Part shown: positions 1 to 64,000 of the stretch, piece by piece
Numbering within the stretch: position 1 is the stretch's first letter
Layout: each line of letters starts with the position of its first letter
Made by a program: the position numbers and the translations under genes
IMG/VR virus record: IMGVR_UViG_3300037453_000152
Direction: 5' to 3' (one strand)
Length of the DNA stretch: 64,000 nt
DNA from: a virus
Taxonomy: Duplodnaviria > Heunggongvirae > Uroviricota > Caudoviricetes
The notes under the pieces: model-generated
Seen by the model: only the letters and a program-made list of their open reading frames with translations
What the model was told of the DNA's origin: nothing
The model's database searches: none

Positions 1-267
1 ATCAGCTATTCAGCACTTGTGCGCGATGAAATGAAAAACCGCAATTATCGCACAATGGATAGTGTGTGGAATAAAATTATAAGTGTTATGAATGACAGCG
101 AATATTATATTCCCGTCCCAATTGATGAAATTTACAATGCATGGATGGATGTAACATATTTAAAGATATGTTATTATAATCTATATGAAAAATTCTTATG
201 CGGAGGAATTTCACAAGAAGATTGGGATAAAATATATTGGAAATGTTGCGGAGATAAGTTTTTCTAA
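1..267 (+). CDS. 3' end of a plus-strand gene that starts upstream of the window (hypothetical protein)
   Basis: Frame is open from nt 1. TAA at 265-267 is followed by a terminator hairpin. Confidence 0.45.
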   Translation: MSYSALVRDEMKNRNYRTMDSVWNKIISVMNDSEYYIPVPIDEIYNAWMDVTYLKICYYNLYEKFLCGGISQEDWDKIYWKCCGDKFF

Positions 268-270
268 ACG

Positions 271-311
271 AAAAAAGGGAGATACCTTAATAGGTATCTC
301 CCTTTTTTTTT
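271..311. terminator. bidirectional rho-independent terminator
   Basis: Stem GGGAGATACC / GGTATCTCCC with loop TTAATA. A-run upstream and T-run downstream. Confidence 0.7.
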
Positions 312-936
312 ATTCTTCAACGATTTCTGTTGCAGTTAATTCACCACTATCATCAACAGTGATTTTAAACATTTTTTCACTATCTTCAGTTTGAGAATGA
401 AGAATAAGTTTTTCTTCATCGTGACTAAAAGTAGTTCTTGCCTCTGGAGTTAAAGCACTCGCTGGAATTTGATCATCCACTATTGGATAAAAACCAATCC
501 AACCATGTTGGTTATTACCTTTGCCCCAATAAGTATATTCCCAACGATATGGATAAGTGGTTCCACTTGTTAAAATAATATGGATTGTTTTTCCTCCACC
601 TATACCATTTTCTTTTATAATTTCTACAACTGCTTCACCATTTGAAATAGTAACTCCTTTATTGTGGAAGTCGCTACATCTTAATTCTCCTAAGAAAGTC
701 ATACCCTCTATGGCTTCATCGTCATGATCTATGTCATAACAGAAATTAGCAATAGTAGAATTTGTGCGCCAATTTGAATTAAATGGCATATATGCTCTTA
801 ATTCATCTTTTTTAGCATAAATATCTAAATCAGATTTTAAAGCATAATCACTTAAATCAACTTCTGGGGCAGTCAAGTTTCCACTGCCACTACCAGAAGT
901 CTTTTTTGTTAATGCATAAGTAAGTAAATCAATCAT
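310..936 (-). CDS. hypothetical protein, last gene of the minus-strand structural operon
   Basis: ORF track 310..948. ATG at 936 overlaps the upstream TGA as ATGA. TAA stop. Confidence 0.6.
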   Translation of the reverse strand: MIDLLTYALTKKTSGSGSGNLTAPEVDLSDYALKSDLDIYAKKDELRAYMPFNSNWRTNSTIANFCYDIDHDDEAIEGMTFLGELRCSDFHNKGVTISNGEAVVEIIKENGIGGGKTIHIILTSGTTYPYRWEYTYWGKGNNQHGWIGFYPIVDDQIPASALTPEARTTFSHDEEKLILHSQTEDSEKMFKITVDDSGELTATEIVEE

Positions 937-1100
937 ATCGTCACCCACTCATTTTTGCCCATGCATAAATAGACTTTTTCATCTTCTTTGCAAAATACTT
1001 TACTACCTGGATCAGCAAATAAAGATAAAATATTTAATTTATCCAAAGTGGTAATAGCATATTCATTTTTTCCAATAGAAACAATACCTTCTAAATTCAT
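933..1100 (-). CDS. small hypothetical protein (55 aa)
   Basis: ATG at 1100 preceded by GGTGTAG. Ends TGA at 933-935 with an ATGA overlap onto the next gene. Confidence 0.35.
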   Translation of the reverse strand: MNLEGIVSIGKNEYAITTLDKLNILSLFADPGSKVFCKEDEKVYLCMGKNEWVTI

Positions 1101-1124
1101 AATAACTACACCTGCCTTTTAAAA

Positions 1125-1364
1125 TTATTCTTCTCCTTGTGTCTACTCTTCAATTACATCATGTTGATAGTTATCTAATTTAATCTTCTGGCCAGCTTCA
1201 TTTAAAATAAGTGCGCTGTGAAGAGGAATATTGGAAATTGCGGCGGACGCAAGAATAGTGTGATAACGGCTTGCCGCTTCCTAGAAGCTATCATAAGTAG
1301 CAATTGGAGGAATACCAATACTATCATCGGCATATTTTTGAATTTCAATAACTAGGTATTTCAT
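1125..1364 (-). CDS. hypothetical protein (79 codons, 2 in-frame TAG)
   Basis: RBS AAAGGAG then ATG at 1364. No TAA/TGA until 1125. TAGs at minus-strand codons YDSF*EA and EE*TQ. Confidence 0.45.
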
Positions 1365-1403
1365 TTAAAATTTCTCCTTTGATTTTTAAATTTTTAGACA
1401 TTA

Positions 1404-1697
1404 AAGAGATTCATCTATTAAATCTTCAATTTGTCCAATTACTTTTTTATCAATAACAAACCCATCGGCTGTCATTAACATAACCATTTGTAACTAACGA
1501 TCTTCGCGTAAGCACATAGCACCCCAAGTTGAAGCAAACTCGCCAGTTGCTCGTAAAAGTGTTTTATCAATATCATTATTATAATTACGTGAATCAAACG
1601 CTTTTGGATAACCGCTTAATGTGTTATAAGATCCATCAGAACCTACAATTTTTGCATAAACTTCATAAATTTGTCTTTTAATTGGTTGTTCGCTCAT
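1404..1697 (-). CDS. hypothetical protein (98 codons, 1 in-frame TAG)
   Basis: RBS AAGGAGC then ATG at 1697. ORF track 1494..1703 continues through TAG 1491-1493 to TAA. Confidence 0.5.
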
Positions 1698-1713
1698 TTT
1701 CAAGCTCCTTTCA

Positions 1714-4122
1714 TTAAGACATTCGTCTTAAGTTTTGTATATTGTTATCGGACAAATAGGATAAAGATTGTTCTACCCAACTTCCGTTAACTTTCTTATA
1801 AACTTTAGAAATTTGTGTCCAAGTTCCGTTTAATTTTATATACAAAGTATCTGTAATAGCTACAGTGCTTGTAATAACTAAAGTATGCGTAGCATTAATA
1901 TTAGTAAGTCTATATTGATAACTTACAACATCATTGCCATATTTATCCACACCAGTTTCTTCTTCTAGTGTTTGCTATATTCCATTATCTGTTAAAACTA
2001 CATTATCAGTTAAATGGTCTGGAACTATATTAATTGTATAAGAATCTCCAGCAAGTTTAACTTGCTATCCATCTGGGAATAATCTACATCCAGTTCCAGA
2101 AGAAGTAATAAAATAATAACTTACATTACCAAAAACAAAAATCAAACTATGTCCTGCTTGAATATTATTTAAAGTATAAGTATAATCTCCCCCTGCATCA
2201 GTTGCTTCAACCGATAATATTTTCCATTGCAAAGTATCATTATTGCTATCAGTATAATTATCTTTTCTATATTTGATATCAATATAATGAGTTCCAGAAG
2301 GAATAGTATATGTTAAAGTTTGTGCACTAGACGTATTATCGCTAGAAGCGCTACAACTATGATAAGCGCCGCTATCTGCGGTTGAGGTTGTACCTAATGC
2401 AGTATCAACTTGTCCAAAAATACCATAGTCATATGTTGCTTCTGCGTAATTAATATATTGAATAGTTACTAAACAAGAAGTTTCAAAATTGAAATTAACT
2501 CTAGCAACTGCCGCAGAAGACGCTTGACCAGTATTAGTTGAAACATAATATCCTGTATTATTATTTAAATTAAATCCATAACTTGCGCCAGACACTTGGG
2601 TAGTAATCGTATAAGTATTAGTTGGCGCTCCACCAACTAATTGAGAAGTAATATCTACTCCATTATCTAATGCTAATGTTAATTGTGGGTCACTTGGAGT
2701 AATTGTTATAGTATGATTTGTTCCTGCTATAACTCTTGTTGTACCACTACCAGGTGAAGTTGTAGCATTAATACTTGAAATAGTTAAAGGATAATATGTA
2801 TACTGTGGGTCTTCTTCTGGAGGGATATATGCGCCAGCATTATCTATTAAAATAACATGGTCGGCCGCAAGATCATTTAATGAATAAGTCCAATAGTAAG
2901 GATTTTCAGCAGTAACAGTATAATTAACAGTTAATGTAGCACCAAAGAATGACCAAGTTGATTGGGTTGTTGTATTTGAAGTTCCTCTTTGAACTTGAAA
3001 TAGAATTTTTATATTGTTTAAATCTGCGCGAGTCCAAGTTCCACCGCTAACAGTAACAGTTGTTGGCGATGAGTTGCTACCAGTAACAGATACTGAACTT
3101 GTTTTATTTGTTGTTCCACTGCATAAATATACTACATAAGAAGTATAATATGAAGAACCTTGCGAACCACACTTAACTTGACAACTTACTGAAGTAATTG
3201 TTGCATTTGCAGGAATCGAAGAACAATCAAAATTATAATACATTTTTGAAATTTGATTAGAACCTTGAACTGAATACAATGCGCATCGTGTTGTTGAATT
3301 ATGGTCAGTTAAACCATTAGCAATAACATTGGTTGAGTAAATACCATTACCATTATCGCCGCCGGTAGTATCATATACTGAATTAGTGCTATCAAATGAT
3401 GATGGTATAAAAGTTCCTGATGCTGTTGTTGATACACTATTATGACGAACTAATGAACTTGTTATATCAGTATCATTATCAGTAACAGTAATTTCATCTA
3501 TACTTGAACCGTCAATACGAATTTCTGCGCTATTGCCACCTAATATATTTTGACTAGCAGGAGAAACATTTATATCTTGAACTAAAGAAGATGCTACAAC
3601 TGTATATTCTGTTCCTTGTAAAGAATATGTAATATATAATTCAGCACCATAAATATACATAGAAGCGGAACTTGAGGTTTGAGATGTGCCTCTTGTAGCA
3701 GTAAATCTAATTCGTGCTGTTTGTAATTCTGCTAAAGTCCAATTCCCAGCATCAGAAATAGTAGCTGGGCTAGGAGAAGAAGTAGTAGAACGAAAATTTG
3801 CTGTATCACCTTTTGCCGTTGTATTGGCATAAAATTGCGCAATAGCAGAAGCAATACGAGTAGTATTATTAACTCTTGCTTTTATTTTACCACTAACAGA
3901 ACTAATTGTAGCGCCAGAAGGAATTCCTGTTATATTAAAAGTATATGTTACGTATGAAGCAACGCCAGAACCACTATTACAAGTAATTGTTGAATAAGTA
4001 GTGCTAGAAGTATCAGTTTGCGCATTAGCATTATTAGAACCAGTAGAATAAGAAGATTGAGAAGTATTAATTCCAGAAGGGATAAAGGTTAAAGTTTCAC
4101 TTACATTTATAGGTCTTGACAT
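1714..4122 (-). CDS. tail fibre / large structural protein (~802 aa, Ser/Thr/Asn-rich, 2 in-frame TAG)
   Basis: ORF 2065..4122 continues in the same frame through TAG 2065-2067 and a second TAG into ORF 1714..1950. RBS GGAGGG then ATG at 4122. Real TAA at 1714. Confidence 0.75.
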
Positions 4123-4125
4123 TTA

Positions 4126-5400
4126 TTATTGCCCTCCAGTCGTCTGGAAATATAAATCTCCATTACTTCCAGTAGAGGAAGACGGTGCAGATGTGCCAGT
4201 ATAATAAGTATACACTACTAAATTTCCTGTAACCAATGAACCATTAACATAAGCTGTTTTTGTATTTACTATATCACCAGAAGTGGCAGTTGCTCCAGAA
4301 GTAAATGTGCCAGATACTCCAAATATACTAACACCAGATTTAATATTTGCGGCAACCAGGTTCGCGTCACCGGAGATGGTTTGCGCGCCGGTTAAGTAGG
4401 TGCCAGCCGCAATTGCTTGGTTAGAAGTTGATGGAGTAATTGTTGCAGCAGCCTTTGTTGTAACAGATGCAGTTAAAGAAACAGAAGAGTCACCCGCTGT
4501 TCCAGAAGAAATGTAGCCTGCACTTGTGACATTGGGTGTTACACTAATTGTTTTAGTTAGTGTAATAGTATTTGTGCCCGTTGTTAAAGTTGCGCTACTG
4601 CCAGAAATTGCGCTTGGCGCAGTCACTGCGCCGTTTGCAACGGCATTAATTTTATAATATCCACCGGTGCTATTATATCCAGTTGGGATATTAATATACT
4701 AATCCGATGTGCTTCTAGAAATTGTTGCTTTTGAAGTATATCCAGATGTTACGCTTGCTGCCGCAGCGGTGGGCAACGTCATAGATGCTACAGACTGCGA
4801 AGCACTTGACGCATAATAACCTGCGGGCGCAGTTACTGTATCGCCGGATACGGCCAAATCAGTGCTGCTTCTCCTGGTTATTCCAGAGCCAACATAAGAT
4901 GAAGATATAGCGTTAATCTATACAGAGCTTAAAGCATCATATCCATTATCTGGCTCAATGGTTTGACTGCTTTCTGTTGGAGTAATATTTGTTTTTGCTT
5001 GATAAGAAGGTGTTTCTCCTTCAACAGATACATCAACGGTTGCGTAATTAGTAACATCAATTCCTGTTCCATTTGAGGAGATTGCTTTTGTTCCACTTAC
5101 TAATTCGCTTGCAGAAACTGTTACAGCTGTGCCGGTAAGCGTTCCACCGGAGATCACGCCTGCCGTATTGGTGACGCTCGGAGTGATGCTGACAGAGTGG
5201 TTGGACACAGTGCCTTTCGTTGCGGTTGGAGTTCCCTCTGTTCCGCTACCGACTGCACCGGACACCACTTGACCATCTGCTCCGTGTGCCGTGTAGGAAG
5301 AGAGCAGATTGGACGATGCGACTGTATCGGAAGTCAAGTCCATCCAAATTACAGGAGTAGCAGACGCGTTTTCCTTGTAAACGATTTTTGAAATTGCCAT
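4126..5400 (-). CDS. tail fibre-like structural protein (~424 aa, Gly/Ser/Thr-rich, 2 in-frame TAG)
   Basis: ORFs 4918..5400 and 4126..4626 share a frame with no TAA/TGA between them. TAGs at 4918 and ~4720. RBS AAGGGGG. Confidence 0.7.
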
Positions 5401-5412
5401 AGTGCTACCCCC

Positions 5413-6072
5413 TTATGACCACTTTGCTAACTTGTAGCTGTAAGTGACGGATGAAGAAAACCGTGTAGCGTTAGAATCAGTCACCATGTCGAGCGTGAGG
5501 GTTCCGTTTGAATATGTAGCGTGCGGTGATGATGAATCACCGTATCCGCTTAGTGAATGATTGACCTCTCCGACATACTCGCTAAAACCGCCAGTAGAAC
5601 CATCAACGGTTATCATTAACTCTGTGTCTTTAATAATCACCAAAGACACTACACCACGGTACGATGCACTTACGGAAAGGTCACCATAAACATAGATTAG
5701 ATCTGGTGCAAAGGAACAAGAAATCTGCTGTTGAATCGTTCCAGACCCAACGAAAGTTCCGGTATCGGATTGGGCAGAACTACCACCAGATGCAGAACCT
5801 GCGGTCTTGACTCCTTGTGCCGTGTAAAAATATTTTCCTTGGGCAACGTCACTAGCCGTGGCCGTCGTATCTGAGATATCTAGCGCAGTAATGGTGCGAA
5901 TATCGCCACCGCCGGAATCAGGAGTATCAACGATGGAAATAGCTGGTGTATTATTAGAAGTTTCTGTAATAGTAATATCATCTTCCATATATTTTCCAGA
6001 TGTTTTTAATATTTTTGTTGTGTTTGAGAAGGCGGTTAATTGATTGTTTTTATAATTTACTTGAACTGACAT
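5413..6072 (-). CDS. structural protein (219 aa)
   Basis: Intact ORF with RBS GGAGG and a TAA stop. Confidence 0.65.
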   Translation of the reverse strand: MSVQVNYKNNQLTAFSNTTKILKTSGKYMEDDITITETSNNTPAISIVDTPDSGGGDIRTITALDISDTTATASDVAQGKYFYTAQGVKTAGSASGGSSAQSDTGTFVGSGTIQQQISCSFAPDLIYVYGDLSVSASYRGVVSLVIIKDTELMITVDGSTGGFSEYVGEVNHSLSGYGDSSSPHATYSNGTLTLDMVTDSNATRFSSSVTYSYKLAKWS

Positions 6073-6083
6073 AATATACCTCC

Positions 6084-6782
6084 TTAAACTACTGTCCCAT
6101 CATAGGTTGGTAAATCATTAATGGTTAAATATCCAGTTGGATTTGTTGTTGCATTATATGCTGTTGGAATTGTTAAACCAGAAATAGAATCATCTACATA
6201 TTTTTTATTTGCGGCTCCTGTATTAGTTGTTGGAGTTGGAATGCCAGTAACTGAAGTTCTTGTAATGGTGATTGTATTTGATTGAACAGGACCATATGAG
6301 GAAGTAATTAATTTAATTTGATTTTCACCCAATTGAATACTACTTCCGCCATTCTATAACTCAGCATTTAAATAAATAGCTTGTGTTCCTGAGTTACAAT
6401 CTGTACTTACTGTTGCAGAAGTACCACTTATATTATGAGAATTTGAAATAGAGGAATGACTATGACTACTTGCCGCGGCACCAATATCTGCCGCAGAAGA
6501 TGGAATAGTTAAAGTAACTGCGCCAGTCTAACCATTCACACTAGTAACAGGAGCGGAACTTAACTTGTTATTCCAATTTGTAATATCATTAGATGTAATA
6601 CCTGCGGCCGCAGACGCAGTAAAAACAGGGTCTGTTTCAGTGTAAGAAGTTAAATAACCAGCATCATTTGTAAAACTACTTACGGTTGTTGGAATATTTA
6701 TTGCCGTAAGTCTTTCTCTTGCAACAGTATCTTTTAAATTATAAATTGTATTATTTAATTTAACTTTGGAGAGGTCTGCCAT
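6084..6782 (-). CDS. structural protein (232 aa, 2 in-frame TAG)
   Basis: ORFs 6528..6782 and 6084..6332 are in the same frame. TAGs at 6528 and 6354. RBS AAGGAGGG. Confidence 0.65.
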
Positions 6783-6791
6783 TTTTTACCC

Positions 6792-7010
6792 TCCTTACAA
6801 AGTATTTATTACCAAAATATCATCTTCTACTTCATACTAATTACTAATAAAAGGTAAAAGATTTACTTTAGTTTTTCCATCACCAATTTTAATACCATTA
6901 GGTTCAAAATCAGTATATATAATAATCTCCCCTTCTTTTGGAATAAAATTTTTTGCTTTACTCCAATTTTCAGAAGTATCTTTTTTTATTAAAGTCTATT
7001 CTTTAATCAT
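6792..7010 (-). CDS. small hypothetical protein (72 aa, 2 in-frame TAG)
   Basis: RBS AAGGAG then ATG at 7010. Open frame to TAA at 6792. Confidence 0.4.
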
Positions 7011-7024
7011 ATATTTTCTCCTTA

Positions 7025-7063
7025 AAACAAAAAAACGGCTAGGGATATAATTATCCCTAGCCG
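7025..7063 (-). terminator. rho-independent terminator / attenuator inside the structural operon
   Basis: Stem CGGCTAGGGA / TCCCTAGCCG followed by a U-run on the minus-strand transcript. Confidence 0.6.
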
Positions 7064-7151
7064 AGAAAAAATTATATCCCTTATCGTTTCAAAGTTTTAT
7101 AATTTATTTTTTTAAATAATTTCTATCATTTCAAGAAATAAAAAATTTAAA

Positions 7152-8477
7152 TTAGGTAGCTACTCCAAAAGTAACATTGGCAGTCTTAGAAGAGCTATTC
7201 AATGTTGGAGTAATAGTCTCAGAAGCAACAGTAACCTTACCATCAGTGCCGGCCGCAGAAACGGTTGTAGCAACTGTTGGAGTAACGCTCTTGGAAGTTC
7301 CAGAGAATGAGGCTGTAAATGTTGGCTGTGTGACTGTTGCCGCAGTAGAAGTGTAACTTGGTGTAGCGGTTAATAAGGTGCCAGTTCCAGAGAACGAGGC
7401 AGTTGCGCTAGCACCTGTAATACCGGTGACAACGCTTTGAGTTCCAAACGTTGGTAAAGAGCCAGATAACGATGGAGCCGTGTAACTTACTGTGCCAGAG
7501 GCAGTTACAGCAGAACTGGTAGAAGCAGTCGTAAGAATTAATGTTTCAGATTCGTCTGAACCACCAGTGGCGGTGTTGTCTTCTCCAACGGTAGCAACTA
7601 CACCCTCAACAGCGAACGTGCTTGTTGTATCACTACCCTGACTTACAGAACCGTCTGTAAGCTGATAGCTGGTTCCTGAATTGGTAACAGTAGCTACGTT
7701 TCCGGTGCTTGGAGTAACAGTAACGTCAGTTACTGTAACACTACCAGCAGGAGTATAGTTAGCAGTTTGATTTGCTCCTGGAGCGGCAGAAGCAACGGTA
7801 ACCGTGGTAGCCTTATCATAGCTTGCGGCCGCAGCCGTTCCGGCGGTCAGTGAAACTGAACCAGCTGGCGTTACATCAAGAGCATCATATGTTGCTGGAA
7901 CAGAAACAGCAGTTGAAGAAACATCATAATTACCAGCCTTACCGGTTGAAAAACTATTTACAGAATCAACGGTTGAAATAGAGATACTACCATTGTCCTT
8001 ATAGGCAAGAGCCTTTAGTCCAAGAGCGGTCTATAATTCAGATGCAGTAATATTATCCTGCATATCAACGCCAGCAATAGTAAAAGTCTTTACTACATAA
8101 GCATTCTCTGAACCAACTTCACGCCAAGATGTTCCATCATATAACCATTCTGAACCGTTGCTTTCAACAACAAAATCACCAGCGGCGACTGCATCAGTGC
8201 CAGTGGTTGGAACTAGAGTGTGGTCAGATTCGCTGCGAAGATTTAAAGCTGTGCCAATTGCGCCAACCTGTCTACCTACATAATCATAAACTTGACCAGC
8301 GGTAGGGATATCTGTGTTGTTAGCAGCAAAAGAGTTTGTATTTGATGCTACATCATAAGTAACTACAGAACCAAAACTGTCAAGGACAGAACGAGCATCT
8401 GCGTCTTTCATATAATAAACAGTATTACCAAGTTTAACTTTTGAAAGAACTGGTGTATGCGTATATGTTTGAGCCAT
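7152..8477 (-). CDS. major structural protein candidate (441 aa, repeat-rich C-terminus, 1 in-frame TAG)
   Basis: ORF 8031..8477 continues past TAG 8031-8033. Codon-by-codon check finds no TAA/TGA down to TAA at 7152. RBS AAGGAG. A terminator follows the gene. Confidence 0.7.
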
Positions 8478-8495
8478 TGTTTATTATCTCCTTTC

Positions 8496-9026
8496 TTAAA
8501 ATGTAAAAATTAATAATTCTTTATCTGTATCAATTGACGTTTTACATCTTAAATCTAATTCGTCAGTGATACTTTTCTATGTCATAGTTCCATCTGTATT
8601 CTATCCAATAGTAGAATAGAGTTTCACAATGCCAGCCTATTCACTGGTCGCAGAAGGAACTGCGCCATTGCCTCCATTTATCTTTACATATGATATTCCA
8701 TCATAGTGATAAATCTAACTTGTAATTTTATCTATATAGATTTTATTAATCATTGCGGTAGAAATTGTTTGTTTAGTTGGGTCTCTATAAAAGATACCGT
8801 TGTCATAATAGCCGAATTGAACCATATTTCTAATATCTTCATCAGCATATTGTAATTGTCCATACGGTGTTGCGCCATCCCCAACCTTTGCGCGCAGCCC
8901 CTAATTAGCTACATCAACTAGCACAACCTCTCCGCTTGCCGGGATAAAAGTATCTTTTACTTTTTCAAAGTTGAAGTCATTATCTCGTCTTAACTATATT
9001 GTAGCATTAATCTTCTTCATCTTCAT
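8496..9026 (-). CDS. hypothetical protein (176 aa, 6 in-frame TAG)
   Basis: ATG at 9026 lies within the end of the upstream gene. 177 codons without TAA/TGA. Ends TAA at 8496. Confidence 0.5.
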
Positions 9027-9375
9027 CTTCCGCCTCTCTACCCATTACTTCTGAAGCAGACCCTCCAAAAATAACAAGTTCTTTAAAGGATGCTGCGATA
9101 GCGGCGTCAATGGTAAGAGTAATGTCTTCTTTCATTTTAGCCAAGGCAAGTTCCATAATCTCATTTACCAGGTCTTTCTTTGATTCATTTAATAATTTTA
9201 CTACATAATCGTGAATCTATGTCATATCCTAGCTATCATCATCATAATCATTATTCACCGGATAAGGATATGGAATTGGTGGGAAAATATAATGGCTTTG
9301 TGAATAATAGCCTCTCATATTTTCGGTATTGTAATAAGTATGACTTTCACCGCTTAAATAATCACGCAATTTCAT
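9007..9375 (-). CDS. hypothetical protein with acidic C-terminus (122 aa, 2 in-frame TAG)
   Basis: RBS AAAGGGGAGG then ATG at 9375. Open frame to TAA at 9007. Confidence 0.5.
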
Positions 9376-9450
9376 CCTCCCCTTTATTAAGTTTTTCTAC
9401 CTAAAGTTATTAAAAAATACGGTGAATGGTTTAAACAGAAGTAACCAACT

Positions 9451-9479
9451 TTGATTTTATAAAAAAAATATATTATAAT
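9451..9479 (+). promoter_or_regulatory. sigma-A-type promoter (TTGATT-N17-TATAAT) heading the plus-strand early block
   Basis: -35 at 9451-9456 and -10 at 9474-9479. Same architecture recurs at >=9 other sites. Confidence 0.5.
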
Positions 9480-9509
9480 ATATATAGAATGGTGAAAGGG
9501 GTAATAAAA

Positions 9510-9740
9510 ATGACAAACAGAGAAATCGTTATTGAGGTATTAAAGAATTATTCCTGTCTTACAAGTTTTCAAATTAAAGGTTTCGCGCGTCGTATGCTAA
9601 ATGAAGATATTACCCCGCAATCTGCCTCAGGCGTGCTGCGCACGCTGTGCGCATATGGCTACGCTGGTCGGTCACCTGATAGTAATGGTAAAATGGTTTA
9701 TTGGCTTACAGACTATGGAAAGAAGGTGTTGTTGAAGTAA
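9510..9740 (+). CDS. small putative DNA-binding protein
   Basis: RBS AAAGGGG then ATG at 9510 within ORF 9489..9740. Confidence 0.5.
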   Translation: MTNREIVIEVLKNYSCLTSFQIKGFARRMLNEDITPQSASGVLRTLCAYGYAGRSPDSNGKMVYWLTDYGKKVLLK

Positions 9741-10567
9741 TGATTAATCGTTGGCTAATTACTGGCGATACTCATGGTGAATTTTCCAGATTTAAAAATT
9801 ATGATAAAGAGATTCAAGAAGACCCCAATACTGCGGTAATCATTCTCGGCGACGCTGGCCTAAATTGGACGCTGGACGAGCGTGATAGTCAAGTAAAAAA
9901 CCTCCTGAGCAAAAGATACAAGTTTCGCATTTACTGCGTGCGCGGGAACCATGAGGCGCGGCCGCAGGACGTGTCTGGTATGAAACTTATCTATGATGAA
10001 GATGTAGACGGCGAGGTCTATATCCAAGAAAAGTGGCCTAATATCCGCTACTTTAAGGACTGGGGTATTTACACAATTAACGGTCTTGATGTTGCTGTCA
10101 TTGGCGGCGCATATTCAGTTGATAAATGGTATAGGCTCGACCGAGGCGCAATTTGGTTTGAAAATGAGCAATTGGATACCGAGGAAATGCTTGCGGCGAC
10201 CGCTGAACTAATGGGCACAGAAGTTGACATGGTATTCACGCACACATGTCCTATCTGCTGGGAGCCTAGTGACTTGTTTCTTAACGGAATTAATCAAAGT
10301 GGCGTAGATAGGTCTATGGAACTATTTCTGGAAGAGATTGCGCTTTGCTTTGGGTGGAAAGTTTGGTGCTTTGGCCATTATCATGCTGACCGCCTTGAGC
10401 GTCCAGGAGTAGAACAGTTATATAAAGATACCGAAGATTTAATGACAATTTGGCGCAGATGGGAAAACTACAACGGCGAAAATCTTGATTGGTGGCTTGT
10501 AAAATCTCCAATGTTTTATGCCGAAGATTATGTGCTAAAAAGTAGAGACGAGTATTGGAAAAATTAA
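9740..10567 (+). CDS. calcineurin-like metallophosphoesterase
   Basis: GDTHG, GDAGLNW and RGNHE motifs. ATG at 9740 overlaps the upstream TAA. Confidence 0.7.
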   Translation: MINRWLITGDTHGEFSRFKNYDKEIQEDPNTAVIILGDAGLNWTLDERDSQVKNLLSKRYKFRIYCVRGNHEARPQDVSGMKLIYDEDVDGEVYIQEKWPNIRYFKDWGIYTINGLDVAVIGGAYSVDKWYRLDRGAIWFENEQLDTEEMLAATAELMGTEVDMVFTHTCPICWEPSDLFLNGINQSGVDRSMELFLEEIALCFGWKVWCFGHYHADRLERPGVEQLYKDTEDLMTIWRRWENYNGENLDWWLVKSPMFYAEDYVLKSRDEYWKN

Positions 10568-10598
10568 GGGAGAATAAAAATTCTCCCTTTGATTTTTT
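10568..10598 (+). terminator. rho-independent terminator
   Basis: GGGAGAAT / ATTCTCCC hairpin plus a T-run. Confidence 0.6.
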
Positions 10599-10617
10599 AT
10601 TAAAAATTTGATATAAT
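10589..10617 (+). promoter_or_regulatory. sigma-A-type promoter (TTGATT-N17-TATAAT)
   Basis: -35 at 10589-10594 and -10 at 10612-10617. Confidence 0.45.
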
Positions 10618-10649
10618 ATATATGTAAAGATAATAAAGGAGGAAGTTTT

Positions 10650-10961
10650 ATGCCTGGTAGGAAAACCGCTAAGTATTCAGCAGCGTATAACGCGGAAATG
10701 AAAGTTGCTCTGATGGACGCTCTTCTGGAATGCAAGGAAGCAGTCAATATTGACCAGTTGAAACTTATGAGTATCAAACTGACGAATATGACAAACCAGA
10801 AGGTCGCAAGGCTAATGAACGAACTTGTAGAGCAGGGAATTGCGGCAAAGGGTAAAGATAAATCAAATAGAGTAACTTATAAAGCCATTTCTAATATGGT
10901 TGAACAGGGTTATGAGATTGGCCCTGATAGAGGATATGAATATAATGATGAAGGGGATTGA
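10650..10961 (+). CDS. hypothetical protein
   Basis: Intact ORF with RBS AGGAGGAAG. Confidence 0.55.
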   Translation: MPGRKTAKYSAAYNAEMKVALMDALLECKEAVNIDQLKLMSIKLTNMTNQKVARLMNELVEQGIAAKGKDKSNRVTYKAISNMVEQGYEIGPDRGYEYNDEGD

Positions 10962-10966
10962 TAAAT

Positions 10967-11182
10967 ATGGGTGAAAGATATTTTATTGTTAGTGAATCTG
11001 AGCTGCGCGAACTGATTCATGACTCTTTGAAACTATGCGCGCTTGAAAACGGTGGAGTAGATAACTGGGAATGGTATGGTGCTTCAATTCAAGATTTTAT
11101 TGAAGCAAATGGAAATCCAGATTATGGCATATTTGATATTGCTGAGAAAGAATTAGAAAATTATGATGTTTTAGAAGATTAA
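10967..11182 (+). CDS. hypothetical protein
   Basis: RBS GAAGGGG then ATG at 10967. Confidence 0.5.
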   Translation: MGERYFIVSESELRELIHDSLKLCALENGGVDNWEWYGASIQDFIEANGNPDYGIFDIAEKELENYDVLED

Positions 11183-11255
11183 TTTTTTGGACATTTTACA
11201 TTAACTCTGAGTTTGTGAATTTTATATAATATAGAACATAAGGAGGTTTGATATT

Positions 11256-12029
11256 ATGGGATATATTTATAAAATCACCAATAAAATAAATAATAAGGTG
11301 TATATAGGTTAGACCTGTAAAACCATAGAAGAAAGATATAAGGCTCATTTGACGAAAGCAAGATAGCATATAAATCGTTATTTATACGACGCTATGAATA
11401 AATATGGGTATGATAATTTCTTTGTTTAGAAAATAGAAGAGTGTGATAATAATAAATTAGATGAAAGAGAAATTTATTGGATTGCGTTCTATAAATCTAA
11501 TAATAAAAAGTATGGATATAATATGACAAGTGGCGGCGGTGGCGGAGACACTTGGTCTAAAAATAGTCATAAAAATGAAACTTCTAAAAAAATAAGTGAG
11601 TCAAATAAAGGAAAACATCATCTTACCGAAGAATAGATTTAGAACTTTGCTAGAATAATGAAAGAAAAAAATACAATAAAGATAGATAAAAAAGAATTAG
11701 AAGCAGATATAAAAAGTTTTATGCCAATAGAAGAAATATGTAGAAAATATAAAATAGGAAGAAAAACTTTTTATAATAAATGTAAATTGTTTTTTAATGC
11801 CACTCCAACAGAAATTCGTGGAGATAAATTAAAACATACTAATACAATGAAAATTACTATTGACAAAAGTCAATTAGAGAAAATGATTTTACAAGAAAAA
11901 AGCTTGGAAGAAATGGCTAAATTTTTTAGGGTTAGTAAAGAAACTGTTAGAAGAAATATAGTATAGTATTATGGAAAGAATTTAAGGGACGTGAGAAAAG
12001 ATGTTAAATCCAAAAACCAATCTGCGTGA
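11256..12029 (+). CDS. GIY-YIG homing endonuclease with C-terminal HTH repeats (257 aa, 6 in-frame TAG)
   Basis: N-terminus GYIYKITNKINNKVYIG*T...ERYKAHL...KYGYDNFF, followed by ORF 11658..11966 in the same frame. RBS AAGGAGG. Ends TGA at 12027-12029, overlapping the next gene. Confidence 0.65.
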
Positions 12030-13269
12030 ATTGGCTTATGTTGTATTAATTGATAAAATTGAACCAATTATTGGCTCTGACAACTGCGAATGTGCCGTTG
12101 TTGGTGGATGGCATATAATGGTAAGAAAGAATCAGTTTAAAGAAGGAGACCCTGCTATTTACTTTGAAATTGACAGCAAAGTTCCTTCTGACAGAGAATG
12201 TTTTGCTTTTCTTGAAAAGCGCAACTATAAGGTAAAGACACAGAGATATACTTTTGGAGGAAAAGGTAATTTTATTAGTCAGGGCCTACTGATGCACGCG
12301 AATGATTTCGGTTGGGAATCTTTTAATAGAGTTACTTGTGAAAGACTTGACATTATTGATGCCAAGTGCCCTGGTGTTCTTGATGATAATGGAGATTATC
12401 ATTTCGCTATTGGCGAATCTCGTTTCCTAACCCAAAAACTTGGTGTAACTTACGCCGAGGCAGAGGATAATCAGCGCAAAGCGCCTTCCTTTGATAAGTA
12501 TAAGAAGATGGCGCAGCGTCATCCTGCCATCTTTAAAAAGCCCTGGGCTCGCTGGATGATGAAGCGCAACTGGGGCCGCAAGGTAATGTTCTTGTTTTTC
12601 GGTAGAAAGAAGGACAAGAAGAATGGCTGGCCTTCTTGGGTTGTAAAGACCGATGAAGAGCGCATTGAGAATATGCCTTGGATTCTTAAAGATAAGGATC
12701 CTTGGATTGCTACCGAAAAAGTGGATGGCTCGTCTACCACTTTTACCATGCGCCGCAAGAAGTTTGGCAAGGTTGAATTTTATGTCTGCTCGCGTAATGT
12801 GTGCTTTGATACCATTGATAAGCCCTGCTATTACGATACCAATATCTATTGGGAAATGGCGCAGAAGTATGATATGTATAATGTTTTGAAGCGATTTTTG
12901 GACGAGCATCCTCAGGCTGAATGGGTTACCATCCAGGGTGAGACCTATGGCGAAGGGGTCCAGAAGAATACTTATGATATTTCTGGTCATGATTTTAAGG
13001 CTTTCAATCTTATCACTTCTGATAACGGACGTTGGAACTCCATCGTGATGAAGCACGTTCTTGAAAATAAATACAATATTCCTTGCGTTCCTATTCTCTG
13101 CGAAGAGTATATCCTACCCGATACAGTTGAGGAACTGCGCAAGTATGTAAATAGCGAAACTTCTACTATCAACCAGAAAATGAAGGAGGGTATTGTATTC
13201 AGATCTCAGGATGGAACCAAGTCTTTCAAGTGCGTTTCTCCAGAGTATTTGATTAAGTATCATGGATAA
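12001..13269 (+). CDS. ATP-dependent RNA ligase-like nucleotidyltransferase
   Basis: Motif I TEKVDGSS (KxDG). 422 aa. TAG-free. Confidence 0.55.
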   Translation: MLNPKTNLRELAYVVLIDKIEPIIGSDNCECAVVGGWHIMVRKNQFKEGDPAIYFEIDSKVPSDRECFAFLEKRNYKVKTQRYTFGGKGNFISQGLLMHANDFGWESFNRVTCERLDIIDAKCPGVLDDNGDYHFAIGESRFLTQKLGVTYAEAEDNQRKAPSFDKYKKMAQRHPAIFKKPWARWMMKRNWGRKVMFLFFGRKKDKKNGWPSWVVKTDEERIENMPWILKDKDPWIATEKVDGSSTTFTMRRKKFGKVEFYVCSRNVCFDTIDKPCYYDTNIYWEMAQKYDMYNVLKRFLDEHPQAEWVTIQGETYGEGVQKNTYDISGHDFKAFNLITSDNGRWNSIVMKHVLENKYNIPCVPILCEEYILPDTVEELRKYVNSETSTINQKMKEGIVFRSQDGTKSFKCVSPEYLIKYHG

Positions 13270-13387
13270 GTTTGATAAGCTGTCAGATATTGCAATCTTA
13301 GTTTTGGTCATTTTGGCAGTGATATTGGGCGTATGTGACATTGTTTTAACTATCACAGTTTTAATTAGTTTAATTAGAGGAGTATAA
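13262..13387 (+). CDS. small hydrophobic membrane peptide (41 aa)
   Basis: ATG at 13262 overlaps the upstream stop. One TM segment. Confidence 0.35.
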   Translation: MDKFDKLSDIAILVLVILAVILGVCDIVLTITVLISLIRGV

Positions 13388-13390
13388 TGA

Positions 13391-13747
13391 ATGAGCAATA
13401 AAGATTATGAAAATACCCGTCCGCCTGAATTCAATGAGCGAATGCCGTGGGAGCCCTTTAAGAGCAACACTCCACCAGAAGACCCGCTATGGGCGGCATA
13501 CGATGCGGCGCGTGCGGCGGCCGCCTAGAATGAGAAAATGAATATTGAACATAAACCAGAGGAAACTCCAGTCTGCCCCTTCCGCAAGCGCACATATTAC
13601 ATGGCTGGAAATTCAAATCACTCTTGGAACGTCCACGTGGAAAAAGCAGACTATCTTGAAGAAGATTTTCTTCCCTGTTTGAAAGAAAAGTGCGCGCTAT
13701 ATAATTACCATTATAGACAATGTGGTATGTCAAATAGATTTAATTAA
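13391..13747 (+). CDS. Cys-rich hypothetical protein (1 in-frame TAG)
   Basis: ATG at 13391 in frame with ORF 13538..13747. TAG at AAAA*NEK. Confidence 0.45.
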
Positions 13748-13760
13748 AAGAGGTTAAAAA

Positions 13761-14708
13761 ATGGTTCTTTTTATTTTTAGTATCATCGCTTTTGTTGTTG
13801 GCGTTGTTTGTATTGTTTTTGGTTTTTCGCAAAGAGAAACCATTCCCAAGGTGTGTGGCACAATTTGCCTTATTCTCGTTCCTGTTTTAATCATTATTAG
13901 TTGTATCGGCGTTGTGCCAACTGGTTACACCGGTATCCTAACAACTTTTGGCGCGGTCAACGACCGCACGGTTGGAGCCGGCATCAATTTTATTGCGCCT
14001 TGGCAGAACATTGTTAAAATGGACAACCGCGCCCAGAAGGTAGAGCTTGCTACGCAAGCGTTTTCTAGCGACATTCAGCAGGTTGATATTTCAATGTCTA
14101 TTAACTACTGCATTGACCAGCAAACTGCGCGAGACCTCTATAAGACAGTTGGTAAGAATTATTATGATAACATTATGTATCCTCGCATCCAGGAGAATAC
14201 AAAGGCTGTCTTTTCTCAGTATACCGCAGAGGCGCTAATTGCTAAGCGTGAAATTCTCTCTTCTACTATTGCTGACTCTATGAGAAATGATATGGTGCCT
14301 TATGGCATTACAATTATTTCAATCGCAATTGAGAATATTGACTTTACCGATGCTTTTACTAACGCTGTTGAAGCAAAGCAAGTAGCCGCCCAGGATAAGT
14401 TGACTGCGGAAACACGGCAGGCGCAAAAAACAATGGAGCAGGAAGCGGAAGCTGAACGCGCAATCATTGCCGCTAATGCCAAGGCACAGCAAGATATTAT
14501 CGCAGCACAGGCCGATTTGGAAGTTGTAAAAATTCAGGCTGACGCAGCACTGTATGCTGGTGAGCGCGAGGCCAATATGAACGAGCGCATTGCCGCTGCG
14601 CTAACCGATGAACTTATTAATTACTATTGGATTAAGCAATGGGATGGTGAACTGCCTAGCACAGTTCTTGGCTCGGATAGTAATTATATGATTGATTTGA
14701 CTGATTAA
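13761..14708 (+). CDS. SPFH/band-7 (prohibitin/stomatin-like) membrane protein
   Basis: N-terminal TM helices plus an SPFH-like core and a coiled-coil tail. TAG-free. Confidence 0.65.
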   Translation: MVLFIFSIIAFVVGVVCIVFGFSQRETIPKVCGTICLILVPVLIIISCIGVVPTGYTGILTTFGAVNDRTVGAGINFIAPWQNIVKMDNRAQKVELATQAFSSDIQQVDISMSINYCIDQQTARDLYKTVGKNYYDNIMYPRIQENTKAVFSQYTAEALIAKREILSSTIADSMRNDMVPYGITIISIAIENIDFTDAFTNAVEAKQVAAQDKLTAETRQAQKTMEQEAEAERAIIAANAKAQQDIIAAQADLEVVKIQADAALYAGEREANMNERIAAALTDELINYYWIKQWDGELPSTVLGSDSNYMIDLTD

Positions 14709-14720
14709 AATATCCTTTAA

Positions 14721-14758
14721 GGGAAGGCTAGAGATAACCTTCCCTTATTTTATTTTTA
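14721..14758 (+). terminator. rho-independent terminator
   Basis: GGGAAGG...CCTTCCC hairpin plus a T-run. Confidence 0.6.
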
Positions 14759-14827
14759 TAAAAAAATATTGTATAATATACATAGAGAATAGAAAAAGAA
14801 ATATAAAAAAGAACGGAGTGATTAACA

Positions 14828-15037
14828 ATGAAATTTTTTACTATTTTCTTGCCGTTAATTATTGTTATAGTATCAAGGCTTATCTGCGCCGCAATTGGAA
14901 TATTGCTCTGGTCAGCAATCATGGTAAAGGTATTTAATCTGCCATCGCTAACCTACTGGCAGTTCTATGGACTGTTAATCCTTATTGATATTTTTCTTCT
15001 TCCTTTTAAACCGAAAACATCAACGGAGGATAAGTAA
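14828..15037 (+). CDS. small two-TM membrane protein
   Basis: Intact ORF. Hydrophobic. Confidence 0.45.
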   Translation: MKFFTIFLPLIIVIVSRLICAAIGILLWSAIMVKVFNLPSLTYWQFYGLLILIDIFLLPFKPKTSTEDK

Positions 15038-15038
15038 A

Positions 15039-15293
15039 ATGGCTAAGACAGAAGAGCATAAGTTTTACTGTTTAAACTGTGGCAAGCCTGGTATCCCGCT
15101 GCGGCGCAAGTTAAGTTTCCAGCACGGGGCGATGCATCGTAAGAAACTCTATTGTCCTAATTGTAAAACCGAAGTTAATCATATTGAAATTAAAACTCTA
15201 GAACAAGAAGAGCAATTTAAAGAAGATTTTAAAAACGGGGTGTATAAACATGAAGCAGAAGAATCTCTGGATTTTGTCCGGAACTCCAGGTAG
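15039..15293 (+). CDS. zinc-ribbon protein
   Basis: RBS GGAGGATAAG then ATG at 15039. CxxC...CxxC. Confidence 0.5.
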   Translation: MAKTEEHKFYCLNCGKPGIPLRRKLSFQHGAMHRKKLYCPNCKTEVNHIEIKTLEQEEQFKEDFKNGVYKHEAEESLDFVRNSR

Positions 15294-15750
15294 TGGCAAG
15301 AGTACTTGGGTGGAACAACATCTTAAGCCCAATGAAATTTGGGTATCTAGAGATGCCGTGCGTTTTGCGATGCTGAATGATGAAGATGGATATTTTGATA
15401 AAGAAAATGAAGTATTTAAGGCTTTTGTTCAGCAAATCCAAGAGGCAATTTATGCGGACAAGGACGTGTATGCGGATGCCACTCATTTGAACTGGAAGTC
15501 TCGCCGCAAACTGCTCAACGCACTAGATTTGAAAGATTTTAGTGTTGGCGCAATCGTTTTTAGAACTCCGCTTTATGTTTGTATTGAAAGAAATAATTTG
15601 CGCGAGGGGCGGTCAAAGGTTCCTATGGACCGAGTGCGCACGATGTATTATTCTATGACCGACCCCGCTACTGACCCCTTTAAGTATTCGGAGGTAAAGT
15701 ATATTTTTCCTAATGGGAGTGAGTTTGTATGGAACCAAGAATCTGGTTAA
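15250..15750 (+). CDS. P-loop kinase (polynucleotide kinase-like, AAA_33 type)
   Basis: Walker A SGTPGSGKST. Confidence 0.6.
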   Translation: MKQKNLWILSGTPGSGKSTWVEQHLKPNEIWVSRDAVRFAMLNDEDGYFDKENEVFKAFVQQIQEAIYADKDVYADATHLNWKSRRKLLNALDLKDFSVGAIVFRTPLYVCIERNNLREGRSKVPMDRVRTMYYSMTDPATDPFKYSEVKYIFPNGSEFVWNQESG

Positions 15751-16319
15751 CGAGCGATTGGCATCTGGGACATGATAGGGAATTCATTTGGAAGGCTCGT
15801 GGATTTAATTCAGTTGAAGATATGAATGAAACCATCATTACAATACATAATAACCTGGTTAGTGAAAATGATGATGTTTATGTTCTTGGTGATTTGACCC
15901 TTGGCCCAGCCACAAACATTGAATTGATTGAAAAAATGAATGGAAAATTGCATATCGTTCGTGGAAATCATGATACGGATGCGCGATGGGCAGCCTACAC
16001 AAATCTCCCCAATATTGTAGAATTGCAAAATGCTATTTATCTTAAATATAATAAATATCATTTTTATATGAGTCACTATCCATCTTTAACTGGAAATCTT
16101 GAGAAAGAAAGTCTACAGCAGATGACTCTTAATCTCTACGGGCACACTCATCAAAAAAATAATTTTTACATGGATATGCCATATATGTATCACGTTGGAG
16201 TTGACTCACATAATTGTATTCCAATTTCACTTGACCAAATCATTGAAGATATGATTGACAAAGTAGAAGAATGTAAATATTTTTTAGATGTTAAAAAAGA
16301 AGATGAATATTATGAATAA
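15729..16319 (+). CDS. metallophosphoesterase (possible 3'-phosphatase partner of the kinase)
   Basis: DWHLGH...GDLTLG...RGNHD motifs. Confidence 0.65.
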   Translation: MEPRIWLTSDWHLGHDREFIWKARGFNSVEDMNETIITIHNNLVSENDDVYVLGDLTLGPATNIELIEKMNGKLHIVRGNHDTDARWAAYTNLPNIVELQNAIYLKYNKYHFYMSHYPSLTGNLEKESLQQMTLNLYGHTHQKNNFYMDMPYMYHVGVDSHNCIPISLDQIIEDMIDKVEECKYFLDVKKEDEYYE

Positions 16320-16572
16320 TAGTCCCACGATATTTTATATTTAGTGTTTAGAAGATTTAAGTAGTATAAAAAACGTTAGTGCTGGTTCAATATATTATTC
16401 AATTTACACTGACGAATATGGTATGTATGATGGGGTAAACTGGATAAAAGTGTATAGCGTTGATTATGAGGCTCCTTCAATAGAGGCGTTGCCCACAAAT
16501 TGCCCAAATTGTGGTGCTCCTCTACGAGATGGAAAGTGTGAATACTGCGGAACAGAATTATTTAAAATATAA
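16314..16572 (+). CDS. small zinc-ribbon protein (1 in-frame TAG)
   Basis: ATGAATAA overlap with the upstream gene. CPNCGAPLRDGKCEYCG. TAG at 16344. Confidence 0.45.
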
Positions 16573-16577
16573 GATAA

Positions 16578-16610
16578 GAGGTGTGACACTGGTCACGCCT
16601 CTCCCTTTTT
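16578..16610 (+). terminator. rho-independent terminator
   Basis: GAGGTGTGAC / GTCACGCCTC hairpin plus a T-rich tail. Confidence 0.55.
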
Positions 16611-16734
16611 CCCCTCAACGGCCGAAGTTCCGCGCGTCTGGGGGCTAGCAAATTTTTAACCAAAATACCGACTTGCTTTTCCAAAATATTTTTGGTATAT
16701 TAACAATATAGAAAAATATTTTTTGAAGGGGTTT

Positions 16735-17175
16735 ATGATGAGAAGATAGAGAGTAAATTTTTATTTTAACTCAGAAGACGGTAGCACCTTATGTGTTATT
16801 AATACAAAGCATAAAACTTATGTAGGCACCGCGCAGTGCTCGCCGCAAGATATGGATATGTTAAGTGAGAAAACAGGTGGTGAAATCGCATTTCATCGCG
16901 CAAAAATTCATATGATAACAGATCAAAAAGACATTCTAACACATGAATTAGATGGACTTTTAAAATATTATTATTCAATTAGACAATCAAAAAAATTTAA
17001 CAAAAAAGATTATGCAGTTAGAATGTTAATTCGTCAAATTAAAATTAAACAAAATGATATTGATGATTTAAATGAATTACTTACATACGAAAAAGAAACA
17101 TTAAAACAATATATGGAATAGAAGGCAATTTTCTATAATAGAATCAGAGAATCTAGAAAGGGCAAAAACAATTAA
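16735..17175 (+). CDS. hypothetical protein (146 aa, 2 in-frame TAG)
   Basis: ATG at 16735 in frame with ORF 16852..17121. TAA at 17173. Confidence 0.5.
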
Positions 17176-17201
17176 TCAATAACTATTAATTTTTAAATTC
17201 T

Positions 17202-17471
17202 ATGAGCCATAGATAGAAGGGGTTGATTAATATCTCTGTTCTACTATATTTTGTAGCCGGAATGGCTTTTAGTCAATGGGGAATGCCCTTATTAGACAGT
17301 ATAATCTCTATAATTTTACAAAAATGTGAAGTTATAAAAGGAAAGATGGCTGTTCAAGTCGCCAAGTATGCCTTAGAAACTGATAATAGAAATAATGATA
17401 AATCTTCAGCCATTGGTTTCCTAATCTCTGATACGGAATAGGATGATTACGATAATGACGAAGATTTTTGA
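17202..17471 (+). CDS. small hypothetical membrane protein (2 in-frame TAG)
   Basis: Frame of ORF 17223..17441 extended through TAG to TGA. Start uncertain: ATG 17202 or TTG 17223. Confidence 0.3.
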
Positions 17472-18702
17472 TACCAGTAGCCTGTTATTATATGCTGAAG
17501 ATGTTTTTGAAAAAGAAGATTTTATTCTAATAACGAATATTACATTAAAAGAGTTAGAATCTATAAAAACTTCTATTAACAAAGATTCAAGCACTAAATA
17601 TACCGCTCGCCAATTACTTCATTCTTTAGACATTAATGCGAATAAATACAAAACTTTATTCTATGGCCCTCAATTTGAAAGTTGGTTATATCAAAATGAT
17701 ATTGAATTAAATAATGATGGTAAAATTTTGGCTACTGTTTATCATTATATAATCAAACATCCAGAAGAAGATATTGTTTTTTATACCAATGATTTAGCAT
17801 TAAAAAAGATAGCAGAATAGTTTATAGGTAGAGATAAAGTATTAACTTTTATCGCAGATGACGATTATACTGGATACGAAGAACTTTACCTGACTAATGA
17901 AGAAATGGCTGATTTTTACTCTAATCCAAATAAATATGGAAAAGAATTAAAAATTAATCAATATATAAATATTTATGAAACAGAAAGTAAACAACGCGTA
18001 GATACGCTATGCTGGACAGAAGAAGGATTTAGACCTTTAAAATATAAAAGTTTTTATTCAAAACAAATTGGGGAAGTAAAACCATTCAAAAATGATATTT
18101 ATCAAGCAATGGTTTCGGACAGCCTAATGAATAATAAAATCACTATGATTAAAGGACCTGCGGGCGCAGGTAAGTCGCATCTCGCGGTGGGATACTTATT
18201 CTCTCTATTGGAGAAAGGAAAGATTGATAAAATCATTATCTTCTGTAATACCATCGCAACAAAAAATGCCGCAAAATTAGGTTTTTACCCAGGCTCGCGC
18301 GATGAAAAACTTTTAGATTCACAAATTGGAAACTTCTTAGAGAGTAAATTGGGTGGAAAAATGGCAGTTGAGCAATTAATAAATGCTGAACAACTTATTT
18401 TACTTCCCATGAGCGATATTAGAGGTTATGATACTTCTGGAATGAACGCTGGAATTTATATAACAGAAGCACAAAATCTTGATATAGAACTATTAAAACT
18501 TGCACTTTAGCGCGCAGGCGAAGATTCTATTTTTGTTCTTGATGGCGATATAAGTAGCCAAGTAGACCTAGTTGATTACGACGGTGCAAACAATGGTATG
18601 AGGCGCGCCTCAAAAGTTTTCCGAGGTCATGACGTATATGGCGAAGTTACTTTAAAACAAATTCATAGAAGTAAAATAGCAGAAATTGCTAGTAAAATGT
18701 AA
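17443..18702 (+). CDS. phoH: PhoH2-like protein: N-terminal PIN domain fused to a PhoH ATPase (2 in-frame TAG)
   Basis: ORFs 17443..17820 and 17905..18510 plus the tail to TAA 18700 share one frame with no TAA/TGA. PIN start KIFDTSSLL. Walker A GPAGAGKSH. Confidence 0.65.
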
Positions 18703-18704
18703 AA

Positions 18705-18732
18705 AGTATAGGCTTCGCCTATACTTTTTTTA
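18705..18732 (+). terminator. rho-independent terminator
   Basis: AGTATAGGC / GCCTATACT hairpin plus TTTTTT. Confidence 0.65.
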
Positions 18733-18756
18733 TATAGATAAAAAGGAGTTTAACAT

Positions 18757-19596
18757 ATGAATATTGAAAAGAAAAATTTAGCAAATATTTTCACTCTTTC
18801 AAAAAAAGAAATTAAAAATATTGATTTCGTTCATTGTAATGAACCAACTCAAACACTTGAGTAGTTTTATAAAACAGCAACAAATAAGCCAGATATCTTA
18901 ATCAATGGCGGCTTCTTCAATATGTCAAATGGTGTAACAGTTATGGATTTTACAGATGATTACCAAAGAATTTCTCAAGATTCAAATACTGGCTCTTTTG
19001 GAATTGGAATTACAACCACAGGAGAGTTGCGTTTTGGACGAGATTTTGAGGTTTGGAAGGATTTCCTGACAGCTTATCCTCCATTAGTAATTAGTGGTGT
19101 GTGTGAAACTTTGGGAATTGCCAAAGAAATTGATGGAACGCATAAGCGCACCGTTCTTGGATATAATGATGATAATGTATTTATTATCGTCTACGACTAT
19201 CCAGGAGCAACATTAAAGGAAGCCGCGCAACTTGCTAAAGATATTGGTTGTAAGTATGCCGTAAATCTTGATGGCGGCGGCAGCACAAGACTACTATACA
19301 AGGGAAATAAAACATATGCTGCTGCTATGATTAATCGTCCAGTAGACAATGTAGTAGCATTTTATCTATATCAGCAATTATATAGAGTTCAATTAGGGGC
19401 ATTTTCATCAAGAGATAATGCCGTCAATTTCTGTAATCAAATTAAGAAATTAGATGGATACGAAGGCGCATATGTGCGCTTTGTAGAGCCTTATTATAAG
19501 GTTCAGGTTGGGGCTTTTTCTATTTATGACAATGCCAAAAATATGTTAAACGATTTAAAAAAGAAAGGTTATAATGCATTTATAACTACAGCATAA
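18757..19596 (+). CDS. phosphodiester-glycosidase-like (NAGPA-family) domain with two C-terminal SPOR repeats (1 in-frame TAG). Candidate cell-wall hydrolase
   Basis: RBS AAAAGGAG. Two SPOR-like repeats YRVQLGAFSSRDNA... and YKVQVGAFSIYDNA... Confidence 0.5.
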
Positions 19597-19608
19597 AGGA
19601 GGTTAATT

Positions 19609-20400
19609 ATGAGTAATAGTTCGTTAGCAACAGTAGTAAAATTATCCCCCCATAATTCGGGGCAGCGCAATCATGCTATTGATAGAATTTCACCACATTG
19701 CGTTGTTGGATAGATGAATGCTGACTCTTTGGGCGTTTGGTTTTAGAATCCCGCAGCAAAAGCATCATCAAACTATGGAATCGGAAAAGATGGAACTATT
19801 GGGATGTATGTAGAAGAGAAGAATAGGAGTTGGTGCACCTCCAGCGGCTCAAATGACAATCGCGCAGTCACAATTGAGTGCGCAAGTGATACTTTTGAAC
19901 CTTACAGAATGAATGACGCTGTTTATTAGTCTTTGGTAAAACTTTGTGTGGATATTTGCCAAAGAAATGGTAAAACTAAATTGATTTGGTTTGGTGACAA
20001 AGATAAAACTTTAAATTATACCCCAAAAAGCGATGAAATGATTATCACGGTTCATCGTTGGTTTGCCGCAAAATCTTGCCCTGGAGATTGGCTATATTCA
20101 AGACTTGGTAATTTAGCAAATCAAGTTACTAGTATTTTAAATGGCACATCAGCCCCAATTGAAACCCCTGTTAAGGAGGATGAAGAAATGACACAAGAAA
20201 AATTTAATGAAATGATGAATGTTTGGCTCCAATAGTAGGCCAATAACGACTCGGTTTCAACTTGGTCTGCGGCCGCTCGCCAGTGGGCCGAAAAAAATAA
20301 ATATATCCAAGGCGACGAAAAGGGACATAAGATGTATAAAAAGCCTCTAACTCGTGAGGAGTTTGTCACAGTCCTTTATCGTATCTTGGGTAATAAGTAA
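19609..20400 (+). CDS. N-acetylmuramoyl-L-alanine amidase (Amidase_2), endolysin candidate (5 in-frame TAG)
   Basis: RBS AGGAGG. NRSWCTSSGSNDNRAVTIECAS aligns with the XlyA-type motif NGWHAGDGNGSGNRASIGIEICE. Ends TAA at 20398. Confidence 0.65.
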
Positions 20401-20705
20401 TGAAAAAGATAGTTCTTTTTAAAAGACGTAAAAAGAAGAAAAAAGAGTTTAGTAAAGTGCTGCTAATACAGGAGTCCGCACTCATTTGGATAACAACATT
20501 TGCTTTCTTGGGATTAGCAGCACTTTGCATAATAAAAGATTACACAGGTTCTTTACCCTGGCTTACCGCAATGGTTAGTTTGCCTTGGGCTACCTATGGA
20601 GTAAGTCAATGTTTTTATTATAATAAAGCAAAAAAAGAAAATACTGTTGGTGGAATAAAATATGAAACAGTAATGACTAATTTAATTGAATCTTATAAGC
20701 AATAG
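20400..20705 (+). CDS. holin-like two-TM protein
   Basis: Basic N-terminus and two hydrophobic helices. ATG overlaps the amidase stop. Confidence 0.45.
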   Translation: MKKIVLFKRRKKKKKEFSKVLLIQESALIWITTFAFLGLAALCIIKDYTGSLPWLTAMVSLPWATYGVSQCFYYNKAKKENTVGGIKYETVMTNLIESYKQ

Positions 20706-20779
20706 AATTATGGTGATACTATAATAAATGAAAATATAACAGGAAATAATGACCCAACAGATTATGGTATTTAATTTTA

Positions 20780-20822
20780 ACGGCTTGTAGATTTTTTGTC
20801 TACAAGCCGTTTTTTGCTTTTT
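20780..20822 (+). terminator. rho-independent terminator
   Basis: CGGCTTGTAGA / TCTACAAGCCG hairpin plus a T-run. Confidence 0.65.
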
Positions 20823-20867
20823 ATATAAAAAAATGTTATAATAAAAACAAAAAAGGATTTGTTAAAA

Positions 20868-21563
20868 ATGAAATGGATAGATACCATATCTCCGGACGCT
20901 GTTTTTACGGCTCAATGCCTGGCCGGAGCGGCCAAAGTAGAACGCGAGGCAGGTAAAACGATTTGCCCGCCCCAAGATTAGATTTTTAGGGCACTTGAAT
21001 TAACTCCTCCTGAGACAGTAAAAGTTGTTATCATTGGGCAAGACCCGTATCATACCCCAGGTCAAGCAAATGGATTAGCTTTTTCTATTGTGAACGGAAA
21101 TCCAATTCAGCCAAGTCTGCGCAACATATTCAAAGAACTTGTTAGCGATATTGGCTGCGAAATGCCGACAACCACAGATTTAACGCCGTGGGCGCAACAA
21201 GGAGTTCTACTTCTTAACGCTTCTTTAACCGTAGAAGCGCACAAACCAAATAGTCATTCTGGCTGGGGATGGGATAAGTTTACCTCAGAGATTTTTGCGG
21301 CCTGCGCAAAAATGGAGCAACCAATAGTCTTCCTCGCCTGGGGCAACTTTGCGCACGAAATAGTTTATAAATCTTTTCCAAAAGATACCAACTGGAGAAA
21401 CATTATCACATAGCAACATAAAGCGTGTCTTTTCTCAAGTCATCCAAGCCCACTAAGCGCCACGCGTGGAGCCAGTCCATTTATCGGGAGCCATTGTTTC
21501 TCTATAACAAATATGTGGCTAAAACAGATGGGCGCAAATGAAATAGATTGGAGGCTAAAATGA
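20868..21563 (+). CDS. ung: uracil-DNA glycosylase (2 in-frame TAG)
   Basis: GQDPYH, HPSPLSA and IDW motifs. TAGs at PPQD*IF and IIT*QH. Ends TGA at 21561. Confidence 0.75.
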
Positions 21564-21979
21564 TTATTTATACAGATGGAGCCTGCTCCGGAAATCCAGG
21601 TCCAGGAGGATTTGGAGTAGTCGTATTAGATGATGATGAAAATTTAATCACCTATCACTCGGAGCGCAGCGACAATACAACCAATAATCGGGAAGAATTG
21701 AAAGCTATTTTATGGTCTTTTTTGCGCTTTGGAGACAAATCTCCAGTAGTTTATAGTGATAGCGCATATGCTGTTAATACTCTAACCTCTTGGATGTTTA
21801 ATTGGGCAAAAAATGGATGGATTAAGTCTGATAATAAAACTCCAGAGAATTTAGATTTAATTAAGCCATTTTTTGAATATTGGCAAAAAGGATATAAAAT
21901 TAATTTATAGAAAGTTAAAGGTCATGCTGGAAATAAATGGAATGAATTTGCTGATAAACTAGCAACGGGTAAAATTTGA
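21560..21979 (+). CDS. rnhA: ribonuclease HI (1 in-frame TAG)
   Basis: [15 protein letters not shown]...TNNR.EL and VKGHAG after TAG 21908. ATGA overlap with ung. Ends TGA. Confidence 0.75.
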
Positions 21980-22004
21980 CTTATATAAAATTATATGATA
22001 TAAT
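21975..22004 (+). promoter_or_regulatory. sigma-A-type promoter (TTGACT-N18-TGaTATAAT)
   Basis: -35 at 21975-21980. Extended -10 at 21996-22004. Confidence 0.5.
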
Positions 22005-22027
22005 ATAAGTATATAAGGGAGGATAAT

Positions 22028-22267
22028 ATGGAAAAATAGATTTAGCTAATTAAAAAAGAATTAAAGCCTAATGATATTATAATTGTTAAGTTTGATATAG
22101 AAAAATGGGATATAGAAGAATGTGCTTGCAAATATAATGAAATAAAAGAAAAAATCCGTCATAATCCAGTCATTGGTCTGGTTGATGGTGTTGAATTATA
22201 GTTTGAAGATTGGGAACGTTTATACCAATATGTTATGTCTATTAAACCATAGAGAGGAGAAGATTGA
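22028..22267 (+). CDS. small hypothetical protein (79 codons, 4 in-frame TAG)
   Basis: RBS AGGGAGG then ATG at 22028. Frame open to TGA overlapping the gyrB-like start. Confidence 0.4.
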
Positions 22268-24174
22268 TGGCAGTAGATAAAACTTTATATACTGAGGAAA
22301 GTATTGAGTCGCTATCCCCATTAGAGTTTACTCGCCTGCGGCCGCAGGTATATTGTGGTGATACGACCTATTCTACTCAGCTTTTAGTTGAGATTTTCTC
22401 TAATGCGGTTGATGAATACCGGCTTGGTCACGGTTCAACAATTAACGTTTCTATTTTAGGAACAACTTGTATTGTTGAAGATAACGGCCAGGGATTTATT
22501 CCGAATAGTTTTAGAGACGATGGAAAAACAATTCTTGAAGCAGCATTTAGTGTCCTCAATACTTCTGGTAAATATAGAGAAGATGGAACTTACGAAGGAA
22601 CCTCGCTTGGTTCTTTTGGTATTGGTTCAAAACTACCAACCTTTTTAAGCCATTGGCTTGAAGTTATCACCTACAGAGATGGTGAATATGAGCATATCTG
22701 GTTTAAAGAGGGCGAGTTTGATAAAAGAGATTCTGGAAAGTGGGATAATAATACTACTGGAACACTAGTTCAGTGGCAACCAAGTGAAGAATTCTTTACT
22801 AATCCAGAAGTGAATATCAGTGAACTTAAAACACTATTTAAAACAGTATCTTGTCTTTGCCCTGGTTTAACTATTAAGTTAGATAATAACGGAGAAAAAA
22901 TCACTTATTTATCAACAAATGGTATTAATGACCTTGTAGATGATGCTGTTAAAGGCAAAGAATTAATTGACCATCGTTTTGATTTAAAATATGAGAATGG
23001 TAAGAATAAGATTGATATGGTAATGACCTATACATCAAATTATTCAATGACCATTGTTCCATATGTTAATACTGGTCTTACATCTGTTGGGCCACATATT
23101 ACCCAAATTAAATCTCTTTTAACCAGAGAATTTAATAAGTTTTTCAAAGATAAGAAGTGGTTAAAAGATGATGAAGAAAATCTCTCGGGTGATGACATCC
23201 AAGAGGGATTATATATTGTATTTAATATTACAGCGCCAAATGTCGCCTATGATGCGCAGGTTAAAACGCGTATCACAAAGATTGAAATGACCCCTTATAC
23301 TGCGGCAATCGCAGAGGAAATGCGCATTTGGTTGTTAAATAATGAGAAGGATATTAAAGCAATTGCGGACAAGGCTAAAATGGCTAAAAAGGCTCGCGAA
23401 GCGGCTGCTAAAGCTAGAGATGCTGTTCGTGATAAGCAAGCAAAGAAAGAAAAGGCTCTCAAATTTGATTCTAAATTGGCTGATTGTTTTAGCAAAGATA
23501 GAAAGAAATGTGAGATTTACATAACAGAGGGTGATTCTGCTTCTGGCAACATTAAGAGCGCAAGAGATAATGAGTTTCAGGCAGTTTTGCCTGTTAGAGG
23601 TAAAATCCTGAATGTTCATAAAGCAGATACCTCAAAAATCCAAAAGAACGCAGAAATTATGACTATGATGGATGCTTTTGGATTAGAGATTGACCCGAAA
23701 ACAATGAAAGTTACATATGATAAGAATAAGATTAGATATGGTAAAATTATCATTATGAGTGATGCTGATGTTGATGGTGCTCATATTAAAAATCTATTCT
23801 ATACATTTATTTGGAATTTCTGTCCTCAATTAATTGAAGATGGATTTATCTATGCCGGTGTTCCACCGCTTTATAAAATTACAACTTCAAAGGGTTATAA
23901 ATATTTAAAAAATGATGAAGCTCTTGAAGAATATAGAAAAGAAAACGTTGGAAAGAGTTATCTGGTCAACCGGATGAAGGGGCTTGGAGAGATGGACCCC
24001 GATGACACCGAAGAAACTCTTATTGACCCAGAGCAGAGAATTATCCGCAAAGTTACTATTAGCGATGCTAATGCTGCAGCGAAATTGTTTGATGACTTAA
24101 TGGGAACTGCGGTAACCCCAAGAAAAGAGTATATTAAAAATCATTCAGAGGAGGCAACGTACAATGCCGAATGA
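22267..24174 (+). CDS. gyrB: type IIA topoisomerase ATPase/Toprim subunit (GyrB/ParE-like)
   Basis: GHKL motif EIFSNAVDE and Toprim EGDSA. 636 aa. TAG-free. Confidence 0.85.
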   Translation: MAVDKTLYTEESIESLSPLEFTRLRPQVYCGDTTYSTQLLVEIFSNAVDEYRLGHGSTINVSILGTTCIVEDNGQGFIPNSFRDDGKTILEAAFSVLNTSGKYREDGTYEGTSLGSFGIGSKLPTFLSHWLEVITYRDGEYEHIWFKEGEFDKRDSGKWDNNTTGTLVQWQPSEEFFTNPEVNISELKTLFKTVSCLCPGLTIKLDNNGEKITYLSTNGINDLVDDAVKGKELIDHRFDLKYENGKNKIDMVMTYTSNYSMTIVPYVNTGLTSVGPHITQIKSLLTREFNKFFKDKKWLKDDEENLSGDDIQEGLYIVFNITAPNVAYDAQVKTRITKIEMTPYTAAIAEEMRIWLLNNEKDIKAIADKAKMAKKAREAAAKARDAVRDKQAKKEKALKFDSKLADCFSKDRKKCEIYITEGDSASGNIKSARDNEFQAVLPVRGKILNVHKADTSKIQKNAEIMTMMDAFGLEIDPKTMKVTYDKNKIRYGKIIIMSDADVDGAHIKNLFYTFIWNFCPQLIEDGFIYAGVPPLYKITTSKGYKYLKNDEALEEYRKENVGKSYLVNRMKGLGEMDPDDTEETLIDPEQRIIRKVTISDANAAAKLFDDLMGTAVTPRKEYIKNHSEEATYNAE

Positions 24175-24382
24175 TAGATTAACAACTAGAAACCAATGGG
24201 GAGAAGTGCTTTATTGCGGAAAATTTAAGCACGGAGAATATAAAGGCATTGGCGATATTCCAATAGACCTATCAAATGAAGCTGTAGAAGAAATCATTAC
24301 AAAACTTTATTATTTTGAAGAATATTTTGAAGAATTAACAAACCAATTGGAGGTAATCAATGGCAAACGAGATTCTAACTGA
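24164..24382 (+). CDS. small hypothetical protein between the topoisomerase subunits
   Basis: RBS AGAGGAGG. Intact ORF. Confidence 0.4.
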   Translation: MPNDRLTTRNQWGEVLYCGKFKHGEYKGIGDIPIDLSNEAVEEIITKLYYFEEYFEELTNQLEVINGKRDSN

Positions 24383-26708
24383 CCTTGTTGATGAACTTGG
24401 CACTAATTTTATTGAATATGCGGTTGCTGTTAATACCGACCGCTCAATTCCAGATGCTAAAACTGGTCTAAAGCCAGTAGCAAAGAGAATTATCTATGGA
24501 ACCTATGACCAAGGTTTTACTTCTAAAAAACCGCACGTTAAGTGTGCAAATATTGTTGGTAATGTAATGGCCGATTGGCACCCTCATGGTGATACTTCAA
24601 TCTATGGTGCGCTAACACGTTTGGCGCAAGATTGGGTAATGCGCTATCCTTTAATTGATTTCCATGGTAATAAAGGTAATCGTGATGGAGATGGGCCTGC
24701 GGCTTACCGATATACAGAAGCGCGTTTATCAACTTTAGTTGAAGATGGTATGTTAATAGGAATGAAAAAAGGAGTAGTTGATACTGTTCCTAATTATTCT
24801 GAAACAAAAGATGAACCTATAACTTTACCATCATATTTTCCAAATTTGCTATGCAATCCAAATACTGGTATTGGAATTGCGATGGCGTGTAACTGGGCTC
24901 CACATAACTTAAACGAAGTAGCGCAAGCTATCTTTGATTATATGGATGGTAAGGAGCCAATGCTCCCAGGTCCAGATTTTCCAACAGGTGGATTAGTCAT
25001 TAATAAAGATGATATTCCAAACATTATGCGCACTGGACGTGGAACTGTTAAGATTAGAGGAAAATACAATATTGAGGGAAATAATATTGTATTCTATGAA
25101 ATTCCTTATGGAGTTATCACCGAAAGTCTTATGGAACAAATTGGTAAGGCTTGCGAAGATGGCGATATTGAAGGAATTAAGCACATTCGCAATGAAAGCA
25201 CAAATAAAAAAGGATTTAGACTTGTGCTTGAATGTGAGAAAGATGCTAAATTAAATACTATTATTAATCAATTATTTAAGTCAACAGATTTACAAAGTTC
25301 TTTTTCTTATAATATGGTTGGCTTAATTAGTAAAACTCCTACAGAGTTAAATTTAACAGATTGTTGTAAAATCTATATTGAACATAATACTGATTGTATC
25401 TGTAGAGAAGTTAAATATGATTTAAAGAAAACCGAAGCAAAACTTGAAATTGATAATGGTTTGCTGAAGGCTCTTGAAGATATTGACAATATTATTGCGT
25501 TGATTAAGGAATCGAAGTCTGCAGCAGCCGCTCGTGCGGAGCTGTGCTCCAGATATGATTTTACTGAAGCCCAGGCGCAGGCTATTACAGATATGCGACT
25601 TGGTAAACTCGCAGGATTAGAAAAGATTGAATTGAATGAAGAAATTGAAGGTTTAAAGGAAGAAATTAATCATTATAACGCAATCCTTGAGAACCCCCTT
25701 CAAGAACTTCAAGTAAGGCTTCGCGCAATTGTGAGTAAATATGGCGATGCCAGAAGAACAGAATTAACTCAAATTGCAGAAACAAAAGACGCCGAAGAAA
25801 AGAAAATTGCGGCAATTCCTCCAGAAAAAGTTGTTGTTGTTCTTACGGAAGCTGGCAGTATCAAGCGTATTCCGGCCACATCATTCCGCGCACAGCGCAG
25901 AGCTGGTAAGGGTGTAAAAACACAGGATGAAATTACTTCAATGGTATTAAGAACTAATACAGTTGATAGCCTGATGGTGTTCACCGACCAAGGTAATATG
26001 TATCGTCTTATCGTAGATGATATTCCAGAAGGAACAAACACATCAAAGGGAACTCCTGTGCGCGCACTCGTTTCTATGAACCCTGGAGAGAAACCGGTTT
26101 TGATTTATTCAATCTATCGTGATACAGATGCCAAATATGTTGTTTTCGTATCAAAGCAGGGATACGTCAAGCGCACCGCGCTTGAGGAATATACTGGAGT
26201 TAAGAAAAAGGCTGGTATTAAAGCACTTGGTTTCCATGGAGATGATAGCCTGGCCGCAGTATTCCTCGCTAATGAAGAGCAAATTCTAATTCTTTCAAAA
26301 GATGGATATATTATCAGATGTAAAGGAACAGATTTCCCAACTGCTGGAAGAACAGCAATGGGCAATAAGGGTATTAATTTACGCGATGGTGATGAAGTTA
26401 TTACAGCATTACCAATCAGAAATGAAACAGATACTCTTGCTATGTTCTCAAAAACTGGTATGGGTAAAAAAGTTAAGTTATCTAACTTCCCAATTCAAGC
26501 CAGAAATGGTCGTGGAACTATTGGAATGAAAGATGAAAAACTTGCCGCAGCTTGCCTAGTTTCAGACGGGGATTTGATTCTTGTTTGCGGCGATAAGACT
26601 TCTTTATGTGTCAAAGCAGAAGAACTCCCAGAGGCAAGTTCAAAATATACCATTGGAAACATCGTTATTAAAGGTAATACAAATATTTTAAGTGTTAGTA
26701 AGGTATAA
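24360..26708 (+). CDS. gyrA: type IIA topoisomerase subunit A (GyrA/ParC-like)
   Basis: Catalytic-Tyr region AAYRYTEARL. 782 aa. TAG-free. Confidence 0.85.
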   Translation: MANEILTDLVDELGTNFIEYAVAVNTDRSIPDAKTGLKPVAKRIIYGTYDQGFTSKKPHVKCANIVGNVMADWHPHGDTSIYGALTRLAQDWVMRYPLIDFHGNKGNRDGDGPAAYRYTEARLSTLVEDGMLIGMKKGVVDTVPNYSETKDEPITLPSYFPNLLCNPNTGIGIAMACNWAPHNLNEVAQAIFDYMDGKEPMLPGPDFPTGGLVINKDDIPNIMRTGRGTVKIRGKYNIEGNNIVFYEIPYGVITESLMEQIGKACEDGDIEGIKHIRNESTNKKGFRLVLECEKDAKLNTIINQLFKSTDLQSSFSYNMVGLISKTPTELNLTDCCKIYIEHNTDCICREVKYDLKKTEAKLEIDNGLLKALEDIDNIIALIKESKSAAAARAELCSRYDFTEAQAQAITDMRLGKLAGLEKIELNEEIEGLKEEINHYNAILENPLQELQVRLRAIVSKYGDARRTELTQIAETKDAEEKKIAAIPPEKVVVVLTEAGSIKRIPATSFRAQRRAGKGVKTQDEITSMVLRTNTVDSLMVFTDQGNMYRLIVDDIPEGTNTSKGTPVRALVSMNPGEKPVLIYSIYRDTDAKYVVFVSKQGYVKRTALEEYTGVKKKAGIKALGFHGDDSLAAVFLANEEQILILSKDGYIIRCKGTDFPTAGRTAMGNKGINLRDGDEVITALPIRNETDTLAMFSKTGMGKKVKLSNFPIQARNGRGTIGMKDEKLAAACLVSDGDLILVCGDKTSLCVKAEELPEASSKYTIGNIVIKGNTNILSVSKV

Positions 26709-26710
26709 AC

Positions 26711-26739
26711 TTGAATTATATAAAAAATTTTTATATAAT
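26711..26739 (+). promoter_or_regulatory. sigma-A-type promoter (TTGAAT-N17-TATAAT)
   Basis: -35 at 26711-26716 and -10 at 26734-26739. Confidence 0.45.
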
Positions 26740-26770
26740 ATAAATATAAAGTAAGGAGTAGATTGTAGCG

Positions 26771-28702
26771 ATGACGGCTATGGAAGAAATGCGAAAATTA
26801 GTTGATGAATTAAACTATTTAACCGCAAAATATGATGAAGGTCATTCTGAAATCTCTGACAAGCAATGGGATGATATGTATTTTAAACTCCTTGCTTTAG
26901 AAAATGAAACTAATTTTCGCTATGACGATTCGCCAACTCAACAAATTTCATATGAAGTAGTAACTTCTCTTCCGAAAATTCAACATAACCATAAAATGTT
27001 GTCTTTAGATAAGACAAAGAGCGTGGAAGACGTTCAAAGTTTTATTGGGAATCATGACTATGTTGCTATGGCAAAGATGGATGGTTTAACTTGTTCTTTG
27101 CGTTATTTAAATGGAAAACTAGTTACCGCAGAAACAAGAGGTAATGGCATTATTGGTGAAGATATTACTCATAATGCTAAAGTAATTCCATCAATACCTA
27201 ATGAAGTTGCTTATAAGTCTGAATTAATTGTTGATGGCGAAATAGTGTGCGTAGCACACGATTTTCAAACCTTTGCTAAAGATTTCAAGAATCCAAGAAA
27301 TTTTGCGGCGGGCTCTATTAGACTTTTAGATGCTAATGAGTGCGCCCGCCGCAAATTGACCTTTATCGCTTGGGATGTAGTTAAAGGGTTTGAAGAAGAA
27401 AATTCATTCGTTAAAAAACTTTCTTTATTAAGTCAATATAATTTTTCTATTGTTCCTTGGACGCAAGAAAATATTACTTATGCCATTAAGGATATTCAAG
27501 ACTTATGTTTTGAACAAGGCTATCCAATAGATGGATTAGTATTCAAATTTGACGATATTGACTACGGAAAATCTTTAGGAGAAACTTCCCACCACTTTAA
27601 AAATGCTATTGCTTACAAGTTCTATGATGATGAATATGAGACAACCTTAAAAGATATTGAGTGGTCAATGGGAAGAACCGGTGTATTAACTCCAATAGCA
27701 ATCTATGATGATATTGAAATAGATGGAGCAATTTGTAATAGAGCAAGTTTACATAATTTAAATATTAGAGAAGAATTACTTGGCAATTTTCCTTATAAAG
27801 GAGAAAAAATCTGGATTTATAAGGCTAATATGATAATCCCTCAAATTAGTAAAGCAGAAAAAAGAATTTCTTTTGAAGATTTTCATTTTGATATTCCAAA
27901 AGTCTGTCCTATTTGCGGCGAGCCAACAGAAATAATTACTTCTGACACTAATACTAACGAATTATACTGCTCAAATCCTAATTGCGAAGGCAAATTAATT
28001 AATCAAATTAACCATTTTCTTGGTAAAAAAGGTCTTGACGTTAAGGGAATTTCGGAGGCAACTCTTGAAAAACTGATTAGTTGGGGCTGGGTAAATAGTA
28101 TATTAGATATGTATAATCTTGAGCAATATAAGCAAGAGTGGATTTTAAAGCCGGGTTTTGGTGTTAAATCAGTAGAAAATAATCTAAATGCTATTGCCGC
28201 AAGTAAAGAGTGTCAATTAGATAAATTTATTTGCGCCATTGGAATTCCTCTTATTGGCACATCAATGTCTAAAACTCTCGCAAAAACATTTAAAACTTGG
28301 GAAAGTTTTAGAGACGCAGTAAATTCTCATTTTGATTTTACACTTTTGGAAGACTTCGGCTGGACAACAGAAGATAGTATTTTAAAATTTGACTATTCAC
28401 AGGCTGATGAATTGGCTAAAATATTAAATATTACCTATGAAGAACCAGAAGAGAGTAATAATCAAAGTTTGAAAGATATGAAGATTGCTATTACAGGAAC
28501 TTTACATCATTTTAAGAACCGCGCAGAATTGGAACAAGCAATTGCGGCCGCCGGTGGAAAGAGTGTTTCATCGGTGACAAAAAACACGAGTATCTTAATT
28601 AATAATGATGCTCAATCCAATTCTTCAAAGAATTTGACGGCAAAAAAGTTAAATATCCCAATTCTTACCGAAGAAGAATTTTTAAAAAAATATCTTGACT
28701 AA
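26771..28702 (+). CDS. ligA: NAD-dependent DNA ligase
   Basis: KMDGL adenylation motif, Cys4 zinc finger and C-terminal BRCT. 643 aa. TAG-free. Confidence 0.85.
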   Translation: MTAMEEMRKLVDELNYLTAKYDEGHSEISDKQWDDMYFKLLALENETNFRYDDSPTQQISYEVVTSLPKIQHNHKMLSLDKTKSVEDVQSFIGNHDYVAMAKMDGLTCSLRYLNGKLVTAETRGNGIIGEDITHNAKVIPSIPNEVAYKSELIVDGEIVCVAHDFQTFAKDFKNPRNFAAGSIRLLDANECARRKLTFIAWDVVKGFEEENSFVKKLSLLSQYNFSIVPWTQENITYAIKDIQDLCFEQGYPIDGLVFKFDDIDYGKSLGETSHHFKNAIAYKFYDDEYETTLKDIEWSMGRTGVLTPIAIYDDIEIDGAICNRASLHNLNIREELLGNFPYKGEKIWIYKANMIIPQISKAEKRISFEDFHFDIPKVCPICGEPTEIITSDTNTNELYCSNPNCEGKLINQINHFLGKKGLDVKGISEATLEKLISWGWVNSILDMYNLEQYKQEWILKPGFGVKSVENNLNAIAASKECQLDKFICAIGIPLIGTSMSKTLAKTFKTWESFRDAVNSHFDFTLLEDFGWTTEDSILKFDYSQADELAKILNITYEEPEESNNQSLKDMKIAITGTLHHFKNRAELEQAIAAAGGKSVSSVTKNTSILINNDAQSNSSKNLTAKKLNIPILTEEEFLKKYLD

Positions 28703-28756
28703 TAAAAAAATTTTTTATATAATAAATCTGTAAAAATTAAGGATGAAAAAATTTTA

Positions 28757-28948
28757 ATGAAAGCAAAAGAATTAAGGAAGTTGGCCCAGCAAATGGCTAA
28801 CTTAGAGTTGATTATCGAACGTAGCGACGATACTGAGGAAGTGCGTAAGGCTCAAAACGAGATTATTCACTTATCAGGAAAACTTGACCCAGAAGATATG
28901 TTTGAAATTGACGAATTAATCCAAAATATTTTAGAGAAAAATACTTGA
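28757..28948 (+). CDS. hypothetical protein
   Basis: Intact ORF with its own promoter-like motif upstream. Confidence 0.45.
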   Translation: MKAKELRKLAQQMANLELIIERSDDTEEVRKAQNEIIHLSGKLDPEDMFEIDELIQNILEKNT

Positions 28949-28973
28949 CAAAGAAAAAATTTTTTATTATAAT
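28945..28973 (+). promoter_or_regulatory. sigma-A consensus promoter (TTGACA-N17-TATAAT)
   Basis: -35 at 28945-28950 and -10 at 28968-28973. Confidence 0.55.
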
Positions 28974-29036
28974 TTTTACACAAGGTAGAAAATACCGAAG
29001 AAAAAAAATGTTTTAATTAAAAAGGAGAAATTTATT

Positions 29037-29303
29037 ATGGCTATGAAGGAAAATTCTAAGAAAGTTCTTGAGTATTTGAAGACTGTCCAGGGTCAGGACG
29101 TTACTGCTGCTGATGTTGCTGAGGCTCTCGGTTTGGAGAAGCGTTCAGTTGATGGCATTTTCACAAGTGCTATTCAGCGCAAGAATCTTGGTATCCGCAC
29201 TCCTGCTGAGATCGAGCTGTCTGATGGCTCTCACAAGGCTGTCAAGTTCCTTAGTCTGACTGATGCTGGCATGGCCTTCGATCCTGACGCGGACGAAGAG
29301 TAA
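29037..29303 (+). CDS. small acidic protein with atypical GC-rich codon usage
   Basis: RBS AAAAGGAGA. Third positions are G/C-rich, unlike the neighbouring genes. Strong terminator downstream. Confidence 0.55.
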   Translation: MAMKENSKKVLEYLKTVQGQDVTAADVAEALGLEKRSVDGIFTSAIQRKNLGIRTPAEIELSDGSHKAVKFLSLTDAGMAFDPDADEE

Positions 29304-29316
29304 TTAAATTATATTA

Positions 29317-29350
29317 GGGGTGGTTTTTTTACCACCCCATTTTATTTATT
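29317..29350 (+). terminator. rho-independent terminator
   Basis: GGGGTGGT / ACCACCCC hairpin plus a T-run. Confidence 0.7.
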
Positions 29351-30360
29351 TGACTATTTTGTATATTTTTCTTGGCTTGATATTGGGTAGTGCAGGAGTT
29401 TATTTAATATTAAGACCAAGATTAAAACAATTTATTTAGTTAGATGAAAAAACCAAAAATTAGAATGAAGAATTAGAACAAAAAAATAAAATATTATCAT
29501 CTGAAAATATTGCTTTATTAGATGAATAGAAAGTTAAACTTAATTAGTTGGCTGGACTTAAAGAATCTTGTTCCGCAGCAGAGTCCAAAAGAGATGAATT
29601 AAATAGGGCTTTACAGAACTTAAAGGAAACTCAAGAAAGGGCTGCAAATGATCTATATAGTTAGGCTTTAAATATCGCTGAAAATAGTTATCAAAAGGAA
29701 GTTGATAGAATTAGCGATGATTTGTTCCAAAAGAGAGAAGAAGCCAAACAGATTTATTTAGACCTTTTGGAAGAGGGCGCAACTGAATACCAAGAAGCAA
29801 TTGAGTCAAAATAGAAAGAGTTTTCATATTGGAACGAACGAATAATTGCGCTTCAGCAAGATGTTTAGACTGCATTAGATGCGGCTTAGCGCAAGTTAGA
29901 AATGGAACAAAAGCAAGATTATTATCGGGTATGTCTGTCAATAGATGATGTAAATGAGGTAAAACGCTTGCGCGAAGTGCTTCCATATTTAAGAGATAAA
30001 ACCCCATTAAACAAAGTTATTTATAAAGTTTATTATGAGCGTCCTCTCACCGACATGATTGGCAGAGTTATTGGCCCAGGCGTTCATACTGGCATTTATA
30101 AAATAACAAATATTGAAAATCAAATGTGTTATGTCGGCCAAGCCGCAAATATCGCAGACCGCTGGAAGCAGCACGTCAAGCGAGGAGTCGGCGCAGAAGA
30201 CTGGACACAAAACAAACTTTACCCAGCAATGTATTCTCTTGGAGTTGAGAATTTTACATTTGAAGTTATAGAAGAGTGTGACCGTTCTCAACTAAATGAC
30301 CGAGAAGATTACTGGCAAAATTATTTTCACGCAAAAGATTTTGGATATAGTATTAAGTGA
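29350..30360 (+). CDS. TM-helix plus coiled-coil protein fused in frame to a C-terminal GIY-YIG nuclease domain (9 in-frame TAG). Start uncertain. ATG 29902 is an alternative internal start
   Basis: Frame has no TAA/TGA from 29308 to TGA 30358. N-terminus LTILYIFLGLILGSAGVYLIL. C-terminus GIYKITN...YVGQAANIADRWKQH...ENFTFEVIEEC. Confidence 0.45.
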
Positions 30361-30369
30361 GGAATAATA

Positions 30370-30645
30370 GTGTATAGAGTTATTGATGGTAGAGGCTCCG
30401 GAAAAACGGGCCGTCTGATGTTATTAGCAAAAGAAAACAATGGAGTTTTGGTTTGTTACAATCCAGATGCTATGAGATACAAGGCAAGAGCATATGGATT
30501 AGTTGGTTTTGACATTATATCTTATCGTGATTTTGTAGATAAAAATTATGAAACTGAAAAGCCTGTTTTTATTGATGAATTAGAACTGTTTTTAAAAAGA
30601 GAATTTGGCAATTTTGCAGGTTACTCCTTAACAAATGAGGATTAA
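30370..30645 (+). CDS. small P-loop protein
   Basis: GRGSGKTG motif. Confidence 0.45.
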   Translation: MYRVIDGRGSGKTGRLMLLAKENNGVLVCYNPDAMRYKARAYGLVGFDIISYRDFVDKNYETEKPVFIDELELFLKREFGNFAGYSLTNED

Positions 30646-30647
30646 TT

Positions 30648-31280
30648 ATGAGTGTAGTAAGTAATGTAAAAATTTATGATTTAGAGGAAAGCATTATTGC
30701 TTCTGGATACCCAATGCGCACCGAGGTAGGGATGCGCGAAATGGAAGAAAAAGACATTTCTCGCGGAAAGAAATTGGTTGATGCTACAAAAACTGGTAAT
30801 CAGGCTCATAATCAGTTTTTAACTGGAATTAGAGTTAATTTTGATCTAACTTTCTCAAATAAGGCCTGGGTTGAAGCGGAGCGGTATCGCTTCCTTGAAT
30901 TCGTTTCTTCGCAGTCTACAATGCATAGAATTACAAAGTTTGACCTTGATAAAGCTTATAACGAGTTTGTAGACCCGCGCATTATTCAAGTTATGAAAGA
31001 AAAAGTAGCAGAATATAATGCGTGGAAAGAAGAGCCAGAAGTAATTATGAATGACTATAGCATTAGTAAAGATGAATATAATGAACTGTTAAGAAGAAAA
31101 TATCTTGAAATTCTTTATTCTAATCCTGCTGGTTTTATTTTAACTGCGCGAATGACCACAAATTATCGCTGTTTGCGCAATATTTACATTCAACGTAAAG
31201 ACCATCGCCTCCCAGAATGGCGCGAATTTTGTAAATGGATTGAGACTCTCCCATTTGCAGAAGAATTTTTGATTAATTGA
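30648..31280 (+). CDS. hypothetical protein
   Basis: Intact 210-aa ORF. Confidence 0.5.
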   Translation: MSVVSNVKIYDLEESIIASGYPMRTEVGMREMEEKDISRGKKLVDATKTGNQAHNQFLTGIRVNFDLTFSNKAWVEAERYRFLEFVSSQSTMHRITKFDLDKAYNEFVDPRIIQVMKEKVAEYNAWKEEPEVIMNDYSISKDEYNELLRRKYLEILYSNPAGFILTARMTTNYRCLRNIYIQRKDHRLPEWREFCKWIETLPFAEEFLIN

Positions 31281-31287
31281 TTAAAAT

Positions 31288-31316
31288 TTGATTTTTAAAT
31301 AAAATTTTGATATAAT
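31288..31316 (+). promoter_or_regulatory. sigma-A-type promoter (TTGATT-N17-TATAAT)
   Basis: -35 at 31288-31293 and -10 at 31311-31316. Confidence 0.45.
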
Positions 31317-31349
31317 AGATATATAAAGTAAAGAAAGGTTTTAAATATT

Positions 31350-31694
31350 ATGTCATTAAAACAAGATTTTATTAGTTATGTTGAGAGCAATTTTGAAAAG
31401 AATCCAATGCCCGATAATTTAACTGAGTATTGGGAAAAATTTAAAGGTAATACCAGTAATGAGGATAAGCCCTTATTTACTGAAAACGGTAAGAAGATTT
31501 TAGCCTTCTTACAGGAAAATGCCGATCATGAAACTTGGAAATCAAAGGATATCGCCGATGGAATGTTCATCTCCTCGCGCACAGTGTCCGGCGCAATCCG
31601 CAAGTTAGTTAGTGATGGGTATGTAGAGAAAGTTGGACAAGATCCGGTTATTTATTGTATTACTGAACTAGGAAAAACTATTGATTTAAATTAA
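31350..31694 (+). CDS. winged-helix DNA-binding protein
   Basis: SSRTVSGAIRKLVSDGYVEKV HTH-like segment. Confidence 0.5.
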   Translation: MSLKQDFISYVESNFEKNPMPDNLTEYWEKFKGNTSNEDKPLFTENGKKILAFLQENADHETWKSKDIADGMFISSRTVSGAIRKLVSDGYVEKVGQDPVIYCITELGKTIDLN

Positions 31695-31707
31695 AGGAGA
31701 AAAAATA

Positions 31708-32667
31708 ATGCGTAAGACAATTAATTAGACTCATGTAGAAGGTTATATTTACGAACACAAACTGGAATCTCGTGTAACTGGAGAAAATTCCAAGAACCCT
31801 GGCACCCCATTTATTATGGGCAATCTTGACATTGCAACTGATAATGCAATGACAAATATCGTATCTATCCATTTCACTTATGTAACTCCTACTACCTCTA
31901 AGGGTAGCGCAAACAGCACTTATACCATTCTCAATGATATTGTTAATGGCAAATATAAGACCGTAATGGCAAATGGCAAGGAAAATGCGGCTAAGGTTCG
32001 TATTGACTCTGCTATTGGACTAAATGAGTTCTATTCTAGCCGCAACGGAGCTGAAGAACTGGTTTCTGCAAAGCGCAATGAGGGCGGTTTTATTCATATT
32101 GTTGATATGCTGAATGAGAACGAGAATGAGCGCAATACTTTTAAGGTTGATATGGTTATCACCAGCGTCAATCGCACAGAGGCCAATCCTGATACCAATA
32201 CCGAGGAAAAAGTAACAGTTCATGGTTGTGTCTTTGATTTTAGAAATGCTATTCTTCCTGTTGATTTTATCGCAACAAACCCAGGAGCGATGGATTATTA
32301 TGAGAGCCTGGATGCTTCTCCAAAGCACCCCGTATTCACTAGACTTTGGGGCAGACAGATTTCTCAAACTGTTATCAAGACTTATACCGAAGAGTCTGCT
32401 TGGGGCGAGGATAGCGTAAGAACTGTAACCTCTTCTCGCAAGGAATGGCTTATCACTGGTGGAGCCAAGGAAACATATTCCTATGGTAGCGAAGCCAATG
32501 ACAGCCCAGAAGATTTTGACTTGACTGCAAAGGAACTTGTAAAGGCTATGAGCGACAGAGAGACTTATCTTGCTACGGTAAAGAGCCGTCAAGAAGAGTA
32601 TCAGGCATCCAGAAACACTCCTGCTCCCGCAGCCGCCGCAAGCGATAATACTGGATTCAATTTCTAA
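31708..32667 (+). CDS. putative ssDNA-binding / annealing protein (1 in-frame TAG near the N-terminus)
   Basis: RBS AAAGGAG then ATG at 31708. TAG at 31729. Ends ...DNTGFNF. Lies next to a Sak4-like ATPase. Confidence 0.4.
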
Positions 32668-32687
32668 TAATATGAGGAAGATGCGAT

Positions 32688-33665
32688 ATGGCAATTGATT
32701 TGTTAGCAATTGAGCCGAATAAAGTTTCTAGGGATTTAAGTGGATATATTACTTATATTTTTGGAGCCGCCAAGGTTGGTAAAACAACCTTGTGCTCCAA
32801 ATTCCCTGGCGCTCTAATTCTGGCTTTTGAAAAAGGATATAATACACTGCCTGGCGTTATGGTTCAAGATATTACTCGCTGGAGTGAGTTCAAGGAAGTA
32901 ATTAGAGAACTTAAAAAGCCAGAAGTAAAGACAGTTTTTAAGAGCATTATTATTGATACAATTGATGTTGCCGGTTCACTTTGTGAAAAATATATCTGCA
33001 ATCAACTTGGTATTGATAATATTGGCGATGGTGGATGGTCTAACAATGGCTGGGCCAAGTATAAGAAAGAGTTGGAAGATTGCTTTAGAACAATTACCCA
33101 ACTTGGTTATGCGCTCGTGTTTATTTCTCATGACAAGGATAAGACATTTAAGCGCAAGGACGGCTCAGAGTATAACCAAACTGTGCCTACGGCACAGACT
33201 TCTCTCAACAATATCGCAAAGGATATGGCAGATATTTATGCATATGCCAGATTAGACGATGTTACTGGCGAGCGCACACTTGTTATGCGCTCTTTGGATA
33301 ATAGTGTTGAGTGCGGCTGCCGCTTCAAATATATGAAGCCTGAAATTCCTCTCGGATATGATGAACTGGTTAAGGCTTTAAATGAAGCAATTGACAAAGA
33401 AGCCAAAGAAAATGACAATAAGTATGTAACAGACGAAAGAACAAGCGTTAAGGAAACAACTGAATACGACTATGATGCATTGATGGAAGAGTTCCAAAAT
33501 ATTATTCAGCCGTTGATGCAGAAAGATCCACAAAACAATGGACCAAAGATTGTTTCAATTGTTGAAAAATATCTCGGCAAGGGAAAGAAGATTGCCGATA
33601 CAACTAGAGACCAAGCAGATTTTGTCTATCTGATTGTTACAGAGTTAAAAGATACTCTAAAATAA
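32688..33665 (+). CDS. Sak4-like RecA-fold ATPase (AAA_24)
   Basis: Walker A GAAKVGKTT. 325 aa. TAG-free. Confidence 0.6.
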   Translation: MAIDLLAIEPNKVSRDLSGYITYIFGAAKVGKTTLCSKFPGALILAFEKGYNTLPGVMVQDITRWSEFKEVIRELKKPEVKTVFKSIIIDTIDVAGSLCEKYICNQLGIDNIGDGGWSNNGWAKYKKELEDCFRTITQLGYALVFISHDKDKTFKRKDGSEYNQTVPTAQTSLNNIAKDMADIYAYARLDDVTGERTLVMRSLDNSVECGCRFKYMKPEIPLGYDELVKALNEAIDKEAKENDNKYVTDERTSVKETTEYDYDALMEEFQNIIQPLMQKDPQNNGPKIVSIVEKYLGKGKKIADTTRDQADFVYLIVTELKDTLK

Positions 33666-33666
33666 A

Positions 33667-33699
33667 AAGACAAGTTTAACTTGTCTTTTTATTTTTAAA
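33667..33699 (+). terminator. rho-independent terminator
   Basis: AAGACAAGTT / AACTTGTCTT hairpin plus a T-run. Confidence 0.6.
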
Positions 33700-33711
33700 G
33701 GATGATATAAT

Positions 33712-34233
33712 ATGGCAAAACATATTGTAAAATGTTTTTATTGTAACGAGAAGTTTGATGCAAATAAAGAAGATTTTGTAATGATAAATGCTCGGCGCTA
33801 CGCTCATAAGGCCTGCGCCGAGCAGGCGCAAAAAAATAAAAGCGAAGAAGAAATTGAAAAAGAAAAGTTAGAGCAATATATAAAATATTTGTTCAACATA
33901 GATAAATTAACTGTTAAAATTTAGAAGCAAATTGAACAATACGTTAAAGAAAATCATTATACATATTCTGGAATAAGACGAAGTTTAACTTATTTTTATG
34001 AAGTAAAAAATAATTCAATAGATAAGGCTAATGGCGGCATTGGCATTGTTCCTTGGATTTACAACACAGCAAGACAATATTACTATGATTTGTGGGTGGC
34101 ACAGCAAAAAAACGCTGATAAAGAATTAGTTGATTATAAGCCTAATGAAATTGTAATTCAAATTTCTCCACCCGAGCGCAAGATGAAAAAGAAGAAATTC
34201 TTTAGTTTTTTAGATAGGGAGGTTGAAAAATGA
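33712..34233 (+). CDS. hypothetical protein with N-terminal Cys/His motif (1 in-frame TAG)
   Basis: ORF 33712..33924 extends through TAG to TGA, overlapping the dnaB-like start as ATGA. Confidence 0.45.
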
Positions 34234-35759
34234 GTTCTAAATATGTTGATACAACTGCGATTATGCAGGTTATTGGAACTGTATTTAATAACCCTTCCCT
34301 TTTGGATGAAACAGATAAATATACAATAACAGACGATGATTTTCCAGACCAGTTTCACAAGATTGTATTTGGTTCAATTTTTAAATTACACGAATTAGGC
34401 GTTCAAAAAATTTCTTTAATAAACATTAATGACTTTTTATCAACTCGCCCAAAAAGTGAAGCGGTTTATAAGACCCAAAAAGGCGACGAATGGCTATTGA
34501 AGATAGCTGAAGCAGCGACAGAAGAGACCTTTAATTACTATTATAACAGATTAAAAAAGTTCTCTTTGCTTAGAGCATATGACAATTTTGGAATTGATGT
34601 AACAGATATTTACGACCCTGATAATATCTTGGATTTAAAAAAGAAACAAATCCAAGAGGATTCATTAGATAATTCATCATTAAATCAATTAGCCGATTTA
34701 ATAGATAATAAGATTGACGCTATTCGTATAAAATATGTTGATGAATGCTACGATGAATCAGAGCAGGCCGGAGACGGTATTTTTGACTTAATTGAAAGTT
34801 TTAAATTTCGTCCAGAAGTAGGTGTGCCATTATATGGCCCATTTGTGAATACTGTTACTCGCGGAGCGAGATTAAAGAAATTCTACTTGCGCTCGGCCGC
34901 TACTGGCGTCGGCAAGACGCGTTCAATGATTGCGGATGCCTGTTATATCGGCTGCTCTAAAATATATGATGAATTTTTAGGTTGGATAAAAACAGGCGCG
35001 GCGCAGCCGACATTATTTATTACAACCGAACAAGAAAAATCTGAAATTCAAACAATGATGTTGGCATTTCTTTCTAATGTTAATGAGGAGCATATCATTA
35101 ATGGTAAATATGAAGGAAATGAAGAAGAAAGAGTAATGGAAGCGGCAAGACTGTTATCAGAAAGTCCATTATTTATTGATGAACTGCCAGATTTTTCCTT
35201 GCAAGACGTGGAAAATCACATTAAAAAGAATATCCGTGAGCATGATATTAAATATGTATTCCATGATTATATTATGACTTCTATGAAAATTCTTGAAGAA
35301 GTCACTCGCCGCAGTGGTGGCGTGAGATTGAGAGAAGATAATATTCTCTTTATGCTATCCAATAGATTAAAGGATTTGTGTAATCAATATGGAATATTTA
35401 TTATGTCTGCTACACAGTTAAACGCAGACTATCAAGACGCGGAAACCCCCGACCAAAATCTTCTTCGCGGGGCAAAAAGTATTGCTGATAAGATTGACTA
35501 TGGCAGTTTGCTTCTGTTGGCAAGGGATAGAGATATTCAAGCCCTTGAACCAATCCTGTCAAAATCAACATTCCCAAAGCCTATGATAAAAATGTCTATT
35601 TATAAAAATAGACGAGGCCGCTACAAAGGTATTTATCTCTGGTGCAAGGCAGATTTAGGCACCTGCCGCATTGAGCCTATGTTTGCTACTGGATGGGATT
35701 ATGAGTTAATCCAAATGGACGATATAAAAATTAAATTAGTTGAAGAAAGTGCTTTTTAA
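34230..35759 (+). CDS. dnaB: DnaB-like replicative helicase
   Basis: Walker A AATGVGKT in a RecA-like C-terminal domain. 509 aa. TAG-free. Confidence 0.75.
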   Translation: MSSKYVDTTAIMQVIGTVFNNPSLLDETDKYTITDDDFPDQFHKIVFGSIFKLHELGVQKISLININDFLSTRPKSEAVYKTQKGDEWLLKIAEAATEETFNYYYNRLKKFSLLRAYDNFGIDVTDIYDPDNILDLKKKQIQEDSLDNSSLNQLADLIDNKIDAIRIKYVDECYDESEQAGDGIFDLIESFKFRPEVGVPLYGPFVNTVTRGARLKKFYLRSAATGVGKTRSMIADACYIGCSKIYDEFLGWIKTGAAQPTLFITTEQEKSEIQTMMLAFLSNVNEEHIINGKYEGNEEERVMEAARLLSESPLFIDELPDFSLQDVENHIKKNIREHDIKYVFHDYIMTSMKILEEVTRRSGGVRLREDNILFMLSNRLKDLCNQYGIFIMSATQLNADYQDAETPDQNLLRGAKSIADKIDYGSLLLLARDRDIQALEPILSKSTFPKPMIKMSIYKNRRGRYKGIYLWCKADLGTCRIEPMFATGWDYELIQMDDIKIKLVEESAF

Positions 35760-35771
35760 AGGAGACAAATG

Positions 35772-35943
35772 AATGGAAAAAGTAGGTAGCGTTGAATATA
35801 TTATGCCAAAGAGCTTTGCTAATGAACTACTTAAATCTCGTAAAAATTCTGAAAAAAATATTAATCCGCAGGATTTCTTAATTCAATATGTTAATGATGA
35901 ATGTGGATTATTATATAAATGCACAAAGGTAACTATTTCATAA
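35772..35943 (+). CDS. small hypothetical protein
   Basis: 57-aa ORF with a TAA immediately followed by the primase ATG. Confidence 0.35.
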
Positions 35944-37050
35944 ATGTTAGTATTTGATAAACAAGAAATCCGAGAGAGTTTATCAATTTATAATATATAG
36001 GAATTGTTAGAAGATTGGGGCGGTGAGCCTGAGCGATGCCCAACTGGGCTCATTGCCCGCACAATCTGCCATAATGGCATTAATGAAGATGCTTCGCGCA
36101 AACTTTATTATTATGAAAATACAGGATTGTTTAGATGTTATACGGGTTGTGATGAACCAGTATTTGATATATTTCAACTTTGTATTAAAGTAATGGGTTT
36201 ACAGCATCATTTACAATATGATTTAAATGATGCTGTAAGATGGATAGCGTAGCATTTTGGTTTTGCAGGCAGAGAAGAAAATAGTCCTTCGTCCGATGGA
36301 TTAGAAGATTGGAAAATTTTGGCAAACTATTCTCGGATAAAAGATATACAAGTATCTGCTCCTAATATTGTATTAGAAGAATATGATGATACTATTTTAA
36401 ATAATTTCAATTATGACGTAAAAATTACGCCTTGGTTAAATGAGGGTATTTCATAGCAAGTATTGGAACACGCAGAAATTGGATTTTATCCAGGGGGCGA
36501 TTAGATTACCATACCCCATTTTGATAAAAATGGCAGATTTATTGGTTTGCGCGGGCGCACAGTAGTTGCGGAAGACGCAGAAAGATATGGTAAATATAGA
36601 CCAATTAAAGTAAATGGAATTTTATATAATCATCCTCTTGGATTAAATTTATATAATTTTAATAATTCAAGATGTATCATTCCAAAAGTAAGAAAAGCAA
36701 TAGTATTTGAGGGCGAAAAAAGTGCGCTTTTATACCAAACATATTTTGGATTTGAAAGTGATATATCTGTAGCCTGCTGCGGCAGCAGCATATCTTCATA
36801 TTAGATATAGTTATTAATTGATGCTGGAGCGCAAGAAATAATAATTGCGTTTGATAGATAGTTTCAGTATATTGGCGATGATGAATATCGCCACTTGATT
36901 AGTAATCTTAAAAAGATATAGGCTAAATATAAGAACTATGTTCAAATATCTTATATTTTAGACAAAAATAAAATAACGGATTATAAATCATCACCTATTG
37001 ACCACGGTAAAGATAAATTTTTACAATTATTCAAAGAACGTATGTAGTAA
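35944..37050 (+). CDS. dnaG: DnaG-like primase with CHC2 zinc finger and Toprim (9 in-frame TAG)
   Basis: CPTGLIARTICHNG...CYTGCDE and Toprim IVFEGEKSALL. ORFs 36004..36252 and 36547..36804 are in the same frame with no TAA/TGA until 37048. Confidence 0.65.
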
Positions 37051-37135
37051 GGTGTGAGGTCAATAGTGATTAATTTATATATTAAAATTTTTAAATAGTT
37101 TGATGGTGATTTAATGAAAGGAGGTTGAGTATTCT

Positions 37136-38920
37136 ATGGAATATCAACTTTTAACACCTAGCATCCCGGCAATTGAGGATTTTACGCCGGTTGAACAGGT
37201 GTTTATGACTCGGGGTATGCACCCGAAAGACATTAATCACTATCTTAACACTACGATAGAGGACATTCTTGATCCAGCACTATTGGATAATATTGATGAT
37301 GGGGCAAAAATGTTAATCAAGCATCTGGCTCTTGGAGATAAAATCTTCGTATAGGTAGATCCTGATGTAGATGGATTTACTGCCGCAGCCACATTATTAA
37401 ATTATCTTAATTGTCTATTCCCAGGCACAGTGCAATAGAATATCATCTATCGTGTCCAAGAAGGCAAATAGCACGGTATTATCTTGGATACAATCCCAGC
37501 AGATGCAAAACTAGTAATTATACCAGATGCTGGCAGCAATCAATATGACGAACACAAAGCGCTCTACGAGCGCGGAGTTGATGTTCTCGTATTGGACCAT
37601 CACGAGGCAGAACAAGTATCGGAATATGCTTGTGTGATTAACAATCAATTAAGCAATTATCCAAACAAATCATTGTCTGGCGTAGGCGTGGTTTATAAAT
37701 TTTGTCAATATTTAGACAAATTATTAAACAAATCCTACGCAGATGATTTACTAGATCTTGTGGCTATTGGAATTATATCAGATATGATGGACATTAAGAA
37801 CTTTGAAACAAAGGAAATAATTGATCTTGGATTAACACATTTTAAGAATGAATTTTTAAAAGCCTTCGCGGAATCGTAGAAATATTATTTAAATGATGGA
37901 GTAACACCGTTTAAAGTATCTTTCTACATTGCCCCTTACATCAATGCGACTGTTCGTGTTGGTAGTTTAGAGGAAAAAATACTCTTGTTTGAAGCAATGC
38001 TAGACTTTAAAGCCCTTGAATATATACCATCGACCAAGAGAGGGTGTAAAGGAAAAGGAATCTTTGAAACAAGAGTAGATCAGGCCTGTAGAAATTGCAA
38101 AAATATCAAAAATAGACAAGCCAAAGCAAGGGATACAAGCCTAAAAATGATTGAGGACATCATTATAAGGGATAATTTAATAGTGAACCCTGTTTTAATC
38201 ATTTAGTTAGATGATCCAGTAGACGAGAATATTACTGGACTAATTGCTAATGAAATTATGGACGCATATTAGCGACCTGTTTTGTTATTAAATAGGTATA
38301 TTGAAGTTGATGAAGAAACAGGTGAAATCACAAAATTAGCGTGGCGCGGTTCTGGAAGAAATTCCCAGTATTCAAGACTTTAGAATTTGCGTGAATTTTT
38401 TGCAAATTGTGGTTATGTGGAATACGCACAAGGTCACGCTTCTGCATTTGGTATCTCTATTTTAGAAGAGAAATTAGATGCATTTAAAAAATATGTTTAT
38501 AATCAATTAAAGGACTTTGATTTTTCCAAATGTTATTATGTTGATTTTATTTGGAGCACCGCTGATGCGGAGCAAAACAAAGATACCATTTTAAAATTAG
38601 GTGAGTTAAATAGCATCTGGGGCCAAGGCCTCGCGCGTCCGCGCGTAGCATTGGAACACATTGTCGTCACCGCAGAAAATCTGCGCTTAATGGGTGAAGA
38701 TAAAAACAAACCCACCTTAAAAATATCCTTATCAAATGACGTGTCCTTAATTAAATTTAGGTCGAGTCATGAAGAGTATGAAAAATTATACTCTGAAAAA
38801 GGTTGTGTAATTATTGATATCGTTGGCACTTGTAATAATAATGTGTGGAACGGTATAATTAGTCCTCAAATTGAAATTGAAGATTATGAAATTGTAAGTA
38901 AGTCTGCCTATTACTTTTAA
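37136..38920 (+). CDS. recJ: RecJ-like DHH-family ssDNA exonuclease (7 in-frame TAG)
   Basis: DPDVDG and LVLDHHE motifs. Four track ORFs (37136, 37484, 37985, 38387) share one frame with no TAA/TGA. Confidence 0.65.
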
Positions 38921-38967
38921 TTTCACACAACTTTCGGCCTAATTGAAGAAATTAGGAGGAAAGTCTT

Positions 38968-39711
38968 ATGAAAAAGAAAATATTAGTAGTGCTTTTAACA
39001 GTTCTTATTATTGTTGGATGCACAAACATGGCTTATGCAAGTTCTCCATTTGTTGAGACAGAGGGATTATCAATTGACGAGTTCTTTGAGGGGAACCATG
39101 CTGAATTAATTGCGCGACAGGCTGCGGCGCACGAAAGAGCCGAGGCGGCTCGCGCAATGGGTTATCCAGAAGATTGTTGTATAATCAAATGCGCTCAACG
39201 TGAATGGCAAATGGCTCAAAAAGAAAGAGAATTATTAAATACCGAAGACAACTATAACACTTGGGCTATGAGATTCGCAGAATATCCATACGCAACATAT
39301 GTATGGTTATACTTAACGAGAACACTTGAATATAACGATTATGTTGCGGCTGGTATAATTGGTAATATGATGGCTGAAGTCGGTGGTGGCACATTATCAT
39401 TACAATATTGGCTTTATGGAGGCGGACGCAGTTATTATGGTATTTGTCAGTGGGCAAAAATTTATTCCACTTTACCAGATGGCTCTGATTTAAGAGTTCA
39501 ATTAGAGTATTTAAAAGATACAATTGAATACGAATTAAACACATTTGGCTTTGTTTTTGCTTATGGATATAAATATAAGCAATTTTTAGAATTGACAAAT
39601 ACAAATGATACGGCTTTAATGTTCGCTAAATGCTATGAACGCTGCGCTGCTTTTACCTATTATTCAAGACAGGTATATGCGGCAAAGGCTTATGATTACT
39701 TTGTAGATTAA
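38968..39711 (+). CDS. secreted lipoprotein (lipobox IVGC), function unknown
   Basis: Signal peptide MKKKILVVLLTVLIIVGC. Confidence 0.55.
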   Translation: MKKKILVVLLTVLIIVGCTNMAYASSPFVETEGLSIDEFFEGNHAELIARQAAAHERAEAARAMGYPEDCCIIKCAQREWQMAQKERELLNTEDNYNTWAMRFAEYPYATYVWLYLTRTLEYNDYVAAGIIGNMMAEVGGGTLSLQYWLYGGGRSYYGICQWAKIYSTLPDGSDLRVQLEYLKDTIEYELNTFGFVFAYGYKYKQFLELTNTNDTALMFAKCYERCAAFTYYSRQVYAAKAYDYFVD

Positions 39712-39717
39712 TTTACA

Positions 39718-39752
39718 GGGCTATGGGTTACACCATAGCCCCTTTTTTATTT
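39718..39752 (+). terminator. rho-independent terminator
   Basis: GGGCTATGG / CCATAGCCC hairpin plus a T-run. Confidence 0.7.
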
Positions 39753-39765
39753 GGGGGGTTAAAGA

Positions 39766-39939
39766 ATGATAGTTCAAATTATAGATAAAGATACAGGAAA
39801 AATTATTAGTGAATGGGAAGCAGATGAAAGAGATTTTAAACTGAGCGGGCCGGTGACGTTCAGCGCAACCGACAGCACAAACCAAAAATTGGTTTTCAAA
39901 ATTCTAGACCAAAAACTTGACACTGAGGAAAAAATATAA
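39766..39939 (+). CDS. small hypothetical protein
   Basis: RBS GGGGGTTAAAGA. 57 aa. Confidence 0.35.
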   Translation: MIVQIIDKDTGKIISEWEADERDFKLSGPVTFSATDSTNQKLVFKILDQKLDTEEKI

Positions 39940-39945
39940 TATAAT
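39916..39945 (+). promoter_or_regulatory. sigma-A promoter (TTGACA-N18-TATAAT)
   Basis: -35 at 39916-39921 and -10 at 39940-39945. Confidence 0.45.
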
Positions 39946-39978
39946 ATATGTAGAAATAAAAATAGGAGTAATTAATAA

Positions 39979-40317
39979 ATGACAAGAGAATATGCAACTA
40001 AGTGGATAAAAGAACAATGTGATTATGACGCAGCTTTTAAATACAATGTGATGCTATTAGATCAGTATGATTTTAGCGAGTTTTTAACAGATGGTAGAAG
40101 TTTATGGAATCTGCGCGATGCTATTGAAGAGAAATATGACAAAGAGTTTTGGGATAAATATCACATGTACGTCTTTGATAATCTCGACGGCGAAGATACT
40201 TGTCAATATTTCGCAAGCAGATATAATGTATGGTTCCAAGAGTATACAGATTGGGTGGTGAGACATGATAATGGAGCTTACGAAAAAACAAAGCGATGGA
40301 TTAAAGATAGCCCTTGA
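39979..40317 (+). CDS. hypothetical protein
   Basis: Intact ORF. Confidence 0.5.
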   Translation: MTREYATKWIKEQCDYDAAFKYNVMLLDQYDFSEFLTDGRSLWNLRDAIEEKYDKEFWDKYHMYVFDNLDGEDTCQYFASRYNVWFQEYTDWVVRHDNGAYEKTKRWIKDSP

Positions 40318-41476
40318 ACGTTATCGTAATGGCGAGAAATATACAGTTATATCGGGTTACGCAGGAACAGGTAAGTCAACGCTGATAAAATTTATCATAT
40401 CTGCTATGGGATTATATTTAGATTAGGTTCGTTATATAGCATATACTGGAAAAGCAGCAAATGTATTAAAAAATAAGGGTTGCCCTGATGCTACAACAGC
40501 ACATAAATTAATCTATCACGCAAAACTTATGCCCAACGGCAAGTATTTCTTTACTCCAAAAAGACCATCGGAGATGGAGAGAGAAATCAAAGTCGTGGTA
40601 GTAGACGAAGTTTCAATGCTTCCAAAAGATATGTGGAATTTGTTATGTTCTTATCACTTCTATATCCTCGCCTGCGGCGATCCAGAGTAGTTACCTCCCG
40701 TCCCCGATGGTTCTGGCGAAGACCCAAACAATCATGTTCTTGATAACCCGCATATCTTCCTTGACGAAATTATGCGCCAAGCGCAAGAGAGCGAAATCAT
40801 TCGCTTATCAATGCACGTGCGCGAAGGTAAGCCAGTAGCGACGTTCCCAGCGTAGAATGAAGAAGTTATGTTAATCAACCGAAATGATTTAAATACATCT
40901 ATGCTAACATGGGCTGACTAGATTTTGTGCGCAACGAACAGAACAAAGAATAATTTAAATTAGCAATTGCGGCAAGCCTACCAGTTTGCGGCCGAGCCTC
41001 AACTGGGAGACAAGCTAATCAATCTCCATAATGAATGGGACATATGCTCTAATTTGGAGAATCCATTAACCAATGGCATTATTGGTAAGGTCATATAGAT
41101 GGAGAAGCAAGACTGGAAGTATCCCTGGTAGATACGCGGTGAGTAGTTCTCTGTTCCTGTGTTGGTAGCAACAATATCAGGCGACGAAGAAGGAGAGCAG
41201 TTTGATTTTCTACCTTTTGATTATAACGAAATACTCACAGGATAGCCAAGTCTAACAGGTAGAGAAGAGTATACCATTAGAAAAAAATACGAAATGGCAG
41301 TGCCGCTGCACGGCAACTTTGGATACGCTATTACGGTGTGGAAAGCGTAGGGTAGCGAGTGGGATAAAGTTCTACTCTTCCAAGAATCTGGCTGGCCGCG
41401 TCTGCCAGACGAACGCCGCAGATATATGTATACTGGTATAACTCGCGCAGTTGAAAAGTTAGTAGTAGTGGTTTGA
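40265..41476 (+). CDS. Dda/RecD-like SF1B DNA helicase (403 aa, 10 in-frame TAG)
   Basis: Walker A GYAGTGKST, VVVDEVSM, and motif III CGDPE(TAG)LPPV with TAG at 40688-40690. No TAA/TGA until 41474. Confidence 0.7.
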
Positions 41477-41501
41477 TTTATATTAAAAATTATGATATAA
41501 T
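41473..41501 (+). promoter_or_regulatory. sigma-A-type promoter (TTGATT-N17-TATAAT)
   Basis: -35 at 41473-41478 and -10 at 41496-41501. Confidence 0.45.
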
Positions 41502-41530
41502 ATAAGTATGATAAAGATGGAGGTTTGATA

Positions 41531-44500
41531 ATGCAAACTTATTTTGGTGTCCATAATCATACAATTTATAGTAATATAAGATTAATTGACGCTATTAATA
41601 AGCCAGAAGATTTAATTGACAAAGCGATTGAATTAGGTTTATCTGGAATAGCAATTACAGACCATGAATGCCTATCGGCGCATATAGAAGCAGAAAAGTA
41701 TATGAATAAAATCCAAGAGAAGAATCCAACTTTCAAATTGGCTCTTGGAAATGAAATATATCTAGTAAATGATAGAATTAATGGTCAAAAATATTATCAC
41801 TTTATTCTAATAGCAAAAGATGCTATTGGTCATCGCGCTTTGCGCGAACTTAGCTCACGCGCATGGATGAATTCTTACACCGATAGAAAATTGGAGAGGG
41901 TGCCAACATTAAAAGATGAATTAACAGAAATTGTAAATAAATTTCCTAATCATCTAATTGCAACAAGCGCATGTATTGGCGGCGAACTTTCTTCAAATGT
42001 TTTGTTATATCTAGCATCTAAAAAGATTAATGATATGACAAACGCAACATTATATTATAAAAAAATAACTGATTTTCTTGAATATTGTTTAAACTTATTC
42101 AAAGAAGATTTCTATATAGAGTGTGCGCCCGGCACTTCAAGCGAGCAAATAGCAGTTAATCAAACGTTGCGCAAGATTGCCGCATATTACAATATTAAAA
42201 TGGTAGTTGGCACTGACGCACACTATTTAACTAAAAATGAACGTTCAGTTCATAAAGCCTATCTCAATTCTAAAGAAGGAGATAGAGAGGTAGATTCATT
42301 TTATGAATTTACTTATCTTATGGATTATGACGAAGTAACAACTTTATTGGCAAAAACTTTTGATGGAGATATTGACTTTGCGCAAAAGGTTGTGAATGAC
42401 ACAATGGATATTTATGATAAAGTAGAAAGATATTCATTGTTTCATAAGCAAGATATTCCAAGAGTTGATGTTAAAGATTATCCTAAAAGTGATTGGGCAG
42501 GCAATTATCCAAATCTTCATAGATTATTTGCATCTGATGATATTCAAGATAGATATTGGGTAAATGAATGCTTTAAAACCCTTGAACAAAAAGGATTATT
42601 GCATGACGACAGATATATTGATGAACTCGAAGAAGAAGCAAGAGTTAAAAGTATTATTAGTGAGAAACTCGAAACTAATATGTTTCGTTATCCAAATACT
42701 CTTCAACATTATATTGACCTTATCTGGGAGTGCGGCTCGATGGTCGGCGCAGGAAGAGGTTCTTCGTGCGCAGCATTAAATCATTATCTTATGGGTATCA
42801 CACAACTTGACCCAATCAAATGGGAGTTACCATTTTTTAGATATCTTAATGATGAGAGAATTGAACTCGGTGATATTGATATTGACCTTTGTCCTTCTAA
42901 GATTGGAATAATTCTTCAAAAGATTGCGGCCGAGCGCAGTCAAATGTTTAATATTGAAGTTCCAGAATGGGCAAAGAAATTGTTTGGATGCACGCGCATT
43001 GCTACGTTTGGAACAGAAGGCACAAAGTCCGCTATCCTAACCGCGTGCCGCGGTTATCGCAGTGAAGACTATCCCGACGGTATTGATGTTGACCAAGCCC
43101 AATATATGGCATCACTTATTCCACAGGAGCGTGGTTTCCTATGGCCTATCAAAGATGTTATTGAGGGTAATGATGAATTAAATAGACGACCTGTAACAAG
43201 TTTCATACGAGAAATTAATAACTTCCCAGGTCTATTAGATATTATTGTAGGTATTGAAGGTATTTGCAATAAGCGCAGCTCTCACGCTTCTGGAATTATA
43301 TTATTTGATGGAGACCCATTTGAACATTGCGCATTTATGAAAACTCCAAAAGGTGAGATTATCACTCAATGGGATTTACATAATGTAGAGTATATGGGCA
43401 ATACAAAGTATGACTTCCTCGTAACCGAAGTTCAGGATAAGATTGTTCAAACTATTCAGTTCCTTCAAGAGGATGGAGAAATTGAAAAGGATTTAAGTCT
43501 GCGCGAGATATACAATAAATATCTTCATCCGGAAGTTCTGCCAATTGAAACAGATACTAAAATGTGGGACGCTCTTGGAGAAGTATCGGTTATTAATACT
43601 TTCCAGTTTGATAGTATGGATGGCGCCAAAGCCGCAAAGAAATTAAAGCCAAGAACAATTCTTGAAATGGCTGACGCCAATGGTCTAATTCGTTTGATGG
43701 GCGAAGAAGGTCAAGAGCGACCCATTGATAAATATTATAGATACAAAAACAACATAAACCTTTGGTATCAAGAGATGGATAGATATGGTTTAACTAAAGA
43801 AGAACAAGAATATTTGGAACCATATTTTAAATCATCTTATGGTGTTCCACCAAGCCAAGAGCAACTTATGAAAATGTTAATGGATGAACACATCTGCGGC
43901 TTTAGCCTGAGCGAAGCAAACAACGCGCGTAAAATTGTCGGTAAAAAGCAAATGTCAAAAATCCCTGCTCTAAGAGAGCAGGTTCTAAAGAGAGCGACGA
44001 GCTCCGCCTTGGGACAATATGTTTGGAAGTTTGGCGCCGGGCCGCAGATGGGTTATTCATTCTCACTTATTCATGCACTCGCATATTCATTCGTGGGCGC
44101 GCAAACCCTCTACCTTGGCACCCATTGGGACCCAATCTACTGGGATACTGCGTGTCTCGTTGTAAACAGCGGTTCTCTTGAAGAAGATGTTGTTGATGAA
44201 GATGGCGAAGTGCTGTATGATGAAGAAGAAGATACTGAAATTGAAAAGAAAAAGAAAGCTACAAGCACTGACTATGGTAAAGTAGCAAAGGCTTTAAATG
44301 AAATTATTAATGCTGGTATTAATGTCAGCCTGGTTGATATTAATGCTTCTGGATTTGGCTTTAAGCCAGACGTTAAAAATCATCGTATCCTTTTTGGAAT
44401 GAAAGCATTGTTAAATGTTAACGATGATTTGGTAAATAAAATCATAGAAAATCGTCCATATTATTCTATTAAAGATTTCTATAATCGCATCAAGCCAACA

Positions 44501-45484
44501 AAACAGTCAATGGTTTCGCTTATCAAGGCTGGCGCATTTGATGAGATGATGGAACGCAAACTTGCGATGGCGTGGTATATTTGGGAAACTTGCGATAAGA
44601 AAACAAGATTAACCTTACAAAATTTCTCAACGCTGGTAAAGCAGGATATGGTTCCGTTGGATACAGAAGAGAGACAATTAGCATTTAAGGTTTATGAATT
44701 TAATCGTTATCTAAAAGCCATGTGTAAGAACAAAGAAAGTTCTGTTTGGTATTTCTTAGACAATAGAGCAATTGATTTCCTTGCAAAGATTGATAAATTA
44801 AATCTTATAAAAGAAAATGAGTTTTTGGAAATTAAAGTATGGGATAAAGTTTATCAAACTTATATGGACGTTTTTAGAGAATGGCTCCGCGCAGACGGTG
44901 AGAAAGTGTTGGAAGATTTAAATGCGCGAATATTCAAAGCAGATTGGGATAAATATGCGGGTGCAGGCAATCTCTCCGCGTGGGAAATGGAAGTTCTCTG
45001 TTTCTACAGTCATCCGCACGAGCTGGCAGACGTAAATAAAGAAAGATATGGATTAAGTAATTTCTTTGAAATTCCAGAAGAGCCAGTTGTTGAGAGAACA
45101 TTTTATAAGAGTAATCACGCAATTAATATATTTAAACTATTCCGCATTAGCGGAACTTGTATCGCAAAGAATAAGACAAAGAGTATTGTTACAATTCTTA
45201 CAACAGATGGTGTTGTAAATGTGAAATTTAGAAAAGAATATTTTGCGTTGTTTGACAAGCGTATCTCCGAGCGAGGAGAAGATGGAGTTAAACACGTCGT
45301 TGAAAAAAGTTGGTTTGATAGAGGCAATATGATAATGGTTCAGGGTGTGCGCTCGGGCGGTGATTTTATCACAAAGAAGTATTCTTCTTCTGCTGGGCAT
45401 CAATTATATCATATTACAAATATAGAAAACGATGGTAGTCTTGTTCTTCAAACCGAACGATATAAAGGAGAAGAGGGCGAATAA
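41531..45484 (+). CDS. dnaE: DNA polymerase III alpha subunit (DnaE-type, N-terminal PHP domain)
   Basis: PHP motif GVHNHTIYS. 1317 aa. TAG-free. Confidence 0.8.
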   Translation: MQTYFGVHNHTIYSNIRLIDAINKPEDLIDKAIELGLSGIAITDHECLSAHIEAEKYMNKIQEKNPTFKLALGNEIYLVNDRINGQKYYHFILIAKDAIGHRALRELSSRAWMNSYTDRKLERVPTLKDELTEIVNKFPNHLIATSACIGGELSSNVLLYLASKKINDMTNATLYYKKITDFLEYCLNLFKEDFYIECAPGTSSEQIAVNQTLRKIAAYYNIKMVVGTDAHYLTKNERSVHKAYLNSKEGDREVDSFYEFTYLMDYDEVTTLLAKTFDGDIDFAQKVVNDTMDIYDKVERYSLFHKQDIPRVDVKDYPKSDWAGNYPNLHRLFASDDIQDRYWVNECFKTLEQKGLLHDDRYIDELEEEARVKSIISEKLETNMFRYPNTLQHYIDLIWECGSMVGAGRGSSCAALNHYLMGITQLDPIKWELPFFRYLNDERIELGDIDIDLCPSKIGIILQKIAAERSQMFNIEVPEWAKKLFGCTRIATFGTEGTKSAILTACRGYRSEDYPDGIDVDQAQYMASLIPQERGFLWPIKDVIEGNDELNRRPVTSFIREINNFPGLLDIIVGIEGICNKRSSHASGIILFDGDPFEHCAFMKTPKGEIITQWDLHNVEYMGNTKYDFLVTEVQDKIVQTIQFLQEDGEIEKDLSLREIYNKYLHPEVLPIETDTKMWDALGEVSVINTFQFDSMDGAKAAKKLKPRTILEMADANGLIRLMGEEGQERPIDKYYRYKNNINLWYQEMDRYGLTKEEQEYLEPYFKSSYGVPPSQEQLMKMLMDEHICGFSLSEANNARKIVGKKQMSKIPALREQVLKRATSSALGQYVWKFGAGPQMGYSFSLIHALAYSFVGAQTLYLGTHWDPIYWDTACLVVNSGSLEEDVVDEDGEVLYDEEEDTEIEKKKKATSTDYGKVAKALNEIINAGINVSLVDINASGFGFKPDVKNHRILFGMKALLNVNDDLVNKIIENRPYYSIKDFYNRIKPTKQSMVSLIKAGAFDEMMERKLAMAWYIWETCDKKTRLTLQNFSTLVKQDMVPLDTEERQLAFKVYEFNRYLKAMCKNKESSVWYFLDNRAIDFLAKIDKLNLIKENEFLEIKVWDKVYQTYMDVFREWLRADGEKVLEDLNARIFKADWDKYAGAGNLSAWEMEVLCFYSHPHELADVNKERYGLSNFFEIPEEPVVERTFYKSNHAINIFKLFRISGTCIAKNKTKSIVTILTTDGVVNVKFRKEYFALFDKRISERGEDGVKHVVEKSWFDRGNMIMVQGVRSGGDFITKKYSSSAGHQLYHITNIENDGSLVLQTERYKGEEGE

Positions 45485-45855
45485 TGGAAAAAGAAATTTG
45501 TAAATACTATAATGTTAGAGAATGTGGAGCATTTTGCTATGGACAGAAAGATGCTCCAATAACCCAGTGCGAAGGGGATATCCTAAAATGTGATATCCCC
45601 GACTACAAGGCTAAGACGCTTAAAGAGAAAACAAAAGATAATGTTAATCATCCTTCTCACTATAACGCAGGAGGTATTGAATGCATTGAAGCACTTGCGG
45701 CCGCCACAAGCGGCCTTGAGGGGATTGAATCATTCTGCACTGCCAATGCTATTAAATATCTATGGCGTTGGAAGTATAAGAATGGACAAGAGGATTTGGA
45801 AAAGGCTATATGGTATATTAATTACCTCATTGCGCACCTGGGCAAGAGTAATTAA
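45484..45855 (+). CDS. DUF3310-like phage protein
   Basis: HPSHYNAGGIE motif. Confidence 0.5.
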   Translation: MEKEICKYYNVRECGAFCYGQKDAPITQCEGDILKCDIPDYKAKTLKEKTKDNVNHPSHYNAGGIECIEALAAATSGLEGIESFCTANAIKYLWRWKYKNGQEDLEKAIWYINYLIAHLGKSN

Positions 45856-45929
45856 TTTTATAGTTACAAAAACTAAATATAGTAGAAATCACAATATTTC
45901 TTACCATATTTAGTTTTGGAGGATTGAGA

Positions 45930-48170
45930 ATGAATAAAGTTATTAAACGAGATGGAACACTTGTTCCATTTGATGAACAAAAGATTATAAATGCAATTAA
46001 TAAAGCTTTTCTTGAAGTTGACGGCAAACTTTATGAAGATGATACTGCTAAAGATATTGCCAATGAAATTGCAACGATGATTCAAGATAACCCAGTAACC
46101 GTTGAGACTATTCAAGATTGGGTAGAAAATTATTTAATGCGCTCGGAGCGCAGTGATGTGGCGCGCGCATACATTCGCTATCGCTATAAGAAAGAAGTTG
46201 CTCGCAACTTCTAGCATGATTTTATTGATGCTATCCGCGAGAAACTCGGCGCAGAAGATGTTCAAAATCAAAATGCAAATATTGATGAATATTCATTCGG
46301 CGGCCGCACAGGAGAAGCATCTGGTGTAATGACAAAGAAACTGGCTCTTGATTACCTCTTATCTGAGAACTCAAGAAAAAATCACGAAGGTAACATGATT
46401 TATATTCATGACCTTGATAATTATTATGTTGGTAGTCATAACTGTTTAAGTATCCCATTTGATGACCTCCTGGCTAAAGGATTTAATACTCGTCAAACAG
46501 ACGTGCGGCCGGCCGGCTCAGTTAATACTGCGATGCAATTAGTCGCTGTAATTTTCCAGTTGCAATCTCTGCAACAGTTTGGCGGCGTCAGCGCCACGCA
46601 CCTAGACTGGACCATGGTCCCCTATGTACGCAAGAGTTTTTGGAAGCATTATAAAGATGGATTAAAATATATAGAAAATGTAGAAGATGCCGAAGAATTA
46701 AAAATTGTTCCAAATGGTCCAGAAGCACTTTCTATTACAGAAAGTGGATATAATACATATCCTAAAGCATATTCATATGCTATGGATATGACAGAGAAAG
46801 AAATCCATCAAGCAGTTGAAGGTCTTTATCACAATTTAAATACTCTTCAATCCAGAAGTGGCAACCAATTGCCATTTACTTCAATTAATTATGGCACTTG
46901 CACCCTTACAGAAGGAAGAATGGTTACCAAAGCTCTTCTGGAAGTTAGTATTGAAGGACTTGGCAAACTGCATAAAACATCAATTTTCCCATGTGGAATT
47001 TTCCAATGTATGAAAGGAATTAATCGTGAACCAGGAGATCCTAATTATGACCTTTACCAGTTAGCCCTACAAAGCACAGCTAAACGACTGTATCCAAATT
47101 ACGCTAATGTAGACTGGTCTGGAAACGCCGGATACGACATTAATGACCCTCGCACCTATTTCTCGACTATGGGCTGCAGAACAGCGAATGGGTTTGATAT
47201 TAATGGATTAGGGCAATTAAAAGATGGACGTGGAAATATTTGCCCAGTTACTATTATTCTTCCAACAATTGCTATGATGGCGAAGGAAGATATTGCACAA
47301 CTGTATGCCGAAATGACTGATATTGAGACATATGATGTTGTTCAAAGATTTATGCTTCTGTTAGACCAAAAGATTCACGAAGCAAAGGATATGTTAATTG
47401 AGCGTTTTGAATGGATTTGCTCACAGTCTCCTGCTTCGGCAAAGTTTATGTATGAGAATGGTCTTATGGCCGGCTACAAGCCAGAAGAGGGAATTCGTAG
47501 TGCGCTAAAGCATGGCACTGTTGTTATTGGTCAATTGGGATTAGCTGAGTGCTTACAAATTCTTATCGGCTGCGACCATACCGAGCCAAGAGGAATGGAG
47601 CTAGCAAAACAAATTGAGCAGTTATTTAAAGATAGATGCGCCGAATTTAAGCAGGAATATAAATTAAACTTTGGTGTTTATTATACACCTGCGGAAAACC
47701 TTTGCTATACTGCGTTAAAGAAATTTAGAGCAGCATATGGAATTATTCCAAAAGTTTCTGATAAAGACTTCTTCACTAACAGTATGCATGTTCCAGTCTG
47801 GCGCAATATGAGTCCATTTGATAAAATTGATATTGAAAGTCAATTAACAGGATATTCAAGTGCCGGTTGTATTACTTATGTAGAGCTTGATGCCTCTGCG
47901 GTTCATAATACAAAAGCATTAGAGCAGATTGTTAATTATGCTATGGATAAAGATATTCCATATTTTGCTATTAATGTTCCTTCTGACACCTGCCTTGATT
48001 GTGGATACCAGGGAGAAATTAATGAAGCTTGTCCTATGTGCGGCGGGCGCAATATCCAACAACTTCGTCGCGTAACAGGATACCTTACAGGAAATTACAC
48101 AACCGCATTTAATCTTGGTAAGCAGGATGAAGTGCATCATAGAGTAAAGCATGTGGGGGTTATGGAATGA
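45930..48170 (+). CDS. nrdD: anaerobic ribonucleoside-triphosphate reductase with N-terminal ATP-cone (1 in-frame TAG at the domain junction)
   Basis: ATP-cone VIKRDGTLVPFD. Zn ribbon CLDCGY...CPMCG. Glycyl-radical region RRVTGYL...NLGKQDEVHHRVKH. ORFs 45924..46214 and 46329..48170 are in the same frame. Confidence 0.8.
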
Positions 48171-48658
48171 GATATGCAGGAGTTATTAAAAATGATATAG
48201 CCGCGGGTGAAGGTGTTAATGTAACATTCTTCACCCAAGGATGCCCCATACACTGCCCTGGATGCCATAACCCATAGACCTGGGATTTTCTTGGTGGTTA
48301 GGAATTAACTGCTGATACAATTAGCGATATTGTAAAGGCAATCGGCGCAAACGACATATAGAGAAATCTAAGTATTATGGGCGGAGAGCCTTTGTGTAAA
48401 GAAAATATTTTTCTTACACAAATGTTAATTGTCAATGTTAAAGAAAAATATCCAACAGTTAAAGTCTACGTGTGGACCGGATATACGTATGAAGATTTGG
48501 TTGCGCGAAATGACCAAAAGGTAAATTGGGTTTTAGATAACATTGATTATTTGATTGACGGGCCATTCGTGCTCGCAGAGCGCGACATTACGCTCGCAAT
48601 GCGCGGCAGCCGCAATCAAAGAGTTCTGGATATGAAGGAGTTACGGAATGGGACCTAA
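48167..48658 (+). CDS. nrdG: anaerobic RNR activating protein (radical SAM, 3 in-frame TAG)
   Basis: QGCPIHCPGCHN cluster. ATGA overlap with nrdD. TAA at 48656. Confidence 0.65.
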
Positions 48659-49163
48659 GTATGTTAAAACCGAAAAAGATTTACAATCTTTATTACTAAA
48701 AAAAGAATCTGTATAGGGCGACATTGCAATCTGCGAGGATACTAAGAAATCTTTTATTCTCAAAGATGACGAATGGGTTCCATACGCGCCTTCTGGCGGG
48801 CTGCAAATGTCCCTATACGACATTAACCAAAGTATTATAAGTCAACTACCAGCATTTACCGATAAGCAAATTCTTGAATTGGGTTCAAATATCTTTAACT
48901 TTGGACAGATGTTTTCTGATAGTGAGTATTTTATGTTTTTATGTAATGAACTACACTATTACACATTATTCCATAAAGACGCAGACAATTGCGAATTTGC
49001 CAATCTTGGACAGGCAGTAATTGCTATTATTAGAGAAATGAATAAAGATGTTGTGGCAGCTGACAATTTTAAAGACAGATATGAAATTTGGCTAAAAGAC
49101 GAAGATAATACAAATGTGTTTATCTTATTCCCATATGATTAGGGGGTTGTTTGTTATGGCTAA
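48648..49163 (+). CDS. hypothetical protein (2 in-frame TAG)
   Basis: ATG at 48648. ORF 48807..49142 continues through TAG 49140 for 6 codons to TAA 49161. Confidence 0.45.
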
Positions 49164-49416
49164 AAGTTTATATTGTAAAATTAATTTATTTACAATGCCG
49201 CAGACAGTAATTCTATTTGACGAAGACAATGTTGTTTAGTCTTATAATACAAATATTGAAGAACTGTCAAATATTATAAATGGCATTATCTTATCAGTAG
49301 AAGATATTGTTAAAATTGAGTTTTATGGACACAGAGACTTTATAGAAGGACTTAGTAAAAAAATTACCAATAGAAATGTGAGGATTTATATTAATGGCGA
49401 AGTATATGATTAGTGA
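49156..49416 (+). CDS. hypothetical protein (2 in-frame TAG)
   Basis: RBS AGGGGGTTG then ATG at 49156. Ends TGA at 49414. Confidence 0.4.
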
Positions 49417-49660
49417 TACAACAGTTTATAGAGTTGGAACGGTTGAAGAGGTTGAAGCACTCCATGAGCAGCTTCTAAGTGACCCATCTTTTGATTTAAC
49501 TGCGTTTAGTTATAAAACAAAGCAGATTAAACAAAAGGGAGAAATCGTTGAAGAATATAACTTAGTAACTGCAAAGAAGGTTTTTAACGATGAAAAAGAG
49601 CCAGTAGTGCAAGTTGATGTAAGTTATACAGAAAAAGAGTTTGAGGTGAGATTTCAGTGA
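49394..49660 (+). CDS. hypothetical protein
   Basis: RBS GAGGAT. Intact ORF. Confidence 0.5.
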   Translation: MAKYMISDTTVYRVGTVEEVEALHEQLLSDPSFDLTAFSYKTKQIKQKGEIVEEYNLVTAKKVFNDEKEPVVQVDVSYTEKEFEVRFQ

Positions 49661-50193
49661 GATTTGAATTAGTTAAAGAGTTTGCGGACCGCCCTGAGCT
49701 CCTCCCAACGCGCGCCACGGGCGCAAGCGCTGGATATGACTTTAAGGTTGCCAAAGATACAATTTTACCTGCTTTTGTAGACCAGTCAGAGATTATGTTT
49801 GACTATATGCTGGACCAAAAAATGTCTGAGCCATTATGCCTCGCTGACGCAGCAAGGGTTACAAAAACTATGGGTTGTAAACCCACGCTAGTTCCAACAG
49901 GTGTAAAAGCGCAGATTGAAGATGGTTGTTATTTACAACTATCCGTGCGCTCGTCCTGTCCTCTTAAACATTGGTTAATCTTAGCCAATGGCGTAGGAAT
50001 TATTGACTCTGATTATTATAATAATCCTGACAATGAAGGGCATATCTTCTTCCAGATTATTAATCTTTTCCCACATGATATTATCTTGCGCGAAGGCGAT
50101 AAGATAGGTCAAGGAATTATTTTACCATTTTATATTACAGATGATGATGAAGCCATTGGCGATAGGCTCGGTGGCTTTGGATCAACCAATTGA
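49657..50193 (+). CDS. dut: dUTPase
   Basis: Motif GIIDSDYYN and C-terminal Gly-rich region. Confidence 0.7.
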   Translation: MRFELVKEFADRPELLPTRATGASAGYDFKVAKDTILPAFVDQSEIMFDYMLDQKMSEPLCLADAARVTKTMGCKPTLVPTGVKAQIEDGCYLQLSVRSSCPLKHWLILANGVGIIDSDYYNNPDNEGHIFFQIINLFPHDIILREGDKIGQGIILPFYITDDDEAIGDRLGGFGSTN

Positions 50194-50675
50194 AATTATT
50201 AGCCATAGACCAAAGTAGTCGTGTCTCCGGATACGCAATCTTTGACAATAATAAAATTGTAAAATATGGTAAAATAGAATTGAAAGATGATGATATTGGT
50301 GTTCGTTTAAATGTGCTGCGCAACACTCTTATTAACCTAGTCCAAAAGTATGAGATTGATACGGTTGCCTTTGAGGATATTTATATGGATGGACAAAGAG
50401 TGAACAATGTTGCCACCTTTAAAGTATTAGCGGAAGTGTTTGGCGTTTGTGAAGAATTGTTTATTAGTTTAAACCTTCCTTATACCGCAGTTCTTGCTGG
50501 CACTTGGAAATCTACTCTTGGAGTAAAAGGTAAAACTCGTCCAGAACAAAAGAAATCGGCGCAATAGTGGGTAATAGCAAACTATGGTATTTCTCCAACC
50601 TAGGATGAATGTGATGCAATTTGTATCGGAGCGCATATTTTAAAGCAAGAAGAAAATACCTTTAATTGGGAATAA
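50190..50675 (+). CDS. ruvC: RuvC-like Holliday junction resolvase (2 in-frame TAG)
   Basis: N-terminus LAIDQSSRVSGYAIF. C-terminal DECDAICIGAH found after two TAGs. Ends TAA at 50673. Confidence 0.65.
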
Positions 50676-50682
50676 AAAAAAC

Positions 50683-50716
50683 GGGGAGTGGCATTAAGCC
50701 ACTCCCCTTATTTTAC
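50683..50716. terminator. bidirectional terminator at the convergence of the plus and minus blocks
   Basis: GGGGAGTGGC / GCCACTCCCC hairpin flanked by A-run and T-run. Confidence 0.7.
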
Positions 50717-51011
50717 TAAATATGCGATTTGTTACTTCTATAATTTCTTCCCCATACGTTGCTATTAAATCAGCAATAAGTTCTTCTTGATCTACTGTCA
50801 TATATACTCCATAACTAAACATTGCTGCGTGCGTTATCTCATGACATAATACTTTTTTAAATTTATACCAAGGAACTATATCGCTAATATAAATTGTATG
50901 TGTCTGTTCATCACAAGCGCCTAAAGCGAAGTCCCCATTAGTGCGCTAAACTTTAGGATGATTGGGAGATACTTTTTTTATCTCCCAATCAATTCCATTA
51001 ATATTAAACAT
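50694..51011 (-). CDS. small HExxH-motif protein (putative Zn-metallopeptidase-like, 1 in-frame TAG)
   Basis: ATG at 51011 overlaps the upstream TAA. VLCHEITHAAM. 106 codons without TAA/TGA. Confidence 0.45.
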
Positions 51012-51555
51012 TTTGGAGTTTTGTTGCTAATGTATTTACCTTTTTCTGTAAAACGGCTTTTTCTTCTGGAGATGCATCTTGAATCATTTCCATAACATCA
51101 TTAGTTAATTCTCTCATATAATTCTCTAAGTCTTGAATTTTTTTAGCAGAATCCTAATGTGTTTGTTTTGATTCCATATACATCTTGCGGCTTACGCCGC
51201 TGCGACCCTCCCGCTGGTCGCGCCAAGGCATTGTATATTCCTCCTCGGAATATGGTGCATCCTCAGCAGAGCGTTTGTCATCGTAATACATTCTTCCCCC
51301 TCGGTAATAATCACTGTCCCGATAAGGATAATGAGGTAAATAGCGTTCCATATAATAATAAGTATTATTAGAACTTTCTTTATCAGCAGCATCTTCCATT
51401 GCTTCAACTACAGAACAATAATACATAGTTTCTGATAAGTCTTTAATCATGTCAATTACTTCGCCTAGTTCTTTTGTATCAACTTTTTTTAAATCGCCCA
51501 TTTGGTTCTCTACTTGAGCAACCAACTAGTCTTTGATATGTTTTAATCTTTCCAT
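51004..51555 (-). CDS. Tyr-rich hypothetical protein (183 aa, 2 in-frame TAG)
   Basis: RBS GAGGGTGG then ATG at 51555. ORF 51154..51525 continues past TAG to TAA at 51004. Confidence 0.5.
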
Positions 51556-51977
51556 CACGCCACCCTCTCAATCATTAAATTGGCGTTTTGGACGTTAACG
51601 GGAATAGTGCTAGTATTTTCAATACTAACCTAACTGCAACATCCAACAGGAACATCAATGAATATACCAGCACTGACGTTGTTATATTCATCTACTGCGG
51701 CCGGGGTAGAAATCATAGTTGAAGTGGCTACTGGCTCGCCATTGATTGCGATAGCAAGAGAAACAGGTCCAACTGTTTCACCAGTAGGAACTGCAATATT
51801 GGCGCTGAAATTCACAAGGAATCTCGCGCGCAACTAACCATTGGTTAATCCGCGCAAGCCAACCAGCCCACTGCCCTCTCTATGGTTCATAGAAATGTTG
51901 CCAGGAACGGCAGTTTCAGTAAAAACGACCACCTGGCCAACTCCCACAGTTTGAATAGCATTAGCGGTTATTTCCAT
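51555..51977 (-). CDS. BclA C-terminal/C1q-like (TNF-fold) domain protein (2 in-frame TAG)
   Basis: RBS AAGGAGGG then ATG at 51977. Ends TGA overlapping the next ATG. Confidence 0.45.
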
Positions 51978-51994
51978 TTCTTACCCTCCTTTAA

Positions 51995-52798
51995 TCAGCC
52001 AACAAAACCGTTACTTAAAACGCCACCATATAAGGCATTATAGCCATAAGTGCCATAAATGCCAGTATAAGGATTAGCAACTAAATAAGCGGGTTCTGCG
52101 GCTGGGCGCAGTGCGTTGATAAGGTAAGCATTCTGTTCGCTCTGAGAAATCTGTCCCTTAAGAGCCTGATTCTCAGTTTGAAGAGCGGTAATACGGTCTT
52201 GTACTAAGAAGTCAAGAATTGCGCGAGTATTGTTATTAGCATTGTCAATAACATCACGAACGCCGGTAGTGACTGCTGCACGGTCGGCGCAAGCCTCTGT
52301 TGCCAAATTGTAATTGAGCGCAGCAAAGCCAGAAGTAATAGCGTTATTGGTCTAGCAATTGCTTAACTGTAAATCGGCAGCGTTAGATGCTAACTGAGAA
52401 GATAATAGATTAGTGTTCTGTAATCCTGCGACAGTTCCTGCGTTAATAGCCTGAACAGTTTCAAAACCAGTATTTGCGATTTGCGCCTGGGTGTTAGCCA
52501 TACCGGTTAAAAGGCTTGTATTAAGTCCGTAGAAACCATTTGCTGTGCTAGTAGCGAGATCACGAACGCCAGAAGAAATCTCTGCAATATCAAAATTGTA
52601 GCCGACGTCCGCAGTTACGCCTGCGGCTCCACCGGAACCGTAACCGCCCCAACCATTGCCCCATCCGCCAAAAGCGAACAGGAATAAGAGAATGATCCAC
52701 CAGCCAGAACCGAAGCCATCCCCAAACATTCCGCCACGACTGCCGCCGCTGACAGCGGCGATGTCAGATAAACTGTAACCTTCACCTGTGTTAAACAT
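51995..52798 (-). CDS. Gly-rich membrane-anchored protein with coiled-coil (1 in-frame TAG)
   Basis: ORFs 52352..52816 and 51995..52306 are in the same frame. RBS AAGGAGG precedes the second ATG at 52798. TM helix WWIILLFLFAFGGW. Confidence 0.5.
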
Positions 52799-52812
52799 TA
52801 AATTGTCCTCCT

Positions 52813-53052
52813 TCATAATCCTAGTTGCTGCTTAAACGCAGCGAATTCTTTGTCGAAGTCGAGGCCTCTTTGCGCACACAGGTTACGAGCGACTTGTTCT
52901 ATCCCCTTACTATCTTTACTTTGCGCCATTTTTAGAAGGTTTTGTCCAATTGGACTATTACCTGCCTACTACTGGAGCATATTCATTACCATTACTTCTG
53001 GATTCCCGCCACTTTTCACCATTTGCATAAACTACATCAAAGGATTTACCAT
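52813..53052 (-). CDS. small hypothetical protein (3 in-frame TAG)
   Basis: RBS AGAGAGG then ATG at 53052. Ends TGA. Reads as MLQQQAGNS if TAG = Q. Confidence 0.4.
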
Positions 53053-53071
53053 TTAAGAAACCTCTCTTTCT

Positions 53072-53467
53072 TTAAAATTTGAATTCAAGATTAGAAGTTT
53101 GTTGGTCTTGAGTTTGATCAGAACTCTTTCCTACAAGATTAGCCTATGCTAATGCCTATTTAATTGACGTGAATGCTGTGTTAAATTCTTCTCTTGTCAC
53201 ATAATCTGAATTGGGATTAGGGACGGTTGGGATTTCCTTAATCTCATACATATTTAGTGACGCTGTGCCGTCAATGTTGCATTGTTTAGTATAAATTTTC
53301 CCGTTGGCCAAATCGGGGAAAAATGATACTGTCCCATCAAAATCAACGGCTGCTGCTCTTACTTCCTCCAGACTTGACACCGGGCGCCCTTTTAACCCGA
53401 GCAATTGCCGAGTCTAGGTGTTTGCGGCTGTTGGATAGTAATAATTTTGTGTTGGTTGATATGGCAT
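53072..53467 (-). CDS. hypothetical protein (131 aa, 3 in-frame TAG)
   Basis: RBS AAAAGGAGG then ATG at 53467. ORF 53156..53404 extended both ways. TAA at 53072. Confidence 0.5.
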
Positions 53468-53487
53468 TACTGACTAAACCTCCTTTT

Positions 53488-53592
53488 ACCAAAAATTCCC
53501 GGAAAGATTTACCAATTTCTTTCCAATGCTATATAATTTTTGCTTTCAATTAATTATAAGCGTTTGACCAAAATTTTCCGGAAATTTTTGGT
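53488..53592. promoter_or_regulatory. divergent intergenic region with two TTCCnGGAA-type palindromic operator-like sites flanking a -10-like TATATAAT
   Basis: ACCAAAAATTCCCGGAAA at 53488-53505 and its inverted copy TTCCGGAAATTTTTGGT at 53576-53592. Confidence 0.4.
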
Positions 53593-53692
53593 AAGGGGCA
53601 AAATTTTATAAAATACTTATCCGAATCCTTAATAGATATGAAAGGGACCAATATTTTCCAGCGAAAATAATTAATTAAAAGGAGGTTGAGAC

Positions 53693-54188
53693 ATGGAAGT
53701 GTTTGAATGGATTGCCAAATATTGGATAAACTGGCTATGCGCACTCGTGGCCGGCGGTGTCGCTTTATTTGCAAAACACTATGTAAAACTCCAGAAGAAG
53801 GCCATGGAAGACAAGTGGGCTGACAAGGAAAAAAATATGTGCGGCAAAATCATCTGTACACTTGAAGAAGAAATTTCAAAAGTTGAATAGCAATCCAAAG
53901 AAGAGGATTGTAAAATTAATGAAGAATTAGAGCATGTTAAAAAAGAAATTGATTCAATTTCAAATGGTATCCTTTCAATTCAAGGTAAACAATTTAGAGA
54001 TTATTGTGAATATCTCTTAACAACTGGTCACTATATTACCGTTGATGAATACGAAGAATTTGAATCAGACTATGAGGTTTATAAAGCACTTGGTGGAAAT
54101 CACAGGGGTGATGCGCTCCATGATAGAGTGGTAGATAAAGTAAAAACTCAAATGAAAGCCGCAGCAAACAATTTAAATAATCAATAAA
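53693..54188 (+). CDS. membrane protein with coiled-coil (1 in-frame TAG). Only plus-strand gene in the right structural block
   Basis: RBS AAGGAGG. ORF 53693..53890 continues past TAG to TAA at 54186. N-terminal TM helix. Confidence 0.5.
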
Positions 54189-54237
54189 AAAAAATAAGGG
54201 CGAGAGTCAATTAAGACTCTCGCCCTTATTTTTTTTG
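54186..54237. terminator. bidirectional rho-independent terminator
   Basis: GGGCGAGAGTC / GACTCTCGCCC hairpin flanked by A-run and T-run. Confidence 0.7.
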
Positions 54238-54620
54238 TTTTCTTTAACCGAAGCCTCAATTAAGGTTGTGATATAACCTTGTAAATCTCCAATAGCTTCG
54301 TTTAAATAAGTATAGGCTTCTTCGTTCAAAGAAGCAATTACGTTTTTATAAACCATTTCAAATGCTTGCTTTTGCGCTTCCAAATCAAAAGCATTTTTAT
54401 CTTTAAGCGCATCAACATAAGTTTGATTAATAGCAATTACATTCTTTGTAATTGTGTCTTGAAGCATATCAATATATTTTGCTTCAATTTCATTTTGTGT
54501 CTTTGTTTTTAATTCCTCTGCTTTTACGCGAACCCATTTAACAAAATAACTTGTTAAAACCGCGATAGCGGGAATTAAACAAACTTCAAAAAGTGAATTA
54601 AGTAATTGATTAATATCCAT
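54207..54620 (-). CDS. membrane protein with N-terminal TM and coiled-coil (holin- or spanin-like candidate)
   Basis: RBS AAGGAG. Intact ORF ending TGA inside the terminator. Confidence 0.5.
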   Translation of the reverse strand: MDINQLLNSLFEVCLIPAIAVLTSYFVKWVRVKAEELKTKTQNEIEAKYIDMLQDTITKNVIAINQTYVDALKDKNAFDLEAQKQAFEMVYKNVIASLNEEAYTYLNEAIGDLQGYITTLIEASVKENKKNKGESLN

Positions 54621-54638
54621 TTGTAATTATCTCCTTTT

Positions 54639-57098
54639 TTATAGCAAAGTAATAGTAAAAGGTATAAGCTAATAATTAGTATTAATTGCCGAATTATATA
54701 TTCTAGATACACTACTGCTAGTCGAATAAAAATAATAATCTTTCATACCTTCATCATAAAACATAAAGCCAACATCACCTACAGAAAAAGTTCTTTGAAG
54801 ATTTATTAGTTTTATAGTTCCACTATCTGTTACATACAACATTTTTGATACTGTTATAGCTGATTGACGATTTAATAAAAAATCTATTGGATAAGTATAT
54901 GAATCAAAATATGCCGATGTTGAAGAACCAGGTGACACATCATCAAAAGAAAGAAATATAATATTAACCGCTGAATATTTTGAAAGATCATCCATATCGA
55001 AGGTTGAATTATAACAGAGCCAACCTGCAGAAGGTGTAGTATACCTCTATATTAAATAATTGTTTGAAGCTTTCTCAATTGAACTTAAATTAGACATACT
55101 TATAAATGCATCTGAACTAGTTTTTATTGCAGCAAATGAAAAATATTCAACACTTCTATTTTGCCAGCTTGATGCAACATTGGTTCCATTTGAAACTAAT
55201 ATCTATCCAGCGGTTCCAGAAGTTGGTATTAAATCACCTTTAATACCAGCCGGCACTGTCATTATGCCAGTTGACATGTTAATAGTTGGTTTCTTAGTTC
55301 CATTATTAATATTAGAAATTACACCATAGGTGCTTGCATAAGAACTTGTATGGTTTAATGGACTAGTGCTCACGCTTGATGTTTTCGCGCCAGTAAGGAT
55401 TGGAAAATCTACATCAGTATTATATGCATAGGTTCTCATAATAGTATTAGTATTAGCATCAGAGCCCCAAGCAGGAACACCACTACTATTTATTTTTAAA
55501 ACCTAACCTTCTGTTCCTACGGGTAAACGAGCAGGAGTTCCGGAATCAGACCAATAAATAATATCGCCTGCGGCAGTACCAATAGAATTTGGAATATAAG
55601 TGCTTGTAATTGTATTGCCAGAACCATCTTTTCCAGCTTTAAGATTTGCGGTTGTAATAGCAGTTATGCGGCCGTTGGCTGCAACATATACTGCCGTATC
55701 AGTATCACCAACTTTTTCAGTTCCAGCGGTATGCGCCAAATAGCCATTACCTCCATAATTAGGTAAATACATAGTTCTACTCGTTGTACTATTTAAAGCA
55801 CTCATTAATGCAGTATATGCTTTATTAGGTCCATATAAATAAATTGCGCCTTTTGCGTTATTTGCAGTTCCACTGGCGGTAGCATTACCCAAAGATAATC
55901 CACCTATTCCATCAACGCTGGCAGTACCCGCTGTTACTAAATATAAATTACCATATTTTACAGCATTTGTATCTTCAACCTAAAATCCAGATACACCTGA
56001 ATTACTTGCAGCATCCGTTTGAGTATGGAAAAATTTGGCATAAACGTTATTCCAAATATTTGTTTTTGTAACGCCAATATCTAATACACCAGTCTAACCA
56101 GTTTCTGGATGAAAATGTCCTGTTGTAGAAAATCTAGCTCTCATAGTATCGCCTGTTGTAAAAATAATAGAAGCAGATGTCTCTGCTGTACCAGAAGCCA
56201 AGTATAAAGTACTTGACGATCTTATAATTTTACCAGCCACAGAACTACTATTTAATGTATAAGCGCCACCAATGTTTAAATTTGCGCCAACTTGTATTCC
56301 GCCATTAACATAAAGTTTTTCACCACTGCTATTAGAAGTTGCTCCAATAGCTAAACTACCATTTGCTCCTAAGTGACTTAATCCACCTAATTTAAAAACT
56401 ATCTAATTAGTAGATGAACTAGTACTTGGATTAATAATAAATGTACCGGCAGTAGTATTAGCAGTTAATGCTAAATACTATGTACTAGTACTTCCAAAAA
56501 CAATCTACGAAGTATTTCCTGTTCCAGAACTAGCTACACCAGGTAAGTAAATATGACCAAAATTTGTTAAAGAAGATGGCACACCAGTATGACCATTATA
56601 AACATCTCCACCAGCGTATTGTAAATATAAACCACTAACTGCTGCACTATTAGCAGTTAAAGCCTACATTCCATTATATCCTAAATCTAAATGTGTATCA
56701 TTATCTGGACCAAGACGTAATCCATAATTGTCGTCCAAAGTAGCAAAACCATCATGATTTATTCCCTAAATTCTACCATTTTTATATACTCTAAATAAGT
56801 CATTATTACTATGAAGACCAATAGAAAGAAAATTATTATTATTATTACTTCCAGCATAATAATATCCAAGATATCCTGAATTACCTGCGGCGGCTTCTTT
56901 ACCCAATCTAATAGTACTATGCGAACCAGTTGCCATATTAGGAGTAAAATAAGAAATACCATTCTAATAACTTCCGTTCTCAATGGTAGCCGTATTTTCA
57001 GCTGTTATAATTGGATTTGTTGTATTTGCGCTAAATCGTGCTATATTAAGAAAACGAGAAGCACCATTAACTATTAAATCTTTTAACTGAGCGATAAG
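54639..57098 (-). CDS. tail fibre protein (~800 aa, ~13 in-frame TAG). Start unresolved
   Basis: One frame is open from the TGA at 57099-57101 down to TAA at 54639, joining ORFs 55503..55892, 55203..55439 and 54669..54995. First in-frame ATG is at 56936. Confidence 0.55.
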
Positions 57099-57158
57099 TC
57101 ACTCCTCCTCTCATAATATTTTTCTTTTATTTTAGCAAAAATATTTTTAGAAGTCAAA

Positions 57159-57728
57159 TCAATATTCATAAAGTTCTGCCCCCTATGCAACATTATTTTC
57201 AAAAAATGCTTTTGGTTTACTAATTCTTGCATAAAGAGCAAGATATTTTGTACATACCCCAGTAGCGTCATTAGACCCAAAACCAGGAATTCCAGTTTTA
57301 CCGCCGGTAGAATAGGACGAGTAGCTGCCGCAAGCATTCCACCATGGAGAAGTAGAAGATATTGCCAAAGCAGCTTTCTAAGAATTTTTACATATTCCAT
57401 TTCTGACCGTTCCAGAGATTAATATAAAATCAGTAATTGCAGTTGTTGTCCATGGAGCATTCGTCTATGTCCAACGATGTTCAACTCCATCTTGAATAAC
57501 ATAAAATTCATATTTATTATCATATACAAAACTATCAATCCACTATAATCTACTAAATAAGCCAAAATTGTTACAATAGCCACAATTATCAGATGTAAAT
57601 AAATTATTTCCATTGTCAACATAGTGGAATAATAATAATTGCCAATTAGAACCATCAGGTAGTGATATGAATGATTCAATTGACTAATTTCCTTTTAAAA
57701 TTCCAGTTTTTGAAATATTTAATGCCAT
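57159..57728 (-). CDS. hypothetical protein (189 aa, 5 in-frame TAG)
   Basis: TAATG overlap with the upstream gene. Includes ORF 57183..57368. Ends TGA at 57159. Confidence 0.45.
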
Positions 57729-59575
57729 TATTCCACCAACTCTCTTGCATAAACGTTTCCAGCAGCATCTATTGCCATTGAAGTATTATAAAGTTCTTTA
57801 ACTTGCGCTTCTGTTAATGCGGTAGCATAAACTCGAACATCAGACATTTTTCCATTAAAATAATTAGTATTTGGATTGCCAGAATTTGAACTTAAACCAG
57901 TACCTATAAAAAGCACCGATGTTGATTTATAATATAATGGCACTTTTTCACTATAAGGTGTTATTGTTGTATCTGGGTTTCCATCAATATATAAAACTCC
58001 AATTTTACCATCATATGTGACCATAAAATGATGCCATCCAGAACTTAAACTACTCCACGTTGTGTTACTTACTATATTTTTATATGTATTTGAAGATTCT
58101 CCAGTTCCTAAATAAATATAAATTTTATCTGATGAAGATGAAAAACACCAACCCGATGAATCAGCACAAGCCATGAGTCTTGAGTTTGTAGAATAATTGC
58201 TCCAATTATCCATATATGCCCAACATCCAAAAGAAATAGCATCTCTAACAAGAGCACCTTTTCCAGCATTAATGGCAGAACTGCTAAAGCCCGTTGCACT
58301 TTCATATCTTGAAGAACCTGTAATAGCGGTTAAGGTGTTATAAACTATAGTGCCATTATTGCCATATCCAGAAGAATCATAGATTGTTGTTGGAGTTCTA
58401 GTAGTCTGTGCCGGAGTCCAAGCAGTACGATGGTCTTTTGCTTCAACCTAAATCTAAGATATAGAATATTCTGTATCTACTTCAACATTATTAGTAAAAT
58501 AAAATTTTAATTGTAAATTATCATCATCATTATATAATGTAGATGGAACTGTTATAGTGCCAGCAATATATCCAACAGCCCCAGGCTATATATCAAAAGT
58601 ATCTAGCGCAAGTCTTGTCCAACTTGACCATCCACTTGTTAATCTATATCTCTACTTAAGATATTTTGCAGAAGTACCAGTATTATTATCTATAAATACA
58701 GAAATTGTATAAGTTCCTTCTGATGTTAATTTAGCAATATAAAAATTACTTCCTACATCCTTTCCAGATGTTATTACACCTGAATAAGTATCTATTTTAG
58801 ATAGATTTGTAGTTACTTCGCAACTCATGTCATCTAATTTATAATGTAATACTAATCCCTTGCTTAATTCTTCCACTTCTTTTGGAGAAAGCGCATGGTC
58901 ATAAATGCGCACATCATTAAAATATTCTTTTAAACAAATTCTTTGTTGTGCTATATTACTTGCATTATGATAGCTATTAGCCCTATTTAATCCAACCACT
59001 ATGTTTTGACTTGAAGAATTTAAAGCACTTCGTGTAACCGTCTTAGCACCCTTTAATTCTCCATTTATATAAAAACTTAAAACATTATTTTTACTAAAAG
59101 TCACAGCCATATGATACCATTTATCTAAATCAATAATTTCTGCATCTGGACCATTTATACTGGTTCCATCTGTTCTAGATGCAGCTCTGACAGAAACCTA
59201 ATTTAAGACAGTTGAATTTGTTAAACCACCTGCAGTTAATAACTACAAACATATCCCACTACTTGTTGAATTGCCATTTAATCCCATAATTTTATTTGTG
59301 ATTTGGTTTTGTGTAGAAAAATCACGAGTAGAAATATCATTATTTAAATAATCTTTATCAATTTTTACCCATAAAGCATAACTAATTTCTGTTCCAGTAG
59401 TAGAATAAACATTGGTATCTGCGTTTGGTATTCCTAAATCCAATGAACTAGTCAATTCCAAACATTTTCCCAATTTACCATTGTTATTAAAAGTTAATGA
59501 AGATGATAAAGAATTGCTTTTTAAACCCTAACTAACTCCATTATTGATAAAGGGGAACCAATATAATAAACTCAT
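57728..59575 (-). CDS. receptor-binding/tail fibre protein with two laminin-G-like (concanavalin-type) domains (615 aa, 8 in-frame TAG)
   Basis: RBS AAGGGGGG then ATG at 59575. ORFs 59243..59473, 58652..59110 and 57728..58213 are in one frame. LamG motifs DVRIYDHALSPKEVEEL and DVRVYATALTEAQVKELY. Confidence 0.6.
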
Positions 59576-61491
59576 GATGTAGCCCCCCTTGGAGAAGTAG
59601 TGCCATCGGCATTTACTATCATTGAAGTATTATAAAGTTCTTGAACCTATGCTGCGCTTAGCGCAGTTGAATAAACCCTAATGTCGGAGAGTTTTCCTTT
59701 TAATTGATAACCAATCATATTTACACTATTACTATTAATATTATCAACACGATTTCCTTTAATAAATTGTGTAGAACTGCTTCTATCCGTAGTGACTCCT
59801 TGCTAACCATTTTTATAAATTGTAAATATACCATCTTTAAATGTTATAATATAATGTGTCCATGTATTTAAAGCTACTGTACCAGTAGGAGCCCATCCCC
59901 CAGTTCCATCAGACTAATTTGCCCAAGTAACCATTATTCTTTCTTTATAATCTGAACTACTACTTATTCTTATACTCATACCGGATCTTATTATATAATA
60001 ATCTTTATTTGTGGTATCTTCTGTTTTATAAATCCAAAAAGATATTGTCTCCTCTGACATTAATCCATCTGCTTGATTTACTAATGGTAGGATTGGACCA
60101 ATGTCATTTGTTCCATCAAAAACAGTTGCCACATCATACCGCGGAGAACCTACGGTCGCAGTTAAAGCTCCGTTGATAGTACCATTACGCACACATCCAG
60201 AAGAATCATATACTGTTCCTGTAATAGTTAAGGTTGGTCCAGCAACAAAATCACCTGTTCCAGCGTTTGTCAAAAATGTTCTAGTAATTATATCATATAA
60301 ACCAAGAACATTATCAGATAATCTTTTAGCCGGTACAAGTTTTTGAATACAAACTCCATTGTCATAGGTATCAAAATAATAAATTCTTGAATAACTTTTT
60401 GTTACAGTACTAGGAGGATTTGGACCACTTCCAAAAAGTTTCATTGTAGTGGCATTTTCATCTCCTGTATCTGCAAAAGCAACTGTACTACTGCGTTCAA
60501 TATTCAGTGTTAAATTTTTTAAATAAAATCCGCTTTTTGATATTTTTCCTTCAATAATATTATCCGTCATATCAGAATCCGGAGCAATTGTTGAAAATTT
60601 CCAGCCACTTGTGTTGGTTCTAAAATATAGTAATATTCCAGTTGCAGAACCATCATTAACAATCAAACGCGTTGTTTTATCTGAACTAGTGCCGGTATAT
60701 GCTCCAAAAGGTCCATTATATGCAACATGATCTCTTAACATATATTTAAACCTATATTCAAAATCATCTTCTGGTACAATGCCAGTATCTATCCATTGCG
60801 TTTTTGCACTAGTAGATTCTATATATTCTAATTGCTAATATCCAGGAGGAACAAGAACTTGATTCTCTCCCGCTAATTGATACCAAGCGACTAATCCTTT
60901 AGAAATTTCTTCTACTTCTTTTGCGGAAAGTGCATGGTCGTAAATGCGCACATCATTTAACAAGCCTTTATACCATATACTATCTCCACCTCTGCATCCG
61001 CAATACGCGTATAAAACATCTGAAGCCGTTAAACTTGTAACATTGCTTGTAGATGTTGCTTTTTGCTATCCATCAATATATAGTATAAATTTATTAGTAT
61101 CTAGTGTTAACGCATAGTGATGCCAGCTATTTATATATGAAGAAATATTATATTCTATTCCTACTGTATTTCCTCTAAAATAAACTCTTAACTTATTATC
61201 GGCTGGCTTATAATGTAACTAACAAGCATTAGAACCTACGAAACTTAATCCACAAATGTATCCAGTTGATGACTGTGTAGAATCAATTTTTGCCCAAACA
61301 GCGACACTCAGCTTTGTGAAATTGATACTAGGCAATTGTCCATAACATTTAGAACTACTTCCATTAAAACTATAACATTGACCAATCTTTCCGCTATTAT
61401 CAACCGTTAAATTATTACCAGTCATAGTCACCTGCGCTAAACCTTGATTATGTAAATCCCCATTAAGGGGTAACCAAACTTGTAAACTCAT
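59572..61491 (-). CDS. receptor-binding/tail fibre protein with LamG-like domains, paralogue of the previous gene (639 aa, 6 in-frame TAG)
   Basis: RBS AGGGGGTAA then ATG at 61491. ORFs 61219..61491 and 59914..60741 are in one frame. LNDVRIYDHALSAKEVEEISKG and IRVYSTALSAA(TAG)VQELY. Ends TGA overlapping the next ATG. Confidence 0.6.
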
Positions 61492-61505
61492 TTCATTACC
61501 CCCTA

Positions 61506-63392
61506 TTAAGTAAATACAAAATTAAGAACTTCATTAGTGCTATCATATACTAATTGAATATTTTTAGCACTTGCGGCATCCGCAGAAGTGTCACCGTTTA
61601 ATTTAATTATAGCCACTTCTGGAGTGCTATTATAAGTTGCAGCATCTGTTACCAAAGTATCTGCCCAATATAAATTTGGTAATCCAGAAAATGGTAAATT
61701 TGTTAATGCTGCGCCAGAACCAGCAAATTTTCTAGCTGTTAAAATACCACTAGTTGCATAAACTTGATCATCACTATATGTTTGCGGGTTTGCGGCTTGG
61801 CTTGTCGCCCCAATTAAATATATTTTACTTGAGGTGTCTGTTGAACCAGCGGTGTTTTTTGTATCAGTAAATACCGCATCTGATGGAACGCTTTTCTCCA
61901 ATGAATATGTTGTCGCTGTGACCATACCGAGGTTATCAACATAAACTGGTTGAGTTGTGCTTCCAATTCCCGCAGTATTAGACCTTACAATATTTAGCCA
62001 ATCATTCCATGTAGAACTACCATTTCGCTGGCGCATTAAGAAGCGCTAAGTAGACCCTAGCGCGAACTAAGCATCATAATTTGAACTACTATGATAACCT
62101 CTTACATTATATAATTTAAAACCAGAGACTGTAGTAGGAACCGTCCCCAATAAAGACTATGATATAACAGATGAACCAGAATAAAAAGTCCCATAGTCTA
62201 AACTATCAACGTTGCTAGAATTAGTAATTAAGGCTGTTCCTTGTTCAGTAATAGATGGTCCTCCAAGCGCTGTAAGCGCAGCTAATGCTTCAGTCTATCC
62301 AGTGCCTCCACTTTCTATTGGTATAATCTTTTTTACAAAAGTTGAAGTTGGATTAGTTAAAGTTAATGTTGTTGCAGCTGGAGCACTTGATCCAATAGAT
62401 TCAATCGCATTAGTTTTTGAATCTTGAAGATAGCAATTTGCTAACCAATAAGTGATCGAAGTACCATTCGGCGTTACTTTTATATATAAATAATTTTTTG
62501 TAACAGAATCTTCAGTTACAGACCCCATCATAGCTTGCATACTACTAATCTAATTAAATGGATCTGTATAACAACATGGATATGTAGTATTAAAACCACT
62601 TTTATTAAAATAAATATTAAAACTAATTGAAGCTAGGTAAGATGCTGCAGACCCTAATAATGTGCCAGAAACACGCTTATAAGCTGCCCCTGTTGGAATT
62701 TCTATATTGGTTTTTATGTAAAAATCGTCAGTTCCAGTATAAGTAGAGTAGAAACCCTCGCCAACCATAGCAGCTGTATTAATAGCGGTAATTCTACCGT
62801 TAGCAGCGACATAAACGGGTTGAGTTGTACTTCCAACTGCTCCACCGTGTTCCATATAAACAGCGCCATCAATATTGTGCTCTATTTTGGCCCAGTCATT
62901 ATTAACAACTGCGCTTCCAGAAGAAGGACCGTCATTAATAGCAATAATTAAATCCCCAACTTCACAGTACTCTCCTGCGTATGTCCCAGCATCTGCTACA
63001 CGATAAGTCCAACCTGCGCTATAACCAGTCGCAGGTAAAGAAGTTATAACCTGATTTGAACCAATAACTCCTTTAAATACCATTGCGTCATTTGCGGCAA
63101 AAGCGTCATAAACAAACTCTGTTGTTGCCAACTTTGTGCTTCGATCTCCTGCTGCAGGAGTTAAAGCCGTAGGCGACTAAGAAAAACTAACTGGACCAGT
63201 TGCCAATAGTGAACCAACAGTTGCATTTGATATTGTAGTCTAATTACTCAGTGTTGTATTACCAACTACGGTCAAAGTTCCGGATAAATCTAAATCTGAG
63301 CCATAAATTTTCCATTTCTTATTGGAATCGCCAAGACTGTACGTATCAGTTGTACTTGGTATTAAACTCGCTTTAAAAGTTAAATTAGCCAT
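61506..63392 (-). CDS. tail fibre protein (628 aa, 7 in-frame TAG)
   Basis: RBS AAAGGAGG then ATG at 63392. ORFs 62550..63131, 62295..62540 and 61506..62036 are in one frame. SGGTG(TAG)TEALAALTALGG fibre motif. Repeated YVAANGRITAI motif. Confidence 0.6.
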
Positions 63393-63413
63393 GTCTTAGA
63401 ATTCCTCCTTTCA

Positions 63414-64000
63414 TTAATTTGGACCCTCTATTGTTACATTGCCAGTATTATCATTGGCTACGGTAAATACAAATGTAACTGTATCATTGTTTGTTCCATC
63501 GGAATTTAAAGGACCATTTGGAATTGTAATGCTAAAAGTTTTACCCTTTGTTAAAGTAACTCCAGTAATATATTTTGTTACAGAAGTTAATGGCACATTA
63601 GATTGCGCCCCTACCACTTCTTCATTATCGGCTTTTGACACCCAGCCATTAACAGCGCCATTGTATAATACAGCTGTTGTTGAAGCACTTGCTGCGCCGG
63701 TCACAGAAATTCCATTATCGGTATTACTTAATGTGACATTAGAACCACTAAGGCTCGCAGAGCCAATAATGGTCCCGCCATCAAACGCTGGAGTAGCAGT
63801 TGTAATTGGGATATAAGTATCATCTGAAGCCTATGCTCCAACCGAAGCGACATAAGATGAATAATTGGCATTTGCTGGAGTATAACCAGCAGTAGTTGAA
63901 GTTGTAAAAGTTAACTAACCAAGTGTCTAAGCAGATTTTACTTTTACATAAACTCCGCTAGATGGGGCTGTAGTGGTCGCATTGCCATTAGCGGCATCGG
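63414..64000 (-). CDS. 3' part of a structural Ig-like/fibre protein continuing beyond the window (3 in-frame TAG)
   Basis: Frame of ORF 63414..63704 stays open to the window edge. TAA at 63414. Confidence 0.45.

Follow-up and report, generated by a model that had tools for sequence, protein, structure and literature searches.

Gut phages that read the amber codon TAG as glutamine (Gln) have already been described. In the code 15 phages of Borges et al., in-frame TAGs lie at Gln positions, structural and lysis genes are recoded and replication genes variably so, GC content is low, TAA dominates among the stop codons, suppressor tRNA(CUA) genes occur, and the members of a clade are unequally recoded; these phages come from the animal gut, have likely Firmicutes hosts and have genomes of 140–200 kb. 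TAG suppressors were detected in only 40% of the TAG-recoded phage genomes (Borges et al.). The ~136-kb gut phage phAss-1, of the proposed Phassvirus, uses TAG for Gln in 28% of its ORFs, and has three tRNA-Sup(CTA) genes and a large tRNA set, with no dedicated aminoacyl-tRNA synthetase (aaRS; PMC10607447). For crAss-like phages, PMC9523058 reports that the TAG to Gln reassignment was shown experimentally by metaproteomics. It has also been proposed for other recoded phages that such a code change acts as a timing and safety switch.

The phage studied here, part of which is represented by the window (the whole 64-kb stretch of DNA that was analysed), resembles the phages of Borges et al. in each of these characters, with a GC content of 36% in the window, tRNA(CUA) genes in its relatives, a genome that probably measures 140–200 kb and a host that most likely belongs to the Bacillota. 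It differs from the published crAss and Agate maps, on which the replication machinery keeps to the standard code, in that its primase, RecJ-like and Dda-like genes are heavily recoded, and from the Borges et al. phages in that the window showed no module for changing the code (RF2, aaRS). Size and habitat are the only points of likeness to the named clades (Agate, Sapphire, Jade and others), and the window has no terminase gene. The crAss-like phages have the same reassignment, but they belong to a different order and have Bacteroidota hosts, and the present phage is known from sequence alone. It is not a close relative of phAss-1, and ~60% of its genes in the window carry TAG. No GenBank phage matched positions 40000–60000 of the window (20 kb) by megablast, and tblastn matches of its DNA polymerase III (PolIII) alpha subunit to GenBank phages were all below 60% identity, with Enterococcus and Bacillus phages at the top. 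Neither search returned similarity to Phassvirus (OQ749652 and relatives), assuming that OQ749652 is in the collection compared.

Among cultured phages, the replication module is closest to that of SPbeta-like Bacillus and Schiekvirus-like Enterococcus phages with genomes of 125–142 kb, whose YorL-type PolIII alpha matches that of the window at 37–39% identity over 99% of its length. These phages differ in being annotated under the standard code, with uninterrupted genes. Because identity to these nearest cultured phages, which infect Enterococcus and Bacillus, is low, the present lineage has no cultured representative; the metagenome-assembled genome (MAG) bins that hold its PolIII relatives are named Bacillota and Clostridia. 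We consider it very probable, as an overall reading, that the window belongs to a large, uncultured tailed phage of the ruminant gut which reads TAG as Gln; the decoder is likely a phage tRNA(CUA), and the change of code would then act as a timing switch.

TAG as a Sense Codon

A greedy ORF call with TAA and TGA as the sole stops gave 76 genes in the window, 46 of which contain 144 in-frame TAGs between them (142 once two probably spurious ORFs are removed), close to the ~150 counted when the DNA was first read without database searches (the sequence-only reading). The other 30 genes, those of the core replisome among them, contain no TAG, and the 76 genes terminate in TAA (52) or TGA (24). 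Three ORFs that the call had produced were discarded as spurious: 12046–13341 (−) overlaps the RNA ligase gene, whereas 40073–40291 (−) and 52825–53082 (+) are at positions where relatives have TAA. The main features of the window are listed in Table 1, and the TAG counts that the sequence-only reading had assigned to the primase, RecJ, Dda, amidase, NrdG, UDG and RNase H genes were all reproduced.

Table 1. Features of the window, with their TAG content under code 15.
Feature	Position	Strand	In-frame TAG	Evidence or remark
Phage genome segment, code 15 (TAG = Gln; stops TAA, TGA)	1..64000	.	46 of 76 genes	Coding density 0.69 to 0.93
Left-hand structural/fibre-like block	1125..9375	−	0–6 per gene	8496–9026: 6; 5413–6072: 0
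GIY-YIG endonuclease	11256..12029	+	6 (7 in full stop-to-stop frame)	TAG 11310–11312 within YIG-Q-T
RNA ligase	12001..13269	+	0	TAG count
Amidase_2 endolysin	19609..20400	+	5	Pfam
Putative membrane protein	20400..20774	+	1	Directly after amidase gene
UDG and RNase H	20868..21979	+	2 and 1	Pfam; both end in TGA
GyrB, GyrA, NAD-dependent ligase	22267..28702	+	0	TAG count
Second GIY-YIG protein (start uncertain)	29308..30360	+	8	TAGs in N-terminal coiled-coil part
DnaB helicase	34230..35759	+	0	TAG count
DnaG-like primase	35944..37050	+	9	Homologous with primase-like ORFs of relatives; Pfam gives no match; ends ATG-TAG-TAA
RecJ-like exonuclease (DHH + RecJ_OB)	37136..38920	+	7	Pfam
Dda/RecD-like SF1B helicase	40265..41476	+	10	AAA_30; ends in TGA
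DnaE-type PolIII alpha, 1317 residues	41531..45484	+	0	0 of 40 Q-like codons, p = 2e-4
NrdD and NrdG	45930..48658	+	1 and 3	Pfam; NrdD ends in TGA
Fibre/LamG gene block	54639..63392	−	11, 5, 7, 6, 7	ORF call, Pfam

Reading TAG as sense raised the coding density from 0.694 under code 11 to 0.933, compared with 0.734 when TGA was read as sense and 0.821 for TAA, even though TAA is the commonest stop triplet in the window. TAG occurred in frame at 7.2 per 1000 codons and TAA or TGA not at all, against 17–42 per 1000 in the other frames. Reassignment of TGA, which the sequence-only reading had dismissed, is excluded by its lower density and the lack of any in-frame TGA, and the genes said to end in TGA (UDG, RNase H, NrdD) do so, as does that of Dda. 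The Pfam models of RNase H, NrdD and Dda end at the TGA of the gene. In one relative (L012), four in-frame TGAs stand opposite W, L, Y and G, and TGA recoding was considered there. Single Pfam matches run across TAGs in DHH/RecJ, AAA_30, Amidase_2, GIY-YIG, Laminin_G_3, Fer4_12, RNase_H, UDG and PhoH domains, and TAG makes up ~20% of all Gln-type codons in the window.

Under code 11 the region breaks into many short ORFs, as had been noted, and this is the observation that would favor the TAGs being real stops, whether in pseudogenes of a decaying element, through sequencing or assembly error, or between independently translated fragments of split genes. We give next to no credence to that explanation. 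Across 20,000 codons the frames are broken by TAG alone, never by TAA or TGA, and the TAGs stand at Gln columns, which excludes pseudogenization, as the sequence-only reading had maintained. The 76 genes obtained with TAG as sense are tightly packed and have Shine-Dalgarno (SD)-like motifs at 59% of their starts, versus 9% of all ATGs, whereas such a motif accompanies just 2 of the 102 ATGs that come first after an internal TAG, contrary to what independently translated fragments would need. Since the positions of TAGs along genes are uniform (KS p = 0.35), they are not hidden terminators. Nor are they read errors, because independent contigs and relatives reproduce them: two contigs (L021, L228) match the window at 100% identity and a third (L010), with 98.7% identity, retains a TAG, JGI sample 3300037455 contains fragments with 100% identity, 48 of the TAG sites are also TAG in relatives, and dozens of relatives from independent samples have TAG or CAA/CAG at the same sites. 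TAG is therefore confirmed as a sense codon, with TAA and TGA as the sole terminators (NCBI translation table 15), and it appears never to act as a terminator in the window.

The Amino Acid at TAG

TAG columns were scored by codon-level alignment to ~80 related phage loci, in which 77 TAG sites could be aligned. Gln was the commonest residue at 30 of these (39%), a majority-Q rate below that of CAA/CAG control sites (53%), meaning that TAG sites are the less conserved, and far above that of other sense codons (1.3%; TAG versus background, P = 5e-36). A Gln model also had the best log-likelihood, both by site (−182.6, versus −260.9 for the next model, Lys) and as the mean by aligned pair (−2.47 versus −3.37), and it remained the best model when only relatives of standard-code appearance were used, in which Q was found at 39 of 113 pairs. 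Nine TAG sites are at least 90% Q/TAG in at least 8 relatives. Over all 539 aligned pairs, a TAG of the window stands opposite CAA/CAG in 204, with E and K ranking next, and reciprocally there are 168 cases of a TAG in relatives opposite CAA/CAG in the window. In the closest relatives, 93 of the 158 codons opposite TAGs of the window are CAA, CAG or TAG.

The individual sites on which the sequence-only reading had based its assignment of Gln proved correct in every coordinate. The TAG at 40688–40690 is the motif III Gln of Dda (GDPE-TAG-LPPV; residue 142), and a second Dda TAG, at 41348–41350, represents the Gln of TVWKA-Q-GSEW (residue 362). Both are Q in all of the 15–17 relatives compared and in all SF1B helicases of solved structure that align over them, namely 9kwf, RecD2 (3e1s) and 8bns for both residues, and additionally T4 Dda (3upu) for residue 142. 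The TAG at 11310–11312 falls within VYIG-TAG-T of the first GIY-YIG gene. In the second GIY-YIG gene the motif Gln (YVGQA) is spelt CAA, at 30139–30141, and in the LamG paralogues the TAG at 59647–59649 (minus strand; ALSAA-TAG-VQELYNTSM) aligns with CAA at 57803–57805. In the primase, every relative has Q or TAG opposite residues 187, 287, 289 and 306, and 9 of 10 have Q opposite residue 171.

A different amino acid (Glu, Lys, pyrrolysine, Tyr, Trp, Leu or Ser) is an extremely unlikely alternative. It could draw on E and K ranking directly after Q among the residues opposite TAG, and on the aromatic residues found opposite a few TAG sites, such as Dda residue 289 (W/F) and primase residue 19 (F). 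However, E and K are the usual substitutes of Q and behave alike at the CAA/CAG control sites, Gln is 78 log units ahead of the second-best model in site-level likelihood, and TAG occurs at sites where Q is conserved in relatives and in the solved helicase structures. For pyrrolysine there is also the 'tRNA-Pyl' label that ARAGORN gives to the CUA tRNAs of relatives, but any CUA tRNA receives that label; these tRNAs form ordinary cloverleaves rather than the atypical tRNA-Pyl shape, and the proteins scanned included no pyl genes. Every test made here supports Gln as the amino acid at TAG.

Decoding of TAG

We infer that the likely decoder is a phage-encoded amber suppressor tRNA(CUA) whose gene lies outside the window. 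No tRNA of any kind was detected in the 64-kb window (ARAGORN, Rfam at gathering thresholds and at E <= 5), in 1.2 kb past its right end, or in the ~40 kb examined per closest relative (ARAGORN on the PolIII loci, one walking step beyond, and the MAG loci), and the only exact-protein matches to the same phage are fragments of 920 bp and 5.3 kb. Exact searches with a 41-mer in IMG/VR and with a 48-mer in JGI metagenomes gave no match. Among the proteins scanned, RF2, GlnRS or other code-change genes were not seen. Three recoded relatives (L037, L046 and L053), however, have tRNA(CUA) genes that adjoin the RNA ligase gene, and tRNA arrays that include tRNA(CUA) occur within 10 kb of the RNA ligase gene in relatives. 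Two of the three have an acceptor end that appears Gln-like: those of L046 (U1.C72, G73) and L053 (U1-A72, G73) combine a weak first pair with G73, as do the tRNA-Gln(UUG) genes of the clade, whereas that of L037 (G1.U72, A73) is not Gln-like. A pattern of Gln-type D-loop plus CUA matched in four unrelated phages only. Among the matches listed for a looser pattern of anticodon loop plus T-loop were the more distant L117 (= L053), L155 and L185, the last two with a putative tRNA(CUA) by sequence pattern, and no contig of the closest relatives.

The lack of a tRNA in the window and in the examined parts of the closest relatives, together with the minority of recoded genomes in which Borges et al. 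detected suppressors, could also be explained if no phage suppressor existed and TAG were decoded by a host that itself uses code 15, or by a near-cognate host tRNA aided by a phage factor that disables RF1. We regard this as very unlikely. The window covers no more than roughly one third to one half of the genome, relatives with the same gene neighbourhood have tRNA(CUA), and the relatives range from TAG-free to a TAG share of 23%, which is hard to square with a host-wide code. In addition, 30 genes are wholly TAG-free, including that of the 1317-residue PolIII alpha, as would fit a need for translation in a cell with the standard code. We know of no bacterium in which TAG encodes Gln.

The phage suppressor favored here would be derived from, or mimic, tRNA-Gln, and would be charged by the host, either by GlnRS or, where the host has no GlnRS, by GluRS plus GatCAB. 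The E. coli supE tRNA is a mechanistic analogue, an amber suppressor tRNA-Gln(CUA) that competes with RF1 for UAG and inserts Gln there. It is a weak, partial suppressor, and the cell still uses TAG as a stop. Unlike supE, the suppressor of this phage would have to be highly efficient, because genes with about 10–12 TAGs, the most found per gene, need a full-length product.

Uneven Use of TAG

TAG use differs strongly among the genes of the window (chi-square p = 1e-15) and across 23 recoded relatives (p = 8e-43), in which the TAG share of Q-like codons is 0–6% in PolIII (5% for its alpha subunit), DnaB and RNA ligase, and 45% in the consistently TAG-rich RecJ. The fibre and amidase genes are TAG-rich. 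The sequence-only reading had TAG in every fibre gene, which is slightly overstated, since the putative structural genes at 5413–6072 and 310–936 have none; the latter, the leftmost gene, returned no match when used as a query for relatives. In near relatives of standard-code appearance, TAG is almost unused as a stop (12 of 216).

In the mechanism that we propose, the TAG-free genes (PolIII alpha, gyrase, ligase, DnaB, RNA ligase and others) could be translated by the unmodified host apparatus as soon as infection begins, whereas the fibres, endolysin, homing endonucleases, RecJ, primase and Dda would be produced at full length only when the suppressor is present, and the code change would serve both timing and safety. 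The separation of early from late genes is not clean, and part of the uneven TAG use may be due to drift rather than regulation. The gene-specific pattern is partly conserved in the 23 relatives, and the primase, RecJ and Dda genes are exceptions to the contrast between TAG-rich fibre and amidase genes and TAG-free PolIII, gyrase, ligase and DnaB genes; drift is possible because these three genes are TAG-rich here and the TAG shares of Dda and NrdD differ in relatives, where Dda is TAG-poor (0–3 TAGs at 77% identity) and NrdD has the reverse pattern.

A more elaborate possibility is a programmed switch of three tiers in an undescribed lineage of Bacillota phages. The TAG-free core replisome may be translated at once, while a second tier of accessory enzymes acting on DNA, all strongly recoded (RecJ, primase, Dda, homing endonucleases), and a third of recoded virion and lysis genes may both await the amber suppressor, whose gene, located beside the tRNA-repair module in relatives, may have been moved away or replaced in this genome. 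Were this true and the host without GlnRS, charging through GluRS and GatCAB would be required, a route that to our knowledge has not been shown for any amber suppressor. As a joint proposal of tiers, relocation or replacement, and charging route, we consider it unlikely.

Conclusions

Recoding of TAG to Gln in the late and lysis genes of gut phages has been published previously, with proteomic validation elsewhere, and the known mechanism is left unchanged by our finding. What the window represents is a new lineage of the known code 15 phages, uncultured, from the ruminant gut and probably infecting Bacillota. Annotation of this contig and its ~80 IMG/VR relatives with table 11 fragments ~60% of the genes, so that the fibre, endolysin, primase, RecJ and helicase genes are obscured; re-calling with table 15 restores them. 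The graded relatives, from TAG-free genomes to those with a TAG share of 23%, potentially represent a series in which the gene-by-gene spread of recoding could be followed.

Reading of TAG as a Sense Codon

Genes of the 64 kb window (GC 36%) were re-called by a greedy procedure (ORFs of at least 60 residues) under four stop sets. Coding density was 0.933 with TAG as sense (76 genes, median 170 aa) versus 0.694 under code 11, the standard stops (82 genes, 105 aa), 0.734 with TGA as sense (88 genes, 107.5 aa) and 0.821 with TAA as sense (90 genes, 117.5 aa), bearing out the claim of an earlier sequence-only reading that the amber codon is reassigned. Base composition does not explain the gain, since among the stop triplets this AT-rich DNA contains TAA far more often than the other two. 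The TAG-sense model holds 144 in-frame TAGs in 46 of 76 genes (142 once two probably non-genic ORFs are dropped). We reproduced the per-gene counts of that reading (primase 9, RecJ 7, Dda-like helicase 10, amidase 5, NrdG 3, UDG 2, RNase H 1), its TAG coordinates (40688-40690, 11310-11312 and, on the minus strand, 59647-59649) and its two CAA-encoded paralogous glutamines. The gene identities hold up in Pfam, where single matches cross TAGs for DHH and RecJ_OB, AAA_30/UvrD_C_2, Amidase_2, GIY-YIG (two), Laminin_G_3 (two), UDG, RNase_H, NRDD, Fer4_12 and PhoH. In RNase H, NrdD and Dda the Pfam model ends exactly at the terminal TGA, so TGA is still a true stop, as had been proposed.

Upstream SD-like motifs occur at 59% of gene starts (56% when only TAG-containing genes are counted), against a background of 9% of all ATGs, and were found at only 2 of 102 first ATGs after an internal TAG, which rules out that the code-11 fragments are separate genes. 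That the TAGs are disguised terminators was rejected because they show no positional bias within genes (KS p = 0.35). An artefact was likewise rejected: contigs L021 and L228, from JGI sample 3300037455, match window 213-1132 and 59936-64000 at 100% identity, the related locus L010 (98.7% identity over 4.4 kb) retains the NrdD TAG, and 48 aligned positions are TAG in the window and in related phages alike.

Features of the window and TAG share of Gln-type codons
Feature	Position	TAG/Gln-type codons	Remark
Metallophosphoesterase	9740-10567
GIY-YIG	11256-12029	6/9
RNA ligase	12001-13269	TAG 0
AAA_33 kinase	15250-15750
Metallophosphoesterase	15729-16319
GyrB, GyrA, NAD-dependent ligase	22267-28702	TAG 0
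Primase		9/20	uninterrupted
Primase gene end	37042-37050		ATG-TAG-TAA, TAG immediately before the TAA stop
Dda	40265-41476(+)	10/20
DnaE-type PolIII alpha	41531-45484	0/40
Small structural/membrane genes	50694-54620
Hairpin	54150-54304		between convergent genes 53693-54187(+) and 54207-54620(-)
Fibre	54639-56936	11/17
Paralogous fibre genes (two, adjoining)	57728-61491		two Laminin_G_3 domains each
Amidase		5/12
DnaB, Band7, AAA_24		TAG 0

Identity of the Amino Acid

About 100 loci were fetched from IMG/VR with PolIII alpha, RNA ligase and a conserved membrane protein as queries (PolIII identity 55-100%; contigs up to 140-200 kb), most of them TAG-recoded themselves by the density test, and about 80 were used in a codon-level tblastn alignment. 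Opposite window TAGs, 539 aligned pairs gave CAA/CAG in 204, E in 57 and K in 54; opposite the relatives' TAGs, the window had CAA/CAG in 168 pairs. When the residue profile facing TAG was set against the profiles for all 20 amino acids, that for Q fitted best by far (-2.47 vs -3.37 per pair). Tabulated over 77 TAG sites and all loci, Q was the commonest residue at 30 (39%; binomial P = 5e-36), compared with 53% of CAA/CAG sites and 1.3% of all other sense-codon sites, and the site-level log-likelihood favoured Q (-182.6) over K, the second-best model (-260.9). Restriction to standard-code-like relatives left the answer unchanged (Q at 39 of 113 pairs), and among the 158 codons that the closest relatives have at window TAG positions, 93 were CAA, CAG or TAG. 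Nine TAG sites were at least 90% Q/TAG across at least eight relatives, including Dda residues 142 and 362 (TAG 40688-40690 and 41348-41350). Residue 142, in motif III, corresponds to Q in 9kwf, RecD2 (3e1s), T4 Dda (3upu) and 8bns, all solved structures; at residue 362 (TVWKA-x-GSEW), beyond the reach of the T4 Dda match, 9kwf, 3e1s and 8bns likewise have Q. Together, the codon alignments, site statistics and conserved Dda glutamines establish glutamine, as first proposed, to the limit of sequence analysis, and TAG almost certainly encodes it.

Distribution of TAG among Genes

TAG makes up 20% of Gln-type codons, with very uneven use among genes (chi-square p = 1e-15). The gene-family effect is also strong in 23 recoded relatives (p = 8e-43), in which the TAG share is 0% in RNA ligase, 5% in PolIII, 6% in DnaB and 45% in RecJ. 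Some genes differ between lineages: Dda has 5% in relatives versus 50% in the window at 77% protein identity, and NrdD 21% versus 3%. The distribution therefore has a conserved component, which leaves the core replisome translatable under the standard code, and a lineage-specific one that is possibly neutral. Relatives' TAG shares are graded from zero to 23%. In standard-code-like relatives TAG hardly ever serves as a stop (12/216), which fits the published route by which TAG is first depleted and then captured (Borges et al.). The phage also encodes dUTPase.

Local Features

In a close relative (L001:1198-3363) the primase homologue, unlike the window's primase, is split by a GIY-YIG endonuclease ORF (2143-2907) with five in-frame TAGs, and may represent an intron or a split gene. 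PolIII alpha matches in two relatives (L011:2254-7337, with nine TAGs, and L017:10001-15008) span ~5.0 kb versus the usual ~3.95 kb, suggesting that an element such as an intein, an intron or a homing endonuclease has been inserted; in the GenBank relatives EF1 and EF5, PolIII contains an HNH endonuclease. Relative to PolIII, the block of small structural/membrane genes runs the other way round in six relatives (L062-64, L066, L067, L070) and keeps the window's orientation in three (L065, L068, L069). The strong hairpin, which most likely serves as a bidirectional terminator, gives Rfam matches below threshold on both strands (L20_leader, 33 bits; gathering score 58.7). The C-terminal motifs of the paralogous fibre genes, ALTEAQVKELYNTSM and ALSAA-TAG-VQELYNTSM, are almost the same. 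One relative, L012 (IMGVR_UViG_3300045988_164870), has no in-frame TAG, a density of 0.95 with TGA as sense vs 0.90 under code 11, and four in-frame TGAs (opposite W, L, Y and G); TGA recoding is possible.

Candidate Suppressor tRNAs

No tRNA was found in the window (ARAGORN; Rfam at gathering thresholds and at E <= 5), in the 1.2 kb beyond its right end (L228:1-1248) or within the ~40 kb seen of each of the closest relatives, and no RF2 or aaRS among the scanned proteins. Sample 3300037455 is a possible source for recovering the whole genome. Loci sharing the window's RNA-ligase neighbourhood (phosphatase, RNA ligase, Band7, AAA_33 kinase, phosphoesterase, PhoH, RNase H, gyrase) have tRNA genes in arrays of as many as 21, and three of these loci, all TAG-recoded, have a tRNA(CUA). 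Those of L046 (U1.C72, G73) and L053 (U1-A72, G73) share a weak first pair and G73 discriminator with the clade's tRNA-Gln(UUG) genes; that of L037 does not. Among the matches listed, two more distant relatives (L155, L185) have putative tRNA(CUA) genes, recognised by sequence pattern. By analogy with these relatives and the literature, an external phage suppressor tRNA probably decodes TAG in this genome; within that whole explanation, the code itself is very likely correct. Because single genes hold as many as 11-12 TAGs, we infer that amber suppression would have to be efficient. The window's RNA ligase, kinase and metallophosphoesterases (9740-16319) form a tRNA-repair-like set; relatives have arrays of 8-21 tRNA genes less than 10 kb from the RNA ligase, and the window has none.

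Relationship to Published Phages

Megablast of window 40000-60000 found no DNA-level similarity to GenBank phages; the best PolIII matches (37-39%) are to Enterococcus (Schiekvirus-like) and SPbeta-like Bacillus phages. MAG bins holding PolIII relatives are labelled Bacillota and Clostridia, the Clostridia bin being from roe-deer abomasum. TAG-to-Gln recoding occurs in many gut phage clades, with structural and lysis genes recoded and replication genes variably so, with a suppressor tRNA found in just 40% of recoded genomes and with close relatives using different codes (Borges et al.). Phage phAss-1 has three tRNA-Sup(CTA) genes (Babkin et al., PMC10607447), and metaproteomics has validated code 15 (TAG as Gln) in crAss-like phages (Peters et al., PMC9523058). 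All observations on the window fit this published picture; the principle of TAG-to-Gln recoding is already known, and what is novel is the lineage.

Follow-up and report, generated by a model that had tools for sequence, protein, structure and literature searches.

Uneven use of in-frame TAG codons among the replication genes of a phage that reads TAG as glutamine

The code-switch timing model of recoded phages is already published (Borges et al., 10.1101/2021.08.26.457843; Yutin et al. 2021, PMC7886860). The gut and rumen phages described by Borges et al. read TAG as Gln, carry suppressor tRNA genes, have the recoded codon often in genes for structural proteins, lysis and homing endonucleases but rarely in the replication machinery, and change their genetic code over short evolutionary distances. 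The "Agate" clade of the same study, from cattle and pig samples, has genomes of 154 +/- 27 kb, with codes 11, 4 and 15 among close relatives. Partial reassignment has also been described in crAss-like phages (Yutin et al. 2021, PMC7886860), and block-wise dual coding has been modelled by Mgcod (10.1101/2022.06.29.495998).

Here we describe a window of 64,000 nt, the whole stretch of DNA that was analysed, from the Caudoviricetes record IMGVR_UViG_3300037453_000152. It is part of a large phage, the contigs of its relatives being 100-200 kb long. This phage has in common with those of Borges et al. the reading of TAG as Gln and the distribution of the recoded codon over functional classes; suppressor tRNA genes are here carried by close relatives, the code changes over short distances within the clade as well, and the translational timing switch that those authors proposed as the role of recoding is also favoured here. 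The likeness to Agate concerns size range and code mix only, the relatives comprising 44 TAG-sense, 10 TGA-sense and 13 standard-code loci. A megablast search against GenBank phage records gave no near match to this lineage. The sigma-A-type promoters and the nearest isolates, which are Enterococcus and Bacillus phages, suggest that the host is probably a member of the Bacillota.

TAG as glutamine and its counts gene by gene

TAG is decoded as glutamine (code 15) in this phage. Across the whole window, coding density goes up sharply with TAG as sense and not with TGA as sense: ORFs of at least 100 aa cover 0.61 of it under code 11, 0.91 with TAG as sense and 0.65 with TGA as sense. In orthologue alignments CAA, CAG or TAG stand opposite the TAG codons of this phage, and BLOSUM scoring of 58 TAG columns is best for Q (97.8; E 45.9, K 30.3). 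Both the helicase and the primase have TAG here at positions where Gln is invariant, as at codons 142, 219 and 362 of the Dda-like helicase.

TAG was counted on ORFs bounded only by TAA or TGA and related to Gln-like codons (TAG plus Gln codons), and the functional labels were all confirmed by Pfam/PHROG. Genes and sites whose coordinates are written here as start..end lie on the + strand. TAG is absent from the gyrB-like gene (22264..24174; 636 codons, 0/13 Gln-like; Pfam DNA_gyraseB/Toprim), with a probable ATG at 22267 and its own ribosome-binding site, GAGGAG; from the gyrA-like gene (24360..26708; 782 codons, 0/17; Pfam DNA_topoisoIV, E=1e-124); from the NAD-dependent DNA ligase, ligA (26771..28702; 643 codons, 0/19; Pfam DNA_ligase_aden/OB/BRCT); from a small winged-helix (MarR-like) regulator of 114 codons (31350..31694; 0/3; Pfam HTH_24/MarR); from the Sak4-like AAA_24 ATPase (32688..33665; 325 codons, 0/10; Pfam AAA_24, E=2e-34); from the DnaB-like helicase (34230..35759; 509 codons, 0/18; Pfam DnaB/DnaB_C); and from the DnaE-type polymerase III alpha (41525..45484; 1319 codons, 0/40; Pfam PHP/DNA_pol3_alpha). 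The anaerobic ribonucleotide reductase NrdD (45924..48170; Pfam ATP-cone 5-91, NRDD 117-743) has a single TAG (1/34 Gln-like), at codon 97 (nt 46212), in the linker between the ATP-cone and the NRDD domain. To the avoiding class, that of core replisome and topology enzymes, belong both gyrase subunits, the NAD ligase, Pol III alpha, DnaB, Sak4, the small winged-helix protein and, for the genome at hand, NrdD. Two CAG-preferring genes are TAG-free as well, an RNA ligase (12001..13269; 422 codons, 1 CAA and 11 CAG, GC3 0.42; Pfam RNA_ligase) and an SPFH/Band 7 protein (13761..14708; 315 codons; Pfam Band_7).

TAG-rich genes stand between them. A 79-codon ORF (22028..22267; sequence read directly) has a strong ribosome-binding site, 4 TAG (codons 4, 6, 58 and 75) and a stop overlapping the gyrB start (TGATG). 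The TM/coiled-coil/GIY-YIG nuclease gene (29320..30360; Pfam GIY-YIG 258-337), which matches PHROG homing endonuclease families, has 8 TAG, all in codons 40-190. The DNA primase (35944..37050; phrog_47 DNA primase, E=7e-34), whose start directly abuts the stop codon of the preceding gene, has 9 TAG in 368 codons (9/20 Gln-like), the RecJ-like DHH exonuclease (37136..38920; Pfam DHH and RecJ_OB) 7 in 594, and the Dda-like SF1 helicase (40265..41476; Pfam AAA_30/UvrD_C_2) 10 in 403 (10/20). The amidase (5/12 Gln-like codons) and the tail-fibre block (36/80) are also TAG-rich; some structural-looking genes are poor in TAG, at 1714-4122 (2/33) and 51995-52816 (1/13; 6/128 in relatives).

This recount agrees with the first-pass annotation on the eight genes that it had listed as TAG-free (gyrB, gyrA, ligA, Sak4-like, DnaB, dnaE, RNA ligase and SPFH), on the position of the single nrdD TAG and on the numbers for primase, RecJ and Dda. 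The GIY-YIG gene is TAG-rich as claimed, with one TAG fewer than the 9 reported. What had been described as one TAG-free island is at least four TAG-free blocks with single TAG-rich genes between, and the RNA ligase and SPFH genes, which had been listed under 22267-48170, are both outside it.

Over-dispersion and conserved avoidance

Over 73 genes there are 144 TAG in 20,102 codons, amounting to 20% of Gln-like codons, and the counts are over-dispersed both per codon (p=8e-17) and per Gln-like codon (p=3e-14), so that the earlier claim of a non-uniform rate holds after correction for Gln content. For the eight named genes, with 149 Gln-like codons in all, the chance of having no TAG is 3e-15. 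A binomial model with two classes is better than a single rate (LRT 77.7), with about 45% of genes having TAG at 3% of Gln-like codons and the remainder at 36% (39% when permissive genes are pooled). This level in permissive genes is near the neutral expectation from AT-biased mutation alone.

One could suppose that this pattern stems from chance, from low Gln content or from TAG trinucleotides being scarce in general (e.g., through restriction-site avoidance), and TAG-free genes do have fewer Gln-like codons than TAG-rich ones (3.1% vs 3.7%) and about half their off-frame TAG density. Nevertheless, the dispersion persists per Gln-like codon, independent relatives repeat the pattern, and the same genes hold 0.2 TAG per 1000 codons in frame but 13.9 and 12.3 in the +1 and +2 frames. 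Since off-frame TAG is present in TAG-free genes, the depletion is specific to the reading frame. The dispersion test, the relatives' counts and the off-frame counts refute this explanation, whose probability is practically nil.

In TAG-recoded relatives, TAG per Gln-like codons was counted for each orthogroup, and the heterogeneity across 36 orthogroups is very large (chi2=617, p=1e-107, on orthologue counts that are phylogenetically non-independent). The count is 0/245 for gyrA in 14 code-15 relatives, 0/201 for ligA in 13, and 0/53 for the winged-helix regulator, TAG-free in 15/15; gyrB has 1/121 and dnaE 7/570 in code-15 relatives, and the Sak4-like gene 12/205, the DnaB-like gene 13/273 and nrdD 39/288. 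The GIY-YIG gene reaches 199/528 in 21 relatives, RecJ 111/371, RuvC 32/105 and PhoH 26/100. TAG arises frequently where it is permitted, being found in 62/125 Gln columns of RecJ and 88/152 of the GIY-YIG gene, and in 0/85 of gyrA and 0/105 of ligA. Moreover, TGA-recoded sister lineages, judged by their codon counts, avoid TGA in the genes that avoid TAG here: TGA/(TGA+TGG) is 1/146 in the spared core genes vs a comparison value of 31/81 (Fisher p=4e-15), and 8/16 in the GIY-YIG gene.

These counts bear on the proposal that the TAG-free genes were recently gained from standard-code hosts or phages and are too young to have gathered TAG. An accessory block at 9701-14708 (metallophosphatase, 10650, RNA ligase and SPFH) fits it, being compositionally odd, with GC3 of 0.42 vs 0.28-0.31 elsewhere and 30 CAG to 13 CAA, and its genes are present at few gyrB-centred loci. 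However, SPFH homologues are 68-98% identical, some on 100-185 kb contigs, and the core genes speak against a recent arrival. In relatives, at 41-89% amino-acid identity, their orthologues keep synteny and lack TAG; GC3 is alike in the core genes (0.284) and in the TAG-rich replication genes (0.310); turnover of the core genes' Gln codons in relatives (871 CAA and 431 CAG, each CAG a single transition from TAG) has produced no TAG; and TGA-recoded relatives spare the same genes. The best 120 GyrA homologues are metagenome proteins of ~780 aa, many on phage-sized contigs, and the nearest DnaE of an isolated phage is merely 37-39% identical. For gyrB, gyrA, ligA, dnaE, DnaB and Sak4, synteny, GC3, codon turnover and conserved avoidance refute this origin. 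Very improbable as a general explanation, acquisition may apply to the accessory block only, including the RNA ligase and SPFH genes. Because the core genes are conserved TAG-free in diverged and in TGA-recoded relatives, recent acquisition is rejected for them, and the comparative counts show purifying selection that removes in-frame TAG from core replication genes.

Class membership shifts quickly, Dda and primase changing between close relatives. The 10 TAG of Dda are lineage-specific, with 0-1 in relatives at 77-80% identity, and the primase count ranges from 0 to 8 among relatives. By the codon counts, three groups can be told apart: a core in which avoidance of TAG is fixed, a set that is constantly permissive, and class-switching genes.

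Translational timing and leaky suppression as proposed explanations

Code-switch timing is the likeliest reason for TAG avoidance, with a probability of roughly 0.6; its temporal order and the competition with release factor are what we infer. Core proteins would be needed at a stage when TAG is still a stop signal in the infected cell, early genes being read in the standard code of the host prior to the accumulation of phage tRNA(CUA). Later, this tRNA would be abundant enough to outcompete host release factor 1, and TAG-containing genes in the same clusters would only then give full-length protein; the more TAG in a gene, the steeper its dependence on suppressor level would be. We likewise infer gating, not mere tolerance, as the cause of TAG-rich genes.

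A tRNA search found none within the 64,000 nt of the window. Five close TAG-recoded relatives (L077, L078, L080, L083 and L084) have 1-2 tRNA(CUA) genes each, shortly past the left edge of the window; they lie upstream, by 5.4-8.5 kb, of the gene homologous to the one at the left end of the window. In two of these relatives the tRNA is preceded, at a distance of ~90-110 nt, by a full-consensus promoter. In place of tRNA(CUA), TGA-recoded relatives have tRNA(UCA).

Sigma-A-like promoter sites are confined to the + strand within the replication module, which holds each of the five sites with a score of 11/12 or more; 8 copies of the extended -10 motif were counted, where 1.2 would be expected. 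A sigma-70/sigma-A-like promoter (TTGACT, 17 nt, TG-TATAAT; 21976..22004) precedes the 79-codon ORF and gyrB, perfect-consensus promoter-like sites lie upstream of 29037 (28945..28973) and of 39979 (39917..39945), and extended -10 promoter-like sites are found upstream of the regulator/Sak4/DnaB cluster (31288..31316) and immediately upstream of dnaE (41473..41501). A terminator-like hairpin with a T-run (29317..29338) overlaps the start predicted for the GIY-YIG gene, and another terminator-like hairpin (39718..39741) follows the gene at 38968-39711. TAG-rich and TAG-free genes share tightly packed, same-strand clusters. The putative "early" status of TAG-free genes is read solely from promoter-like consensus sites, which likewise precede TAG-rich genes (22028, 11256 and Dda).

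The timing model fits the conserved avoidance, the TGA parallel, the sigma-A-type promoters and the relatives' tRNA(CUA), and, as it expects, the recoded codon is scarce in the core replisome (~0) and rich in the amidase and the tail-fibre block. The exceptions are the TAG-rich primase, RecJ and Dda, and the TAG-poor structural-looking genes at 1714-4122 and 51995-52816, which count against it. The primase strains it as well: given its 9 TAG, replication would have to wait for the switch unless host primase serves, and the logic of a TAG-free polymerase for timing is weakened.

A TAG-rich primase is easier to explain if suppression is leaky regardless of timing, TAG never being fully read, so that at each TAG part of the protein is truncated and output falls. 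TAG would then be avoided throughout infection by genes for oligomeric machines that their truncated products would poison (gyrase A2B2, DnaB hexamer, Sak4 filaments, Pol III) or for proteins needed at full yield, and it would be tolerated in enzymes that are monomeric or act at low dose (RecJ, Dda, primase, homing-type nucleases). The avoiding set does consist mainly of oligomeric or long enzymes, and the few TAG-avoiding structural-looking genes suit this account too. However, tail-fibre-like genes of 615-765 codons hold 6-11 TAG each, despite the typically oligomeric state of fibres, whose assembly could suffer from truncated subunits. Furthermore, neither length nor dose predicts that a regulator of only 114 codons should be TAG-free in all its relatives, and Dda and primase change class between close relatives with their fold unchanged. 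We consider leaky suppression a rather unlikely cause.

Returning to code-switch timing, we put forward only tentatively that the number of in-frame TAG is a graded, per-gene setting of translational delay or dose in early operons transcribed by the host polymerase. If so, RecJ, RuvC, two GIY-YIG nucleases, PIN-PhoH, RNase H and lysis genes would be held back, as would primase and Dda in this lineage, until tRNA(CUA) accumulates, and genes would move into or out of the gated set within short evolutionary distances (Dda from 0-1 to 10 at ~80% protein identity, primase from 0 to 9).

Relation to described systems

The crAss-like phages are an unrelated virus group; here a DnaE-type polymerase, gyrase and sigma-A-type promoters are found, the host is probably of the Bacillota, and, unlike the two large blocks of crAss-like/Mgcod dual coding, the mosaic is fine, down to single genes. 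By DnaE, the closest isolates are SPbeta-group Bacillus phages and ~140-kb Enterococcus phages (YorL-type DnaE), with the 37-39% identity extending over 99% of the protein; they have a similar genome size class and Bacillota hosts, yet are very distant.

The TAG-free core replication genes are a real pattern, and a further example of one already described for recoded phages. The additions are incremental: TAG-rich genes within the same packed, same-strand clusters as TAG-free ones, and fast shifts of membership. Unlike in Borges et al. (10.1101/2021.08.26.457843), the contrast is resolved here per gene within one co-directional replication module, and the comparative data go beyond that study in separating the avoiding core, the permissive set and the switching genes.

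Glutamine decoding and uneven use of TAG

The window is AT-rich (GC about 36%) and is tightly tiled by open reading frames bounded by TAA and TGA only, arranged as a fibre-like gene block on the minus strand (174-9375), a replication and nucleotide-metabolism block on the plus strand (9701-50675) and a second structural block on the minus strand (50694-63392). ORFs of at least 100 aa cover 0.91 of the sequence with TAG as sense, vs 0.65 with TGA as sense and 0.61 under the standard code. In the primase, RecJ, the Dda-like SF1 helicase (Dda), nrdD and the TM/coiled-coil/GIY-YIG nuclease gene (29320..30360, plus strand), the orthologue columns opposite TAG hold mainly CAA, CAG or TAG; at Dda codons 142, 219 and 362 TAG stands at invariant glutamine positions, and over 58 TAG columns glutamine has the top BLOSUM62 score (97.8; glutamate, 45.9). 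The jump in coverage, the alignment with glutamine and this ranking establish that TAG is read as glutamine in this genome. Two antisense ORFs on the minus strand, 12046-13398 (450 codons with TAG as sense, opposite the RNA ligase) and 31660-32709 (349 codons, likewise, opposite gene 31708-32667), are probably spurious. Neither tRNA genes nor known Rfam families were found in the window, a megablast search of 24 kb of it against GenBank phage records gave no match, and no relatives of the tail-fibre and left-end structural proteins were found in IMG/VR; the host of the lineage probably belongs to the Bacillota.

The first-pass annotation had set TAG-free replication genes against TAG-dense neighbours, and its per-gene counts are borne out by the ORFs bounded by TAA or TGA, the sole exception being the GIY-YIG gene, where the recount gave eight TAG codons rather than nine; every one of its functional labels was matched by Pfam or PHROGs. 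The unevenness is real and robust: with 144 TAG codons in 73 genes, dispersion departs from a uniform rate per codon (p=8e-17) and, after correction for glutamine content, per Gln-like codon (CAA, CAG or TAG; p=3e-14). A two-class model is far superior to a single rate (LRT 77.7), TAG making up 3% of Gln-like codons in about 45% of the genes and 36% in the rest. Furthermore, the TAG-free genes carry 12-14 TAG per 1000 codons out of frame vs 0.2 in frame, so that the depletion is a matter of translation and not of base composition. TAG-free runs do exist, but the "TAG-free island" proposed earlier is not unbroken; it is rather a mosaic, split by single TAG-rich genes, i.e., a small ORF at 22028, the GIY-YIG gene, the primase plus RecJ, and Dda. 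Between DnaB and the primase lie 13 + 171 nt, and the primase start abuts the stop codon before it. TAG-rich genes share tightly packed same-strand clusters with TAG-free ones, and therefore any temporal separation between them would need to be translational.

In the pooled TAG-rich genes, CAA, CAG and TAG stand at 154:31:117, a TAG share of 0.39. Comparable synonymous sites show A/G and T/C ratios of about 3.5 (AAA/AAG 3.65, TTG/CTG 3.48), from which a simple mutation-only model would predict a TAG share near 0.4. Since observation and prediction nearly coincide, the TAG-dense neighbours are roughly at the neutral expectation and it is on the TAG-free genes that selection acts.

The small ORF (22028-22267, 79 codons), the gene that a near-consensus promoter-like site reaches first, has a strong ribosome-binding site, with TAG at codons 4, 6, 58 and 75; its stop codon and the start of gyrB overlap (TGATG), the standard code would reduce its product to a tripeptide, and both orthologues found in relatives are without TAG. 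At its predicted GTG start the GIY-YIG gene overlaps with a strong terminator-like hairpin (29317-29338; GGGGTGG...CCACCCC, then a T-run), and it may therefore need read-through, or another start or promoter. The primase ORF ends with TAG as its final sense codon, directly followed by TAA (37045-37050), and ORF 49114-49416 ends with TAG-TGA (49411-49416); such ends may be remnants of old TAG stops with back-up stops.

Spared genes in related phages

Searches of IMG/VR with DnaB, DnaE and GyrB gave 66 loci from related phages, on contigs mostly of 100-200 kb; one locus (L027) is identical to part of the window's dnaE. Coding density marks 44 loci as TAG-sense (code 15) and 10 as TGA-sense (TGA read as an amino acid), and 13 look standard, so that the code has changed within the clade. 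In the TAG-sense relatives, with TAG counted over Gln-like codons only where the sequence aligns with the window's protein, TAG is low in gyrA (0/245), ligA (0/201), gyrB (1/121), the winged-helix regulator (0/53), dnaE (7/570), gene 31708 (4/130), Dda (11/288), DnaB (13/273) and Sak4 (12/205), and higher in GIY-YIG (199/528), RecJ (111/371), RuvC (32/105), PIN-PhoH (26/100), nrdG (18/72), the primase (42/265) and nrdD (39/288); heterogeneity over 36 orthogroups is very strong (chi2=617, p=1e-107). TAG appears in 62 of 125 glutamine columns of RecJ and 88 of 152 of GIY-YIG, and in none of the 85 of gyrA or the 105 of ligA: it has been gained repeatedly where allowed, and never in these two genes. 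The relatives' core replication genes contain 431 CAG codons, each a single transition away from TAG. Moreover, in TGA-sense relatives TGA accounts for 1 of 146 TGA plus TGG codons in the core set vs 31 of 81 elsewhere (Fisher p=4e-15); the same genes are spared under two reassignments, of TAG and of TGA.

Single replication genes can, for their part, switch class quickly. In Dda, 10 of 20 Gln-like codons are TAG here vs 0-1 TAG in orthologues of 77-80% identity, and in those relatives the adjacent dnaE has zero TAG or nearly so; among close relatives the primase varies between 0/16 and 9/20, and nrdD has 3-9 TAG in most relatives and 1 here. Across loci, the TAG share of such "switchable" genes climbs with that of the permissive, TAG-rich genes (Spearman 0.50, p=0.005). 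A bias of TAG towards the 5′ part of genes looked strong in the relatives and was set aside as stemming partly from over-extended ORF starts and partly from non-independent orthologues; within the window genes it is not significant (p=0.086). The dnaE matches in two relatives (L028, 2254-7337; L034, 10001-15011) are 1-1.1 kb longer than the window's, and the gyrB matches in three others (L063, L064, L066) span 0.4-0.8 kb more DNA, which points to inteins, introns or the insertion of endonuclease genes.

Recent acquisition of the TAG-free genes from standard-code sources, one of two explanations offered in the first-pass annotation, cannot account for the core genes. Relatives at 41-89% identity have them in synteny and without TAG, and in GC3 they agree (0.284) with the TAG-rich replication genes (0.310). 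The 120 best matches to GyrA are all metagenome proteins, about 780 aa long; many come from contigs of phage size, none bears a bacterial species name, and the closest DnaE of isolated phages (Enterococcus and SPbeta-group Bacillus phages) are just 37-39% identical. It is selection that maintains the spared set. Only the accessory block at 9701-14708 (metallophosphatase, ORF 10650, RNA ligase and SPFH protein) is compositionally odd, with a GC3 of 0.42 and 30 CAG vs 13 CAA. A recent host origin for the TAG-free SPFH gene was considered and is weakened by its many homologues (68-98% identity), some on contigs of phage size (100-185 kb). Within this block lies a TAG-rich GIY-YIG homing-type endonuclease gene (11256-12029, 6 TAG). 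A set for tRNA/RNA repair (ligase plus kinase/phosphatase) is called to mind by the RNA ligase (12001-13269) together with two genes further on, one AAA_33 kinase-like (15184-15750) and the other for a metallophosphoesterase (15729-16319).

Promoter-like sites and suppressor tRNA genes

Strong sigma-70/sigma-A-type promoter-like sites are confined, within the window, to the replication module and its plus strand, where they stand 24-64 nt 5′ of start codons. The extended -10 motif TGWTATAATA is present in 8 copies (1.2 expected), six of which closely precede plus-strand genes, among them dnaE, the gyrB cluster and the regulator-Sak4-DnaB cluster. The intergenic region that separates the divergent genes 53072-53467 (minus) and 53693-54187 (plus) holds three exact copies (53486-53594; two minus, one plus) of a 19-nt motif, TTCCGGRAAWTTTTGGTMA, with the palindrome TTCCGGAA inside it, and the rest of the window has none (0.26 expected); the repeats may bind a regulator or form a late promoter element.

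The partial gene at the window's left end is DenV-like, with homologues in 44 loci, and tRNA(CUA) genes were located by walking from it. The relatives' tRNA-Gln genes are too variable for a collection-wide tRNA(CUA) pattern. In the closest TAG-sense relatives (L077, L078, L080, L083 and L084), the DenV-like homologue is preceded, at a distance of 5.4-8.5 kb, by one or two tRNA(CUA) genes, and in TGA-sense relatives tRNA(UCA) is found at that place instead; by analogy, the window's own suppressor tRNA would probably lie just beyond its left edge. A full-consensus promoter-like site about 90-110 nt 5′ of a tRNA(CUA) gene in L077 and L078 suggests that the host polymerase would transcribe the suppressor from early on, in which case the code switch would be a gradual accumulation, in line with the wording of the first-pass annotation.

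Immediately 5′ of the relatives' tRNA(CUA) genes is a Thg1-like gene (tRNA-His guanylyltransferase family, PF04446, E=3e-24), TAG-free and CAG-rich (L078, 351-1187; L083, 3101-3937; L080, 2197-2994), which may be part of a tRNA maturation or code-change module. Some TGA-recoded relatives carry tRNA(UCA) and tRNA(CUA) in one array (L087, 10326-12220; L091 and L092, 10691-12504), with 17-25 predicted tRNA genes per locus, and ARAGORN predicts tmRNA-like genes, which may be false positives, within the tRNA arrays of some relatives (L060, 4164-4518; L087, 14526-14944; L098, 3001-3409).

Proposed code-switch timing and a possible cost of leaky suppression

The conserved avoidance of TAG fits the other explanation put forward earlier, a timing of translation by suppressor tRNA, and such a code switch, a model already published (Borges et al., 10.1101/2021.08.26.457843; Yutin et al., PMC7886860), is plausible and the best-supported reading of these sequences. 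Early genes would be translated by the host machinery, which terminates at TAG, and later phage products would render TAG readable; the suppressor, if made by the host polymerase, would build up gradually and so bring about the switch. Three features weaken this timing: the primase has nine TAG codons, and replication would have to wait for the switch unless it could use the host's primase; promoter-like sites also lie 5′ of TAG-rich genes; and some structural-looking genes avoid TAG. All three are accommodated if suppression is instead leaky, at a constant cost, with truncated subunits poisoning oligomeric enzymes. Two observations, however, speak against leaky suppression: the fibre genes, though long, carry 6-11 TAG each, and the regulator, of only 114 codons, is TAG-free.

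Altogether, this uncultured lineage provides a clean and statistically strong case of recoded phages that preserve a portion of the genome which the host's code can read. Comparison with relatives goes beyond the published block-level description as regards sparing under two codes, selection instead of acquisition and fast change of class, and its added value lies in gene-level evidence across both codes. TAG-free and TAG-rich partners within one cluster (DnaB-primase, small ORF-gyrB, Dda-dnaE) would make natural reporters for code-switch timing, a hypothesis of which we know of no direct experimental test. In recoded phages an intron endonuclease has been described as preferentially recoded (Borges et al., 10.1101/2021.08.26.457843), a feature echoed here by the nucleases of the replication module (RecJ, RuvC, GIY-YIG, PIN-PhoH and RNase H), all of which, in a post hoc observation, fall into the permissive class.

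What the first reader, a model, noticed from the sequence alone, without database searches (positions are those of the whole stretch)
29308..30360. Unusual fusion: TM helix plus long coiled coil plus C-terminal GIY-YIG nuclease, with the highest TAG density and no canonical start
One frame is open from 29308 to the TGA at 30358, with no TAA/TGA over ~350 codons. The first ~185 codons contain 9 TAGs and no in-frame ATG. The only candidate starts are TTG at 29350 or GTG at 29320, inside the upstream terminator hairpin. The segment encodes a hydrophobic helix (LTILYIFLGLILGSAGVYLIL) followed by a heptad-rich coiled coil. The C-terminal 150 residues are a complete GIY-YIG domain (GIYKITN...YVGQA...RWKQH...ENFTFEVIEEC). 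The internal ATG at 29902 has no RBS. A membrane-anchored GIY-YIG nuclease would be unusual. Alternatively a TAG-terminated upstream gene is read through into a homing endonuclease, which would indicate incomplete or regulated amber suppression.
Basis: seen in the sequence. Interest (0 to 1): 0.6.

Follow-up and report, generated by a model that had tools for sequence, protein, structure and literature searches.

The report
Phage membrane-tethered GIY-YIG nuclease gene
This is one genuine gene of a gut phage that reads TAG as glutamine; it encodes a nuclease held on a long stalk at the inside of the cell membrane, is conserved in hundreds of related phages, and has an untested role that may be destroying DNA near the membrane.

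Summary
The open frame is real. It holds 8 in-frame TAGs, not 9, and ends at TGA 30358-60. The gene runs 29350 (TTG) to 30360 and gives a 336-aa protein. The parts are an N-terminal TM helix, a ~158-aa acidic coiled-coil stalk, a conserved 57-aa two-helix module and an I-TevI-type GIY-YIG core.

The window comes from a TAG=Gln (code 15) phage. Seven of the 8 TAGs align with Gln in the closest relatives. Orthologues start with ATG at the position of the TTG. All 90 related loci (89 fetched plus the window) carry one unbroken frame. About 20 have no TAG and lie in locally standard-code DNA. This refutes the idea of an upstream gene read through into a homing endonuclease.

The family is large (811 representatives at E<=1e-30) and almost only in phages. 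It keeps a fixed place in a replication block like that of phage SPbeta. An intrinsic terminator ends 8-14 nt before the start in 48 of 51 orthologues, and none has a Shine-Dalgarno site. In 44 recoded relatives the gene holds 23 TAG per 1000 codons, against 0-3 in the neighbouring replication genes. This suggests attenuated, suppressor-dependent expression.

The closest functional analogue is the bacterial defence nuclease SNIPE, but the family is not a member. The role is inferred: exclusion of incoming DNA, host DNA breakdown or replication processing.

The parts
28945..28973 (+). Sigma-70-type promoter (TTGACA, 17 nt, TATAAT; 12 of 12 matches) in front of the upstream 88-aa gene. It is the likely source of transcripts that reach the nuclease gene.
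29037..29303 (+). Upstream 88-aa gene with a strong SD and no TAG. It has no family assignment, only weak Pfam hits (Cas9_a, z-alpha). A homologue lies directly upstream of the nuclease gene in 53 of 59 distinct loci.
29317..29348 (+). Intrinsic-terminator-like hairpin (GGGGTGGT/ACCACCCC, 8 pairs, 29317-29338) with a T-rich tail that ends 1 nt before the start codon. An equivalent hairpin with different stem sequences is present in 48 of 51 distinct orthologues.
29350..30360 (+). Complete gene for the membrane-tethered GIY-YIG nuclease. It starts at TTG and stops at TGA (336 aa with TAG=Gln). The 8 in-frame TAG codons lie at 29437, 29461, 29527, 29545, 29662, 29812, 29866 and 29887.
29353..29412 (+). 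N-terminal transmembrane helix (TILYIFLGLILGSAGVYLIL). [quoted passage not shown]
29413..29919 (+). Juxtamembrane basic patch and long helical stalk. The stalk is 158 +/- 6 aa in the family and acidic, and the window's copy has no Pro. The a/d heptad hydrophobic fraction is 0.69, against 0.56 in shuffles. AF2 models it as a single continuous helix.
29920..30090 (+). Conserved 57-aa module (DYYRVCLS...LREVLPYLRDKTPLNKVIYKVYYERPLTDMIGRV). It is mildly basic, has 84% consensus frequency and has no match in Pfam or the PDB. pTM 0.87 suggests it packs against the nuclease core.
30091..30357 (+). GIY-YIG catalytic core of the I-TevI type. The equivalents of I-TevI Y6, Y17, R27, H31 and E75 are kept, and N90 is replaced by an invariant Ser.
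30370..30645 (+). Downstream 91-aa gene (GTG start, SD GAGG inside the end of the nuclease gene) with a Walker-A-like GRGSGKT motif. It is probably co-transcribed and lies directly downstream in 40 of 59 loci.
30648..31280 (+). 210-aa gene (phrog_6721, unknown function). It is the last gene of the promoter-less unit before the next promoter-like site at 31288-31316.

Best explanation
The region 29350-30360 is one ordinary protein-coding gene of a large phage (relatives are 130-200 kb) that reads TAG as glutamine and probably infects Bacillota (Clostridia).

Shown:
- The product has an N-terminal membrane anchor, a ~158-residue coiled-coil stalk (my estimate is about 23 nm if fully helical), a family-specific 57-residue module, and an I-TevI-type GIY-YIG nuclease core with its catalytic residues intact.
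- The gene is a fixed member of a conserved replication block: GyrB, GyrA, ligase, 63-aa, 88-aa, this gene, 91-aa, 210-aa, 114-aa, YorF, AAA_24, YorH, DnaB, primase, RecJ.

Inferred from sequence:
- The nuclease is cytoplasmic and tethered to the membrane (N-out/C-in).
- Expression is kept low and delayed by three layers. The gene has no promoter of its own and begins in the U-tract of the upstream gene's terminator. It has no Shine-Dalgarno site. In recoded lineages it is full of TAG codons, so it needs the phage's amber suppressor, while its neighbours avoid TAG.

Inferred by analogy with SNIPE:
- The tether confines a non-sequence-specific DNA endonuclease to a shell under the membrane. There it can cut DNA that enters or lies at the cell periphery, such as superinfecting phage or other foreign DNA, without reaching the phage's own replicating genome.

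Confidence in the gene structure and architecture is about 0.95. Confidence in an active membrane-tethered DNA nuclease is about 0.7. Confidence in the exclusion role is about 0.35. The figure given below is for the whole statement.
For: Code and gene structure:
- Many long ORFs in the window are open only if TAG is sense.
- Seven of the 8 TAGs align with Gln in the closest homologues.
- The nearest annotated phage, Phass-1, is filed under the 'code 15 clade' and carries tRNA-Sup-CTA genes.
- All 90 loci analysed (89 fetched plus the window) have one unbroken frame. About 20 orthologues have no TAG and lie in locally standard-code DNA.
- Orthologues place ATG at the position of the window's TTG.

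Architecture:
- AF2 of the 88%-identical orthologue gives pLDDT 85.5, with helix 2-188, a two-helix module and an alpha/beta core.
- The window's own C-terminal 155 aa give pLDDT 92 and pTM 0.87.
- The catalytic Y, Y, R, H and E are invariant.
- Charge asymmetry across the TM and conserved stalk length support the topology and tether.

Core status:
- 811 representatives at E<=1e-30.
- 123 IMG/VR loci, against 2 MAG contigs among about 185,000 species genomes.
- Conserved synteny.
- 11 of 11 evaluable YorF-anchored loci carry the gene.
- In one relative a homing-endonuclease insertion targets the gene's catalytic core.

Expression layers:
- The hairpin is present in 48 of 51 orthologues and an SD in 0 of 51.
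- TAG runs at 23.4 per 1000 codons, against 0-2.7 in GyrA, ligase, the 114-aa gene, YorF, AAA_24 and DnaB.
- Borges et al. describe recoding as a way to delay translation.

Analogy: SNIPE has a TM, a middle domain and a C-terminal GIY-YIG nuclease. Its membrane anchoring prevents self-cleavage, and it cuts DNA during injection.
Against: - No experiment exists on any family member, and the substrate (DNA, RNA or branched DNA) is unknown.
- The family shows no detectable homology to SNIPE beyond the GIY-YIG superfamily. No DUF4041 or T5orf172 hit was listed for any of 60 members, and there was no PD-lambda-1 hit in PADLOC.
- The gene is strictly conserved, its C-terminal half is nearly invariant, and it sits in a replication block. 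This looks more like core DNA metabolism than an arms-race exclusion gene.
- Superinfection exclusion functions are usually early, whereas the TAG load and the terminator suggest delayed, low expression.
- The I-TevI Asn90 equivalent is Ser in all members, so activity is not guaranteed.
- The TAG richness could partly reflect fast evolution of a Gln-rich stalk rather than selection for gating. TAG makes up 39% of Gln codons in the N-terminal part and 25% in the C-terminal part.
- The hairpin has not been shown to terminate transcription.
Confidence: 0.45

Rival explanations
1. The protein is a host-takeover nuclease. It degrades or nicks host chromosomal DNA, as the GIY-YIG enzyme T4 EndoII does, to shut off the host and supply nucleotides. 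The membrane tether, delayed expression or a DNA modification would protect the phage genome.
For: - The gene lies among nucleotide and DNA metabolism genes: NrdD in the window, and thymidylate synthase, UDG and a methyltransferase-like gene in relatives.
- It is core and conserved, as expected for a metabolic function.
Against: - A nuclease held on a stalk of about 23 nm at the membrane is poorly placed to reach the bulk nucleoid.
- Host DNA degradation enzymes are normally early and soluble, whereas this gene is attenuated and TAG-rich.
- No self-protecting DNA modification pathway was identified in the window.
Confidence: 0.2
2. The protein belongs to the phage replication or recombination machinery. 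A membrane-attached factor, as phi29 p16.7 is in outline (TM + coiled coil + DNA-binding domain; from my own knowledge, not tested here), would organise replicating DNA at the membrane. Its nuclease would nick or resolve replication or recombination intermediates.
For: - The gene has a fixed position inside a replication block like that of phage SPbeta, between ligase and YorF, AAA_24, DnaB, primase and RecJ.
- 11 of 11 evaluable loci with YorF also have it.
- The module and nuclease are extremely conserved, which suggests a conserved partner or substrate.
- GIY-YIG enzymes include structure-specific nucleases such as Slx1 and UvrC.
Against: - The neighbours that make up the replisome avoid TAG, but this gene does not. 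This separates its timing or dosage from theirs.
- The nuclease core is closest to homing-endonuclease catalytic domains, which cut duplex DNA.
Confidence: 0.2
3. Two translation units are involved. A short TAG-terminated membrane or coiled-coil gene is occasionally read through into, or merely abuts, a free-standing or degenerate GIY-YIG homing endonuclease.
For: - In the window all 8 TAGs lie in the first 180 codons and none in the nuclease part.
- The nuclease core is of the homing-endonuclease type and is 39% identical to the window's own free-standing HEG.
- The GenBank annotation of Phass-1 calls only the C-terminal 144 aa.
Against: - About 20 orthologues have no TAG at all and are single standard-code ORFs of 316-330 aa.
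- Orthologues L005, L013, L047 and L088 carry TAGs inside the module or nuclease part.
- There is no DNA-binding domain after the core, unlike real homing endonucleases.
- The position is fixed in all relatives, with no presence/absence polymorphism.
- No SD or conserved start precedes the nuclease part.
- TAG positions align with conserved Gln.
Confidence: 0.02
4. The protein is a catalytically dead scaffold. Its GIY-YIG fold is kept for DNA or protein binding only, and it serves as a membrane anchor or spacer.
For: - The I-TevI Asn90 equivalent is replaced by Ser in every member.
- An inactive membrane-anchored GIY-YIG-like protein has been proposed in Mycoplasma (PMC13621843).
Against: - The two Tyr, the Arg, the His and the Glu that form the GIY-YIG active site are invariant in 60 diverse members.
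- The layered restraint on expression fits a toxic enzyme.
Confidence: 0.08

Closest known systems
SNIPE (PD-lambda-1), the E. coli membrane-bound nuclease that cleaves phage DNA during injection (Nature 2026, PMC13190303)
   Same: Both are single polypeptides with a TM helix near the N-terminus, an elongated middle part, a DNA-side module next to the nuclease, and a C-terminal GIY-YIG nuclease facing the cytoplasm. In SNIPE the tether prevents cleavage of resident DNA.
   Different: - There is no detectable sequence homology outside the GIY-YIG superfamily, and no DUF4041 hit was listed.
- The core here is of the I-TevI type.
- The middle part is a plain 158-aa coiled coil plus a new 57-aa module.
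- The gene is encoded by a phage as a core gene of its replication block, not by bacteria as an accessory defence gene.
- No interaction partners are known.
I-TevI and related GIY-YIG homing endonucleases (TIGR01453, PF01541)
   Different: - It has no C-terminal linker or DNA-binding domain and carries an N-terminal anchor instead.
- It is not mobile, not intron-associated and keeps a fixed position.
- Asn90 is replaced by Ser.
- The window has a true homing endonuclease of this type elsewhere (11256-12029).
T4 endonuclease II (DenA) and PD-T4-3, GIY-YIG nucleases used in phage-host conflict
   Different: They are soluble proteins with no membrane anchor or stalk. Sequence identity is low (9-14%). 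They tell self from non-self by DNA modification, which is not known to apply here.
Uzume (UzuA), a single-gene defence system with a C-terminal GIY-YIG domain
   Same: There is a weak PADLOC hit (E 1.7e-6) with the GIY-YIG domain at the C-terminus of a protein of similar size (184-275 of 278). phrog_26160 gives the same alignment span.
   Different: Only the nuclease core matches, and the N-terminal ~180 residues do not align. The Uzume mechanism is uncharacterised in the papers I could search.
N-terminal TM + coiled-coil tethers such as ATP synthase subunit b, ZapG/YhcB and DivIC (and RNase Y and phi29 p16.7, cited from my own knowledge)
   Same: They share a single N-terminal TM followed by a long cytoplasmic helical stalk. 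Weak profile hits are ZapG-like in 10 of 60 members and ATP synthase b at E about 0.1.
   Different: These are generic architecture-level matches below the family cut-offs. None of these proteins carries a GIY-YIG domain.

Membership tests
GIY-YIG nuclease superfamily (PF01541) | Sequence match above the curated threshold | tested here: met
   PF01541 scores 38.3 bits against a cut-off of 22.6. All 60 members of A3 match.
GIY-YIG nuclease superfamily (PF01541) | The alpha/beta GIY-YIG fold | tested here: met
GIY-YIG nuclease superfamily (PF01541) | Catalytic residues (GIY Tyr, YIG Tyr, Arg, His/Tyr, Glu, Asn) | tested here: inconclusive
   The equivalents of I-TevI Y6, Y17, R27, H31 and E75 are invariant. 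The N90 equivalent is an invariant Ser. Activity is not testable here.
GIY-YIG homing endonucleases (I-TevI type, TIGR01453) | Catalytic domain joined by a linker to a C-terminal sequence-tolerant DNA-binding domain | tested here: not met
   The protein ends about 5 residues after the core. TIGR01453 matches only positions 2-87 of 215.
GIY-YIG homing endonucleases (I-TevI type, TIGR01453) | Mobility: intron-encoded or free-standing with patchy presence between relatives | tested here: not met
   The position is the same in all related loci. It is present in 11 of 11 evaluable YorF-anchored loci.
SNIPE / PD-lambda-1 | Transmembrane segment near the N-terminus with the nuclease in the cytoplasm | tested here: met
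   A TM lies at aa 2-21. Charge is about +3.4 after it and 0 before it. Topology is by the positive-inside rule only.
SNIPE / PD-lambda-1 | DUF4041 middle domain (PF13250) | tested here: not met
   There is no Pfam hit at E<=1 for the window's product. DUF4041 is not among the families listed for the 60 members. The 57-aa module has no PDB match. A profile-profile or AFDB comparison could not be run.
SNIPE / PD-lambda-1 | C-terminal GIY-YIG nuclease homologous to that of SNIPE | tested here: inconclusive
   A GIY-YIG core is present, but PADLOC returned no PD-Lambda-1 hit at E<=1. I did not hold the SNIPE sequence for a direct comparison.
SNIPE / PD-lambda-1 | Bacterial defence gene that blocks phage by cutting DNA during injection | not testable with these tools
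   The gene is phage-encoded and almost absent from bacterial genomes (2 MAG contigs). Function needs experiments.
Code 15 (TAG=Gln) recoded phages | In-frame TAGs in conserved genes align with Gln in standard-code homologues | tested here: met
   Seven of the 8 TAGs align with Gln. TAG-sense reading restores long ORFs for primase, RecJ, a helicase and tail fibre genes.
Code 15 (TAG=Gln) recoded phages | Phage-encoded suppressor tRNA(CUA) | tested here: not met
   There is no tRNA in the 64-kb window. The window covers only part of the genome. The distant relative Phass-1 has two tRNA(CTA) genes about 400 nt downstream of its family member.

The most novel reading that the evidence does not exclude
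A large clade of gut phages carries, as a core gene, its own SNIPE-like weapon. This would be a nuclease tethered about 23 nm under the membrane that destroys DNA arriving at the cell periphery, such as rival phages or plasmids. Its production would be switched on only after the phage has changed the cell's genetic code, through TAG codons, terminator read-through and an SD-less start. That would make it a phage-encoded, code-gated superinfection-exclusion nuclease, evolved independently of the bacterial SNIPE from a homing-endonuclease catalytic domain.
Probability: 0.3. Interest if true: 0.7.

Novelty: new variant of a known kind. Interest (0 to 1): 0.5.

Why it matters
Membrane-bound nucleases that tell foreign DNA from resident DNA by location were first described only in 2026, as SNIPE in bacteria. 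This family has hundreds of members and builds the same layout from different parts: an I-TevI-type core, a new 57-aa module and a stalk of conserved length. It sits on the phage side of the conflict, as a fixed gene of the replication block.

If the family acts on incoming DNA, location-based discrimination would also be a phage strategy for excluding rivals. If it acts on host or replicating DNA, it would point to membrane-linked DNA processing in a major group of uncultured gut phages.

The gene also offers a clean natural test of the idea that stop-codon recoding times gene expression. It is one TAG-rich gene inside a nearly TAG-free operon, and it has standard-code orthologues for comparison.

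On the practical side, standard-code annotation truncates this gene, as in the Phass-1 GenBank record.

Tried and rejected
I used the 88%-identical orthologue P0001 and then the TAG-free C-terminal part of the window itself.
- Foldseek against AFDB50 was not available, so I could not compare the model with DUF4041 or SNIPE models.
- Megablast of 14 kb of the window against GenBank phages found nothing. tblastn found only Phass-1 beyond the nuclease core.
- My first translation of L001 was in the wrong frame and was redone.
- A regex filter for orthologues caught only 29 of 90 loci. I replaced it with an HMM scan.
- My simple gene caller mis-split the target at an internal TTG 29968 preceded by GAGG. 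I rejected that start because the GAGG comes from Glu-Val codons that are Glu-Ile in relatives, and the start would fall inside the conserved module.
- I considered a leaderless mRNA from a promoter in the T-tract and rejected it. There is no consistent -10 box across orthologues, and the window has TTG, which suits leaderless initiation poorly.
- I considered an SD function for the G-rich 5' arm of the hairpin. I set it aside because the arm lies 25-35 nt from the start and is paired.
- Rfam found no RNA family at the start region (one sub-threshold sRNA hit) and no group I intron in the L092 insertion.
- I suspected the 210-aa neighbour was ThyX-like from a motif resemblance. Pfam, PHROGs and PDB sequence searches did not support this.
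- The absence of TAG from the window's nuclease part is not significant. I estimate about 2.8 expected from composition, and relatives do have TAGs there.
Full report
**1. The observation**

The frame beginning at 29308 is open to the TGA at 30358-60 if TAG is read as sense. It contains 8 in-frame TAGs, not 9, at codons 30, 38, 60, 66, 105, 155, 173 and 180 counted from TTG 29350. From the window's base composition I estimate the chance of 350 codons free of TAA and TGA at about 4e-9.

The first in-frame ATG is at 29902 and has no Shine-Dalgarno site. In-frame alternatives are GTG 29320, inside the hairpin, and TTG 29350, 29359, 29377 and 29383.

The GIY-YIG match is real. PF01541 scores 38 bits against a cut-off of 22.6, and TIGR01453 scores 66 bits against 56. 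The match covers only the last ~89 residues.

The claim of the highest TAG density does not hold for the window as a whole. The gene ranks about 12th, at 23.8 per 1000 codons.

**2. The genetic code**

Many long ORFs in the window are open only with TAG as sense. Examples are 54639-57098 with 12 TAGs, 40262-41476 with 10 and 35944-37050 with 9. Others have none, including the 1317-aa ORF at 41531-45484, both gyrase subunits and DnaB. The TAG-containing ORFs are genuine genes: primase, RecJ, an AAA_30/UvrD-type helicase and Laminin_G tail proteins.

In the target, 7 of the 8 TAGs align with Gln in the closest homologues, several at conserved positions such as YSQAL and AAQRK.

No tRNA lies in the window. 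The only annotated relative, Phass-1, is filed under the 'Caudoviricetes code 15 clade' and has two tRNA(CTA) genes just downstream of its family member (PMC10607447).

**3. One gene, not two**

A homology search returned 5230 hits. Many cover the full length at 329-336 aa, and the best is 88% identical. They are collinear with the window's product and begin with Met exactly at the residue encoded by TTG 29350. At the DNA level the orthologues use ATG there.

An HMM scan covered 90 loci, the 89 fetched plus the window. It found a single uninterrupted TAG-sense frame in every one.
- About 20 distinct orthologues contain no TAG at all. They lie in loci where TAG-sense reading adds almost no ORF length, so these are standard-code phages with the same 316-330-aa protein.
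- Several recoded orthologues carry TAGs inside the module or nuclease part.

No relative has a TAA or TGA between the parts, and there is no frameshift. The read-through idea is therefore rejected.

The one split copy, L092, is broken inside the nuclease core by a 1.15-kb insertion that encodes its own GIY-YIG homing endonuclease. Such elements usually target conserved, important genes.

**4. Anatomy of the protein**

The AF2 model of orthologue P0001 has pLDDT 85.5. It shows one helix from residue 2 to 188, two helices at 198-240 and an alpha/beta core at 248-331. Segment analysis of 60 members gives the following:

| Segment | Property |
|---|---|
| TM (aa 2-21) | Net charge about +3.4 just after it and 0 before it, implying N-out/C-in |
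| Stalk | 158 +/- 6 aa, net charge -10.7; in the window's copy no Pro and a/d heptad hydrophobic fraction 0.69 vs 0.56 +/- 0.03 in shuffles; sequence variable, length conserved |
| Module | 57 aa, mildly basic, 84% consensus frequency |
| Nuclease core | 89 aa, 88% consensus frequency, no length variation |

The I-TevI residues Y6, Y17, R27, H31 and E75 are invariant in the family, and N90 is an invariant Ser. There is no DNA-binding domain after the core. Two BFVD viral proteins match over nearly their full length.

**5. Distribution and context**

The family has 811 representatives at E<=1e-30 among 50%-identity clusters, and most of the top 150 match end to end. IMG/VR holds 123 loci, mostly on contigs of 130-200 kb. 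Among about 185,000 species-representative genomes there are only two MAG contigs, one labelled Clostridia and one 'Mollicutes'.

Strong SD sites on most window genes and the host prediction for Phass-1 fit a Bacillota host.

Gene order is conserved: GyrB, GyrA, ligase, 63-aa, 88-aa, this gene, 91-aa, 210-aa, 114-aa wHTH, YorF, AAA_24, YorH, DnaB, primase, RecJ. All 11 evaluable loci fetched through YorF also carry the gene. It is therefore a core gene of the replication block and not a mobile or accessory element.

**6. Expression signals**

A 12/12 sigma-70-type promoter at 28945-28973 drives the 88-aa gene. A terminator-like hairpin at 29317-29338 follows, and its T-tract runs into the TTG. 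The next promoter-like site is at 31288. The target, the 91-aa gene and the 210-aa gene therefore have no promoter of their own.

Across 51 distinct orthologues:
- 48 have a strong hairpin plus T-tract ending a few bases before the start. Median MFE of the upstream 60 nt is -17.7 kcal/mol, against -8.5 for random 60-mers.
- The stem sequences differ widely while the structure is kept.
- None has an SD motif.

In 44 recoded relatives the gene carries 23.4 TAG per 1000 codons, which is 33% of its Gln codons. The figures for neighbours are 0.0 for GyrA, 0.1 for ligase, 0.4 for the 114-aa gene, 1.2 for YorF, 1.8 for DnaB and 2.7 for AAA_24. Only the 63-aa gene is similar, at 20.2.

Borges et al. 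proposed that recoding delays translation of late genes until the code change is in place. Taken together, the signals indicate low, delayed expression, which suits a potentially toxic nuclease. This is an inference, and no transcript or protein data exist.

**7. Mechanism**

- Shown: the gene structure, the architecture, the intact active-site residues, the phage-core status and the conserved regulatory layout.
- Inferred: the product is an active DNA endonuclease without sequence-specific targeting, held by a dimeric stalk of about 23 nm on the cytoplasmic face of the membrane.
- Best-supported role, by analogy with SNIPE: it cuts DNA that enters or lies at the cell periphery and spares the resident phage genome. 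In SNIPE, removing the TM makes the nuclease attack resident DNA, and the enzyme cuts DNA only during injection.

The arguments against this role are real. The near-invariance of the C-terminal half, the fixed place in the replication block and the late-type TAG load fit a core DNA-metabolism function at least as well. The rivals are host DNA breakdown, as by T4 EndoII, and processing of membrane-associated replication intermediates. I give each about 0.2, and the exclusion role about 0.35.

**8. Comparison with known systems**

The protein works like SNIPE in outline but is not a member of that family. No DUF4041 or T5orf172 hit was listed for any of 60 members, and there is no PD-lambda-1 hit in PADLOC. 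The core is closest to homing-endonuclease catalytic domains and is 39% identical to the window's own free-standing homing endonuclease at 11256-12029. This suggests a domesticated homing-endonuclease nuclease domain. The protein lacks the DNA-binding domain and the mobility that define homing endonucleases. A weak UzuA hit covers the core only.

**9. Verdict**

The 'read-through into a homing endonuclease' idea is wrong, and the odd start is the true start. The gene belongs to an uncharacterised but very common phage family. It is a new variant of the recently recognised class of membrane-tethered nucleases, and its terminator, SD-less start and TAG layout are conserved. Interest is moderate at 0.5: the architecture has a precedent, but the phage-side, core-gene setting and the code-gated expression are new and can be tested.

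Noticed in passing
L092 3299-5530 (IMGVR_UViG_3300028048_000053): The family gene is split inside the GIY-YIG core, after '...GMCYVGQAV', by a ~1.15-kb insertion. The insertion carries a 307-aa TAG-sense ORF (4228-5151) that is itself a free-standing GIY-YIG homing endonuclease with an HTH. Rfam finds no group I intron at E<0.01, so the nature of the insertion is unresolved.
   Followed up: partly
window 11256-12029 (+): This is a canonical I-TevI-like homing endonuclease (N-terminal GIY-YIG plus C-terminal HTH modules, 257 aa) with 6 in-frame TAGs. It is 39% identical to the target's nuclease core.
   Followed up: partly
L005 1872-4840 (GCA_030153665.1 contig JASEKM010000267.1; same DNA as L010): The gyrB gene of a relative is interrupted between the Toprim part and the GyrB_C part by a 237-aa GIY-YIG ORF. 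This looks like a homing-endonuclease or intron insertion.
   Followed up: no
L007 7600-8447 (Phass-1, OQ749652.1 63005-63850): The GenBank annotation calls only the C-terminal 144 aa of the Phass-1 family member. The TAG-sense ORF is 326 aa with 8 TAGs. A tRNA-Leu and two tRNA(CTA) suppressor genes lie about 300-500 nt downstream.
   Followed up: partly
window 28695-28723, 28945-28973 and 31288-31316 (+): Three near-consensus sigma-70-type promoters (11/12, 12/12, and 10/12 with an extended TG) lie in front of small TAG-free genes of 63, 88 and 114 aa. These look like strong early promoters read by the host RNA polymerase.
   Followed up: partly
window 30370-30645 (+): This 91-aa ORF directly downstream of the nuclease gene has a Walker-A-like GRGSGKT motif and a hhhhDE motif (VFIDELE). 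It is very small for a P-loop protein. It is conserved next to the nuclease gene in 40 of 59 loci and gives only a weak hit to phrog_1828.
   Followed up: partly
window 22028-22267 (+) and 28757-28948 (+): The small ORF at 22028-22267 has the highest TAG density in the window (4 in 79 codons). The 63-aa gene at 28757-28948 is TAG-free here but TAG-rich in relatives (20 per 1000 codons). It is the only other TAG-rich gene of the block.
   Followed up: no
L047 and L089 (IMGVR_UViG_3300032167_000002, 402 kb): One 402-kb viral contig carries two different copies of the family gene about 190 kb apart. This could be two related genomes joined in assembly or a true duplication.
   Followed up: no
window 31708-45484 (+): The gene order YorF, AAA_24, YorH, DnaB-like helicase, primase, RecJ-like, then (after a few genes) a 1317-aa ORF resembles the yorF-yorL replication module of Bacillus phage SPbeta. 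The comparison is from my own knowledge of SPbeta. I presume the 1317-aa ORF is a Pol III alpha-like polymerase, but I did not scan it.
   Followed up: partly
window 1-9500 and 50700-64000 versus 10000-50000: Coding strand and GC skew switch together. Genes lie on the minus strand with negative skew at both ends, and on the plus strand with positive skew in the middle. The minus-strand block at 54639-63392 encodes TAG-rich tail-fibre-like proteins.
   Followed up: no
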